From the NCBI GenBank assembly GCA_965649825.1, contig OZ287694.1, forward strand, positions 1,177,197 to 1,241,196: 64,000 nucleotides of DNA. Direction: 5' to 3'. Shown piece by piece: positions 1-64,000 of this stretch (position 1 is the first letter of the stretch; each line of letters starts with the position of its first letter). Both the position numbers and the translations under genes were made by a program. The notes under the pieces were generated by a model, which saw nothing but the letters and a program-made list of their open reading frames with translations, made no database searches and was not told the origin of the DNA. This stretch comes from Penicillus capitatus (lineage: Eukaryota > Plantae > Chlorophyta).

Positions 1-663
1 GAGGTTAGCAATCAAGCGGAGCCGTACGGTGAACCGCGACCCGAATGCGCGAAACGGCTCGCCGTTGTTTTCTTAAGTACTAACCGGAAGGCGAAGCAGG
101 GGTGAGAGAGATATTCACTTCAAATCGACTACCGTTGTGTCTAAAAAAATGCAGTCAATGGCACACATGGTGCTGCATCGGTGACTGGGCTGTTTAAGAA
201 TGGACGCCTGGCTTCGAGGCAACGTCGATGGGCGAATCGCAACCGTCGTTCGAGGAACGACCGATTCAGCAACGAAAAGCGCTCTGTAGCATGTCGTTCG
301 GCGACACCGCACATTGGCGGAAATGCAGAACTACCGTTATGGTCGCTACGGTGTGCATGGGGTGGATAGAATTCATGCTCCTTTCAATTGTCATGCAACG
401 GTATTGGCTTGCAGGCAGCGACTCTCCGATATAGTTCTTGTGTTTTTCTGTCTGCGACGCGTTCAGACGAGAGAACCGTTGTGCGAAGCCGCTGGCGTCA
501 CTCAGCGCTGGTCTATTTGCTGTCCGTGCAGAAGTGCCACGCGTCCTGAATACCGTCGCGAGTCACGTCACATCGAAATCGAAAAGATCAGCGTTTCTAA
601 GTTTGCGCAAAGAGAAATGAGACACACTGTTCCGATGACCGATAGGAAACTATGCCGCACTCG

Positions 664-3462
664 CTAGAGCGTCAGAGAAACCGGAATCTTTAGGATTCTG
701 TGAAAGCAGCGTAAATCGATGGTTCCATCTGTTAGCTGCGCTTCCCATCTCTCTTTTCCTCGCATTCTCTCCATTTGACGTGGACTCTTCTCGTCGTTAT
801 AGCCGCCGACTGCATAGAGATCGTCCCTAAGGAAGAGAAGAGCCCCTTCGTTTCGAGCGTAGTTCATGTCAGGGCCGTTTCTCCATTTCTGCGCTCTGAA
901 ATCGAAAATCTCGACGATTGGTAGTTCGACGTTCTGCGCCGAGCAGCCGCCGACAATGAAGAGCGCATCTCCATCGGATGCTCCAGAGAGGCAGCGTCGT
1001 GATGTGGGTAGGGACCCAATCGTTGTCCACGATCCCTGTGTCATACATACAGCTGACCCACACATCAGTAATGGCATCCACGCACCTGTCGAGGATCGTA
1101 CTGCTCGACCGTGTCCACGTTTCCCCTGCCTTGCCCACAAAGGCCTCCGAAGATGTAAAGGGCATTTCTACTGCTGTCCGATGTCACACCATGATAGTAC
1201 CTTCAGCCTACAAAGTGAACCAGAGACACTCCATCTGTCCATCATTACCTGAGATCTGTCGAAGATCTGAATTCTTGCCACGTATCTCGCTCGGGGTGAT
1301 AGATCTCGGACGTGGGATTGGCTCGATGCATCTCTCCAATCACATAGAGCTTTCCGTTGAGACTTGCAGCTGGAACGCCTGTTCGACAACCAGACATAGG
1401 CGACAGACTCTCCCATCTCTCTGGAAGCATCGATCCTTTGACGTGCAGGAATGGCAGATGGTTACTTACTCGTCTGGAAACTGTAGCATCGGACGATATC
1501 GGTCGCCGTTGTCCGTTCCATGCCTCCAAACAAGTAGAGTTTCTGATCGAACAATGCCGAGGCGCCCCACACAAATGGCCCCTCTAAAACAGCAACAACG
1601 ATGTGACGGGGTGACGGGTTTTATGAAAGTGACAAACCATTTCGAAAGTCGACGATCTTCTGCCACGTCCTTCTCTCAGCATCGAAGACATCTACCTGGG
1701 ATAGAAGCGAAGCCAGTTCACACGAGAGCTCTTTGAGAGTGATCGAAAGAAACGCACTGTCGGAGAGCTTTTCTGTTGTCGGAGACCTCCCACGATGGCC
1801 ATCTGTTCGGCAACGGCATGAACGGGAGCCATTGCCGGCGCAGCAGACATTCCTGACACGGATGGCATAACTGGCCGCTGCGGAAGGGTGTTGTACGGAA
1901 CGGCCAGAGGGATGCTTGCGTTGACCTGTGTCGCAGAAAGGACCGGACTCCAAATGTGAGGATGTCCATAGGCATAGGGCAGCACCGCTGGAGGTACTGG
2001 GGGATACGGTATGCCATTGTGTGCTTGTGATGTGACCCCTTGCGCAGGAGAAGATGGCAGTCCTGCGTTTCCTCGCGGGTTCGGGATAGCTTCCTGTCCA
2101 GCATGATGCGACGGCGGCACCACATTTGCCTGTAACGGACGGTCATCCGTTGCCGATCGCTGAGGCGACGCTGCCCGTGGCGACATTGCATGATTGGGCA
2201 ATGGCGAGTAACATCTGCCAGTGTGAAGCGGCGGCGGAGAATGTCGTGAATTGCTTGCACTCCTTGGACTGAGATAAGCCGAGTCTCCAGTTCTCTCTTC
2301 GTTCTGTAAAGGGACAGCTGCCGTTGCTGGAGGAACAGGATCTATCGGATCATTCGTCTCGTTCGCCATCGGAACGTTCGGTCCAAACGCATCGAGTTCA
2401 AATTCTCGAAAGAGGATAACGCGCATGTGTCGCAGCTCCTTTTTCATGGCGTCTATCTGTTTGTCCTTTTCTGTGACACTGATCTTCAATTCCGCCATCC
2501 TGGTCTCCTGTTCTCTCTTTTCTGCGATCAGATTGACGTTCTCCGATTTAAATCGTTCGTTCTCTGCTGTCAGCTGTGCATGCATCGCCGTCAAGTGCGC
2601 TATTCTTGGATCTTCTTCGGGCGTCATTCTACTCTCTCTGTGCATCTGAGACGGAAGAGACAAGGGTTCGTTGTCTAGACCACGGGGGAGAACTTTAGAG
2701 TAATGCTCAACCTCGCCGTTGCGTCTCCATGTTTCGATGTTTACAGTGTGCCCTCGGTGTTCGCGTGGCGGCGTACTGCTGTGGCGTGAAGCGGCTGTCC
2801 ACATGAACTCCCGTTTCTGATCTCCTCGTTCTGTGTCGTTACGTTGCGGTGGCTGTGGACGTCGAGAACGCCAAGAGGCTTCACGAGGCGAAGGCTCCAC
2901 TACACCCTCGTGCCGTGTGTCGGTACATGGGGGTGGCATTGGTGCAACCGTGCTGCGTTCCGTCATGATTCGTACGAGTGACTGAACCTGCGAGACATCC
3001 AAGTCACTGACGAATGCCGTCTCCGTTATGAAAAGCTGCGGAAACTCGGCACGCAATGTAGCCTTGGTGATCTCCTTCAGCGGTGTGCAGTAATCCACGC
3101 CGAACTACGTTGGTGAACAGATTCTGTAGGTATGTTTCGGAAACGTCAGGCGTCACCGTGGCGTGATAGTTTTCGCCAGTGGGGTCGGTATCAAGTTCGG
3201 GACGGGAGACCAGACGAAAACGACCGTGAAGGGTGGCGGTATCGGTGCCGTCATCGATCAGGAAGAAAAGAGAAGATTGGTTGTCGAGGCGCTTGAGTTT
3301 GGTGAAGGAAGCGGCATCGCTAAGGACGACGTATTTGTTTCCGCGCTCAACGATATCATCGAAAAGCGCACGCGAAACAGGGAAAATGGCACCAGGTAGA
3401 GACGTGTCGTAGGTACGACTAGAGAAACGAAGCGTCACAGGCATGGCAGCGGATGAATACAT
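664..3462 (-). CDS. DCD-domain / coiled-coil / Kelch-repeat protein (multi-exon)
   Basis: The N-terminal ORF has DCD-like motifs (GAIF...LFFL...LHGRF...DTDP). A 52-nt GT-AG intron (~3107-3158) joins it to CTPLKE...FVSDLDVSQVQSLVRIM. A coiled coil and Pro-rich linker follow, then Kelch blades (NGKLYVIG, LFIVGG...VEIFDFRAQKW, LYAVGG). Internal exon boundaries are approximate. Confidence 0.75.
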
Positions 3463-4210
3463 GCACGAACAAACCGACGCTGACAGCGATCAAGCTCTTT
3501 ATTGTTACAAGAATTGGTTGGTCAAAGGACTGATGATTGGAAGAATGAAGTGTCACGTATGCGACGAGGGAAAGATTGCATCTGTATTATGTACACTTCT
3601 ATTATCGCGACATTTTTGATCCTATCTGGAGTTTCTGACGTCAGCCGCGGATTTGTGGTGATGTGGCTGTGGTCGAAGGATTGACTGCTCGTGTAAGGTG
3701 ACGAGGGATCGCCGTATATATGATGCCCTCAACACTGCAGGGGGCTATGGTCTGACAAGACGGGTACCGCGAAAGGAAACGTGTTGCCAAATGAGACACG
3801 GCAGCAGGAAGGCGCCCGTGAATCTGGGTTGCAGTGATCGTTCCGAAACGCGATGGGACAGACGGCGACAGTAACGTCTAAAACGTTCAAGATGACATGA
3901 CGATTATCGGTTAACGATTTTCGATCGAACAGTCGTATTGAATTACAAAACAGAGCTGTCAGCAGATTCAGCCAAAGGTGTCCAGATTGGGCGCAGTTAG
4001 TTGCCTAAGATTATTTGACTGTCAACACGTTCCGGTATCGCTTACTTATCCAGAATCCAACAACACTCATTCACTTCAAGAATCAGACAGTGGGACAATG
4101 TTGTTTCATCCAAGTCTGTTTCATCGTACATGACGAGTTCTTCAATAGTCCAGCTTCTTCTGTGTTCAGGGTATCGGTTACTCAATCGCTGATGGATGAT
4201 GCGAACAGCA

Positions 4211-5621
4211 TCACTTCGAGATGTTGAACGGACCAAGGACTCCATGGCATCTGTTGAGACTAGAAGACGCGAGCACCGCCGGATCCGATGCTGCTTTGGT
4301 GGACTTCGGCTTGGGTCCAAGAATGTCCTTCGGTAGCAGGGGTTTCATTTTAAGATCGCTCTCCTTGAAGATCGATGCGAAGTAAGGATGACGCAAGCAG
4401 GCCTCGGCGGTGGGACGCCGGGCTGGATTGTGGACCAGCATGATATCCAGCAGATCGATGGCGTCTGGAGGGGTCGCCTTCATCGTGTCTGCCAGGTTCT
4501 GGCGCTTGAAATCTGGATACTCGTGCCAATGTTCGCAGAGACAAGGCGCGTTCCAATCTTCGAGAGTCGGGGTGCCCAGTAGACGGAAGATCTGAATGAG
4601 CTGGTCGTATTGACAGTCGCCCCTGAAGAGCGTCACCTGTAGGCAAGACATGCGCGACCGAACTGGCGGGAGACGATGGCCTCACACTCTCGCAGAGCTC
4701 CGAGAAGATGCACGCGGAGCTCCAGATGTCGACGGCCGGACTGTGCCCCTCGTATCCCAGCAGCACCTCCGGTGGGCGATACCAGAGGGTGATGATCTGC
4801 GGACATAGACAGACTGCCACTGGGAAAGGGCGGTCAAGCGAGACACCTCCTCGGTCAGTTGGCGAATGGGCGTGGAGAACGTGCGCCCAAATCCAAAATC
4901 CGCCAGCTTTGCGATCGGTTTCTCGGCATCTGTTGTGTCGATCAAGATGTTGTGCGGCTTGAGGTCTCGATGCATCAGGCGTATCGAGTGACAGTGGTGC
5001 AGTCCCAGAAGGACGTGATACATGATCCTCTGTTTGCAGAAGATCGCGTCCCCTAAACGCGGTAGAGGTGCGGCTGACGGACCTTAACGATGTCGGGCTG
5101 AAGAGGGCGGTTTTTCTTCGAATAGACGCTCAGATCGCAGTCCAGATACTCAAAGACCTGCAAACACACGATCGTTGAAAGACTGTTTCCATACAACATC
5201 CCTCACCATGACACTGGTTTGCGATCTCGAGCCCGCGTTCGGCTTGACGTGCATCACGTTATGCAGCCTGTATGCACAAGGAAGGTCAGCGCGCCGACGG
5301 ACACCGTCGCCATCGGAATGGCGGAGCTCACTTGACGACGTGCGGCGAGTTCTTGAGCAGCTTGAGAAACGTCGCCTCGCGGAGCACGGTCGACGGAATG
5401 CCCTTCTCATGCGCCTGCGTTGTCGTTGATCGACGTTAGCGTCCGCATCGATCTTCGGCGATGCTCACGATGTTGTGGTGCTGCTTGATCGCCACGTTCT
5501 CTCCCGTTGCCGTTTCTCGCGCCAGGAAGACTGTGCCGTAGGTTCCCTCGCCGAGGTAGGCGTGAGCCGGATCCGGTATCTCGTAACCTTCTAGCTTGAT
5601 TGGCGACTGGCGTTGCGGCAT
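4211..5621 (-). CDS. Cyclin-dependent kinase, divergent CDKB-like, copy 1 (7 exons)
   Basis: Spliced product has GEGTYG (T14/Y15), [29 protein letters not shown]-loop [18 protein letters not shown] and GDCQYDQL. There are six canonical introns and no internal stops were seen. Confidence 0.9.
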
Positions 5622-5802
5622 CGGAAGAAGCAGTCGGCGTCGACTGATCCGAATCGTTGTGACTGAGCGAAGCCGGACAACTCGACTCAAGGGATAATTG
5701 CGAAGTGACTGACGATTATGTAGTTGATTTGCGTCTTGCTTCTTTCGGACGACGACGCGACTTCCCGATAGTGAAGATTCGATGACCACATTGGCAGAGA
5801 TT

Positions 5803-5900
5803 TTGGCCACGCCCGGTCACTGCACTCGCCATTCCTACGTCTTCTGTGCTTGGAGACCGACCCCGACCTTCTTCTTTCACATGGATTCGCTTTCTCCGAT
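5803..5900 (+). pseudogene. Dead copy of the 5' (transit-peptide-like) exon of the PGI locus
   Basis: Reads LATPGHCTRHSYVFCAWRP versus [19 protein letters not shown] at 28044 (minus). The ATG has mutated to TTG. Confidence 0.75.
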
Positions 5901-6100
5901 TGGACGCGGACACAAAAAGAACATGGTTCATGTGCTGGTCTCTCTGTAAGAGAAGATCCATACTCGAAGTCACGTCGAGCAGTTACAGGTTGCGTTCGAC
6001 AGGATGAGTCTCGAACCCCCAACAGGATCCAAGAGTGGATCGCTTTCTTACAGGACGAGCAGGCAGGTACTCCAGCACACTCGAAGAAAGTGCATTCGCT

Positions 6101-6260
6101 ACGCGTCGCAATGCACCATGATGTGACGCGTCGCAATGCACCATGATGTGACGCGTCGCAATGCACCATGATGTGACGCGTCGCAATGCACCATGATGTG
6201 ACGCGTCGCAATGCACCATGATGTGACGCGTCGCAATGCACCATGATGTGACGCGTCGCA
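6101..6260. repeat. 25-bp tandem repeat, 6 perfect units plus a 10-nt partial (ACGCGTCGCAATGCACCATGATGTG)
   Basis: Counted directly. No spacers. Lies about 480 bp upstream of the CDK copy 1 ATG. Confidence 0.97.
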
Positions 6261-6656
6261 GAGTGACGACACGGCCCCGGATGAGGAGACATCACAAGGA
6301 CGCTTCTCTTAGCATCGCAACGATAGAACCTGCCAAAAAATCACTAAAGTCAGGAACAGTGACGTTGACATGAGAACTGCTCTATCTCATTCTGTCTGTG
6401 CTTGTAAAAGCATCTAAAGGATTCGCGATCTAGAATTTGTCCGCTTTGTTTTTATATCGCGAATCCAATTTTTGAACTTCGATGTAGCGTTCGTTGCCTG
6501 GCCGACGTCCGAAGAGTAGACTCTGGCATCAAAGGATTTCACTTCATCAAAGAACCATTTCCCAGTACTTTCAGAACGACACGACATTGTCACATTACAT
6601 CGCCTGTGTTGTGCAGTCTGGTGTGGACAATGTTTTCGTGTAACTCCAAAATGGCG

Positions 6657-6664
6657 CCGCGAAA
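6657..6664 (-). promoter_or_regulatory. Candidate E2F site TTTCGCGG
   Basis: Matches the E2F consensus TTTSSCGS, lies ~1 kb upstream of the CDK, and is conserved in arm B (35061-35068). An 8-mer can occur by chance. Confidence 0.3.
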
Positions 6665-6870
6665 GTCATCCATCCTCATCGTTTTGCAGAAACCATAGTG
6701 TCCGTGTCAGCAGACGCAGAAACCCCCACGAGTTTAGCGCAGTCGTTGATGGCCGGATCCATTCTTGCTTGATGAACTATGCTGAAAAGACATCGACCGA
6801 TTCTCCTGAATAGCGAGAGGAGATCTGATGCCGATCGAGGTCGAACCAGTCGACATCGTCAGGGAGACGC

Positions 6871-8246
6871 ATGGAAACTCGACTGATTGGCTGCAATCTC
6901 GTAGAGTCTGACTGCCGACGCATCTTGCGAAACCCTGGCATCCGCCAGAAATCGCGACAGCCGGACACTCAGACTAGGTTCTCTATTAAACTCTCTGATC
7001 ACACCTGAAGGCTGCGACGGTCAGTTACACACAGTCAGGCAAAAGACTTCGTCCTTCGATGCATGTCGTGTCACCATGCCTCGATTCTTGGGGTGTCCCT
7101 CCCACATGCACTTTGCAGTGTCTGAAAGAGCATCTTGGATGCCTCCGTCTGCGGTCCGTGCAGACGCTGCTTCCGTTCAGAATCATGGGGCTGAGAAGTT
7201 TGAAGATTAATCGCGGGTTTATTCAAGATACCGCCCTAGGACGGCGAAGAAGGACAACGAACGTCTTGGCGCGACGGAACGGCGAATTGTTCGAGCCGGA
7301 GAAGAGCAGACTGAGATGGCGAGGGAGTCGACTGACTCCTCGGAGAACATCGCGTTTTTCATCGGCCGTCGTCGCCGATGATGGGTCAAAGTCGGCCACG
7401 GTCGACACTTGGCCTGAACGACGTCCATGGCCCGGGAGACTTGACTGTTTCAGCAGCAACGACGAAGCCGTCATTCGCTCGACGGAACAGAGATGGCAGT
7501 CCACAGGCCATGTCGGTTGAAAGCCTCTCGTAGCGACTGAGACGATCCGACAAGTCGGATGGCAATGACTGCCGAGAGGATCCTTCGCTATTCCCAGAAC
7601 CTGCACCGAGCAGCAGATTGTACACAGTGAGTGAGCAGTGCCCGGCCAGTCACAGCCATCACCATTAGCCTGTCCTAGGTAGGCGAGATGTCATCGATCT
7701 TCGATATGTGACGGTCACATCCTGCCTCTGCGGGGCGACGACGGGCTCAGTCAGACGTATGAAGCGCGATGCATTCTCAGAGCAGATCGTCCGAACGACA
7801 GCGATGCAGAAGTGGGATGGCCACAGGGCAGGGACCTGGACGCATCATCGATCCGTTTCTTCGACCTAAAGATGCTGCTGCGTGCTTCGCCGTTTCTTGG
7901 AAATCGGATCGCAGTCCGTCCCTTACCGTAGACGCATCGCTGTTGATGAAAGCATCTTTGCTCGATCCGTGTGTCTGCTCGGAAAATGCTTTGCTGACCT
8001 GTCCGCGAGAGACACGACTCCAGTGTGCAAGGTGGCCGCAGACGTACTCTGCCTCGACGTGAGTTCGGAGTTATTCTGGCAGACAGCCAGTTACAGAATC
8101 AGCCTGTCATTACTGTCTGGGATGCCAGTGCTCTCGATTGCCTGCACAGGTCCTCGATTGACTGGGCTCTGTGCGATCTGATGATGCGTGTGCTATCAGT
8201 GAGGATCCCCGCGGACATACTCGACGTGATCGCCGATGCAGATTGA
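6871..8246 (+). pseudogene. Decayed F-box/LRR-like gene (arm A copy)
   Basis: With one 1-nt frameshift it reads DWLHLVESDCRRILR, versus DWLRLPEDLWTRILR in the F-box at 37909. LRR-like fragments are present (LRSLKI). It has TGA at 7538-7540 where arm B has TGG, and lacks 132 bp present in arm B. A full gene model could not be built. Confidence 0.4.
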
Positions 8247-8527
8247 CTCATCACGACCATCAGGAACAGACGCATTCATTCCTCTGTCCGATTCTGCTGT
8301 CGTCTATCTGTTGTCGCCGAACTCATCTTGATCTCGTGTTCCGATGGGGCCGAGGATTCGACCAACACAGACGACTTCAATGATTGGTTTTGATGTTAGA
8401 ACCGGAACAGTGTGACTTAAAAGAAACGTACCAGTCACACCAAAGTCTCGTTCTTCCTACGCCCGTCACCGTCTCCAAGACGTGTGTGATGTGACAGTTA
8501 AGATCGCGCGACAGCATCCCCGTCGCC

Positions 8528-8920
8528 TCAGATTCTGCGATCAGTTGAATCAGTGCAGTCTGACGAAACTACGATCAAAACAGTCGTGCTGTCTGAAAAC
8601 GTTTCTCGGTCGAGATCGCATGCCGTCGAAATCAGATTTTGCGATCAGTTGAATCAGTGCTGTCTGACGAAACTACGATCAAAACAGTCGTGCTGTCTGA
8701 AAACGTTTCTCGGTCGAGATCGCATGCCGTCGAAATCAGATTTTGCGATCAGTTGAATCAGTGCTGTCTGACGAAACTACGATCAAAACAGTCGTGCTGT
8801 CTGAAAACGTTTCTCGGTCAAGATCGCATGCCGTCGAAATCAGATACTGCGATCAGTTGAATCAGTGCTGTTTGATGAAGCTTCGCGTAGTCGTGCTGTC
8901 TGAAAACGTTTCTCGGTTTT
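8528..8920. repeat. 104-bp tandem repeat, about 3.8 units
   Basis: The TCAGA anchor recurs at 8528, 8632, 8736 and 8840 (period 104). Confidence 0.95.
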
Positions 8921-10465
8921 GCGATCAAACGATTCAGTCCCGTCTTAAATAGCACGGAATGGGTACATAAGGCCCAGAGAACTCCGTTGTTTTGTTCTTC
9001 TGCGCTTTCGTCTTGTGTCGCTTGACTCTTCAAAAGCGTCGTCTGTTGAAGATTCCCATCATGAAGCTCTTGGCGGTTTTCTTGACTGTCCTCGTCGTCA
9101 TTGGAGTGAGCCACGCGACCTTCGAACACTAAATGCGTTGACTGTTGCTTTAGGGAGCCAGTGCTCAAAAGTGTAACCCAATGACCGACAGGAAATTTGA
9201 AGGCCCTTTCGCGTCAGAAATCACCTACGATTTTATGCAATGCTGCTATCTGTGTTATAAACATGAGAGTAAGTTCCAACTGTCTTCGATTCTAGTCAAT
9301 TCTTCGTTGCAGGGTGCGATATGTGGTCTTTTGATATCAGCACCTCATTGTGTGAATTCTCTGAGTTGGGTGAACTCATTCATGCTCCAGGCTGGATATC
9401 TGGCGAAATATACCTTGATGCCACTAAGTAGACAGCACTGCAATACATGAGCCTGCTGTCCGTTCATTCTTACCTAGTTGTAGCTTGATACCCAAATGTC
9501 CAACCTGTCCAACTGTTGATGTAACGAGATAGATCATTGTAGATGAATGGTCAGGTGCCGTCCGCCTGGAAATCCAAAGGCGCAGGAACGCGTTAAGAAA
9601 CGACTGCTTTCGAGCGGCGCAGACTCCGACAGCGCGATCACAGCTCGACTCAGTCTCACAGAGTTTCTGTCCAACGCGTCGAATTGGCAGTTAGTCGGTT
9701 TCAGATTTTTTTCACGTAATTGTCTCTTCGCTCAAGCGTACCTACGAGAAATTCCGGGGTATTCCACGAGCCCGTGGCCAAATTTTACTCGTCCATCGAC
9801 TGACTGACAAAAAGGCAGTCGAATTCTCCATCCTTTTGTTCTGTGAACCAAGCAGCTTTTGCTAACGTGTCAAGTCGATGCCGTAGGATCTCAAAATGAC
9901 CCTCGAGAAAAGAAGCGTGCACGTTTTTTTAAATTCACCCGTTCTCCAGGCTCACGAAATCGGAAACAGCGAAGTGCGAAACGACACTTTGACCTCGTCC
10001 CCGGAGGTGCATCACTCTACACGAATCTCAACGAACACTGTGATGGCTTCGGATACTGACTATTCTTCGGTATTGTTTCGAAATGGCATGTTCGATGTCA
10101 CAGGGTACGATTCTCCCCTCGTCGCCAGGCTTGCTTGCATATTTGCAAACCCACGAACCACATATGTGGCTTGTGAGATGTCCAATCATTGCAATGTCTA
10201 AAAGAAGCACAAATTCCGTGGTCAGCATGTATGTGTGGCCTTGTGAAGGGCGTTCTTAAATCATCGTCAATTGTGGATCTCTTCAGCGGAGAGCAGACGT
10301 GCCTGTGCTGAGAAGGATATCTCTCGATGGCCGGAATGACTTTGAGTGTCGAACGTCGAGCCGTACGAAAACGAAGTTCAAATGCGTCACCATTACGTTA
10401 TGTCTAACGTTTGCCATCCATCTATCAGAATTCCCACACCCCGAATAAAAGGAAGCAAGTCTTTT

Positions 10466-12313
10466 CTATCTGGGTGATGCTTCTGGTGTGCTCTCTGCCG
10501 AGGAATCGAAGCTCCTGGTAACGTGCGGCGAACGTTGCAGCGTCGGATGTGACGGACTCTGGGCCGCGTCTGTTGATGATCTTCCAGATCCCGGCAGCTG
10601 CGGAATATAAACTTCGAAAGGGGTAGGCTCCAATGTCATGTCACCGTCCTCCACGTAGATCGTCGCTTTCAAGGAATGATGATCGTGTCCCTCGACAATA
10701 AGAAAATTGCGCTTGGGTAGAACCTTCTGCTCACTTGGGTACTTAATCTTAAAGAAACGCACCATCTTCTCACGCGTGCCGCGATTGACACGGTTCGCAG
10801 CAATATTGAATCTGTGCATCAAATTGATGGCGACATACGGAGGCGGCGCATTGATGATAGCAGAGGTGATGATCTGTGGCATGAAGTTAGCATCCGATGC
10901 CAGATCTGGACATTTGGGATGCGAATAGAAGCGACCCAGTGCAGCACAGTGCACATCACCAGATAGGAATGTCACACGAAGTCTGTTCTTGATGGCCAGT
11001 TGCTGAAAATACTCGACCACTTTTCTACGTTCCTCTCGATGACAATCAGAGGTCCAATGATCCACCAAGTCATCTAACAGCTCCGGTTCATCATACTGAA
11101 ACGATACCAGGGACGAGAGGATGTTCGTTTTCACGAGAACGGCATTGATAGCAGCAAGCTTTGTCATTCTGGACATCAGTTCCAGGATCTTCTCCGAAAT
11201 AGGGACTCTGGGATAGAGTATAGGTACGGTGAAATTGACAATGAGATGTCGTACGGTGTTCGGTATTTGATACGCCCTGTCAAAAACGATTTTCCAGCTG
11301 TTGTCTGTTAAGATGCGTTCCTTTGTGCGTTCCGAACGAATATCCACTCCGAGAAGCGCGACGGATGGCCCCACCATTTTGAGAAACGAAAACGATGGCC
11401 CGCGCTCCGACACGCCGCCAAAGAGATCCGAATTCCCTTCTTCATAGCGCTGCAAAGTGGTGTGCTGCTGAAAAAGGAGATAGAATCGACGCGCCACCAC
11501 AAAGATCCCCAAAAAGACGGGAGCATTGAGGAGATCTTCGGGATAGGATCCCCATCCATCAAAGATATCGTGATCATCCCACAGCATCACACTGGGAATC
11601 GTCGCCACCATTTTTCTCAGGCTCGGTGCCAAGAAATGCTCACAGTAATGCACGAAGTAATAGTCGTTGGCCTCGTCTTCGAGATCCGCTTCAAAACCAA
11701 CCGTATGGCGATCGGCGCGATTGGGAATGCTAAGCCACTGATGTATTCTGGGCTGTCGAAAGACGTCGTCGTTATAGAGCTGATCGCCTCCTCCGAAAGC
11801 GAGATGCAATGCTTGTTCCTCGTGCTTCCGCATCAAGTGGCCGACCAAGGGATGATCATCGTCGATCATGTACTTTGCATCATCGACTTCGTGCGAGAAA
11901 CCGGAACAGGAATAGGCTGTCCAATGCCACTCTTGTGTGGCACCAGGTACCGTAAAGCGCCATTTTTCCAGCGATTCGCCTCCGATTTGCAGTTGATAGG
12001 TGATCTCGCGTTCGTAGTGTGGTAGAGCGAGATCTAGATCGAATCGCCAGAATTGCCACAGTTTGTACTGATCGAGCATATATCCCTCCAGCAAGATCGT
12101 TACGTCTTCCTCATCGATCAGGCGACATTTTGGCGGTGCTCCCTTCATCGCTGCTTCTTGGCAGATATAGAGGACGGACCCTTCCCACTTGGCCTCTCCT
12201 CCGTAAGCAACCGGCGGCGTGTATTGGCCAAATCTCAAAAAGGGACCGTAGGCGATCTGCTGCAGACGGTCGATTGACGCGACGTATGGGGATTTTCCCG
12301 TCGTCGTTGCCAT
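10466..12313 (-). CDS. PhoD-like metallophosphatase (PhoD_2 / fungal-type family), intronless
   Basis: One long ORF with YSCSGFS, GGGDQLYND, WDDHDIFDGWGSY, LDDLVDHW and FLSGDVH metal-binding motifs. Start placed at the first ATG. Confidence 0.8.
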   Translation of the reverse strand: MATTTGKSPYVASIDRLQQIAYGPFLRFGQYTPPVAYGGEAKWEGSVLYICQEAAMKGAPPKCRLIDEEDVTILLEGYMLDQYKLWQFWRFDLDLALPHYEREITYQLQIGGESLEKWRFTVPGATQEWHWTAYSCSGFSHEVDDAKYMIDDDHPLVGHLMRKHEEQALHLAFGGGDQLYNDDVFRQPRIHQWLSIPNRADRHTVGFEADLEDEANDYYFVHYCEHFLAPSLRKMVATIPSVMLWDDHDIFDGWGSYPEDLLNAPVFLGIFVVARRFYLLFQQHTTLQRYEEGNSDLFGGVSERGPSFSFLKMVGPSVALLGVDIRSERTKERILTDNSWKIVFDRAYQIPNTVRHLIVNFTVPILYPRVPISEKILELMSRMTKLAAINAVLVKTNILSSLVSFQYDEPELLDDLVDHWTSDCHREERRKVVEYFQQLAIKNRLRVTFLSGDVHCAALGRFYSHPKCPDLASDANFMPQIITSAIINAPPPYVAINLMHRFNIAANRVNRGTREKMVRFFKIKYPSEQKVLPKRNFLIVEGHDHHSLKATIYVEDGDMTLEPTPFEVYIPQLPGSGRSSTDAAQSPSHPTLQRSPHVTRSFDSSAESTPEASPR

Positions 12314-12492
12314 TTGAGCGAGCACTGAGCGACGCACTGCGCGGGGAATCGACCGATACGATGACGGTATAGGTGACGCGTTGTTTAGGTAACGGAGAAC
12401 GAGGTGCGGCGGGCCTTCTCAACACAATGCGTGATGGGACGTTGACTCAACTGAGGTCGTGGTGACAGCATATACGTCAGATCCACCCACGT

Positions 12493-13602
12493 CTAATCAA
12501 AGAGCGAAAATCCCATGTCCTCGTCTTCCTCTTCCTCCTCCTCTTCTTCGACCTTCTGCGCCTCAGCAGCAGCACCGGACGCATCTCCGCCAGCTGCGGC
12601 AACGGGGGCCGCCACAACGAAAGCTTCGGGATTCTCGAGCATCTCTTTCATCTTGTCTGCCAATGGGAAAGAGTATTCGGTGCCCAAGGCCACCGCCAAG
12701 ACATTCTTGTAGCCATTGAGAACGACATGAGGTAGTGCTGCTTCGGTGGGGAAGCCAATCTGAAGTGACACGGCTGCAACGTTGCCGATACCTGCCATGA
12801 CTGCTTCAGCAATATCGTCTTCTTTGATGTCCAGCACTTTGGGATCAAACAGAGAACCTTTGTCATAGACATGGAGAATTTTTAGTCCGTATTCGAAAGG
12901 CTTGATGCCCAGCTTAGAGAGCAACGTTGCCTCAGAGCCTCCCACTTTCTTACCCTCCTCGATCAGATGCACATCCGCCACGATTTCGATCGTCCCTCGA
13001 TTGATCTTCGTCGCAATGCCGAGAGCCTAAGAGAAAATCGCTTGCATAAAAATGCTGTTGGCAGCAGAAGGAAGACGAAAGCCGAACCTGGAAGAAGGAC
13101 GTCTGCGAGGGATCCATTCCTGTGCCCCCTGCCGGGACGATGACATCTTTCGGCGCAACTGCCCCGACACGAGCAGGGGCACCCACTTTGTACTTTCCAA
13201 TCTCTTCTTGCAGTTCCGACAGCTCGCGCTTGGTAAAAACGAAGCCAACATTGCCGACCATCTTTTGAATAACGACGCCCCATTCTTCGTTTCCTGTCTG
13301 CTCACAGTAGAGACGAATCGAGCGTTTCATCATGGTATTCTTCCCCATCAGCACCACACTGTCGGGATACAGACCCTGTTTCCTTCCCTCTCAGTCAGCT
13401 GTGTCTCTGGCGATCGTTTGTTACTTTGCGAATGTCCATGAACTGCTTGGAACCGACGTTGTCGGCATGAACGATGAAGCACTTGTCAAAGTTCTCCAGC
13501 AGAGAATGGAGCTTTGCATGATACTAAAAAACGTTGGCCCAGATCTCGACACGTGGTCGGTCGATGCTCCTATACCTGCTCTTTCTTGGCCCGACGCGCC
13601 AT
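12493..13602 (-). CDS. RPLP0: 60S acidic ribosomal protein P0 (uL10)
   Basis: [43 protein letters not shown] and an acidic tail ending [14 protein letters not shown]. Three canonical introns. Confidence 0.97.
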
Positions 13603-13758
13603 CTATGGCTTCTTCTGCGATTTTAAGCCGTGAGCAATGGGTCAATGCGATGCAGGAGGCGAATGCAATCGACGTTCAGAAGGCGAATACTCTTTCCGCC
13701 GCCTGCAGTGTTGAAATGATGGTAATGGACTGGGAATGGAAAGAATTGGTTGCGCTCA

Positions 13759-16350
13759 ATGTCCACGAGTGTCTCGTGTCGCGAAGTGAAACCACATCTG
13801 CAATCCCTTCTAGCCAAGCAGGAACGCACGAGAGAATCCCTGAAATCTGTTCTCCAGTCTCTGTGCACAGAATTGGACCCGGTGGCAGTCTTGGTTTCAT
13901 CAACCAGCAATTCTAAGAGCAGGTGTGGTGGCGAAGGGAATGAATCTGAGGGACGGAGTGGAGAATGGATTGCCAGACCTCTGCTCTCTGCCAAAAAAGC
14001 TGACCGTTATTATCACTGCCAAAGACTACAGTTCTGACGACTCTGAGAGATCATTCATGAAAGCAGCTGTTCTGCTGTGTGGCGTGTAGTCCGAACGATC
14101 AAGGAACTCCATCTGGCGCTGAAGGATGTGGAGCAAGCCACCCGGGAGACGCAGGAAACAGTGGAAAATGTAAATCCCGTTCTTGATGCGAGGGTTGTGC
14201 GCATGAGGGAGATGGGGATGTCTTAGAATGATGATGCCAAGTTTGGCAGAGCACTGGAAGTGGCTTGCAATGCACTGGCATCGTGCTCTTCTCTCGAATC
14301 GAAGATCCGACCGGTGCCAATGGAACTGCAGGACACACGGGTCGAGATATTTGCCGATGATTTGTTGAAGAGACTGCAAGTGATGATCATTTTGTCGATG
14401 TTTCTGTATGATTCTGTGCGTCCAGCAATGCCGAGATGCATTGGAGCAGTCCTGTGACAGAGTCGCCCAAGAGAACCTCAACATCTGTGGCTGGCCGCCA
14501 TCCTTTGCCTCGCCATCAGACAATCCACCAACACCCAATTTCTGGGTCGTGCTCGTATCCGAGAGGCACGATGCGTTCTCCAAACTCGAATCGTCTTTGA
14601 TTAAACTCACGATGCTGCAGCAAGCGATGGATGGCAGAACGCTGAACGGCCACGTAAGCCGATCTATGCACACGTATGTTTGTGCAGCCGAGCCTGTCTG
14701 CGTTCAGGTGCTTTGGTTTGTTCAGCGGATCGTGACGCCTCTCGAAGACCGACTGAAGGTGCATTTCGCATCGGATCGTGAGACAGCCGACCTGTCAAAG
14801 CCGGAATGGCTGTTTCAAACGGCCACGAAGATCGTACAGCGCCATTCTCTGGGCATGCCATACTTTCAGGTCTGAACACCCCTTTCTCTTAGCTCCTGCC
14901 GAGTGGCGTAGGGAGTTCTATCGGCATGTGGGTTGGACGGGCTCTTCGATCTCGAGATCGAATTCATGCGATGCGTGCAGATCAGTGTGCAGTCCGTTCT
15001 GGCCCAGTTTCATTTGCCCAAGCTTTTCTCTCTGGGTTCCGGTGCGTTATGGCTCTCCTGGGCCGAGAGCGCCAAGAGATTCGATAAGGAAATCATGGAC
15101 ATGATTGGCATCAGCGAGGACGCCGGGGATCTCTGGGAACAGTACTTAGAAACAGGAACCATTTGCGTCTTCTTCAAAGAGAAGGACTGGCTCGTCTCCT
15201 GGTGCAACAGCGAAGTGGAAGATGTCATTCAGCAGATGGATGAGATACTGTTGCGTCCTAACGCATGGGATACCAATACTGTACATGGATCCACGGCCTT
15301 TCGTGAAGAAACGTGGCCACCAGTCTTTGCAGAAGGCGTCTGGGGTGTGCTAATCGCTATCGTACGGAAGTGTGAAGCATTGCCTCGCGACGCCATCGAG
15401 CCGTGGCTGAAGAGAGTCGGCAAGGCGTTTCTCGTGGACTTTGGACGGCGTCTCTCTGCCAATGCTAAACAGACGGAGGCTTTCAAAGAACTCCTACAAC
15501 CTCACCGTGCTGAAAAGGTCGTCGCCAATCACCTCTCTCTTCTCATTGAGAGATCGTCCAGGTGAGCGCTGTTGTGTGTGCAGCGAGTTACTTCATCCAC
15601 AGCTTGAGTGAATGGGATGCATTCGAGCTGCAGTCCAAGTTATCTGCTGAGCATATTCGTACACTCTTCAGCAAAGAGATCAGCAGTTTCACGTCGTTTC
15701 GCAAAGAATGGTGTATGAAGATCGCAAAAGAGATCGCTCGGCAGTTTAACAAGGATCTCCATGAATACAAGTCTTGTTCTCTGTGTCGAGGTTTTCTCCA
15801 TGGTTGTCTTTCTGAAGGAGCTCGACATCTGCCTTTGCACAGCAGACAGAGACCTCTGAGGTTCAGAATGCGAGTCCAACGTTCGTTCCTGCCGTTGTGC
15901 GGCTCAAGGAAGTGCTGGAGATGTTCTCCACGATGCTCGATGCCATTGCGTTTCGTGAAGTGTGGAGGGCAGTGACCTATGGTCTAGTCCGGTAGTCTTT
16001 TGCCCTTCCTTCCCCGTTCTGAAGATTCGTTCGTGCACAGGATTGTGTTCAATGATGTGATCACCGAGGCAACGTTCTCTTTGGGCGGTGCGCATCAGCT
16101 GCACTATGATCTCTACGCGTTGATGGATGCTTTCTCTCCCTACACTCAACGACCGCATGCGTATTTCAGGGAACTCCACGAGGCATGCGTGCTGTTAACG
16201 TGCCCCGGCGAGACGGCAGCATATCTCAAAGACGGATTGCAGACGGATCCGGACAATGCTGCATTTGTCGAGTATCTGCGCGCGTGTGGCATTCATGTTC
16301 TGCAATGCGAGCAGATCAGTTGTATCCTCGACGAACGCCTTAACTACTGA
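13759..16350 (+). CDS. RINT1/TIP20 (MAG2-like) vesicle tethering protein, multi-exon
   Basis: RLKVHF...DLSKPEWLF, FSLGGAHQLHYDL and YFRELHEACVLL resemble the RINT1_TIP1 family. The N-terminus is coiled-coil-like and the start is approximate. Confidence 0.8.
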
Positions 16351-16533
16351 CCAGAGTGGCACATGTAAAGATGCATAACCCGCGGCTTGTTGACGGTTTT
16401 GACTTCAAGCCTTGTGCATCTCAATTCTGGACGTGTTTCTCGATTTTGACACGTCCACGAGGTCTTATAACCGATTTTTCGCACGTCTTTTAACAAGGCA
16501 CACGAACGACGGCATTACAGCGCGAAGACTAGA

Positions 16534-19500
16534 ATGAAGTGGGGTGTGAAGAAATACTGCCCGCTGTTTAGCTGCTGTTCTGCGGATGACGCCGTGCGGC
16601 CTGTCGTTCAGCGCGTCAATCGAAGCATTGGTGCAACAAAACGTCCCCCAAAACAAAAGCAAGGACTTCTAGATCTTCTAAGCTCTTATCAGTTAGCCAA
16701 AAACGATCCTCATGCCGAGATGGGGTAAGCATCGTCAGACAGCCAACAAGGGATTGTTATGGACGTCAACTGTGCGGCGCAGGGAGTGGGCAATGCCGTG
16801 GGCTGCAAGCGGAACTCTGTTACATCTAGCAAGAATTGCATTCCGGCTTGGGACACGAGTAGAGACTTCAAGCATGGAACTTGTCTGCCTAAATGCGGCC
16901 CTCATCGTAGCCTACCTCCCAGAAGACACTCCGTATCTTCGAGACTTTCTCGACTGCACGATGCAGTTACTCGTTCGACCGGCGAAACGGAGCCCTCTTG
17001 GCGTGTACCGGCTGCTATTGGTCTTGCTCAGATTTGAGTCACTGCGGAGGGAAGCGAGTGCTTCGGGTTTTGTCGAAAAGCTCCACGACCACTACCACAG
17101 AATTGTTTTTCTTTCGCCTTCGTCAGAACAATCTGTAGAAAACGAAGAGAGCAGCGTTGAGGATAGCGATAACGACGAATCGTCTTTGGAGGAAGAGATC
17201 ATCGATGATCTGTTCGAGGATGAGCCAAGTCTATACCAGCCTCCAGCTATACCTGCCTTCAATCGGCCTGCTTTAGGCGGTGGTGATGGTATTGTTGTTT
17301 CCGATTCCCAGCCCGTTGGTGTCGTCCCACGGCTGAACTTCGCATGGCTCAAAACTGTGCCTGCTCATGACAGCGCTACGCGGCGCAATGACCGTTCGCT
17401 TTCGATCGAGAAGTCTGTCCTCCTCTGTGCCCGTCGGCATTCATTGACACGCCCTCGTTTCTGCCTGTTTCAGATCTGTAAGGACGGAAGTCGTAACGAC
17501 CATCAGTGATCGGAGCTCCCCGGGAACATCGGAGAGATTCAGAAAGGCCAAATCATGTACAGAACAGAGCACACCGATCGAGGGTCGCTCGTTGCAGAGA
17601 ATAAAGAATCTCTTTCGGCCACGGAGAGGAGACGGTGATGATGCCATGAATGGAGTGGGACATGTTCTCCACTGTTTGGGTCTCTCAGAAACGATTTCGC
17701 TTCTTGGGAACTTGAACGATACGTACTTCACCCAAAAATATGACGATGTGCCTTACCCGGTACAGGAATGGCGACTCACGCCGTTTCTCAAAGAAAAGAA
17801 CCGACCGCAAGATCGAGAGGAATTGGCCATGTTGGAAGTGTTCCTCAACGTTGCCTCAGAAAATCAGCACCCACCCGCCGCGTCAATAAGACTGGAGATC
17901 ATGAAGAGCGTCGTTTCTGATATCCTGAAGCATATCCATACGGACACTGTCAACCACAAGTACCTCTCTCGAGTCTACAATGCTGAACGTGCAGATGAGA
18001 ATTGTTGTTGTTGTTGAGCAGCGTCTTGGAGCATTGTATCGCTGTTTATGTCGAGTATTCGGTGCCTTTGCTTGTAGAAGAGTCCAAACAAGATGCACCT
18101 TGCGCAAGGCTTGTATCGGACACGAATACCCAGGAAGCAGATGACACGTTGCTAGAAATGCTCGTTAAAGAAATCCATAAAATCGCCAGCCTGCGTCGGC
18201 CAGGTGCGTGTCTCTTTCAGTCTATCTCTGTGATCGATGGGCTTTGCAGGCGAGGGCGTTTTTCATAAGCTGAATCTGTTGCTTATGGTTACGGCAGAAT
18301 ACCTTAGAAAAAGCCCCGTGCCCACAGAAATAGCGAATAACTTGGTCTTCACTCTGAATTCCGCCCAAAAAACCTACATAAAGAGTGCTGGTCACGTTCT
18401 CCAATGGACTGAAACGCATGTTCAAGCATTTCGTTGTCTTTTATCATTTTATGAATCGATCTTCAAGAAGTGCATGTCAGTAAAGGACAGGATTTTGTTC
18501 GAGAAGCTGGTGATACAGACGATGGATGAGACTTGGAAAGGACTCGTTAGAGGTTTCTGCGATGCCATACTCTTTAGACAACCATTCCCATGGCTCAATC
18601 CAACAGAACGCGATCAAATCATCGCAGAAATCTTACTGTACTTTACGAGCTTGATGAAAGGATTCGCATGTTTTAATAACACCCAACAAAGTATGCAAGG
18701 TACGTCTCTATCTGTCAACCTCTCTATGATATCTGCATCCCACTGTTCGTTATCCCTAGGTGGGTACCTAGATGACTTTGATTTCCTATTGGTACCCAAA
18801 TTCGGTCTGGCAACTGTTATTCTTGACGCATCCGATGTCGCCACACTTGTTCAAGAACAGGTAAGCGCAAAGACCGTCCGTCTCACCGTCTGTGAGTGGG
18901 TCGGGAATGTCTCAAAGGTTTTGAGGTTCATAATGACCAGCTGTTCGCTGACAAGGACGACCTTCATTGCTGACACCGTCATGATTGAATCTTATTTAAA
19001 GCTGATCATCACACGACTTCTGGAACTCTGGCAGAAGACATCCATTGGCGAAACAGAAAACGCGTCCCTTATGACTCTCTATCTCCAAGTTCGCCTTCCT
19101 TCTGCACACAGCCACGACACGTCTGACGCTTTCTAGGCAATAACTGCTGTAATGAGGTGTTGCTCATGTTCCGGTCTGACTCTTGTCTTGAGTTCGGGGA
19201 TCGTGGGACTTCTTGTGAATGAAATCAATATGACGTCACTAGACGAGACTTCTCCTGGTGTCCGAGTTCATCCCTGCTACACTGTTTCCTCGAGGCCGTC
19301 CAGTTCAGGAGACTCGCACAGACAATCGGATGCAGCACCAAGAACAGAACCTGTGGAAGTATTTCAAATGTGCCATTCCCTTTCAGACGTCGAGGGAGAG
19401 GAATCGCTCGTGCCAACGTTCAACTCCGATCTACCATTTCAAACGCAGGGAGAGGTCTTTGAGGAGCGTCCGTACGTCTCCTCTTCGTCTTCGGGAACCA

Positions 19501-22158
19501 TCGTCTTCAATGCGCCACATGTCGATCTTGATGACGACACATTTGGGAACGATCAGCGTCTCTTTTTCGGAGAGAAAACCGTTGATCAAGTTGAGAAGTG
19601 AGATTTCGATCGACATCCGTATGGACGACGGGATCTGATACCTAACCTGCTGCTGTAGTGAGTTGTTCGGAGATCATTCCATTCAAGCGTCGGTAGAAAG
19701 CGAAGAATACACAGAAGACTCAGAAGACGACGACGACGAATGGCCCAGCGAGTTGTCTGTTCACGGCGACATTGAAGAGGATGGCCGGAGATGGGAGAGG
19801 TATCAAACGCAGAAGAAGTTTCAGAATGGGCATATCTCGTTTGAAGAGATGCAAAACAGACTCGCGGCACTCTCCACGACATCTGCCACCGAAGACGACG
19901 ATCCCGAGCCTCTAGCACCCATTCCCTCCTGTACCGTGCCCGTATTGGATTTTGATCGACTTAAGAGCGGACACTCCGAAGGCGCTTCTGCTTTGATTTC
20001 GGAGGCAGCTCCTTCGCACGGTGGCGAATCTCCCTCGGTCGTGCACCCTGCGAATCATTTACTGGAGTCCGGGAAACAACAGATAGAGAGCGCTGTGTCT
20101 CCTCTCGAACTTAGCCCAGTTCATCAGCGTAATGGCTCCATGCTTAGCTGCGGCGCATCTGCAGAACCGACGGGTCGACTGGTTCATGAAGACGACGCCC
20201 ATCTGGCTGCTGTAGAATTCTTGATTGAGTTGCTTCTGCTTCTGGATCGATATGACGATCAGTCAACGGTTCGCAGTAGCGATTTGGTTGCTTCGATTTC
20301 TTCCGGATTGTATCACGATCTCAATGGATCCCACTTTTTGCCACTCAAACCTGAGCTGCTCAGACGCATTCAGGACAGAGGTGCAGATGCCCTTCGTATG
20401 CTACGGTATGTATCGATCTCCCATCCTCTGTCTGACGTCTCTTTCCCCTTAGACTATTTCTGGAGGATTTGTTTGAAGTGGAACAGTACGAGACACTCGA
20501 CAGAATCCACAAAGGAGAAATGGCACACGTCAAGAGATGCGCGCTGAAGAGATCGGGTACGTGCGGTTCACTGCGGATCCCTGCCCGGGAGATGGACAGT
20601 GTTGTGGATGACGTAGGGAAGGATCTTCCGGAGACATGTGTCGTCAAAGTGATCAACCTTCCGCGCGAAATTCTTCGATCGGATGCCTCTATTCTCAGTA
20701 TCTATTCTGAGATCTCCTTGATGGAACGTTTATCCCATGAGTCAGGCTTCTGTCAGATCTATGATTATGGCGTTCGGTCCGACAGCGCATACATCGTCAT
20801 GCAGGACTGCAGATGTTCACTTCGAGACTGGGTCGAAAGATTTCCCGTATCCAGTTCTTGGGCCATTCGCTTGATCCTGAAGATTTTTGTCCGAATCGCT
20901 AAGAGTGTCCATCGTTTACATCAGAAAGTCATCGTGCATTTTGACTTGAAGTGCTCAAACATTCTCTTGAAAGGAGGTCCATCGAACGAAGGATTCTGGT
21001 TTCCCAACAATGAGAATCCGGACTTTGATATTCTCCTTGCCGATTTCGGCGTAGCTCGCTGCTACGAAGGACAGGATCAACTCGGAACAGTCCGCAACAG
21101 GTGTGCCATAATAACGTCATTCCTCGTGTTCCGTAACCTCTCGTGTTTGCTGTTAGGGGAACAGAGTACTCAAAAGCGCCCGAGATGTTATTGCTTACGA
21201 ACATGCCGCAGAAGAGTGTTCGTAACTACGATCGTCGTCGGGTGAAAGGGGTGGGTACGTCGAGCGATGTGTGGGCTTTGGGATGTCTGCTCTTCGAGCT
21301 GTTGACTGGAGAAATGCTGCACTTCGACAGAGATTGGGCACGATTCTATACACGCGTGACCCAAGAGGTCTTGCCTCTATTCGACGACGACAAAGTCAAG
21401 TGCGCCTTGGCTCTTTCTCATGGCCTCTTCGTATGCGCTGTGTGTACACCAGGCTATTGCACTTGAGCTATCGATCTGCGATTTTGGAGTTGTTGCGATT
21501 CATACTTGTCCGTGATCCTCAGCGGCGTCCGACCGTCGCCGCGATTATTGACAGGGTTGAGCAACTGCTGGACAGCAACGTCCTTCCAAGGTACAGGCCT
21601 CCCTTTACGACGCATCGCCTTTTACAAATACCATCTATGTCGATGCCACGCGCTTTCGAAAGAGTACCGCATACGGAGTGGTTATGTCGGCTTCTTTCGG
21701 GCGACCTGCATTTTACACTTTACTTGACAAAACTGCGACTCTCAGTGACCATCCTCGATGGAAACTTACATTCACCACAGTTTCTTCAGTTTATGGAGTT
21801 TATGAATGCTTCACTGCTTTCTGGAATCCTGTACATAGAAAATACGCCCCCAAACCAGAAGAGCAACTTTGCCAGGGGCTTTGTTTCAAGAATCAAGGGA
21901 TTCTGTTCTCGTCGGCAAACAGAGATCCTTTTCGTTCCGTTGATTTTTTCAGGAAGACGCGCTATCCTGCATGAAATCAAGTGTACCGTGAATCGGTGGT
22001 GCCGATACAAGAGCCCGGAATGGACGTTGAGCTTGACAACGGCACGACATTCTGCGTTGCCGTTTCTAGATGTCTTGTTGGATATCATCATGACGATAGA
22101 AGACTGTCCCTGCTTAAAGGCCATTTCAATTCTTAAGGCGCGCGTTAAGGGTGGTTGA
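16534..22158 (+). CDS. Large multi-exon Ser/Thr protein kinase with long helical/acidic N-terminus
   Basis: Kinase domain at ~20470-21560 (VVKVI, SEISLMERL, HFDLKCSNILL, ADFG, GTEYSKAPEML, DVWALGCLLFELLTG, RRPT). The upstream plus-strand ORFs chain together via short introns. A split into two genes cannot be excluded. Confidence 0.7.
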
Positions 22159-22656
22159 TGACTGAACAACAACAACGACAACTGGTCATTTCATTGCATG
22201 CCTATCGGAAAGCTAGCGGGTCTGTTAGACACTTTCTTTGAAGTCTGTTGTTTTCTTTGATTTTTGTAAAGCCCTCAAATCCTGTCCCTGTACGAAACTG
22301 GCGCTGAAAATCTCTCCTCTCTCCCCCACCTCCTCTTCTCGAACTTTGCTTATGCATTCATGAGCTAGGTAAACTTAGGATCATACTCAACAAAGACAAC
22401 GCGCATTATGTGTCGCTCTTTTTTCGTTCGATTCAGTAACACCAGGGGGTTAATGTGTGTGCCGCTATCAATGGTTTTTGGTCTCTTTAGTTTAGGCAGG
22501 TGCCGATGGGCCCATCTGATATTAGCATTCTGTGCAAACGTTCGTCTAAAACCAAGCTACCCAGTGCTGGATCAAAGGGTAACGGTACACGAAGGGGGGT
22601 ATATTTCTGCGTTTCTCTATTCCATGCTTTGCGTTGTTGACAACGATGTTGGGGGA

Positions 22657-25579
22657 TCACAAAGACGTAAGATGTGGCGGTCGATGGGATGCTCTACACT
22701 CAACACGGCTCTTCACCGTATTCTTTCGATTCTTTTTGAAGAGATGCACTCTACCTGGATGCGTTTCACATGGCCAGCAAGACATCCATGAGGTCCAGTG
22801 CTGTATAACCAAGTCGGGGGGTGCAAGTTCGTTAGGTTTAGGTAAACGATCTCCTTCGCCTCTCGAACGTATTTTGGTCTTCTTTCCTGAGACAGAACAG
22901 CCATCCTGACCATGCTTGCTGATTTCATTGTTTGTGACCCGTGCATTGATCTGTTGTGATGAACTCTGCCCTGTTGGATGTAAGGTCGTCCATGAACACG
23001 GAGTTGTAAATGTAGGCTCTTCTGTCCGCCGATCAAAATGAGGCATCCATCGATGCGCCTGTAATTTCGGAGATCTCTCGCGGGAGCCGTGATCCTTGCC
23101 TAAAATCGAGCGCATTGTCCCGAGGTGTGGTGTGAGAGAAGATAGACTGGAAGTGTCTGAGGAGCTGTCTGGTTTGGAAGAGATGAGGCTGAGCCACCAT
23201 GTCGCCCACTTGAGACACCATCCTCGACGGATCCCTCGAATACAGCAGCTGCCTAAAGACAGGGCGCGTCTGTCTGCTAAGACGACAGTGCGGTATTCCT
23301 ACCTGTGACGAAGATGGCGATAACCATAGCTATTAGGATGAGCATCCGTGACCAGCACTTGTGCACGAACAGGCAAAACACGTTGAAAATATTCGGACAG
23401 TAATCGGAGCAGGAAAGGGAAACGGGTTCGCGGCCAGGGCCATTGCCGTCTTGAGGTGTTGGGTTCTGTGGCAGCTCCTCGAATTCGGTCTGTCCCACCG
23501 AGAACGTGACGTTTTGCTTATCCAATTCCTCACCCTGAAAAAAAGCGGCGTCAACGAACCCGTCTGCGAAGATCTCTGTCAACGAGAGAGGAACGAAGAG
23601 TGATCCAGCACGTCAGGTTTTCTCTTTGACTGGCCGTCGCCATTTGAATGAGATATGCGGGAAGGACTCGTGTGCTCTGAGCGTCGATGAAGGCTTTCTG
23701 CGCAGGAGACGACAACACGCCGCTGCTGCAGTTGGTCACCTGATCGCGAAATGTCCTCGACGATGCCGACCGAGCGTAAGGGAGAGAACCGTGACGGTGT
23801 ACTCGGCCGAAATGTACCCGATGTTTCGAATCTGGACGTGAAGATAGCCGCGATCCGAGAGCGACGCAAACGCGCCTTCGCCACACGTCACGTTGTTGAA
23901 ACTGCACACCTCGGCTGATACGATTTCTCCCGGGCTGGTGTGGATGACGAATCGTAAGTCATCGGCCGCGGCAGTCAGTGTGATCACGGAATTGCGAATT
24001 CCGAAGACGGGAAACTCCAACACAATGATTCCGCCACTTTGGCCTGTGCTCTACAGCACCGCCTTCGTATCGAGTGCGCCACAAAGATGTCGAGACTTGC
24101 GCGATGGTGGATCTCGCCGTGTAGCGCGTAACGAGGTAAAGGGGTGTCTGTCCCTTGGAGATGCGATCGAGATCTTCGTTATATCGATCGTGTAGCTGAT
24201 TGGCGAGACAGGTGCCAACGGGACGTGCGCAGCCATCTGTCTGAAAACGGAATGCCGAAAACGATGTGCCGATCTTGTTGCATTCGTTTCCTATATATGC
24301 AGACCATCGTGCGCTTCATCTCGTTGCCGTCGATGTGCAAACCGTCAAGCGAGATTTGCGTCTTGTCGATGAGCATCCACTCTTCGTGGTTACTCGATAG
24401 CGCCACGGCAGGATCTGCTCCTGGCGGAAAGGGAATCATGAGCATCTTGCCGCTACAGAAAGGCGCAGCAGTGAAGGGTGCGAAATGGAGAAACGTTTAT
24501 CGATTCTTGCTTGAGAGCCGGCGGATCGGTGTAACCGGCCAGATCGCCGAGGAGCTCTGCCTCGACGGTGTTATTCGCATTTTTCTTGATCGGATCGGAT
24601 GGCCGAAGTTTCAAACGCTCTTCCCCGATCGATTCGTTTCGTTGGCGATCGGAGATTGCGATCTCGATCACGAAATCGATCGACGATGTGCCCACCTCGA
24701 AGCCCTTAACCTCTTTCATGCCATCCACGATCGAACGGAGACGGACGATTACTTGATACCACAAGGGATCGAGAAAGAGACAGTGGGCGGAGGACGGATT
24801 CGAATCGAAGAAATTCCAACCCCCGTCAAAGAAATCGCAATTCAGGTTTGCTCTCGTCCGCTCGTCGAGTGAACCAAACGTATCGCTGATGACTTGACTG
24901 GAAGTACAGGAGCAGCAGAATCCTTGACTGTCGGCGACGCGTTGGCCCTCTAGATAGTACCAACCGCATGTCGGCGTATCATCGAAATCTCCGTCCTACG
25001 ATGAAAGGGCATCCATCACTCGATCGAAACGGACATCGTCTGCGGGCACATCACAAGACGAGACCCCACTATGCACCACTTCTTTGGGTTGAGAATTGAA
25101 AGCTTGGACGTAAGTGAGTGGATAGACCGCATAGACAGGCGATTTCGTGAGCGACAGGACTAGCGTCTGGTTCAGATCTCGACAGTCGCAGCTGACGTCG
25201 GCGGCGTAGTCGCAAGGACAAGGACAGGTTGTACTGAAACGCAGAGAGGAGTGATTTCAGGGACGTCTGGCGGCCATACCTGCCGATGCACGTGAGGTCA
25301 AACTGTAGGTTCTCCGTTTCGAGCTCTCGACCACCCTCCACCGCAACGGTCACAACGAGCTTCTCCTCGCAAGAGAGATCCTGGCCAGCAATGCTCGCAT
25401 CCTTGATTGCTAAGTCCAGAAGTAAGCCGCCATGTCAAGGTGCATTCAGCCACGATCACCGTTCCGTCAAGCACGCAGCGTTCGAGTTTGCTGCTCGAGA
25501 TCACCGTCGCCAGTACTTCCTCCCGATGCGATAAGCAGACGAGGATGATAACGACGTTAAGAATGGCACCGAGCGTCAT
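22657..25579 (-). CDS. HAP2: Gamete fusogen HAP2/GCS1
   Basis: Signal peptide followed by VISSSKLERC, CPCPCDY..CDCRDL, DSQGFCCSC, RANLNCDF, SAHCL..DPLWY, LLGDLAGY, CNKIGTSFSAFRFQTDGCARPVGTCLANQL and SPGEIV. The pre-TM region CSDYCPNIFNVFCLFVHKCW precedes a TM helix and a Cys-containing cytosolic tail. The 3' end is approximate. Confidence 0.95.
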
Positions 25580-25738
25580 GATAGAGACGATATCGATCGC
25601 TCGAAAGACGAAAGCAATCGGTTTGCCTCGATGAAACCGACGACGCGATCTTTGCTACCAAGCCCATTACACAGAATATATGCAATCCATGCTCCCACCC
25701 GTACGTACCATGCACGCAGGCATGAATGCAAAGAATTT

Positions 25739-28044
25739 TTACTCTTTAGATTTGAGAATGTCGACTGGGAAAACGTCTCTGGGTTCCGGATAGAGAACCT
25801 GCGTCTTGCCTTCCAAGTATTTGTTCATGAGTTTCGTGGTCGATGCGTTGAATCCGTCACCGGTCACCACTTTTCTGTTCTTCGTGCGTGTGGCATTGAT
25901 GGTCGTTCGCACACGTCCAGCCAATACTTTGCCGAGTTCCACTCCCCATTGATCGAAGGAGTTAATGCCCCACAGAAATCCTTGCACGGCAACGCGATGT
26001 TCATACAGAGCCAAGATCTGGCCTGTGGTATACGCCGTCAATTCTGGCAACATGATGGATAGCGACGGTCGATTTCCTCTAAAGGTCCTATGCGGAATCA
26101 AGTAGTCTGGCACATTCTCGGATCTCAGTTGAACAGCATCCTTGCCATAAGCCAAGGCATCCGTCTACAATCGGCATTTTGGAGAGGTCAAAGGTATGGT
26201 GATGCCGTACCTGAGCAAAGAAGTTGCACATGAGTTCGTCATGGTTCGAGACGATTTCGTCCTTGAGATAGACGCTTTGTTGCGATCGGACGATGCCGAT
26301 GAACTCGCAAGGGACGACGCGCCCTTGATGGATGAGTTGATAGAAGGAATGCTGTCCATTTGTCCCAGGCTCTCCGAAATCGATCTCGCCCACATCGTAA
26401 GACAGCGGATGACCCGTAATGTCTACGCCTTTTCCGTTCGACTCCATGGAGACTTGCTGAATGTGTGGTGCCAGCTTTGACAAAGCTTGACAGTAAGGGA
26501 GAATGGCACGGGTGGAGTATCCCAGGAATGTTGTATTCCATACACCCAACAGACCCAGAATGACTGGAAGGTTCTGCTCGAAAGGTGCTGCGACAAAGTG
26601 ATCGTCGACATCGTTGGCTCCTCGCAGAAAATCGACCATGATATCGAATCCATACTGTAGACAAAGAGGCAGCATTCCAACAGCACTGCAGACAGAATAG
26701 CGGCCTCCGACCCAATCCCAGAAGCCAAAGGCATTCTCTGGATCGATGCCAAACTTCTTGACGAGACTCAGATTGGTGGATACCGCCACCATGTGTTTGG
26801 ACACTGCCTCTTCGCCCAGACCCTCAACGAGCCATGAACGCAGTGTTCGAGCGTTGAGCATGGTCTCAGCGGTGGTAAATGTCTTGGAAATGATGACAAC
26901 AAGGGTGTCCTCTTGGTTGAAGCCTTTCAAGGCACGAGCTACGTCGATGGGGTCGACGTTGGCTAAGAAACGCAGACAGCGGCCATCTGCGGCGGCTGCG
27001 GATTTCTGTTCGGTCCGAAGGGCAGTGTGGACGAAGAGAGGACCCAAGAAACTCCCACCGATGCCCACCGCCACCACGTTCTTGAGCGGCTTTCCTGTCA
27101 CGCCCAGCCACTCTCCGTTTCTCACTTTTTCGCTAAAAGACTTGATCTTGTCGAGCACTTCCCACACTTCTGGCACCACATTCTTTCCCTCCACAAAAAT
27201 CTCCTGCATTGCATTGCGGCGTCCACCCCACATCGACACCCTGTCTCATCTACGCGCCTGATCACGACGCGCACGGGTAGCGATGTGCAGAACAGGACGG
27301 ACTTCTGTGGAGTTGATGGACTCGCCAGAGTACATCGCATCGATCTTCTCCTTTAGCTGAGCACGTTCTGCCAAATCAAATAGGAGCTGTCATTCCACAC
27401 AGCTCTCAACAGATGACTCTCCGTGTGGCATCTACACTCGCCTGCATCGTACGGTCCGTCACTCTTTGACGGCAAAAGTCCAAATAGATGCCATTGTGTT
27501 CTTTGATGAGCATGTCTGTGCGTTCATCGTCCATCAAAAGATCTTTGAGATGCCTGCAACGTTACAGACAGAGTGATAGAAGGTGTGTCATAGGTGCACT
27601 GGTCACTGTTGGTCAATCTCAGCGACATGTTCACGCAGGGCCTGCCACTCCAAGGCATAGGCGATCGCCCCTTGTGGTGCCTCCTCTTCCTACGCGATGA
27701 CCTCACCTTTGACACGACGCGCCACGAACGAACTTTCTTCGCGTGTGCCGGTGAAGATAACTTCTCCTATACGGCAAACAGGTGAACGTTTGGATCCCTG
27801 TTGGCATTTGGACTCACCATGTCGAGGGTACTCACAATCTGCCCGACTTTTCTTTGCGCGTAGATTCTGGTCCTACAGAGGTAGCTCCAGGTAGTCCACA
27901 TATGCGTCGTTGGCGGTACGCTGGACGGCGATGGTAAGTCGGAAGAGGATTGATAGAACGTCCGCGTAAGCGACAGAAGGACAGGACCGGTTTCCGAGCA
28001 CAGAAGACGTTGGAATGGCGAGTACAGAGACCGTACGTGGCCAT
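25739..28044 (-). CDS. PGI: Glucose-6-phosphate isomerase (eukaryotic cytosolic-type sequence, possible N-terminal transit peptide)
   Basis: [52 protein letters not shown] and [11 protein letters not shown]. The catalytic body is certain; the 5' exons upstream of ~27700 are uncertain. Confidence 0.93.
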
Positions 28045-28203
28045 GTCCTTTTCCCACGCGGTCGGCGGATCTTGACGGTCTGTCCGAGAGACGCAAATCA
28101 AGGTACATGATCGTCAGTCACGTCACAATTGTTCTTGCGTCGCCTTGTCTAGCTCCGCTTACTCGTTGCGATTCGGATCTGTTGACGCCAAATTCTTCTT
28201 TCG

Positions 28204-29613
28204 ATGCCGCGACGTTACGTACCCGTAAAGCTAGAAGGGTACGAAGTTTCGGATCCGGCCCGCGCCTACCTCGGCGAAGGAACTTACGGCACAGTCTTCC
28301 TGGCGCGAGACACGGCAACGGGAGAGTGTGTTGCAATCAAGCAGCACCATAACATCGTGAGCATCGCCGAAGACCGATGCGGACGCTGACGTCGAACGAC
28401 ACAAACACAGGCGCATGAGAAGGGCATTCCGTCGACCGTGCTCCGCGAGGCGACGTTTCTCAAGCTGCTCAAGAACTCGCCGCACGTCGTCAAGTGAGCT
28501 CCGCCATTCCGATGGCGACGGTGTCCGTCGGCGCGCTGACCTTCCTTGTGCATACAGGCTGCATAACGTGATGCACGTCAAGTCGAACGGAGGCTCGAGA
28601 TCGCCGACGAGCGTCATGGTGAGGATCTTGTGTAAAACAGCCTTTCATCGATCGTGTGTTTTACAGATCTTTGAGTATCTAGACTGCGATCTGAGCGTCT
28701 ATGCGAGAACACACCGCCCTCTTCAATTCGACATCATTAAGGTCCGCCAGAAGCACCTCTACCACGGTCATAGAACGCGATCTTCTGCAAACAGAGGATC
28801 ATGTATCACGTCCTTCTAGGACTGCACCACTGTCACTCGATGCGCCTGATGCATCGAGACCTCAAGCCGCACAACATCTTGATCGACACAACAGATGCCG
28901 AGAGACCGATCGCAAAGCTGGCGGATTTTGGATTTGGGCGCACGTTCTCCACGCCCATTCGCCAACTGACCGAGGAGGTGTCTCGCTTGACCGCCCTTTC
29001 CCAGTGGCAGTCTGTCTATGTCCGCAGATCATCACCCTCTGGTACCGCCCACCGGAGGTGCTGCTGGGATACGAGGGGCACAGTCCGGCCGTCGATATCT
29101 GGAGCTCCGCGTGCATCTTCTCGGAGCTCTGCGAGAGTGTGAGGCCATCGTCTCCCGCCAGTTCGGTCGCGCATGTCTTTCCTCCAGGTGACGCTCTTCA
29201 GGGGCGACTGTCAATACGACCAGCTCATTCAGATCTTCCGTCTCCTGGGCACCCCGACTCTCAAAGAATGGAACGCGCCTTGTCTCTGCGAACATTGGCA
29301 CGAGTATCCAGATTTCAAGCGCCAGAAGCTGGCTGACACGATGAAGGCGACCCCTCCAGACGCCATCGATCTGCTGGATATCATGCTGGTCCACAATCCA
29401 GCCCGGCGTCCCACCGCCGAGGCCTGCTTGCGTCATCCCTACTTCGCATCGATCTTCAAGGAGAGCGATCTGAAAATGAAACCCCTGCTGCCGAAGGACA
29501 TTCTTGGACCCAAGCCGAAGTCCACCAAAGCAGCATCAGATCCTGCCATACTCGCGTCCTCAAGTTTTAACAGATGCCATGGAGTCCTTGGTCCGTTCAA
29601 CGTCTCGAAGTGA
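28204..29613 (+). CDS. Cyclin-dependent kinase, divergent CDKB-like, copy 2 (7 exons; probable ancestral copy)
   Basis: Same exon structure as copy 1 (intron 1 = 28357-28410). [15 protein letters not shown] and TLWYRPPE are intact. Confidence 0.92.
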
Positions 29614-30737
29614 TGCTGTCGCATCATCCATCAGCGATTGAGTAACCGATACCTTGAACACAGAAAAAGCTTGACTATTGAAGAACTCATCACGTACGAT
29701 GAAACAGACTTTTGCAGAAACAACGCATCTCCATTGTCTGATTCTGGAACTAATGGAGTGTCGATGGAATCTGGCTTAGTAATGATACCCGAACGCGTTG
29801 AAGATTAGACAATCCTAGACAACTGCGCCCCATCCGGACACAGCCCAAACAAATCTGCTGATAGACACCTCCTGTTTTAAACTCAGTTTCGATTATCGAT
29901 GGAAGATCGTCCAACCTACAATCGTCACGCCGTTTCGATCATCTTCGACGTACGTCACCGTCGTTATCTGTCACATCGCGTATCGGAACGATTACTTCAG
30001 CATAATTGCATACTGCTCTTGTAACTGCATTTCGTTTCTCAGCTGCGTTTCGCCTATTAGAAACGCACGAACCGGATCGCACGGTGACCTCTTTTGCGCC
30101 AAGCGCTTTCGATAGGTTTCACCTTGGCAAGCGACGGACAACGTCTGTTATAGATCCTATTGTGTTTCTATGAGGCTCCGCTTCCGTGGACTCGTCTGTT
30201 CAGTGTTCGCGTCGTCCTAATCTACCCCCTTGTGAACGCATTGCTTTCGTTTTTTGTTGAGCGTTATATCTTCGGGAATACGTGCAGTAGGTTATTTGCA
30301 GAAGTTGTTTAACGACGAATCCAGCCCTAATTCGCACCGTTCATACAGTTCGAGCTTTATTTTTACCCCCTATTGCATTATTTGAGAGAAAACGACCGTC
30401 ACGGGAAGTCAATACAGCGTCAGGTCTTCAAACGGATCCAACGTTGTGATCGTTGCTTCGACGACGAAGCAGAAGACGACCCACCTGTCAGTGCGTTCAA
30501 GAACAGGAAAAGGGCACGATCGAACAGAACGAAAGGCTCTACTGGACAAAGCGTAGAACGCACTCGATACAGAAACTTGTTCGCCTATTATCGATAACAG
30601 ACCGTTTGGCTTTACTCGATTCTCTGCCTAGCACGCAATGATTGGCCATCGCCGTTCTGTCCTCTGTTAAACCTCAGAAAAGCAGAAAGAGGTTGGTCCC
30701 GGAAGAAGGAACGACTTCAATTCAGTTTCGTCGCCGC

Positions 30738-31558
30738 TTAGGAATGCGATTCGGAAGAAGGAGCATCTTTCGCGAATGAGGGGTCGACGACACAAAGAGA
30801 ACAGTCTAACCTCTTCTTCGTTTGCTCCCGGCATATGATGCCACCCTGTTTGCAGTAAATGAAATTCTTTGCTTTGTCGGGCGGTCCTTGAACAGAGACC
30901 ACTCACAACTTAAGAGTGCTGAACGCGGAAGAATCTTCTCTGCTTACCGCAAGCTCGTCACTGTGGTGCATGTCGTCGGTGTCAGTGTCACGTACCTGTC
31001 CAACGAAAATCCGATGCGCCGAATACTCATCGATTCATTCGTAAACATGCTTTTGAACTCACAAGGCGGGTGCATTGGGAGGACGACGGAACTGTCGACG
31101 ATGGCGAAGACTGACTGCTGCATCGATGAGACAACTTTGGTGTTTCAACATCATATGTCTGCGAAGGAGGATTCGACTTAATTCGATTCGTACACGGCGA
31201 CATCGATTTCCGCACTTGGACAGTCGAGAGACATGTCGATCTCTCTTCGGATAGCGATTTGATTTTCGAACGCACCTACCTGTGCGTAATGAATCTTCGT
31301 ATGGGAGATGGAAGTGCGTTGTTGTCCGGGTATACATCCTGTGTTTGGTTACATGGAGAAAACGCTTGCTTGATCTTCCGTCGGATTTGATCACCGATCG
31401 TCCATATAAACAGGATGTTTAAGATACAAAAACAGATCTCTCAAAACTGCGAGTTCTTCGAGAGTCCCAGTCGTCCGAAAACGAATGAACGGGATCAGGA
31501 TTTCAGCGACGATTGCCTCAGTCGACGCTGCTTTGTTTCGCGAGCAATTCAGCAGCAT
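30738..31558 (-). CDS. Hypothetical multi-exon protein, no family recognised
   Basis: Five successive GT-AG introns keep one frame: MLLNCSRNK...LFLYLKHPVYMDDR|MYTRTTTHFHLPYEDSLRT|VRKSMSP...QCTRL|VRDTDTDD...TLKL|VASYAGSKRRR|DAPSSESHS*. The true start may lie further upstream. Confidence 0.45.
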
Positions 31559-32774
31559 GTCATATAGGTGAGATCTTGGCGTGTTTGTTTGGCCCTTTTA
31601 GCTTCGCGACTTGTCACCATCTGCACGAAGAAGTCAGACAAACAGCCGGACGAGCCGATCGTTTCCCGAAGGAAGCGCAGCGTCCCTTGACAACCATCTA
31701 TCTCACGAGGGCAGAGATACCTCGGCGCCATTCTACGATTCGCCTTACCGACCTCGCGCGTTCGGTTAATCAGCAAGTCATGAAGAAACCCGTGTTCCTT
31801 CCTCGGGAATCAGTTATTGAAGTCAGGCGTCGATTTTGTGACTCGACGATGGCGGTCTGGCCGAACGGCAAGACGGAGAGAGTTCACTGTCTTCACCTCA
31901 GTCGGACGAGAACCGCAATAATTCTATCCACGGACCTAGTAGAACCCATCAGTGTTCTTGGGCGCTGAAATCCCTCCACTGCGTACAAATTCAAACACCA
32001 ATCTCCTCTACCTATCACGACGAGTTGGATAGACACTGTGAGACTGCGTCGAGCTGTGATCGCCCTGTCGGAGTCTGCGCCGCTCGAAAGCAGTCGTTTC
32101 TTAACGCGCTCCTGCGCCTTTGGATTTCCAGGCGTGCAGCACCTGACCATTCATCTACAATGATCTATCTCGTTACATACACAGTTGGACAGGTTGGACA
32201 TTTGGGTATCAAGCTACAACTAGGTAAGAACGAACGGACAGCACGCTCATGTGTTGCAGTGCTGTCTACGCAGTGGCAACGGTGTTTACCGTGCCAGATA
32301 TCCAGCCTGGAGCTGGAATGAGTTCACTCACCTCAGACAATTCACACACATAGTTGCCGGTATCATAAGACCACATATTGCACTCTGCAACGAAGAATTG
32401 ACTAGAATCAAAGACAGTTGGAACTCACCTGTATAGTCATAACACAGATAGCAGCATTCAATATAACTGGCGACGTTTTCTGAGTAGAAAGGATTTACAA
32501 ATCTCGCGTCGTAGATTGGTCTACACTCTTGAGCACTGGCTCCCTGAAGCAACAGTCAACGCATTTAGTGTTCGAAGGTCGCGTGGCTCACTCCCATGAC
32601 GACGAGGACAGTCAAGAAAACCGCCAAGAGCTTCATGATGGGAATCTACGTCAGACGACGCTTCTGAAGAGTCAAGCGACACAAGACAAAAGCGCAGAAG
32701 AACAAAACAACGGAGTACTCTTGGCTTTATATACCCATTCCGTGCTATTTCAGACGGGACTGAATCGTCTGATC

Positions 32775-33065
32775 GCAAAACCGAGAAACGTTTTCAGACA
32801 GCACGACTACGCGAAGCTTCATCAGACAGCACTGATTCAACTGATCGCAGAATCTGATTTCGACGGCATGCGATCTCGACCGAGAAACGTTTTCAGACAG
32901 CACGATTGTTTTGATCGTAGTTTCGTCAGACTGCACTGATTCAACTGATCGCAAAATCTGATTTCGACGGCATGCGATCGCGACCGAGAAACGTTTTCAG
33001 ACAGCACGACTGTTTTGATCGTAGTTTCGTCAGACTGCACTGATTCAACTGATCGCAGAATCTGA
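32775..33065. repeat. 104-bp tandem repeat, about 2.8 units (one unit fewer than arm A)
   Basis: Reverse complement of the 8528-8920 unit. AATCTGA recurs three times versus four in arm A. Confidence 0.93.
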
Positions 33066-33346
33066 GGCGACGGGGATGCTGTCGCGCGATCTTAACTGTC
33101 ACATCACACACGTCTTGGAGACGGTGACGGGCGTAGGCAGAACGAGACTTTGGTGTGACTGGTACGTTTCTTTTAAGTCACACTGTTCCGGTTCTAACAT
33201 CAAAACCAATCATTGAAGTCGTCTGTGTTGGTCGAATCCTCGGCCCCATCGGAACACGAGATCAAGATGAGTTCGGCGACAACAGATAGACGACAGCAGA
33301 ATCGGACAGAGGAATGAATGCGTCTGTTCCTGATGGTCGTGATGAG

Positions 33347-34854
33347 TCAATCTGCATCGGCGATCACGTCGAGTATGTCCGCGGGGATCCTCACTGATAG
33401 CACACGCATCATCAGATCGCACAGAGCCCAGTCAATCAAGGACCTGTACAGGCAATCGAGAGCACTGGTATCCCAAACAGTAATGACAGGCTGATTCTGT
33501 AACTGGCTGTCTGCCAGAATAACTCCAAACTCACGTCGAGGCAGAATACGTCTGCGGCCACCTTGCACACTGGCGTCGTGTCTCTCGCGGACAGGTCAGC
33601 GAAGCATTTTCCGAGCAGACACACGGATCGAGCAAAGATGCTTTCATCAACAGCGATGCGTCTACGGTAAGGGACGGACTGCGATCCGATTTCCGAGAAA
33701 CGGCGAAGCACGCAGCAGCATCTTTAGGTCGAAGGAACGGATCGATGATGCGTCCAGGTCCCTGCCCTGTGGCCATCCCACTTCTGCATCGCTGTCGTTC
33801 GGACGATCTGCTCTGAGAATTCATCGCGCTTCATACGTCTGACTGAGCCCGTCGTCGCCTCGCAGAGGCAGGATGTGACCGTCACACATCGAAGATCGAT
33901 GTCATTTCCTCTACCTGGGACAGGCTAATGGTGATGGCTGTGACTGGGCGGGCACTGCTCACTCTCTGTGTACAATCTGCTGCTCGGTGCAGGTTCTGGG
34001 AACAGCGAAGGATCCTCTCGGCAGTCATTGCCATCCGACTTGTCGGATCGTCCCAGTCGCTACGAGAGGCTTTCAACCGACATGGCCTGTGGACTGCCAT
34101 CTCTGTTCCATCGAGCGAATGACGGCTTCGTCGTTGCCGCTGAGACAGCCAAGTTCACAGGCCATAGACGTCTTTCCTATAGGAGTCGACCGTGGCCGAC
34201 TCTTAACCCATCATCGGCGACGACGGCCGATGAAAAACGCGATGTTCTCCGAGGAGTCAGTCGACTCCCTCGCCATCTCAGTCTGCTCTTCTCCGGCTCG
34301 AACAATTCGCCGTTCCGTCGCACCAAGACGTTCGTTGTCCTTCGTTGCCGTCCTAGGGCGGTATCTTGAATGAGACCCGTGATTGATCTTTAAACTTCTC
34401 AGCCCCGCGATTCTGAACGGAAGCAGCGTCCAGACGGGCAGCAACAATATTTGCCTCACTGGGGAGACATCGATTCCGCATTATCGATGCTGCGGAGACA
34501 TCCTTCTAGGATGAGGAATTGTAAGGCGGCGATTCGCGTACGCTCCCGAAGACACGGTCGTCCGCACGGACCGCAGACGGAGGCATCCAAGATGCTCTTT
34601 CAGACACTGCAAAGTGCATGTGGGAGGGACACCCAAAAAATCGAGGCATGGTGACATGACATGCATCGAAGGACGAAGTCTTTTGCCTGACTGTGTGTAA
34701 CTGACCGTCGCAGCCTTCAGGTGTGATCAGAGAGTTTAATAGGGAACCTAGTTTGAGTGTCCGGCTGTCGCGATTTCTGGCGGATCCCAGGGTTTCGCAA
34801 GATGCGTCGGCAGTCAGACTCTACGAGATTGCAGCCAATCAGTCGAGTTTCCAT
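33347..34854 (-). pseudogene. F-box/LRR-like gene remnant (arm B copy, less decayed)
   Basis: Same F-box-like start as arm A. Retains LQFLILEGC (inside the 132 bp missing from arm A), ILRCSQNLHR and a last exon NQPVITVWD...IPADILDVIADAD*. Confidence 0.4.
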
Positions 34855-35467
34855 GCGTCTCCCTGACGATGTCGACTGGTTCGACCTCGATCGGCATCAG
34901 ATCTCCTCTCGCTATTCAGGAGAATCGGTCGATGTCTTTTCAGCATAGTTCATCAAGCAAGAATGCATCTGGCCATCAACGACTGCGCTAAACTCGTGGG
35001 GGTTTCTGCGTCTGCTGACACGGACACTATGGTTTCTGCAAAACGATGAGGATGGATGACTTTCGCGGCGCCATTTTGGAGCTACACGAAAACATTGTCC
35101 ACACCAGACTGCACAACACAGGCGATGTAATGTGACAATGTCGTGTCGTTCTGAAAGTAACTGGGAAATGGTTTTCTTTAATGGAGTGAAATCCTTTGAT
35201 GCCAGAGTCTACTCTTCGGACGTCGGACAGGCAACGAACGCTACATCGAAGTTCAAAAATTGGATTCGCGATATAAAAACAAAGCGGACAAATTCTAGAT
35301 CGCGAATCCTTCAGATGCTTTTACAAGCACAGACAGAATGAGATAGAGCAGTTCGCATGTCAACGTCACTGTTCCTGACTTTAGTGATTTTTCTGCAGGT
35401 TCTATCGTTGCGATGCTAAGAGAAGCGTCCTTGTGATGTCTCCTCATCCGGGGCCGTGTCGTCACTC

Positions 35468-35552
35468 TGCGACGCGTCACATCATGGTGCATTGCGACGC
35501 GTCACATCATGGTGCATTGCGACGCGTCACATCATGGTGCATTGCGACGCGT
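35468..35552. repeat. 25-bp tandem repeat, 3 units plus a 10-nt partial
   Basis: Reverse complement of the 6101 unit. Lies about 470 bp upstream of the CDK copy 3 ATG. Confidence 0.97.
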
Positions 35553-35769
35553 AGCGAACGCACTTTCTTCGAGTGTGCTGGAGTACCTGCCTGCTCGTCC
35601 TGTAAGAAAGCGATCCGCTCTTGGATCCTGTTGGAGGTCGAGACTCATCCTGTCGAGCGCAATCTATAACTGCTCGACGTGACTTCGAGTATGGATCTTC
35701 TCTCACAGAGAGACCAGCACAAGGACCATGTTCTTCTTATGTCTCCGTCCCTATCGGAGAAAGCGAATC

Positions 35770-35850
35770 CATGTGAAAGAAGAAGGTCGGGGTCGGTCTT
35801 CAAGCACAGAAGACGTAGGAATGGCGAGTGCAGTGACCGTGTGTGGCCAA
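35770..35850 (-). pseudogene. Dead copy of the PGI 5' exon (arm B)
   Basis: Reads LATHGHCTRHSYVFCA*. The ATG is lost and there is an in-frame TGA. Confidence 0.7.
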
Positions 35851-36024
35851 GATCTCTGCCAATGTGGTCATCGAATCTTCACTATCGGGAAGTCGCGTCG
35901 TCGTCCGAAAGACGCAAATCAACTACATAATCGTCAGTCACTTCGCAATTATCTTCTGAGTCGAGTTGTCCGGATTCGCTCAGTCACAACGATTCGGATC
36001 AGTCGACGCCAACTGCTTCTTCCG

Positions 36025-37433
36025 ATGCCGCGACGCCTGTCGCCAATCAAGCTAGAAGGTTACGAGATACCGGATCCGGCTCACGCCTACCTCGGCGAGG
36101 GAACCTACGGCACAGTCTTCCTGGCGCGAGAAACGGCAACTGGAGAGAACGTGGCGATCAAGCAGCACCACAACATCGTGAGCATCGCCGAAGATCGATG
36201 CGGACGCTAACGTCGATCAACGACAACGCAGGCGCATGAGAAGGGCATTCCGTCGACCGTGCTCCGCGAGGCGACGTTTCTCAAGCTGCTCAAGAACTCG
36301 CCGCACGTCGTCAAGTGAGCTCCGCCATGCCGATGGCGACGGTGTCCGTCGGCGCGCTGACCTTCCTTCTGCATACAGGCTGCATAACGTGATGCACGTC
36401 AAGTCGAACGCGGGCTGGAGAACGCCGACCAGCGTCATGGTGAGGATCTTGTGTCAAAACAGCCTTTCATCGATCGTTGTTCGCAGATCTTTGAGTATCT
36501 AGACTGCGATCTGAGCGTCTATGCGAGAACACACCGCCCTCTTCAGCCCGACATCGTTAAGGTCCGCCAGAAGCACCTCTACCACGGTCATGGGACGCAA
36601 TCTTCTGTGGACAGAGGATCATGTATCACATCTTGCTTGGACTGCACCACTGTCACTCGATGCGCCTGATGCATCGAGACCTCAAGCCGCACAACATCTT
36701 GATTGACACAACAGACGCCGAGAAACCGATCGCAAAGCTGGCGGATTTTGGATTTGGGCGCACGTTCTCCACGCCCATTCGCCAACTGACCGAGGAGGTG
36801 TCTCGCTTGACCGCCATTTCCCAGTGGCAGTCTGTCTATGTCCGCAGATCATCACCCTCTGGTATCGCCCACCGGAGGTGCTGCTGGGATACGAGGGGCA
36901 CAGTCCGGCCGTCGATATCTGGAGCTCCGCGTGCATCTTCTCGGAGCTCTGCGAGAGTGTGAGGCCATCGTCTCTCACCAGTTCGGTCGCGCATGTCTTT
37001 CCTCCAGGTGACGCTCTTCAAGGGATACTCTCAATATGACCAGCTCATTCACATCTTCCGTCTCCTGGGCACCCCGACTCTCGAAGAGTGGAGTACACTG
37101 TCTCTTTGCGAACATTGGCACGAGTATCCAGATTTCAAGCGCCAGAACCTGGCAGACACGATGAAGGCGACCCCTTCAGACGCCATCGATCTGCTGGATA
37201 TCATGCTGGTCCACAATCCAGCCCGGCGTCCCACCGCCGAGGCCTGCTTGCGTCATCGCTACTTCGCATCGATCTTCAAGGAGAGCGATCTGAAAATGAA
37301 ACCCCTGCTGCCGAAGGACATTCTTGGACCCAAGCCGAAGTCCACCAAAGCAGCATCAGATCCTGCCATACTCGCGTCCTCAAGTCTCAACAGATGCCAT
37401 GGAGTTCTTGGTCCTTTCAATATCTCGAGGTGA
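36025..37433 (+). CDS. Cyclin-dependent kinase, divergent CDKB-like, copy 3 (7 exons)
   Basis: Same structure as copies 1 and 2, with GYSQYDQL replacing GDCQYDQL. The frame is intact. Confidence 0.9.
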
Positions 37434-37908
37434 TGCTTGCATCATTCATCATCAGCGACAGAGTGCCGATAACCTGAACACCAAAAAAACTAGACTCTTG
37501 AAAAAAAAATCGTTCCGTACGATGAAAGAAACTTCTGAAGAAACAACATTGTCCCATTGTCTGGTTCTTGGAGTGAATGGGCGTTGTTGTATTTTTTGGT
37601 AAGTAAGCGATACCGAAACATGTTGGCCGTCAAAAAATTCGAGTCAACTGCGTCCCCATGTGGACACAGCCTTAACAAGTCTGCTAAAGGTGTTTGCTAT
37701 GTTGCACCTTTAGCTTCAGAGTGTTTAATGGAAAATCGCCTAGTCCGATAATCGTCACGTTTGTTTTTCATCATTTAGCCGTTGGCGTAGTTACAAAGAG
37801 CGTTGGCGTTTTTTTCTCGTTCGAGCGTTAGTCACGGAAACTGTCTGGGCGACACTGATTTGCGTTACTTCTGCAACGGCCTTTCACTTCGTCGAGGCGT
37901 TCGTCGAT

Positions 37909-38952
37909 ATGAAACGCAAAGCAATAAAATCATGCTTTCCGCAGCGTCGCGACAATCCAAGAGAGTTACCCGTCGTGGACTGGCTGCGTCTCCCAGAGGA
38001 CCTGTGGACGCGGATCCTGCGGTGCCTCTATCCGGATAACATACACGAACTCGTCTACTGCCTATGCACTTGTCGAACGTTTCGCCGTTTGGGCACTCGA
38101 GTCGACGACTCTGTCACTGACGCCTTTCTCTTTTATCACTCTGTCCCTTAGGTCTTGCGGACCGTCGAAGTGTGTGACCGTCACTATCAGTGTGAGAAGA
38201 AGATGCCGACTGTGTTGACATGGCTGTTCGAGATGTCCCCTAAACTCGTCGTTTTCATAATGACGTCGGTCGGCACCGTAACGTCCTTTTCCCGGTCCGT
38301 ACCGCGTTTGGAAAGGCTCACCTATCTCGAACTCAACTCCGTGCACATTTCCCACAAAGACCTGGGTTGTATCTTCTACAATACAGCAAAGCATCATCCC
38401 AATCTGCCCAACCTCTCATCTCTGACGCTTGCGAATCTACGCCTCACTGGTCAACAGAAGTGCAAATGGTTGATGCCATTGGTGGTTCCCTGCCTGACCT
38501 CCTTAGCGATCACATGGTGCACCGACCTCACCGTAGATTTGGTAAGTGCAGGATGTCCAGCCAAGACAGTGTGCCTCGGCTGTGCGTGCTTCGGGATGTC
38601 TAGGTTGTGGATGTAGCTTTTAGATTAAAGAAACTGTCGCTCCATGGATGCTGTTCGATCGGAGATGAGATTACGGGCCGTAAGCAGCGATGAGATCTGT
38701 ACGAGATTCTGGGCTGACGTTGGGTGACGGTGGTGCGTAGGTTTGTATAATGTTAAGGACTTGGATATGGCCTTTACGGCGATTTCGGACAAGGGATTGA
38801 ATGTTTTGCACTACGGTTGCCCGTCCTTGAAGCACCTGACCCTGTCGTACATGCAGGACAATGCATGGGCTAGTGCGATGTGGACGGCCCCTGGAATACA
38901 CGATTTTCAGAAGAAAAGACCCGATGTGACGATAGGCTATGCCCATTGCTGA
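37909..38952 (+). CDS. F-box / leucine-rich-repeat protein
   Basis: F-box DWLRLPEDLWTRILRCL, then LRRs (LERLTYLELNSV, LPNLSSLTLANL, CLTSLAITWCTDLT, GCPSLKHLTLSYM). Confidence 0.8.
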
Positions 38953-39589
38953 AGACAGATAGCAAGAGCAAATGGCGGATCGGGGTCACACAGTGTCATC
39001 TAGCTTCACAAAACGGACATTCACAGGACAAAACGATCAGGTGATTTCAGCTTAAGTCCTCTGTCCAAGACAAGGATCATCATAATTATTGCAAATTTGA
39101 CGATGTCTCTTGGAAATGAAATGGGGAAGAAGGGTGAGGAAACAACGATGCAAACGTAACAAACGAACCCGAATCAGGGAAAGAATCTTCCTCAACGGCT
39201 TGTCCATGGATTTATTTGTACACGTATCTTAAGACTCAATGGCACTGATTTTGCTGCTGCTGATTGATCACAATGCGATATCGTGCCAAAAATGGCCCTC
39301 TGTCAAACGGAAACGCACGCACGCCTGGAGAAATATCCCATTCCAAATCGCTAGCAACGAACAAACAAACAAGCAAGCAGACAAACTAAGAATCAGCGAC
39401 GCTTACGTAACTGCTTTGCGACTATATATCAATGCGAGATGTGACGATGATGCCTTATTATCGTTAGAATTGTACTTGTCTGATCGGAGAAAAGTAACGA
39501 GACTTCACAGCAAAGCAGGTGCCTCTTGTTTGTTGAATTCGCGCTCTTCTAAAGGAATGAATGCGCCATCAAATTTTAACCTTGATGAC

Positions 39590-41157
39590 TCAAGGCATTC
39601 GAGGAACATGGCGAGGAGCATGCATCGGATAGGCAGGAATCGGCGCTGTCATCATAGTCGGGTAGGCAACGATGGGGGCGGCCTCGGTTTCCTGACGTGG
39701 ATATCGGGGTTCAATAAAAACGCGCTTTCCTTGCAAGACAGCGCCTTGCTGAATGGCCGTACGAGCCGATTCTGCATTCTCAAATGTCACAAAGGCATAG
39801 CATCCGTTTCGTCCGTCGCGTACCTAGCAGTCCATACCCTCCGTCAGTCCGTCATCGCTCAGAGAACAGACAACATCTCAACAGATGAAGGGTCTATCTC
39901 ACTTGGATGCCGTCTCTTCCTCCGAGGATGGGCCCGAAAACGGAGAATGCTTCTTCGACGTCAGCAGGTTGAATGCCAAAGGGGAGACGAGCGATAAAGA
40001 CGCCGTGTCCCATCTGTGTTTGTACTGACCATGGGTCGCAGCCCATAGACATGGAGCGTTGTCGCATGTATCTCGCAGCGGCAGGTGGCCCCATTGGCAT
40101 AGGGAACGCCATCGACGCCGTTGGCACATGAAGTGGAGGAACAGGCATTGGAGGCGCCATCATTACGGGCGGCGGCATTACGGCGGTATGCGTGACAGTA
40201 CTTGTCTTGGAACCCTGCGGACGCATAATCCAAGGCTGCGGCTGCTTCTTCGCGGCGATCTCGTCGCTCTCATGATCGGATTCATGGGATTTGTTAGGCA
40301 GATGACGTTTGGGAGTGTCTTCGAGAGGCGGCGTCGCCGTGCGAATGTCTTTGCTCGTTGCTGCGCCATCATCAGGAATGGTGCCTTTGTAACTGCCAAG
40401 CTGCAATGGGACATCTTCCCCACTCGCCACGGATGCTGTCGTCTCCTTCTGCGTTCCTCCTCGAATCTTGCCCTAATGCACGACGACACATATCTGATAG
40501 ATCACACATCTCACACAAAGAACCCTACCCAGACGTCTTGGCCCCAGTATCCCAGAAGGGGGCGGTCTTGTGAATAGCCTAGCACATGAACGACGTCCGT
40601 TCGGATATAATAACCATTCTCTTGGGGATACAGAACAAATGCTTGAGTAAAAGCGCGATAGCTTCCCATACTCTATAGACACAGGGTCATTCATCGGTGA
40701 ACGAGATATCCTGGTGGCCGAAGATACCTTTCGATGCATGGTGCCATTGATGTGCAGCAAGACGGTGTCGTCAACAGAAAACTGAGGAACTGCGGAATCG
40801 ACCTTCACGCTTATATCGACGTACAAAGACTGGAGGAGTTCCTTAACAGCCTAGATTCGAGACGATTGCCACCGCAGTCGTCAACCATCAAAAACGCACC
40901 GTCTCATCCTCTGCCGTTTCTGTAAGAGCTTCCTTGCCGTCCAGCGTTTCGCGCACGGTTACTGAGCTATTCTTTCCGTAGAATTGGTAAAGGAATCCAT
41001 TGTGTGTGTTTAAGATGCTATAGTAGAGACGGACAAATTGCTTCGCAACCTAAACGAAGGCATGCATTCTGTGCATAGGGTGTGTCGGCGAATGTCTGCA
41101 TACAGCTTGCTTGCTGACGCGCGTTTGCGTCGAATCGATTGCTTCGACGGTCGACAT
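39590..41157 (-). CDS. NTF2-like + RRM protein (G3BP-like), paralog 1
   Basis: Spliced product has NTF2 motifs (QFVRLYYSIL...YQFY; FTQAFVLYPQENGYYIRTD), a Pro-rich linker and an RRM (GVFIARLPF...FGPI...TFENAESA). Confidence 0.8.
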
Positions 41158-41593
41158 TTGTTCACGAATACGGGTCGCGAAAAGGCCGGTCTTTGCGTCG
41201 TCCTTGCCGTCTGCTTTGAAACCCGTCAGTTTTTTGACAGTTCTCTCGACGAAATAAGGCCTTATGGATTGAAACGCCGAGTGAATAAAGATTCAATAAG
41301 AGCCAAGGAATAAATGAACGCGCGAGACACAACGACTAACCCCCGTGTACTACAGCAACTTCATAGAACGATCTCACATCCGATAGGTGACGGCATTCTA
41401 CGACAGAACCTCCCCATCGATACCGATACCATGCGAAAAGAGTTACAGACGAAGTTGCTTCGCTGCGACTGTGGTCTTGTTGGGAAGAGATCGAGATGTA
41501 GAGCCTGTCTGTTTGTCGCCGGTTAGGTCTGAGAAAATTGAGTAGATGGTGTAGATGCATGCACGGTGCGTGCATTTGCGCCAGCCGTTTCCG

Positions 41594-42832
41594 ATGTCCT
41601 TTTCCATGAGTCGTTCTCTCCTCCTCGGACGCATCGCGAAACCCACAACGGTACCGCGTCCGTTGCCTCTCCCGCGCGTCGCGGCTGTCTCGCGCGCGGC
41701 ACCGACGCCACGTTCCGTCTCAAAGCCACGCAACTGCCGCGGAGAGAAATGTGGACTGAAAGCGGTGGCGACCGAATCGGCGGACCCTGCGACGCCTTCT
41801 AACGCCGAATATTGCCTGTCCAATACTTTAACCACCTTTCTTCTCAAAGAAGAACAGAGCGGTCGACTGGAATCAGAACTCGCCGTTGTGATCTCATCCA
41901 TCGCCGTTGCATGCAAACAGATTGCCACTCTCGTCAGTCGGTCGGGCATCTCGAATCTCACTGGCCTCGCTGGAGAGACAAATGTCCAAGGCGAAGATCA
42001 GAAAAAACTGGACGTCCTTTCAAACATCGTTTTCTCAAATTGCCTGAGAGATACCGGACGAACAGGTGTGATTGCGAGCGAGGAAGAAGATCTGCCAGTT
42101 TCTGTTGAAGAGACCTACTCCGGCAACTACGTTGTCGTCTTCGATCCTCTGGACGGCTCATCCAACATCGATGCTGGCATCTCCGTGGGTTCCATCTTCG
42201 GAGCCTATGCCCCAAGTGAAGAATGCAGCCTGGAAGATGCTGCCGACGGCGATACCTTGTTGCAGAACTGTGTTGTGAATGTCTGTCAGCCAGGAAGAGA
42301 TTTGAAGCTTGCCGGTTACTGTTTGTACAGCACATCGACGGTCTTTGTACTGACCATTGGGTCAGGAGTCTACGGTTTCACACTGGACCCACTCATCGGC
42401 GAATTCGTGCTGACGCATCCACAGATCCAGATCCCGGAATCGGGGAAGATCTATTCCTTTAACGAAGGCAACATGGATTTATGGAAGCCAGATGTGCAGG
42501 ATTACATGAAGAGCTTGAAAAACCCAGAAAAATGGAATGGCAAGCCATACTCCGCACGGTACATTGGTGCGCTGGTGGGCGATTTCCACAGAACCATGCT
42601 GTACGGTGGTATCTACGGCTATCCAGGCGCGGCCAATGCAGAGAACGGGAAACTGCGTCTGCTGTACGAGTGCGCCCCCATGAGCTTCATCGCCGAGCAG
42701 GCTGGAGGGGCAGGGAGCACAGGAAAGGAACGGGTGCTGGACATTCAACCAACAGAAGTGCATCAACGTGTGCCGCTATTTATTGGCTCGAAGAAAGAGG
42801 TCGAGTACCTCGAGAGCTTCACAAAGAAATAG
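41594..42832 (+). CDS. FBP: Chloroplast fructose-1,6-bisphosphatase (redox-regulated), intronless
   Basis: Transit peptide, GEDQKKLDV, FDPLDGSSNID, a regulatory loop with three Cys (EEC...NCVVNVCQPG) and RYIGALVGDFHRT. Confidence 0.97.
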   Translation: MSFSMSRSLLLGRIAKPTTVPRPLPLPRVAAVSRAAPTPRSVSKPRNCRGEKCGLKAVATESADPATPSNAEYCLSNTLTTFLLKEEQSGRLESELAVVISSIAVACKQIATLVSRSGISNLTGLAGETNVQGEDQKKLDVLSNIVFSNCLRDTGRTGVIASEEEDLPVSVEETYSGNYVVVFDPLDGSSNIDAGISVGSIFGAYAPSEECSLEDAADGDTLLQNCVVNVCQPGRDLKLAGYCLYSTSTVFVLTIGSGVYGFTLDPLIGEFVLTHPQIQIPESGKIYSFNEGNMDLWKPDVQDYMKSLKNPEKWNGKPYSARYIGALVGDFHRTMLYGGIYGYPGAANAENGKLRLLYECAPMSFIAEQAGGAGSTGKERVLDIQPTEVHQRVPLFIGSKKEVEYLESFTKK

Positions 42833-42924
42833 ACATCATGCATGGATTTGTTCTGCGAACGATGTGATCGATGGTCCATTCTTTTGCGTCGATTGACAGT
42901 GCCTCTGAGAAATCGACGAAAACG

Positions 42925-43683
42925 ATGATTCGACGATCGTGCGTGCGATGCGACGGGGCGACGGAAATCGCAGCTTTGCGAAGCTACCCGCGCACGGCCT
43001 CCTCTCGTAAGACTTTCGATCGGCATTCGGGTGTCTCGCGACTGTGCGATGATCAGGACGATACGCGATCGACGCCGGTCCTCGTGCTTCTCGCCGCACG
43101 TCGTTTTCGACACCGAGAGCAACGTCAGACGTCGCTTCGATCGGGACGGAATCTGGCAGCGCTGCGATCGCTCGTCGTGGCCTCATCCTGTCGATCGTCG
43201 CCACCAGCGGAATCGTAGCCTCCACTCCAAAGGCGAACGCTCAAGCCGAACCATACACCTGCGATCTCAAGGATTCTCCGATTGGCATTCGATACTGCGA
43301 TCAGGTCGAAGGAAATGGCCCCGAGGCGAAGAAACAGACTCGCATCCTGTACAACTGATTCTTCCACATCTCGCTCGTCTGACATCACTGCCTTCTTATT
43401 CAGGGCGCACTACACTGGACGACTCGCCAGTGATATGACGGTGTTCGATAGCAGCTATCCCCGCCAGCGGCCTCTGTTGTTCACCATCGGCACAAGGGAA
43501 GTCATCCTGGGATGGGATTTGGGAATCCTGGGAACCGAAGGCATTCCTCCCATGAAAGCAGGGGGAAAACGACGTCTTATCCTTCCTCCCGACTATGCAT
43601 ACGGATCTCAAGGAGCAGGGAACGGACGCATCCCGCCAAATGCCACTCTGATTTTCGATGTGGAGTACTTGGGACGAAGATGA
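42925..43683 (+). CDS. Thylakoid-lumen FKBP peptidyl-prolyl isomerase (FKBP13/16-like)
   Basis: Twin-Arg signal IARRGLILSIVATSGIV...ANA, then AHYTGRL, FDSSY and GWDLGILG...GGKRRLILPP. Two introns; the start is approximate. Confidence 0.88.
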
Positions 43684-43723
43684 AATAAAGCAACCGCATC
43701 TTGCGAAATTTTGAACGACGTCG

Positions 43724-45760
43724 ATGAGTTCTGAAGAACAGCGTCTTACCGTCTTTCGTCGAGCCTTCTCACACTTATTCGGTTTATCTCACTCTTTTGC
43801 ACGCCACTGCCTGAGCATCATCTCCAGGACTGCAGCTCATACCACGCCTGTCGACGTTTCTGCTAAACCTCGCTGTCGCGCGACAGCTTTCACCCTCCGT
43901 CTATGGCGTCCGTCTGCCTACCACATGTCACTCACTATATCGAGTGTCCTGCATGTAGCTGGCGGCTACTCGACTTCCACTGTTCAACACATCGCTCCTG
44001 TTGCTCAGTCGAGAGGCCTTTCGTCGAAGTTGTCTGCGAAAAGCGACGCATCCAGGAGCATCGAAAGATGAAGAGCTTCGATTAATATGGCCGCTGGCCC
44101 TCAAGCCGATTAAGTTCGGACTGTTGTTGGGGACGTGTGCTTTCTTTGTCTACCTCTTCGTGCATTCAGCAGAGGATGTGACGATTCCATGGTCCCTTCT
44201 CGGCGAACACGGTTCGGCATCTTAAGCTCATGGAGTCAGTCCATTGTCGTGATCGCATGGATCGGACGCTGTCTCTAGGACTAGCCATTGTCCTCGAACT
44301 CATGAGCGAGCCATTCTACATTGTGGCAGCCTTGTGGTTAGAATTCCGATTGAGAACGTGGGTGGAAGGCTCTGCCGTGTTGGCAAAGAGTCTTTGGACG
44401 TTTCTCGCAGCAACTTTTACCGAAAGGTAAATCTCTGATAGCGCTGCAGTCTGATACAAAATGTTGGCTACCAGAGATCAAGCATTAGCTATTGCGGATG
44501 GTCACGTTGTCTATGCCTTGATTCTGCTCATAGGATATGCCACACTTTGGCCAAGAATTCGTTCCATAGTACCACCCTGCACAGCATGAGTCGCCACTCA
44601 TGAATTTCTGCATTCTCTGTTTCAGTTAAGTGCGGAGCAGGATTCATCCAGGAAAAGACAGGTGCCATTCGACAGGATGAAGCAACGTCTCTGGAGAGTC
44701 TTCTTTATACAAACGGTGCGTATCGTCGAGCGCCGACAGCAATATGCTGAACATGAAGACAGGTCGAGAAGCTCGTTTTGGGAGAGGGATCTAAGTATGT
44801 GTTGATGTTCTACACGACAGTCTACGATGAAGGCGTCTTTGGATTGATCAGTAATTTGGGCTCTTTAGTCGTCCGTATCATTTTTCAGCCCTTTGAAGAA
44901 GCAGCCTTCACCACATTCAGCAGGTCGGTCCTCCATAGATGTCAGTCACTCTTATATCACACGGGTGCGAATAGGACTGGAGTTTCCCAATCTGCTAGCG
45001 ATATGGCCAAGATGCGCGATATGCTGTCGGTCATGATTCGCGGTATCTGTATTGTCGGTTTCTTGCCCGTCGTTTTCGGACCACCTTCTTCCTCGCTCTT
45101 CTTGCGACTCCTCTACTCCCAGCGATGGAGCGAGACAGAAGCTCCTGTCGTTCTTGCCTACTACTGCCCCTATATCGCACTGATGGCCTTGAACGGTCTT
45201 TTCTTACCCTCACTCAAAGATCTAACCCATGTCGTTGCTGCAGGTATCTGCGAGGCATTCGTGCATGCTGTCCTCGATGTGAAAGATCTCAAAGTCTCCA
45301 ACGTGTTCATGATGATCTCCGCCGGATTCCATGTCGTGGTCAGTATTACCTTCATCAGATATGCCGGCGCTGTAGGACTGGTCCTAGCAGATAGCCTCAA
45401 TATGCTCGGGCGCATAATCTTTGCCCTGTGGTCCTCTCGACGAAAGCCTTCTCTCTGTTCAGCTTCTTCTGTAGGTGCATTCGTCGTCATTTCCGATCCA
45501 AAGGAGACTTCAGCCTCCGAGCGCTGTTCCCTCATGGATCAACGCTTCTTTCAGGTTTCCTCGTTTCGGCAGCTCTGTTTGTCTGCAAGCAGTTTGTGGA
45601 AAACATTTCGAGATTCGAAACGCAGATCGCTGTATATGCCAGCCTCAGCTGCGCCCTTTTACTCCTATTCGGTTGGGTACTATGGAAGACGGAACAAAGT
45701 GTTTGGAACGAACTGCTTGCACTCAGACGAGATCAAGGGGATGATAAGAAAGATCGTTAG
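43724..45760 (+). CDS. RFT1: RFT1 (Man5GlcNAc2-PP-dolichol translocation protein), multi-exon
   Basis: LQLIPRLSTFLLN...LSPSVYG, ELMSEPFY, NLGSLVVRIIFQPFEE and ICEAFVHAV. Confidence 0.88.
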
Positions 45761-45823
45761 TTCTTCCAATCTCCGCGTCTGCCACGGCGGTCTGAATGTC
45801 TACGGATCTAATAACCACGAAGA

Positions 45824-46511
45824 TTATCTTCTTCGACGCGATGAGACGATCGTGAATCCTTCGCTGTCCGTTTCGGACGCTCTCTTTCGAGCCGGTTCAC
45901 GTTGAATCGACATCGCATCCGGATCATCGATCATTTCGTCTTCTCCCTCCGAATCGGACGATTCTTCGATCGCAGGCTGCTCCTCCACATTCTGTCGACA
46001 CATATACCTTCATCGAGTGGACAAGAATCGCTGCCGAGCATACCTGTTTATGCGATGGTGGAAGTGCAGCTTCTTTAATTCTAAGAGACGCCAAGAGCGT
46101 CAGATCGCCCCTTCGGCATTGATGATAGAGAGCGATTAGTGTTTCGGCCACCTGCGTGTCAGACCATCATAGATGAGGAGACCGTCGGATTGTGTGACTT
46201 CTGTCAGGCTTCCGTCCTCCGCTTCTGTATTGAAATCCTCTAACAGTGCGGCGAAGAGCTGGTCAGACAATGCAAAAATGTCTGGATCTGTGGCATAGTG
46301 TAAAAGAGCGACGGAATGATTTCGACAACGACGGACCCTTTTTGCAAAGAGTAAACCAGTAAAGGATGTCTTCCATGAATTCCTCGGCCTTCTCGGCGCT
46401 TTGGTTGCCACCCCAACGGTTTTCGACCGCCAATTGCAGCGCCGTCCAGCTCTTGAACACGAGCTGAACGCCCTCCACAAAATGATTCCATCGATCACTG
46501 TCCGACGACAT
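45824..46511 (-). CDS. TSR2: Pre-rRNA-processing protein TSR2
   Basis: WTALQLAVENRWGG, FNTEAEDGS, and an acidic tail ending EGFTIVSSRRRR*. Confidence 0.9.
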
Positions 46512-46821
46512 CTCGCGCAATCGAAGTTAATGCAAAGAGGACGAATCCGAAGCGACGGGTCACATCCACAGAAGAAGACACTCAAAACATCCCACATAGG
46601 ATGACATAGATCGCCTGCCTTACTTTCGATCCACTGACGCATATCGAAATGATGATCGACGAGAGGCAATCGAAGAACAAACTCGCCGATCGCGGAAATC
46701 GTTTCCTTCGATCGGCACTTCGACGTTCGCTCGTGTGTCATGCTTACGTCATAGCTCGATCGTCGTCGACCGCAGAGCGAGCCTTCTGCAAACATTGCAC
46801 TCGACTACAGTCTCGACACAG

Positions 46822-47527
46822 ATGGGTCTACGAAGCGTTCGGGTGAATCTAAATGGCCAGTCGAAGATTCAAAAAGCCCTCAAGCGGCGATGCGTGCCTT
46901 CGAGGACGTGTGCCTTTCGGCCACCTTCGTGCTGCAGTGCATCCATTTGCCCCACAAAGCACTCTCTCCATGTATCTCTATGTCTTAAGGTCAACGTGAA
47001 AGGGATGACACCTCAGGCGAATCGCGTGGCGTCACTCGGCGTCACTTACTCGCATCCAGTGTCATCTCACCGGCGATTGTCTCCTCTGCCAGGGCAGATG
47101 AAGATGAGATCGATCCGCGTGACATCTGTCCCGAATGTGTAGGAACCGGCGTCGTACTTTGTAAGGCATGTCTCACACTTCCCTCACGCATCAACACGAT
47201 GGTGTTAGGCGATATGTGTGGTGGAACGGGCAAGTGGCGTGCTTTGAGTCGAAAGCGCGTCAAAGATACCTACGAATTTGTTGAATGTCCCCAGTGCTAT
47301 GGCCGCGGTCTTCTTGTCTGCGGTCGCTGTTTTGGTACGATGACGACATCAGCGATCTCATCGAGCACTTTTCTTTAGGCAGTGGACTTCTCAACGTACG
47401 AGGGTTGTTGAGACGACCCGAAGCGCGGATCATGGTCGAACGTATGCAACATGGTGAAGTGAAGCCAGGAGAGGTCAAGGAACTTTTGCGTCAAGGAAAA
47501 GAACGTCTTCAACAGCAACAACAATAG
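46822..47527 (+). CDS. PSA2: DnaJ-like zinc-finger protein PSA2 (photosystem I assembly)
   Basis: [41 protein letters not shown]...CFGSG...[10 protein letters not shown]. The start is uncertain. Confidence 0.85.
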
Positions 47528-47585
47528 GGAAACGCATGACCATAAAACAAAAAACGAATGCTTTGCGTTCTCTTTTTCTTTCTTC

Positions 47586-48520
47586 TCAGAAAAGAATGTG
47601 CGAAGGTACGATGCGACGGTGTAACGACAGACTGGCTGCAGGACTGGCAGTCTTTTCATGTTTGTCACTTGATTGTTCTCGCCTGCTGGCCGTGGAGTCA
47701 ACAAGTTTTTTCGCCTTTTTGAGTTTCTTGAGCTGATCTTTAGGAATGGGCTTCCCCTGTTTCACGCGCTCGATCTCGCCGCGTAGATCACTAATGATCG
47801 TCGTAATGATCGACGCACACACTTTGTTCATGTATCCACGGAACCATTTGGGTGGCACAGCCTTTGGCATGATGCTCTGTTCCAGCGTGACTAGTGTTGC
47901 ATTGGGCTTTGACGATGACATGAGAGATCGGACACGATAGCCGACATTGTTCCAGAGATTCGTACGGCCTGAGATCTCGTCAAGGGAGTGTTGATCGAAC
48001 GGACGGATCTCCCAACGGCCTTCAAAGTTTTTCATGACGCCTTCTTTGGCAAGCTTGAATTCGACGACGCCTTCCGGTCGGTCTTGATGTACGAAAAGAC
48101 GCGTGAAGAAATATCCAGAAAAGAAAAGAAAACGCCACTGGGCTGCTTGTTCGACCTCAACCTTCTGACGCCCTTTGTGATCATCTTCGAGGACTTTGCG
48201 ATAGGTGACGGCAGTGACGGTGCTGAAGTAACGAGAATTGTCGGGATCGACGAGAAGATCGAAAACCTGCTCTGGAGGAAAGTCGAGTTTGGCACGTAGT
48301 TGAACTTTGCACATAAAGCCTTCAGGCTGCGTGACTGTTACTTTACAATCGTGGCGGTCCCACGTTTCGATGGTCGGAATCTCGACAACATCCACCGGAT
48401 CGTCTACCGCGATCAAGCCGAACGCTCGATTCACATACAAAGACATCGCAATCGAGACCGATCCGATGACGCGATCGTCGATCTTGAGGTCCAGTCGTTA
48501 TCAACGATGATCGGAATCAT
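47586..48520 (-). CDS. Polyketide cyclase/dehydrase (SRPBCC/START-like) protein
   Basis: PPEQVFDLLVDPDN, VEVEQAAQWRFLFFSG, MKNFEGRW and VTLEQ..PK..PP. The start is approximate. Confidence 0.75.
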
Positions 48521-49147
48521 GCCTGTAAATGCCTCGACTGTTAAATCGAAGCGATCGACACCACTATCGAAAGAGCGATCGACGAAAGATCCAAAAATGG
48601 GAGAAAGTCGCGTTGAAGCAGATGCGGTGGTTGCAGCAGATCCAATAGATGATGATCTCGAATGGCTGACTGCAGAAAAAGCCTTAGAACCGTCGTTACG
48701 TTAAGAAGGAGTTTCTCCATTGTAAAGATACCTGTTATTTAAAAAGTGTTTGTCTCCTTTTATCTCCGCTCTCACAACACGTCGTATGAAATATCCAAAT
48801 GGTGAAACCTAAGCACCGCGTTTCGAGGTAGGAATGCACGATCGAACATGATCGGACGATCGAAAAGCGATCGAGGACAGCGCTAAAGGGCAAGGTCTTC
48901 GCAAACTAGACGGCGATACAGCTTCTGCAGTCGGAATGACCGTTATTTCTCGTATCGGTCCAGCGATTTCGGAGACAACGTTCCACAAAAGATTTCGATC
49001 GCCGTTCTCCGAGAGAATGAAGAATTCGATTGATTGAACATGATCGCCGAACCGTAATACGCATGTCATCGATTTTTTGCCAACCGCCTACCATCGACTG
49101 GCAGGACACGCGGTGACACCCTACCTACATATCGCCAGAAAGGAACG

Positions 49148-50518
49148 ATGGATACAGAAGAAAATACTGCGTTAATCTGCCAAGGACGATCTTCTTTCGA
49201 TTCGAACATCGGGCCGAGGACCGTTCGAAAACTCGACTGTCATTTCCTGCTTCTCCTCGTAATCGTCGTCTTTTTAGCCTATGCCGATCGCAGCAACATT
49301 GGCTACGCAGCCAGAGATCTCTGCGATGAGCTTAATCTCACAAACGAGGAATATGGACTCGGTGTCAGTTTGTTTTATATCGGTTATCTCCTGACACAAG
49401 TCATCGGAAATGTCCTGCTCAAGCGCCTCGGCGCTCCCATTTGGATTTCATTCATCGTTTTCTTATGGGGCATCGTCGCCACTTCTTTGGGATTCATTCA
49501 AAACGCAACACAGTTCTATGTGCTCCGCGTCTTGTTGGGTGTCGCGGAGGGAGGGACCTTTCCAGCCATATGGTACATCATACCCATATTCTATCCTGCA
49601 GAGCACATCACCAACGCGTACAGCGTTATCTTCTCCGCCATCGCTTTTTCGATGCCGCTCTCGTCACCCATCTCGGCAGGCTTGTTAAGTCTGGGTCCCG
49701 TCGTGGGCGTCGAAGGATGGAGATTACTCTTCATTGTGGAAGGCCTCATGCCAATCATCTACGCACTCTTTTTCTACTTTTATTTTCCTCCTAGTCCGAG
49801 AAAGGCTTCGTTTCTCGATGCCGACGAAAAGGAATGGATTGTCTCGGATCAGGAGAAGAAAGAAGGTGTGGCCGACGTTTCGGATTGGGAGGAGATCAAG
49901 GCCGTCGTGACCCATGGACCATGGAGGACATGTTCGTTGTGTTTTCTCATCCTCTTTGGTATCTACACCGGCCTCATGTTCTGGGCAACGCTGATTATTC
50001 ATAAAATGCTCTATGGAGATGACGACGACGATGACGACACCAAGACCTGTGGCTCCGAGCACGGCAACGCTGCCATTGCCGTTCTCATGACTGCTATCCC
50101 ATACCTCGTGTCAGGTATCCTCTGCTTGCTGACACGGCGCTACGAAGTTCGAAATCGATCACGGCTTGCCGCGATGATCTTCGGACTCTCTGGCGTGATG
50201 CTGATTTCGTGGGTCGGGATGGTTCATGCTCCCTTTGTCATCAGATTTGTGTTGCTGACATGCATCATTGCTGCGTCCTTCGTCGTCAGTGTCTATGTCA
50301 CCGGATTGATGATGGCATTGTCCAAAGCGTCTGCCCATTCCGCCGCTGCCTCCCTGTACAATACGATTGGAACTGTCGGTGCCGCTGTGTTTCCGCTCAT
50401 CTTTGGGAAGCTGATGGACGTTGTTGGATCTGAAGTGGCAATGGCTTTCCCTGGGGGTCTTTGCTTTGTGGGAGCTCTCTTGATGCTCACTGTCAGGGAT
50501 CCCTCGCTCACGGAGTGA
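49148..50518 (+). CDS. MFS transporter, anion:cation symporter (ACS) family, intronless
   Basis: RKLD...AYADRSNIG, LRVLLGVAEGGTFP and GWRLLFIVEG, with about 12 hydrophobic segments. Confidence 0.88.
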   Translation: MDTEENTALICQGRSSFDSNIGPRTVRKLDCHFLLLLVIVVFLAYADRSNIGYAARDLCDELNLTNEEYGLGVSLFYIGYLLTQVIGNVLLKRLGAPIWISFIVFLWGIVATSLGFIQNATQFYVLRVLLGVAEGGTFPAIWYIIPIFYPAEHITNAYSVIFSAIAFSMPLSSPISAGLLSLGPVVGVEGWRLLFIVEGLMPIIYALFFYFYFPPSPRKASFLDADEKEWIVSDQEKKEGVADVSDWEEIKAVVTHGPWRTCSLCFLILFGIYTGLMFWATLIIHKMLYGDDDDDDDTKTCGSEHGNAAIAVLMTAIPYLVSGILCLLTRRYEVRNRSRLAAMIFGLSGVMLISWVGMVHAPFVIRFVLLTCIIAASFVVSVYVTGLMMALSKASAHSAAASLYNTIGTVGAAVFPLIFGKLMDVVGSEVAMAFPGGLCFVGALLMLTVRDPSLTE

Positions 50519-50765
50519 CTGAGCAAACAGATCGCTAAGAGAACCCAGATGTATACGCACAATTGCTTCATCCCTTATTGTTTTCATCGATGTGACGCAC
50601 AATGAAAACCTGATTCTTGCCATATGCATTATCAGACATGCAAAAAGTACTGAGGGATAGCGAGATACCTATGAACACTCTATATTCAACGGAATGCCGT
50701 ATGTTGGCTTGAGAATTCATTTTACGGCGACGCAAGGCAACGCTCTTGCTGAGAATGCGACGGCG

Positions 50766-51053
50766 TCAACGGAGATCGTATGTCTGGTCGGCACTCCGTG
50801 TGAAATGATGTCTTTGCGCATTACCTTGACGCGGATCCGTATTCTGTTTGTAGAGGTTATACTTCGACACCATCACCTGTTGTTGATAGTATTCGGCATG
50901 GTATCCGTTCTCTCGCAATTGCATGTCGCACTTTGCATACCGATTGTCTGCGAGACATTTCGCTCTTGTGTTCGTCGCGCCAACAGCAAACGTATACCGT
51001 ATCGATCGACGGTACTCGCAAAAATTACAGCAAACCAGAAACAAATTTCCCAT
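50766..51053 (-). CDS. Possible small N-terminally acylated protein
   Basis: ATG start giving MGNLFLVCCNFC, with an open frame whether or not two candidate short introns are removed. No family recognised. Confidence 0.3.
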   Translation of the reverse strand: MGNLFLVCCNFCEYRRSIRYTFAVGATNTRAKCLADNRYAKCDMQLRENGYHAEYYQQQVMVSKYNLYKQNTDPRQGNAQRHHFTRSADQTYDLR

Positions 51054-51323
51054 AGCGTCGCACTCTCTGTCACTGTCCAGTTAGTTCGCTTCAACAAAAA
51101 CAAAACGCTTCTGTCTCGTGTCGCTATCGATTTTCTATCGTCGTTCGCCGGATGTTTCTCTATCGCTGTGGCGAGGATCTTTGCTAACGCGAGGATGCAT
51201 GTTCTCGCCCCTTTTCTTTAAAGCGTAGATTCTTTCCTGCTAGTCGTCATCATAGACGTGGCGTCCACCTTTGCCTTCCAAAGATGTTTCTCATCAGACG
51301 GCATTTTCGAACATTCCGTCGAG

Positions 51324-52685
51324 ATGCAGCCTCGCCCGCGATTGAGTGGACTCGATTCTACAGACCCGCCGTTCCGAACAGGGGTAGCGTCGCCTGCCAC
51401 TACCTCCGCTAGCGATGCCCCGTCACTGCCAACAGTTCGTTTCTTAGACACCGTCGGCGCCGTACCCCGCAGTCGAAAGCGCAAGTCCGACAGCACGGAG
51501 CTCCCTATCGCCGCCCAGAATCTCCTTCCAGAATCCGAACTCTATTCCAAACTCCTTGAATACGAACGACGCGTCGACACGGTCATCGAAATGCGCAACG
51601 TCGAAGTGGCCGATGCTCTGCAACGCGTCGACCGTTTCAAATCTGTCCTGCGTATCTACATCTGGAACGAATCGCACTTACAGAAGGACCCCATGAAGGA
51701 ATCGCCGTCCTCTTTCTGGAAGCTCAAGATTTCGGGAAAGCTCCTCCCTATGAAGCAGAAGCCAGGCGAAATCGCATCCAATATGGCAGAGATGGACAGT
51801 CATCAGGGACTGCCGTTTGCGCATTTCATCAAGAGCCTCGATGTGGAGGTGGATCCACAGAATACAAGCGGATCATCAACGAAGATCAAATGGATCAAGT
51901 CGATGAACAGCGGAGATGAAGAGAAGGAAGTCTTTGAGGTGCTCAGACCCGGAGAGAAAGCATTGCCTGTCAAGATCTCTATCGTTTTCGACAATCAAGC
52001 TCCGACGTTTCGCCTGACGGAACGTTTCGCCAAGCTCTTGGGCTTTGAGCTCGGCACGCGGTCCAAAGTGATTACGGAGCTTTGGAATTACATCAAAACA
52101 AAAAACCTCCAGACGAACAAAGATCCCAGCGTCATCATGTGTGACCCAGATCTCAAAGCGTTGTTCGGTGGAGCCGAGTCGATGCCGCTGTCGATGATCT
52201 CTGGCAAACTCAACGATCTGTTGACGCCGGCGGACAAGGTCATTCTCGACTACACTATTCAGTTAGATGGATCGCCAGCTGTGTACGATGTGGAACTCGA
52301 ACTGCCTTCAACTCTTCAGTCCCGTGCCACACTGCCCTTCTTCCAACGGCATACCCAGGACGCAGAGATTGCACGTCTGGATCACGTGATCGGAGATACG
52401 GGTGCCGAGATTCTGGAACGCAAGAGGAGACGGGCTTTCTTCATGGGCTTCTCTGAGAATCCCATCGAGTTCGTCAACACATTACTCAAGGCACAGAGCA
52501 AAGAAGTGAGTCGACCAGGTCTCGGTGTTTTGAATTGGAGTTTGAGCAAACAGGTCCGCCTGATTAAGAGACTCGGCGAACGTGACTGTTACGAGGTCGA
52601 AACGCAGACGGAGTTTTTCAAGGGCAAGTGGGTGGAGGACGCTGTGGTGAAGTACTTTCAACGACGTCTCGCTGCCGGCCATTGA
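51324..52685 (+). CDS. SWI/SNF subunit BAF60/SWP73 (SWIB/MDM2 domain)
   Basis: LYSKLLEYERRVD, LRIYIWN, WKLKISGKL, LWNYIKTKNLQ...CDPDLKALFG and KRRRAFFMGFSENP. One intron near the 3' end. Confidence 0.9.
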   Translation: MQPRPRLSGLDSTDPPFRTGVASPATTSASDAPSLPTVRFLDTVGAVPRSRKRKSDSTELPIAAQNLLPESELYSKLLEYERRVDTVIEMRNVEVADALQRVDRFKSVLRIYIWNESHLQKDPMKESPSSFWKLKISGKLLPMKQKPGEIASNMAEMDSHQGLPFAHFIKSLDVEVDPQNTSGSSTKIKWIKSMNSGDEEKEVFEVLRPGEKALPVKISIVFDNQAPTFRLTERFAKLLGFELGTRSKVITELWNYIKTKNLQTNKDPSVIMCDPDLKALFGGAESMPLSMISGKLNDLLTPADKVILDYTIQLDGSPAVYDVELELPSTLQSRATLPFFQRHTQDAEIARLDHVIGDTGAEILERKRRRAFFMGFSENPIEFVNTLLKAQSKEVSRPGLGVLNWSLSKQVRLIKRLGERDCYEVETQTEFFKGKWVEDAVVKYFQRRLAAGH

Positions 52686-52767
52686 TCAATATCCTGGGCC
52701 ATATATAATGGTTGGCATTACCTGCGTCGGTTTAGAACTCTTTGGTATTGAATTTCACCTTTGCGTT

Positions 52768-54401
52768 ATGGAGAATCGCCGAAATCGTAAAAACGCCAAC
52801 CAGGCTGCAAAAGGAGAGGTAGAAAGATTTCCGCGACGTTCAGCCCTCCATTGCGCTTCGCTCTCGCCCTCGACCACAGATTTCCGTTCTCATAGCCGTT
52901 CGTTGTGTTTTGCAGCAAGTGACAAAGCAGTTCGTCCGACTCTACTACGGTATTCTGAATACCCATCCAGAACAGCTGTTCCAATTCTACGGCGAGAATA
53001 GCACGGTCATCGTGTCCGCATTCGGAACTGGTGCGCCGGCGACCTTCACGGACACGGCGGAATCTCGAGAGGCACGTGCCGAATGGAAGGGTTTTGGGTC
53101 GGTGAATGTGTGTTGTAGAATATTCGGCACCTTTTGAAGAAGGTCTTCACCGGCGCCACCTGCAAGATTAAGACAGCGTTACCCCAGTTCACGGTCGACG
53201 GTGGCGTCCTCTTGCTCGTTTCTGGCACATTGACCAAAGCCGCATCGTCATCTAAGGCACGAACATCCAACAAGGCACCTCTTTGAGCAGGAGACATGAT
53301 GACAGGATGCGGATGAACATTGTTTCACTCAGGCGCTGGTCCTAGCGCCGCAAAAGAACGGCTACTATATCTTGAATGATACGCTCCATATCATGGGGAG
53401 CTTGACGAACGTCGATGCCGCCGTCGGGCAGGGCGAAATCGAAGAAACCACGGTGCGATGCTCTCCCTCCCCTCTTGCACGTTAAATGGGCCGTGTGGAT
53501 GGCAGGGGCAAATTGGACGATTCTATCCTTCCGTCAACGGCAGTCATTCCATGATGCCGATCACTCCTCGTCCAAAGCGCAGTGCCTTGTCGGGCTCACG
53601 CGGAAAGGAGCGAAGCATGTCGAGTGATGGCGATTTGGGGACGCACGAAATCAAAACGGATTCCGATTCCGACGCATCAAGCGATGGATCTTCGAAACAG
53701 GCACAGACACCTCATGCGAGACAACGTACTGTTCAACCCGTAAGGCCCTTCTCTACCCGTCGTCCTTTTGTTGGATGGATGTATTGCCTTGATCCTGCAG
53801 AAACTTCGCAAACCGTTCAAAGCAGTTCCTGCAGCGCCGGGTGGACCACATGCCAACGGCATTCCTCTCAATGTCAGCGTTGGCGTTCTTCCGCCGCAAT
53901 CCGTCACGGGTCCATCAAAGACACCCGTCAATGGCAGCGATCCGCGCTCGATGAATGTGCCTCTGGGGCATGGCGTCTTTATTGCGCGTCTGCCGTTTGG
54001 TATACAGGCTGACGAAGTGGAGAGAGCTTTCTCGACCTTCGGTCCCGTCCTCAACGGCGCTGACGGCATTCAAGTCCTTCCGGTCAATCAGATCTCAGCC
54101 GCCAGACAGTCGTATGTGTCTTTAGGTACGCGATGGACGCAATGGCTGCTACGCATTTGTGACGTTCGAGTCATGTGCGTCGGCGCAGGCGGCCATTGAG
54201 AAAGGAGCAATCGTCCAAGGCAAACGCGTGTTCGTCGAGCCGCGGTACCAACGTCAAGAAACGGTGGATCCGACGACGTACGGAATGACGACGAATGCCA
54301 GTTCGCATGCGACACAGCCGTCGCCTCCTCTATCTTCCCCTGCCCAGCTGCCTAGACATGCATCCCCAATCACAGCAACCTCGCAGCGTTTGCTCAATTG
54401 A
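52768..54401 (+). CDS. NTF2-like + RRM protein (G3BP-like), paralog 2
   Basis: QFVRLYYGIL...FQFY, FTQALVLAPQKNGYYILND and an RRM (GVFIARLPF...FGPV...GKRVFVEPR). Two GC-AG introns are needed; the start is approximate. Confidence 0.8.
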
Positions 54402-54863
54402 AGCCGAAGGCGGCGTTTCTCAGACGGCCCCTTCGCGTGATTGGCCACTAGATGCTCGCAAGAATCGTGGAGAACAATCTTCAGTACTCTTGCGAAACGC
54501 TGTCTTTGCCATGTTCCCACGAGCAGAAAAGTTTTCGCTTGTCTGTTTATTCCTTTTGATTCGTGCGTCTCGTACCTTCACATTCGTTAAACTGCTACTC
54601 CGTGTTGTGTGTATGATGATTCAGCTTTCCGAGGAGATCAAGAGAGCGGAATGCATAGAACTGAAGTAAGTCATAAACGAGCACCTTCGTGGGATCCGAT
54701 TTTTACGTGGCGGTGAAGTTGATGTGGGATTCGATTGTCATGTGTCGTCTGAAACGTCTAAAGAACAAGATTGTATGAATGCTGGTTGCTGCTTCTTATC
54801 TTAAGTATGACATCGCACATTCTCTATACTTGTTCGTTGTGCTCGGGATTTTGGTAACCGTCA

Positions 54864-57800
54864 TCATGATTCGAAAAGAGTGAGAACTAATGCCTCGTCA
54901 CCGTGCGCAGTGGAGGACACTTCGATGTGCACCTGCACACGATCGAAGATGCGATAGACGTGCTTCGATGCAACGCTCTGTGCTTCGGTGCTGCTGAGCG
55001 AAACGAAACTGGATGTCTTTGTCGACGGAGCTCCGTGTATCGCAAAGATGGCCCCTTCGATGCCATACTTCTGAATACGAACCATCAAGCCCAAATGCTT
55101 GACGCCTGCGAATCCAGTGATCCATCCATCCTCGATCACACTTTTGGTTCTGTCCATACAGAAAGAGTGATCTATGCGCATAGAAAGACAGGTAGATGGC
55201 ATACCTAAAGAAAACGAGTGTGTAGAGAGTGGCCGACGCACGTGAAGCGAGTTGAGCATTCTTGTGACACTGATTCATGTTTTGTACCAGGCTCTGCATC
55301 CTCTCGGTATCGTGGAATAGCGAAGGAACCCTGTCAATGCCAATCGCAGCCGCCAATAACCTTCATGCACCCATCCACCATCTACAGAACGTTATCTTCA
55401 TCGTATTCTCTACCTGTGAACCATGACATCTGGATAACGCCGAATTGGAGAAGTGAAATGCGTGTAGACATCCATCGACAAGCCATAGTGAAAGGTACTT
55501 GCGCCTTTGGGATCTCCAGATACGAAGTACTCAGCCTAGACATGGATTTTTGTCTGCAGATGGTATCTGTCATCTCTACCTCTGTCATGCATCGTGTGCA
55601 CATCATCCTCACAAGTACGTTAAAATAAGGATTGTCCGGTAGGACGGCTCGATCCAATGACATCGACAGCGTCTACGATGCCATAGATATGGACGGCAGA
55701 CCTCGATAGATACCTTGCCTTGTTTGAATCGAGATCCAATGACAGATCTTTCGTCTCGAGGGCGGCCAACAGAGGTTTGAACCTTGTTTGCGTTGGCTCT
55801 GGGTGACGTCTCAAACAGGCGGTATACGGAAAGGTCTCCAGGATCTTACGGCCCACGGTCTCATTGGCCAGCAACATCATCTCTTCCACCATTCTGTGCG
55901 TGTCCATTGTCTACAGCCACGATCGTCAGATCGAGAAAGAGGTTCGCACATGCGTGACTTGATAGACGGCCACGTCTGTCGGATCTTGCGTCTCGGAGTC
56001 GATGCGAAAGCTGACTTCGGATGAAGAGAGCTCCAGGGCTCCATTCTCTTTTCGTCGCGATCGAAAGATCTTGCCCAGTCGATTCAGCAAACGGAGATTC
56101 TCTGTCAGCTCGTCGTGCAATCGGTGATCATCGATTCGTGCCTGGGCCTCTGCGTAACTCAACGAAGCACGACTCCTGCAATCCTCCCATCAGCCAAACA
56201 ACAGTCGACCATGTGCTTAACCGAATGACGCTTTTCGTGAAGATCGTTTTGTCCGGGAGGACGTTGCCATCTGGAGTGACTTCCCAGAGAACGCTAAATG
56301 CAAAACGATCGACGTTGCACTTCAGACTGCAGATCTCTTCCGTGAGCGCAGCAGGTAACATCGTAATCGCCTTCTGCACCAAATAGACAGTGGTACCTCT
56401 CTTTGCCGCTTCTTCGTCCAAAGCCGTCTCTGCAGGACATTGCATACAGCAAAGAATGTACACCGTTTGATCACCTGGAAGGACAAAGTGTGTCACATCA
56501 GCAATGTGGACACCGATTTCGTAGTTTCCGTTCGGAAGGGGCTGTATGTGCAGAGCGTCATCAATATCCTTGCATTCTGACGGATCCACGCTGCAGATGC
56601 AGAGATGACGAAGGTCTTGTCGATGGGCATCTTGCAGCGCAGAGGCAGGAACGCTCCACGGAAGAGGAGGCAGACAAGCATGAACGGCAGGAGTGAAAGG
56701 GCCTGCTTGGATATCGTGCTCATGCAACAGCACCTTCGTCTCTGTATCTTTGTCACCAATGGGACCGATCTTGCGAATGTAATGACCGAACGGCAGTGCC
56801 GTATCGGATGCCCATGCGTCCATCCGCACCACAATGCGCTGCCCAAGCAGTTCCTGCTGCTGTGCCGTGCGGATGTAGATGGGCGGCAATCGTCGATCGA
56901 TCGGTCGGAACTGCACACAGGCCGTGTGTCTAACACGGGTTTCGAATCTAGGTGGACGAATGGATCCACAGTATCCAGCAGCTTTCCAGTTACGCTTCAG
57001 AATCCCCACAACCTTACCTAGTGGATACTTCAAAGCGGCGCCCGTCACATCGCTGGACACATGGCTCATGTCCTGTATGCATGACTTGGAGCCAGAAGTG
57101 TGGGGAATGCCGACTGACCGTTTGAGTGACGATCTCGACGGTGCCTTTCTCCTCGTCTGCATCCACATCTTCAATGGCTTCGTTGATAACGGCATCTGCA
57201 TCCGCAGCATCCTCTTCTAGTAAAGAGACAACCACGACATCCCCTGCGAGGTGACAGATAGGAAGAGATGCAGGACAACGTCGAGGGATTTCACCAGAAA
57301 CAGCTCGATTCACGTTTTGCGTGCCCACGATCTTGATCGTCGTTTCTGCCGTCTCGATCATGCCACAGTAAAAACAGGTACGGCGCATTTCGATCGTTCC
57401 CTGCCAGCATCGTCTTCCAAACATGCAAATGCTGTCCATGGCACACCTGGTAGTAGATGCCCTGCTGAATGCCAGCCTTCAGCTCCGAGAGCGGTAGATG
57501 CTCGGCATAGTGTGATCGACGCTGTTTCTTGTTCTTTCCATGTTCGTCGACGTCCTCATCTGTCCATGTCCAGAATCTGACATGTGCTTTAAACTCTGGT
57601 GGGTGATGATCACCTGTCTCCATCGTTTCTTCGTTGGCCCATGACTGGGCAATGTCATAAAGCTCGGAGCAGTCCGTTCGAGTCCGTGCATAGGTACGGA
57701 CACTCATGGTCTTCAATCCGAAATCGCGTTCAGCCAAGAAACGGTTATTGGCATCGTCGCTCAGCAAGATAATCTCCATTTTTTCTCCTAACAGATCGGC

Positions 57801-58483
57801 GTACCTTAACACACAGTCTCACTCCATCAGCTGTCACATCACGACGGCATGACCATTTTGCGGCAAGGCGAATTGCCCGATCGTTTCTGTCATTGTCCGA
57901 TTCCCCTTGGATCTTTGTCGCATAGGTGTTCCTAGCCACACATTCAAGGTGTCTATACACCCTCATATGATGACCTGTGATGCTCGTTCTGGAAGACAAA
58001 GAATCTCCTCTGTGAGGCGGCATCCGTCAGTCTTCTCAACCGATCGTATACACTCTTGTCGCGATGACGGACCTGTCACATCAACTGTCACCTCACTTCA
58101 ACATCTGCTATCACATCCACTGTCACCTCCTGCAGGACGATGGACGGCACAATGACGTCTTCCATTGCCGAATGCTCCAAAACGTCAATCTAATGGCATC
58201 GGCATTGTCTCCCAGAGGACGGAAGAGAAGACGGCAGAGACATGGTGTAGAGCGACATTGGTGTCCATCATGATGTAGTGCGGAGCGTCGGGGCGAAGTT
58301 TGGCCTCCTTTTCGGGACATTCTGGATCCAACGGTGTCCCACTCCTGTACCGCGAGTGACATTACCAGACGACCGCAAGACGAATCGTACGTACGCTATG
58401 TCATCGCGCAGGTAATGCTCGCGCACGACCTTTTTGAGGTTGCCTTTACGCGTCTTTTTGATAAAGGCTTTGTTCTTCAACAT
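54864..58483 (-). CDS. DIS3: Exosome exoribonuclease DIS3/RRP44 (PIN + RNB + S1)
   Basis: [55 protein letters not shown] and [13 protein letters not shown]. Confidence 0.95.
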
Positions 58484-58537
58484 GGCGACCGATACGGCGG
58501 CACTGTTCGGCGAAGCAACCGTAGGCACATCGTATTT

Positions 58538-60918
58538 CTAAGACATACGATCTGGTGGATCGTATCTATTGGGAGGTCGAGAGGAAGGAGAAGTGCGTGG
58601 GATACGAATCGACGACGTCCATCTGGATGCCTGAAACTGTGAGGCATTCATGGCGCGTCCCGTTGCATGGGTTGTCAAATTGCTGCCCATGACGGACTCA
58701 TCGAACACAGATCTGCCCGTTTCAGACTCCATCGAGCGCATGGCCCCACCGTACGATCCCGTCTCCCCCGTGAGGCTCAGATCGAATCTTGGACGCTTCT
58801 GCTGTTGAAAATCGTATCCACGAACCCCCGACGCCATCTGAAGTTGATAGCCTCGTGACGAGGAGGGATGATAGGGGAGCTTCTTCTCAGATGAGGCCAC
58901 AACATCATCGATGCCAGGGATCGCCACAGGCTGATGCTCATCTGAGCTTTTGTGCTGAGCTCCTTGGAGCTCCTTTCCATCTCCAAAGTCCTGAAAATGC
59001 CGATCTCTCCACATCTCGCCCGGTCGCGGCCGGCACCAGAACTTTGTGACGTAATCCGAACTTCCTGCACCGTTCTCTCCTCAGCGATGATCACAGATGC
59101 AGAGGAATAGAACACCGGAGGCCAAGAGATGTCCCATAGGATGCCAGGAAACCGACCAGATGGTGGTGTCATGGGCGTTTGTCAGTCTGGCTTGGGGTGT
59201 CTTGTGATTGGTGAGCCAGTAAATCAGAGATCCATCAGATCCGCCGCTCACGAAAAGCTCTTCATGATTGGGATGCCACTGACAGCACATCACTTCACGA
59301 CTGTGGCCACGGAATGTCCCCAACTCCTTGCCCATTCGAATGTCGTACACCTATGCGCTGCATTCTGAGCGGAAGGGTGGGCGGAAGGGAAGGCGCAGGA
59401 CTTTGCAGACTTGATCTCTGCTGCAAGAGAGCAGCCAATTGCCATTCCGATTCCACCACAGTTGATTGATGCCCGCTTTGTGCCCGTAGAGCGTCGAAAC
59501 GCATTTACTGTCGATGGGTGTCCACAGTTTGATCTGAGCATCTTTGCTGCCGGAGGCGATGAGTCCCTTCACTGGATGCCAGTCAATGCATTTGACATCG
59601 GCTCCGTGACCAGAGAGTAAACTGTTGACATCGCATGTTCGGAAATCCCAGAGCTTGAGGGTGGCATCATCGGAGCAGGTACAGAACTTCAGATCCGATG
59701 GTGCAAAGCAAATGCCACGGACAGCTTCTCGATGGGCAATAGCATCGTTCAGCAGCTCGAGATTCGGTTTCCAGTACTTAATGCGTCCACTCTCGTCTCC
59801 CGAGACGAGGTAATGCTCATTGTGGCTAAAACGCATCGCCCGGACGCCAAATTCGTGCGCCTGTGTCACAGGGTCCGTCTGCTGCCCAAAAGAGTGATCA
59901 GATGTGTGACCTGAAGAATGCTTTCAAAACTGAAGGTCGTTCCACTCCACAACGTAAATTCACCGCTGGCCGTGCCCGTCATACATCGCCGGCCTTCCGG
60001 CGTCCACAGGACAACATTGATGGCACAACGGACCTTGTTCTGGCTCACATGGACGAATTTTGTATTGAAAGAAGAGGCAGGGAGGTGCGGATAGGCACAT
60101 GGGGGCAAAACCTAAAACGTCCAACGCTCTCTCACTCATGACGTGACGTCTTGCCATGTGGTCACACCTCGAGGGATCCTGCTGCTGTGGGCTGGACGCC
60201 ATAGCTGTCGCGAATCGAACGGACGTAGTATCGTGTCTAGACCAGACAGAGGAGATCAAGGAGGCGTGATGCATTCAGCACGTGTAGAGATTTCACGTTT
60301 AAGAACTTCACCAGTGGCGTCGTGATGTCGATCGTTCGCCTGGGAGAAAGATTACGAGCTACAGTGTTCGGCCAAAGGACGCACCTCGGTACACAGGGAC
60401 GTGTGTCGACAGCAGGTGTCTGGGAGGTGGTATCCATCGCGACCGCCGAGATGATGTCATTTCTGAATGGCACGCCCTCCGCCGCTATCTCTGCTCGTCG
60501 GCAGTATATCTCTCGCAGCAGCGAAGGCTGCCCATGGGATCCATTGGACGACTAGGCGCTGCTGTTTTGGTGTCACTCTTTTTGTACAGTCTCACTTTTC
60601 TTCGCTTGTCATATCGTGGTTGGATGTCGATGGCTCTAGTACGGCGTTTTGTAGAACGTTTAGTGACTGGGGACAGTGCTGTTGCATCGGCTTTGCTGGA
60701 TCTATGCCTAGATGCTTTGTCAGTTAGAGCGGTTTAGCGACGTTCTCTACATCACGTCTTGTCCTACATAGAAGAGGCGTTGTTGCTGTAAACACAAGTC
60801 GAACATCATAGGGTTGCGGAGATCCAGCCGAAACGAATGAAGCTGTGCGTCTGGCACCGAATCTCGACCCATCGCCGAAGACGTCGTGCTGAGTTGTGTC
60901 AGCCATGTCTTGTGTCAT
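58538..60918 (-). CDS. FY: Polyadenylation factor WDR33/Pfs2/FY (WD40)
   Basis: [62 protein letters not shown] and [11 protein letters not shown]. The start is either 60437 or the extended 60918 model. Confidence 0.92.
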
Positions 60919-61711
60919 GTAGTCCTCCACGGCTCTGAATCTCGATAAAGCTACGCGGCTGGCTCTAGTCCAGGGAGAATTGCCTCACTGACCCATGTGC
61001 ATCATGCAGCTGAACGATGCTGTATTCCTCTGCACACAGCATCTCCTGCGGTTTCAGAGACATGACGGGACATGTATGGAAAATGCAGCAAAAGAAGCTC
61101 TGGAGTCTAATCCTGATCAGCACGGGATGTTGATGGAAAGCATCTTCTGAATGTGACAAATTCCCATTGACTGTTTTTCGTCATCAGGCCATCTAGCTCC
61201 TATCCGATGCTGTTGAAATGGTATCACCTCCCCGGAGACAATCTCCTTCGATCAAAAAACACTGTAGGTACGAAAGCACCACTTTCCGTGTAAAATGTGT
61301 CGGTTTGTGTAGATTCAATTGCTCTTTAGAGAGATTGTTACTCGGGAAGACGGCCGAGCATCTATCTGTGTGTTTCTACCTCTGTCATGAGATCACTCTT
61401 TTTTAGCTGCATTCTACTCAACCAGCGTCCGAGGTACCCACCCCTCCCTCTGAAACAATCACCCATCTCTACGATGCTTCTTGCATTCACAGACTCCCCT
61501 TTCAGACAAGACAGTTGTCATCACAGATTCTGGCTGTGCTTGTCCATGCGCCGTGCTAGCTAGCATTGAATGCTGTGCCCTTTAAGACAGACAGCTTTTG
61601 CGTTTCGAACACGACTGGTCAATTGCTGGTCGTTTCCAATAGACATGACAGAGAATGCATCCATCCAGCAGATCAGCACCCATCATCCATCAGTCATTGC
61701 CCCACATTTCG

Positions 61712-63055
61712 ATGCAGCGCTACGTTCGAAGTCGTTTTCTCTGGGCACTCGTTCTGTTTTCCGCCCTAGCGACGTTTCTCAATACGTATTGGTTTTCCCG
61801 AACACGTCCTCACGAAATCAGTCCAGGGATAACGGAGGAGAGAACAACGCCCGAAGAGATTCTGCAGATACTGCAGCCACTGACACGTCGCTCTCGCAAA
61901 GCCTTCAACCAAACGGCGAGCTCTATTCTGCTCCGTGGCATTGTTGACCGCCAGTTTGCTAACCGTCTCGGCAAAACACCCCACCAACCAGCACTGAAGA
62001 TTCACAGAGCGCTTGAACAGTATCCCCTGTTGCCCTGTTGGCTGGAAAAAGACCTGCTCAATACCTCTACCCCTCGCAACGCCTCGCTCTTCTTTGCAGC
62101 CTCTTTGCGCGATGCCGAGCATATCATGCCGAACTTCATTGTCCAGGTGTGCCGTTTGGCGCTACGTTTCCGACGAGAGAAGCTCTTTGTGTCGATTTAC
62201 GAGAGCTCCAGTCATGACCGAACGCCACAATGGCTTCTCGTATTGAAAGAGTTACTGGATCTGCTACGTTGCCCCAATCGCGTCGTCATTTTCGGCGCCG
62301 TCCGGCCGAAAGAGGACGAGCATTCGACGGAGTTCTATGCCAGATTGCGCAACGCCGCATTGGAGCCATTGCGCCACTACCAAGAGACGGACTTCGACAA
62401 AGTCGTCATAGTCGATGACGTCTTCTTCTGTGCGCAGCAAGTCCTTCGATTGTATGCGCTGAACGTCGATATTGCCTGCGCGATGGATTATGTCGAGGCG
62501 CCGCCAAGGAGGAGATGGTGGTCGATGGCTAAACCTGCCCCGCCGTTGCTGATCTTTCGCGATGTGTGGTCATCCATCGACATCACGGGTCGCCATTTCA
62601 ACGCTCTGCCGCCGTTTGTACTGGACGCTTATGGGCGCGATCTGCTCTACAAGGGCAAGCCATTTCCGGTGCATTCCTGCTCGAATGGTCTGCGCGTTAT
62701 GAAGACGCAACCACTCTTTGCCGACATCGTTTTTCGTGGTCGACCATCCGGATCCTGTCCGGCATCCGAAAACGTCCTTCTCTGTCAGGACTATGCCCGT
62801 GCCGGGTTTCAGCAAATCGTTATTGATCCTGGCGTCAAAGTTGGCCATGTTTATCGTGAAGCTGTCCATGTACATCGCCGGGACTGTAACGGCAATGTAC
62901 CGTTCGTTTCGTCAACAGAGATCGAGATCCCGACCGTCTTCCCCAATCATCCCTCGGAAGTGGAATGCTGTCAGCGTCTTGCACAAGAGAACCCCCGGCT
63001 AAAATTTAAAATCTGTCGGAAAGAGCACTTCGCTGTACGAAAAGACCGGACGTAG
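61712..63055 (+). CDS. CAP59/CMT1-like alpha-1,3-mannosyltransferase (GT69), type II membrane, intronless
   Basis: N-terminal TM, then FVSIYESSSHDRT, RLRNAALEPL, VDDVFFC, ACAMDY, PFPVHSCSNG and CPASE..LCQDY. Confidence 0.85.
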   Translation: MQRYVRSRFLWALVLFSALATFLNTYWFSRTRPHEISPGITEERTTPEEILQILQPLTRRSRKAFNQTASSILLRGIVDRQFANRLGKTPHQPALKIHRALEQYPLLPCWLEKDLLNTSTPRNASLFFAASLRDAEHIMPNFIVQVCRLALRFRREKLFVSIYESSSHDRTPQWLLVLKELLDLLRCPNRVVIFGAVRPKEDEHSTEFYARLRNAALEPLRHYQETDFDKVVIVDDVFFCAQQVLRLYALNVDIACAMDYVEAPPRRRWWSMAKPAPPLLIFRDVWSSIDITGRHFNALPPFVLDAYGRDLLYKGKPFPVHSCSNGLRVMKTQPLFADIVFRGRPSGSCPASENVLLCQDYARAGFQQIVIDPGVKVGHVYREAVHVHRRDCNGNVPFVSSTEIEIPTVFPNHPSEVECCQRLAQENPRLKFKICRKEHFAVRKDRT

Positions 63056-63075
63056 TCTGTAAATCGCACGAAACC

Positions 63076-64000
63076 TTAGGCGTTGGGCCTCGATCGCTTC
63101 GGAGACGGCAATTCTGCCTCTTGACTCGATTGCAGAGCTTCTAGCACGGCTTCCCAGGACAAACCGTCTGCTCCATAACCGTCGCTATCTGCATCGCTCT
63201 CTTCACAGGGCGCATGGTCGATGACGGCCTCCACAGGCTCGATCTTTTGCACGCCTTCTTCAGGTATCTGATCCATCCGTTCCTTACCCTCTGTCTCATC
63301 TTCTGGCGTGAAATATCCCTTCTTCTGCGGCAAAGATTCCAGTGTGTCCGCTACGACCTGAACGGAAAGCTGTTTGATCGACTCTTGTGCTTGTTGCACG
63401 AGCTGCAGCTCGGGATCCTCGACGCGCCTCTCTTGTGCTTGAGGCTCTGGGGGTCTGTTTTCTGGCGGGGCAGTAAAGAAAGGAATCTTGCCTCGTTGCC
63501 AGTCGTTTAAGACCATCCTGGCCACCGTCTTCATATCCGGATCGCCTCCTTTTAGCAGTTTCCCTGATCTCCGAGCCATCTGCTCCAAGAAATCTTCTGC
63601 ATCTGACCACGATCGAATCTGATAGGCTCTGCAAAGATACTCAGGCTTCACTCTTTCGAGTACAGATGGGATATACTCCGTTGCATCATCCAACTGCTCC
63701 ACTCTTACCACGCCTTTCAGCACCGAATCGATTTTTGAGTCCTCTGTCGAGTGATGTACCACTCCAGGACAGTCGATGAGATTGATCCTTTTGATCAAGG
63801 TGATGAACTGCCAGACGCGTGTCTCGCCGGGGACGGGTGCCACTTTGCACACCTTCTTCGTCCGGAGGGTATTGATGACAGACGACTTGCCGACATTGGG
63901 ATACCCAATGAACCCTACGGAGATCGATTTCTTGTCCGATCTCAGCCGAGAGAGCTGACGCAGCACCGACAGCAATGCTCCTTTTCCAAAGGGATGGGTC
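63076..64000 (-). CDS. NOG2: Nucleolar GTPase NOG2/GNL2, 3' part (runs off the window)
   Basis: HPFGKG..., [41 protein letters not shown] and [12 protein letters not shown]. Confidence 0.93.

Follow-up and report, generated by a model that had tools for sequence, protein, structure and literature searches.

The locus described here is most probably a conserved genomic palindrome (probability about 0.8), that is, a segmental duplication of some age in inverted orientation, with concerted evolution of the two arms. Self-BLAST and a repeat search found a single long inverted repeat in the window, by which we mean the whole 64,000-nucleotide stretch of DNA analysed. Specifically, the left arm (L, 3978-9681) matched the right arm (R, 32018-37667), read as 37667-32018, in three collinear pieces with identities of 91.6%, 95.8% and 90.8% (self-BLAST bit scores 4586, 2680 and 1454), so that the left arm was 91-96% identical to its inverted partner. 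Each arm is about 5.7 kb long, and the overall L-R identity was ~93%, corresponding to 6-7% divergence. At both arm edges the similarity decayed to 53-66%, which equals noise, past 3978/37667 and past 9681/32018. Between the arms lies a spacer of 22,336 bp (9682-32017) that is single-copy except for a third, partial copy of the repeat (M). The long inverted repeat that the earlier note saw around this segment is thus real, but the limits given there, 3830-9920 and 31790-37760, overshot the arms by ~100-240 bp at either end. The locus is situated ~0.92 Mb inside a 1.84-Mb contig, i.e., ~0.92 Mb from either end.

The M copy (27975-29999, plus strand, as located by self-BLAST) comprises the CDK gene only. 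It is inverted with respect to L (87.0% identity to 3830-5872) and direct with respect to R (87.6% identity to 35781-37685). It had been listed previously as a second CDK copy only. Note that position 3830, the left limit given previously, is the end of the match to M.

Each of the three copies carries a coding region of seven exons for 363 amino acids, located at 4211-5621 on the minus strand (CDK-L), 28204-29613 on the plus strand (CDK-M) and 36025-37433 on the plus strand (CDK-R). CDK-L has an intact frame with GT..AG introns of 49-64 nt, and both CDK-L and CDK-R are transcribed away from the spacer. The arm gene is a predicted member of the cyclin-dependent kinase family, having the features of a CMGC/CDK kinase domain (glycine loop, catalytic HRDLKPxN, DFG and the T-loop threonine) and a PSTAIRE-type helix in the variant form PSTVLRE. 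CDK-L matched CDK1/2/5-like structures, namely the Giardia CDK 3gbz (E = 4.6e-70) and human CDK1/2/5 (E ~1e-65), and NCBIfam gave only generic bacterial kinase models for the CDK. Intact frames and canonical splice sites were found in 9 of 9 CDK copies from the window and two contigs of a related species (see below), with dN/dS values of 0.14-0.28 (0.25-0.28 for CDK-M against L and R). On this sequence evidence, purifying selection holds all three kinase genes intact.

Upstream of the CDK gene, the left arm contains ~4.06 kb and the right arm ~4 kb of apparently non-coding DNA. In this inner 4 kb, a hidden gene was sought by tblastx between the two species, which gave equal scores across frames, and no Pfam domains of a gene or transposon, no Rfam matches and no tRNA matches were found. 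About 4 kb of seemingly unconstrained DNA has been retained in both arms and in both species. Two tandem repeats were identified by the repeat search, a 25-bp unit with 6.4 copies in the left arm (6101-6260) and 3.4 copies in the right arm (35468-35552), and a 104-bp array with 3.8 copies in the left arm (8528-8917) and 2.8 copies in the right arm (32780-33065). In the related species, the position of the 104-bp array of the window is occupied by a 108-bp array.

The gene order in the spacer is PhoD, RPLP0, RINT1, a long kinase-containing gene, HAP2, PGI and CDK-M, followed by ~2 kb of poorly conserved sequence; the gene content reported in the earlier note (PhoD, RPLP0, RINT1, a kinase, HAP2 and PGI) was borne out by Pfam domains. 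The PhoD_2-family phosphatase (10466-12313, minus strand) is a single exon encoding 615 amino acids, with 785 bp between its 3' end and the inner limit of the left arm. The domain search also found RPLP0 (Ribosomal_60s and RL10P_insert), RINT1 and the protein kinase. Glucose-6-phosphate isomerase (PGI; 25739-27239, minus strand; PF00342, E = 1.3e-141) and CDK-M are transcribed in divergent directions. HAP2/GCS1 was placed at 23280-25434 on the minus strand, the approximate span of the matching exons, with E = 7.8e-68 for PF10699 and a HAP2-GCS1 Pfam score of 229.7 bits, where the cut-off is 27.4. It also matched the solved ectodomains 6dbs, 6e18 and 5mf1 at E ~1e-77, Chlamydomonas HAP2 structures being among them.

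We compared the window with two contigs of a related species from another metagenome sample, whose genes share ~85% identity with those of the window; the prefixes w, a and b hereafter denote the window and these two contigs, respectively, and are followed by the copy (L, M or R). The right-hand side of the locus in the relative was reached via proteins from the FBPase and kinase clusters, and contig ctg303802 was compared without 1,224 bp (record 470073-471296). Both contigs have the three copies in matching places, in matching orientations and with matching boundaries. The inner edge lies ~785-790 bp from the PhoD 3' end in both species, and the outer edges agree within ~100 bp. In addition, the window spacer aligned with that of the relative as one collinear 20-kb HSP at 86.6% identity. 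A homology search with five concatenated window ORFs, aimed at the right-hand side in the relative, returned NTF2-RRM proteins only. For further data on orientation, JGI metagenomes were scanned with PhoD; the single close relative, with 62% identity, was on a contig of 1.6 kb, which is too short, and all others were ≤37% identical. The PhoD locus of Bryopsis showed no synteny.

We then compared the arms within and between the species. Within species, arm identity was 93.4% for wL-wR, 93.5% for aL-aR and 92.9% for bL-bR. Between species it was ~73% (wL-aL 73.0%, wL-aR 73.0%, wR-aR 72.7%) with no positional signal, indicating, as the values hold for any arm pairing, that the arms have undergone concerted evolution. 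The CDK genes gave dS values of 0.12-0.16 among paralogues and 0.44-0.53 between species for any copy pairing; between the two contigs of the relative, dS was 0.057 for aM against bM, compared with 0.004-0.008 for alleles of L and of R. On the other hand, the outermost ~200 bp of the arms were 73-76% identical within species and 63-72% between species. The arm edges are thus as diverged within as between species, indicating that the duplication occurred at or before the species split.

The earlier note had suggested that the arms exchange sequence repeatedly, and the species-wise grouping of the arms agrees with this, as do the following patterns; the case is now stronger than the note could make it. 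The three copies of the window form a mosaic in which informative sites occur in runs, 184 of them grouping L with R, 94 L with M and 65 M with R. The L-R alignment has 307 mismatches in 5,487 columns with an index of dispersion of 6.9, compared with 0.94 after permutation; none of 2,000 permutations reached the observed value, and the longest identical tract was 299 bp. In 100-bp windows along L-R, identity ranged from 79% to 100%, so that divergence is non-uniform and conversion tracts are present. As for the diverged tracts pointed out previously, the one at 9180-9450 had 79-83% identity; around the one at 7400-7440, which adjoins a small indel, identity was 92-93%. Furthermore, exchange tracts differ between the two contigs of the relative, where one copy bears the variants of another copy in several runs of sites, and where the dS value given above is higher for M than for L and R. 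Taken together, the mosaic sites, the clustered mismatches and the contig-specific tracts indicate that exchange is still under way. Some of the tracts look reciprocal: aR equals bL over ~360 columns and, adjacent to this, aL shares a 45-bp indel with bR. Such reciprocal-looking exchanges could stem from crossovers, i.e., from inversions that were later reversed. An intron haplotype is also common to aL and bM. When the rate was calculated from the steady-state relation c = 2µ/d (as in PMC8600007), d ~0.06 gave c ~30 µ, compared with c ~12,000 µ for the human Y palindrome P6 (d = 1.64e-4). The arm divergence of 6-7% (c ~30 µ) therefore suggests that exchange is infrequent.

Given that inverted repeats enclose a gamete-specific fusogen, that the arms do recombine, and that reciprocal-looking exchanges exist between the two contigs of the relative, programmed or frequent flip-flop has to be considered, in which arm recombination inverts the HAP2 segment as a heritable gamete or mating-type switch. 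We regard this as very unlikely. The earlier note suggested that the segment may exist in two orientations; however, the spacer orientation was identical and collinear throughout in 3 of 3 assemblies (two species, with two assemblies from one sample), and no other contig in the collection carried the PhoD protein next to the arm junction of the window or of the relative's contigs. Inversion of the spacer between species or haplotypes, which is common in palindromes but not required, was likewise not found among the three assemblies. Arms that are just 93% identical also speak for rare exchange rather than a switch. In addition, since the arm sequence next to each end of the spacer is the same in either orientation, an inversion would leave the local junctions unchanged.

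A link of the segment to sex, raised in the same note, fared no better. No opposite mating-type gene sets were recognisable at the spacer ends, one of which has PhoD and the other domain-free, poorly conserved sequence, and an RWP-RK/MID-like motif was absent from the whole window. A scan for telomere repeats found none in the window, and the locus lies ~0.92 Mb from either contig end; the silencing site beside one end of a flip/flop locus may be a telomere or a centromere. The two contigs of the relative differ by 0.8% inside the spacer and equally in the flanks, indicating that the spacer lacks sex-region-like divergence. Moreover, HAP2 of Chlamydomonas is not part of the mating-type locus and is activated in trans by MID (PMC8777248). 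A low-frequency heritable form of the switch, in which crossovers, perhaps hinted at by the reciprocal-looking exchanges, flip the HAP2 segment and its orientation biases gamete type by a position effect or by the 7% arm difference, is improbable to the same degree; if true, it would represent flip/flop homothallism outside fungi. In the palindrome reading, HAP2 is one passenger among others in the spacer, and the locus is currently without bearing on sex determination or HAP2 regulation.

Independent parallel duplications in the two species seem even harder to credit. Recent duplications would also make the arms more alike within than between species, but they would have to coincide in three copies, their places and orientations, the inner edge near PhoD and the outer edges; they do not account for arm edges as diverged within as between species, and the mosaics require exchange anyway. 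An assembly artefact, whether through collapse or misjoining of a haplotype or through formation of a chimeric palindrome, has a negligible probability even though the window was assembled from a metagenome and was judged from assembled sequence, because arms that differ by 6-7% plus indels are separable by long accurate reads, 22 kb of unique genes lie between them, a misplaced haplotype would not give intact diverged paralogues with species-specific mosaics, and two contigs of another sample, each assembled independently, have this structure too, which excludes the possibility, noted previously, that one arm is a misassembled haplotype.

A conserved palindrome with arms evolving in concert would have arisen as follows. 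The three-copy arrangement is older than the split of the two species. Thereafter, one copy may from time to time have been the template for homologous repair of another, so that tens to hundreds of bases were overwritten repeatedly, and this exchange would be mostly non-crossover gene conversion. Such repair would keep the copies ~93% alike in each genome while the species drift to ~73%. Its essential spacer genes probably protect the region from loss. Crossing-over between the two arms would flip the spacer, and we consider this a possible but rare by-product without evident regulatory consequence.

When the literature was searched for inverted repeats that evolve in concert in algal nuclear genomes, organelle or unrelated papers alone came up. 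Plastid inverted repeats mediate flip-flop isomerisation, are essentially identical and recombine constantly. They share with the present locus the concerted evolution around single-copy regions; however, this locus is nuclear, its genes have introns, and its arms are 6-7% diverged. The flip/flop systems of the yeasts Ogataea polymorpha (FF1) and Komagataella phaffii (FF2) likewise have an inverted repeat around a multi-gene segment of tens of kb that is invertible by recombination (PMC6692504). In FF1 and FF2, MATa and MATalpha are located at opposite ends, a silencing centromere or telomere lies beside one end, and both orientations occur among strains (PMC6692504). Of these defining features, only the repeat was seen at the locus here, as judged from three assemblies and, for the silencing site, from telomere repeats.

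The closest likeness is to the palindromes of primate X and Y chromosomes, such as human P24 around FLNA/EMD and Y P6. As in the present locus, these have large inverted arms around a unique spacer that can contain housekeeping genes, an intact arm gene family under purifying selection, and arm conversion that makes the arms more alike within than between species, and the structure is kept across species (PMC8327919, PMC8600007). On the other hand, arm identity exceeds 99% in primate palindromes and is ~93% here, so that exchange, measured against mutation, is ~350-fold less frequent here; arm length is 5.7 kb instead of tens to hundreds of kb; and a third, internal copy joins the exchange, unlike in primates. 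Orientation is constant in all comparisons here, whereas among primate X palindromes ~50% differ in orientation from one species to another (PMC8327919). In addition, the present locus belongs to a microbial green alga that is uncultured, and it has no known sex-chromosome link. The case shows that the conversion dynamics of palindromes act in compact microbial eukaryote genomes too. With three copies, two orientations and known boundaries, the locus is tractable for studying ectopic conversion versus crossover. The best-known gene-bearing palindromes with arm conversion are those on the sex chromosomes of animals and plants, and the present locus adds a small, clean nuclear example from a chlorophyte.

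The window forms part of a 1.84-Mb contig (ctg340529_34x_l) of the ENA metagenome assembly ERZ25074695, and the locus lies near the middle of that contig. Comparison of the window with itself identified one long inverted repeat, whose left arm (L, 3978-9681) and right arm (R, 37667-32018) match in three collinear pieces with identities of 91.6%, 95.8% and 90.8%. The arms enclose a single-copy spacer of 22,336 bp (9682-32017), inside which lies a third, shorter copy (M, 27975-29999) that runs in the same direction as R and matches the outer 2 kb of each arm at 87% identity in the same comparison. The inverted arms described in an earlier note on this DNA are thus present, but their limits had been set 100-240 bp too wide, because identity beyond 3978-9681 and 32018-37667 is at noise level; the left limit given there (3830) is the actual end of the match between L and M. 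The patchy identity that it described was confirmed, with 100-bp windows spanning 79% to 100%. The 307 L-R mismatches in 5,487 aligned columns were strongly clustered (index of dispersion 6.9 versus 0.94 when permuted; 0 of 2,000 permutations reached 6.9), and the longest perfectly identical L-R tract was 299 bp. Outside the locus, a short inverted match was found between 39687-39826 and 54123-54262 (141 bp, 74% identity).

L, M and R each carry one copy of a gene with seven exons, 363 aa and six GT..AG introns of 47-64 nt, located at 5621-4211 (-) in L, 28204-29613 (+) in M and 36025-37433 (+) in R; both arm copies point outward, with transcription away from the spacer. The predicted product is a member of the cyclin-dependent-kinase (CDK) family, with best matches to Giardia CDK (3gbz, E = 4.6e-70) and human CDK1/2/5 (E ~1e-65). 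Its catalytic motifs are intact, and the cyclin-binding helix is the variant PSTVLRE. The rest of each arm, 4.06 kb upstream of the CDK gene (5622-9681 and 32018-36024), showed no coding sign; interspecies tblastx scores in this part were alike in every frame, and no Pfam domains and no Rfam or tRNA matches were found in it. It contains 25-bp and 104-bp tandem arrays, the copy number of which is unequal between the arms.

The spacer genes listed in the earlier note (PhoD_2 phosphatase, RPLP0, RINT1, a protein kinase, HAP2-GCS1 and PGI) were all recovered, HAP2-GCS1 with a Pfam E-value of 7.8e-68 and PGI with E = 1.3e-141. Among solved structures, HAP2 best matched 6dbs, 6e18 and 5mf1 (E ~1e-77), which we take to be Chlamydomonas HAP2 ectodomains, and was far weaker against 7s0k (8.3e-23), 5ow4 (2.8e-14) and 5ow3 (1.5e-13), presumably HAP2 of non-chlorophyte organisms. 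Structures of Chlamydomonas HAP2 were described previously (PMC6170185, PMC5332557). The protein-kinase domain (20469-21245) lies at the end of a run of long same-strand ORFs (16712-22158, +), which is probably one large gene; the ORFs tested in this run had no recognisable domains besides the kinase domain. Beside the locus is a single-exon gene for fructose-1,6-bisphosphatase (FBPase; 41555-42832, +, 425 aa), whose N-terminal extension of ~100 aa is long and possibly a plastid transit peptide; in the related species described below, the orthologue is called at 407 aa. An exon of an NTF2 + RRM (G3BP-like) protein was also observed at 39894-40430 (-), with a best database relative of 53% identity. 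No tRNA genes and no Rfam families at gathering threshold were found in these 64 kb of gene-dense nuclear DNA.

The closest relative of PhoD (86% identity) is encoded on a 1.37-Mb contig, ctg303802 (hereafter a), of ENA assembly ERZ26696514, which also contains a near-twin, ctg303793 (b), with coverage of ~150x for each. From each contig we compared a 59-kb stretch that spans the locus. Over all 59 kb, a and b are collinear and differ by ~0.8% throughout (99.2% identity for both the left flank and the spacer, 99.3% for the right flank); they probably represent either the haplotype pair of a diploid or very close strains that co-occur. Both are fully collinear with the window and ~85% identical to it in genic DNA, sharing the order left flank, L with CDK, PhoD to PGI, M, ~2 kb of poorly conserved sequence, R with CDK, and FBPase. 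All nine CDK copies of the window, a and b are intact with dN/dS of 0.14-0.28, indicating that the copies are kept by selection. The ~4 kb of arm DNA evolves between the species at about the synonymous rate; this apparently non-coding DNA nonetheless persists in L and R of each species, where a 104/108-bp tandem array (2.8 to ~8.5 copies) occupies a matching position. R of a has ~1 kb extra relative to b (retrieved segment L005 2325-3340), bounded by 286-bp direct repeats that are 730 bp apart and 99.65% identical, which suggests a local tandem duplication of recent origin.

Whole-arm identity between L and R was 93.4% in the window, 93.5% in a and 92.9% in b. Between the window and a, it was 73.0% (L-L), 73.0% (window L versus R of a), 72.7% (R-R) and 72.0% (window R versus L of a), leaving no trace of positional orthology of the arms in these values. 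CDK dS was 0.12-0.16 among the three paralogues of each genome and 0.44-0.53 between species in any pairing, so that arms and coding sequence alike show concerted evolution. In the three-copy comparison of the window, sites separating L, M and R are arranged in runs: L pairs with R in the 5' part of the CDK gene, all three copies are near-identical at 5418-5240, and the groupings M+R (5240-5050), L+M (5045-4386), M+R (4385-4262) and L+M (4238-4116) alternate, with totals of 184 sites for L+R, 94 for L+M and 65 for M+R. In the relative, 262 variable arm sites, the majority, are fixed L/R differences common to a and b, and there are also runs of sites at which a single arm of a single contig differs. 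The dS between the M copies of a and b was 0.057, whereas the corresponding a-b values for the L alleles and the R alleles were only 0.004-0.008. Several of the M differences lie in short runs where M of one contig has the L or R variants and that of the other does not, and in other runs an M-specific tract is kept in only one of the two contigs. Because such tracts differ between contigs 0.8% apart, the exchange events are correspondingly young. Exchange among the copies is piecemeal and ongoing.

The earlier note had further proposed that the HAP2-containing segment exists in two orientations, possibly linked to sex. That the arms recombine is upheld by the mosaic runs and the within-species similarity; the two orientations and the sex link were not borne out, the spacer orientation being identical in all three assemblies (window, a and b). 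The exact PhoD protein of the window, the gene for which stops 785 bp short of the arm, was found on a single contig, as were that of a and that of b, and no contig with the alternative orientation was found among the assembled contigs. Roughly half of the species comparisons of primate X palindromes show a difference in spacer orientation (PMC8327919), whereas orientation is kept here, suggesting that crossovers are rare or selected out. If equilibrium is assumed, the steady-state relation c = 2µ/d, as applied to Y palindromes (PMC8600007), converts d of ~0.06 here into c of ~30 µ, compared with ~12,000 µ for human P6 (d = 1.64e-4; PMC8600007). If equilibrium holds, we infer that exchange proceeds much too slowly for a switch that is developmental or often used. 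In yeast flip/flop loci, the gene sets for opposite mating types sit at opposite ends, one end adjoins a silencing telomere or centromere, and strains occur in both orientations (PMC6692504); these defining features are absent or undetectable at this locus. The spacer has PhoD at one end and, at the other, sequence that is poorly conserved and lacks domains, and neither an RWP-RK motif nor telomere repeats were found in the window. Since inversion by crossover within the arms leaves all local junctions intact, it could act only via long-range position effects or the 7% arm difference. In Chlamydomonas, the mating-type locus does not include HAP2, which MID activates in trans (PMC8777248), so that explaining sex-limited expression of HAP2 in green algae requires no local structural switch. 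Relative to the flanks, the spacer has no added a-b divergence, which argues against a sex-determining region, unless a and b are of the same type.

Near the inner arm edge of the relative, R of a is identical to L of b over ~360 alignment columns, and in the adjacent ~240 columns L of a has a 45-bp indel and most variants in common with R of b. A six-site intron haplotype is present in L of a and M of b and absent from L of b and M of a. These reciprocal-looking swaps may be the trace of two successive crossovers, inversion then re-inversion, although two separate conversions would leave the same pattern, and the comparison of R of a excludes 1,224 bp that would separate the two. Occasional inversion on evolutionary time scales is at most plausible.

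The inner edge of L lies ~785-790 bp past the PhoD 3' end in both species, and their outer repeat edges agree to within ~100 bp. With the same copies and boundaries in both, the three-copy architecture predates the species split. Only in the outermost ~200 bp is within-species arm identity (73-76%) as low as that between species; such divergence is expected if conversion rarely reaches the repeat edge, and its level places the duplication at or before the split. Arms that are more alike within than between species could also arise from independent parallel duplications, which we consider very improbable, since three copies with matching edges would have had to arise twice. An assembly artefact was ruled out by the same architecture and boundaries in the related species.

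The nearest named relatives of PhoD are from Bryopsis (46%) and Ostreobium (44%), both Bryopsidales, and introns are very short overall (47-71 nt). HAP2, PhoD, the FBPase extension and the tiny introns tentatively point to a chlorophyte green alga, as judged from few proteins. A JGI metagenome scan with PhoD returned no close relative except one 1.6-kb contig (62% identity). Taken together, the best description of the locus is a conserved genomic palindrome that bears genes and has a third internal copy, and in which infrequent ectopic gene conversion would homogenise the arms and M. It resembles primate sex-chromosome palindromes in its working, but its arm identity is much lower and its host appears to be an uncultured chlorophyte, so that it would add a chlorophyte case to an already known type of palindrome.
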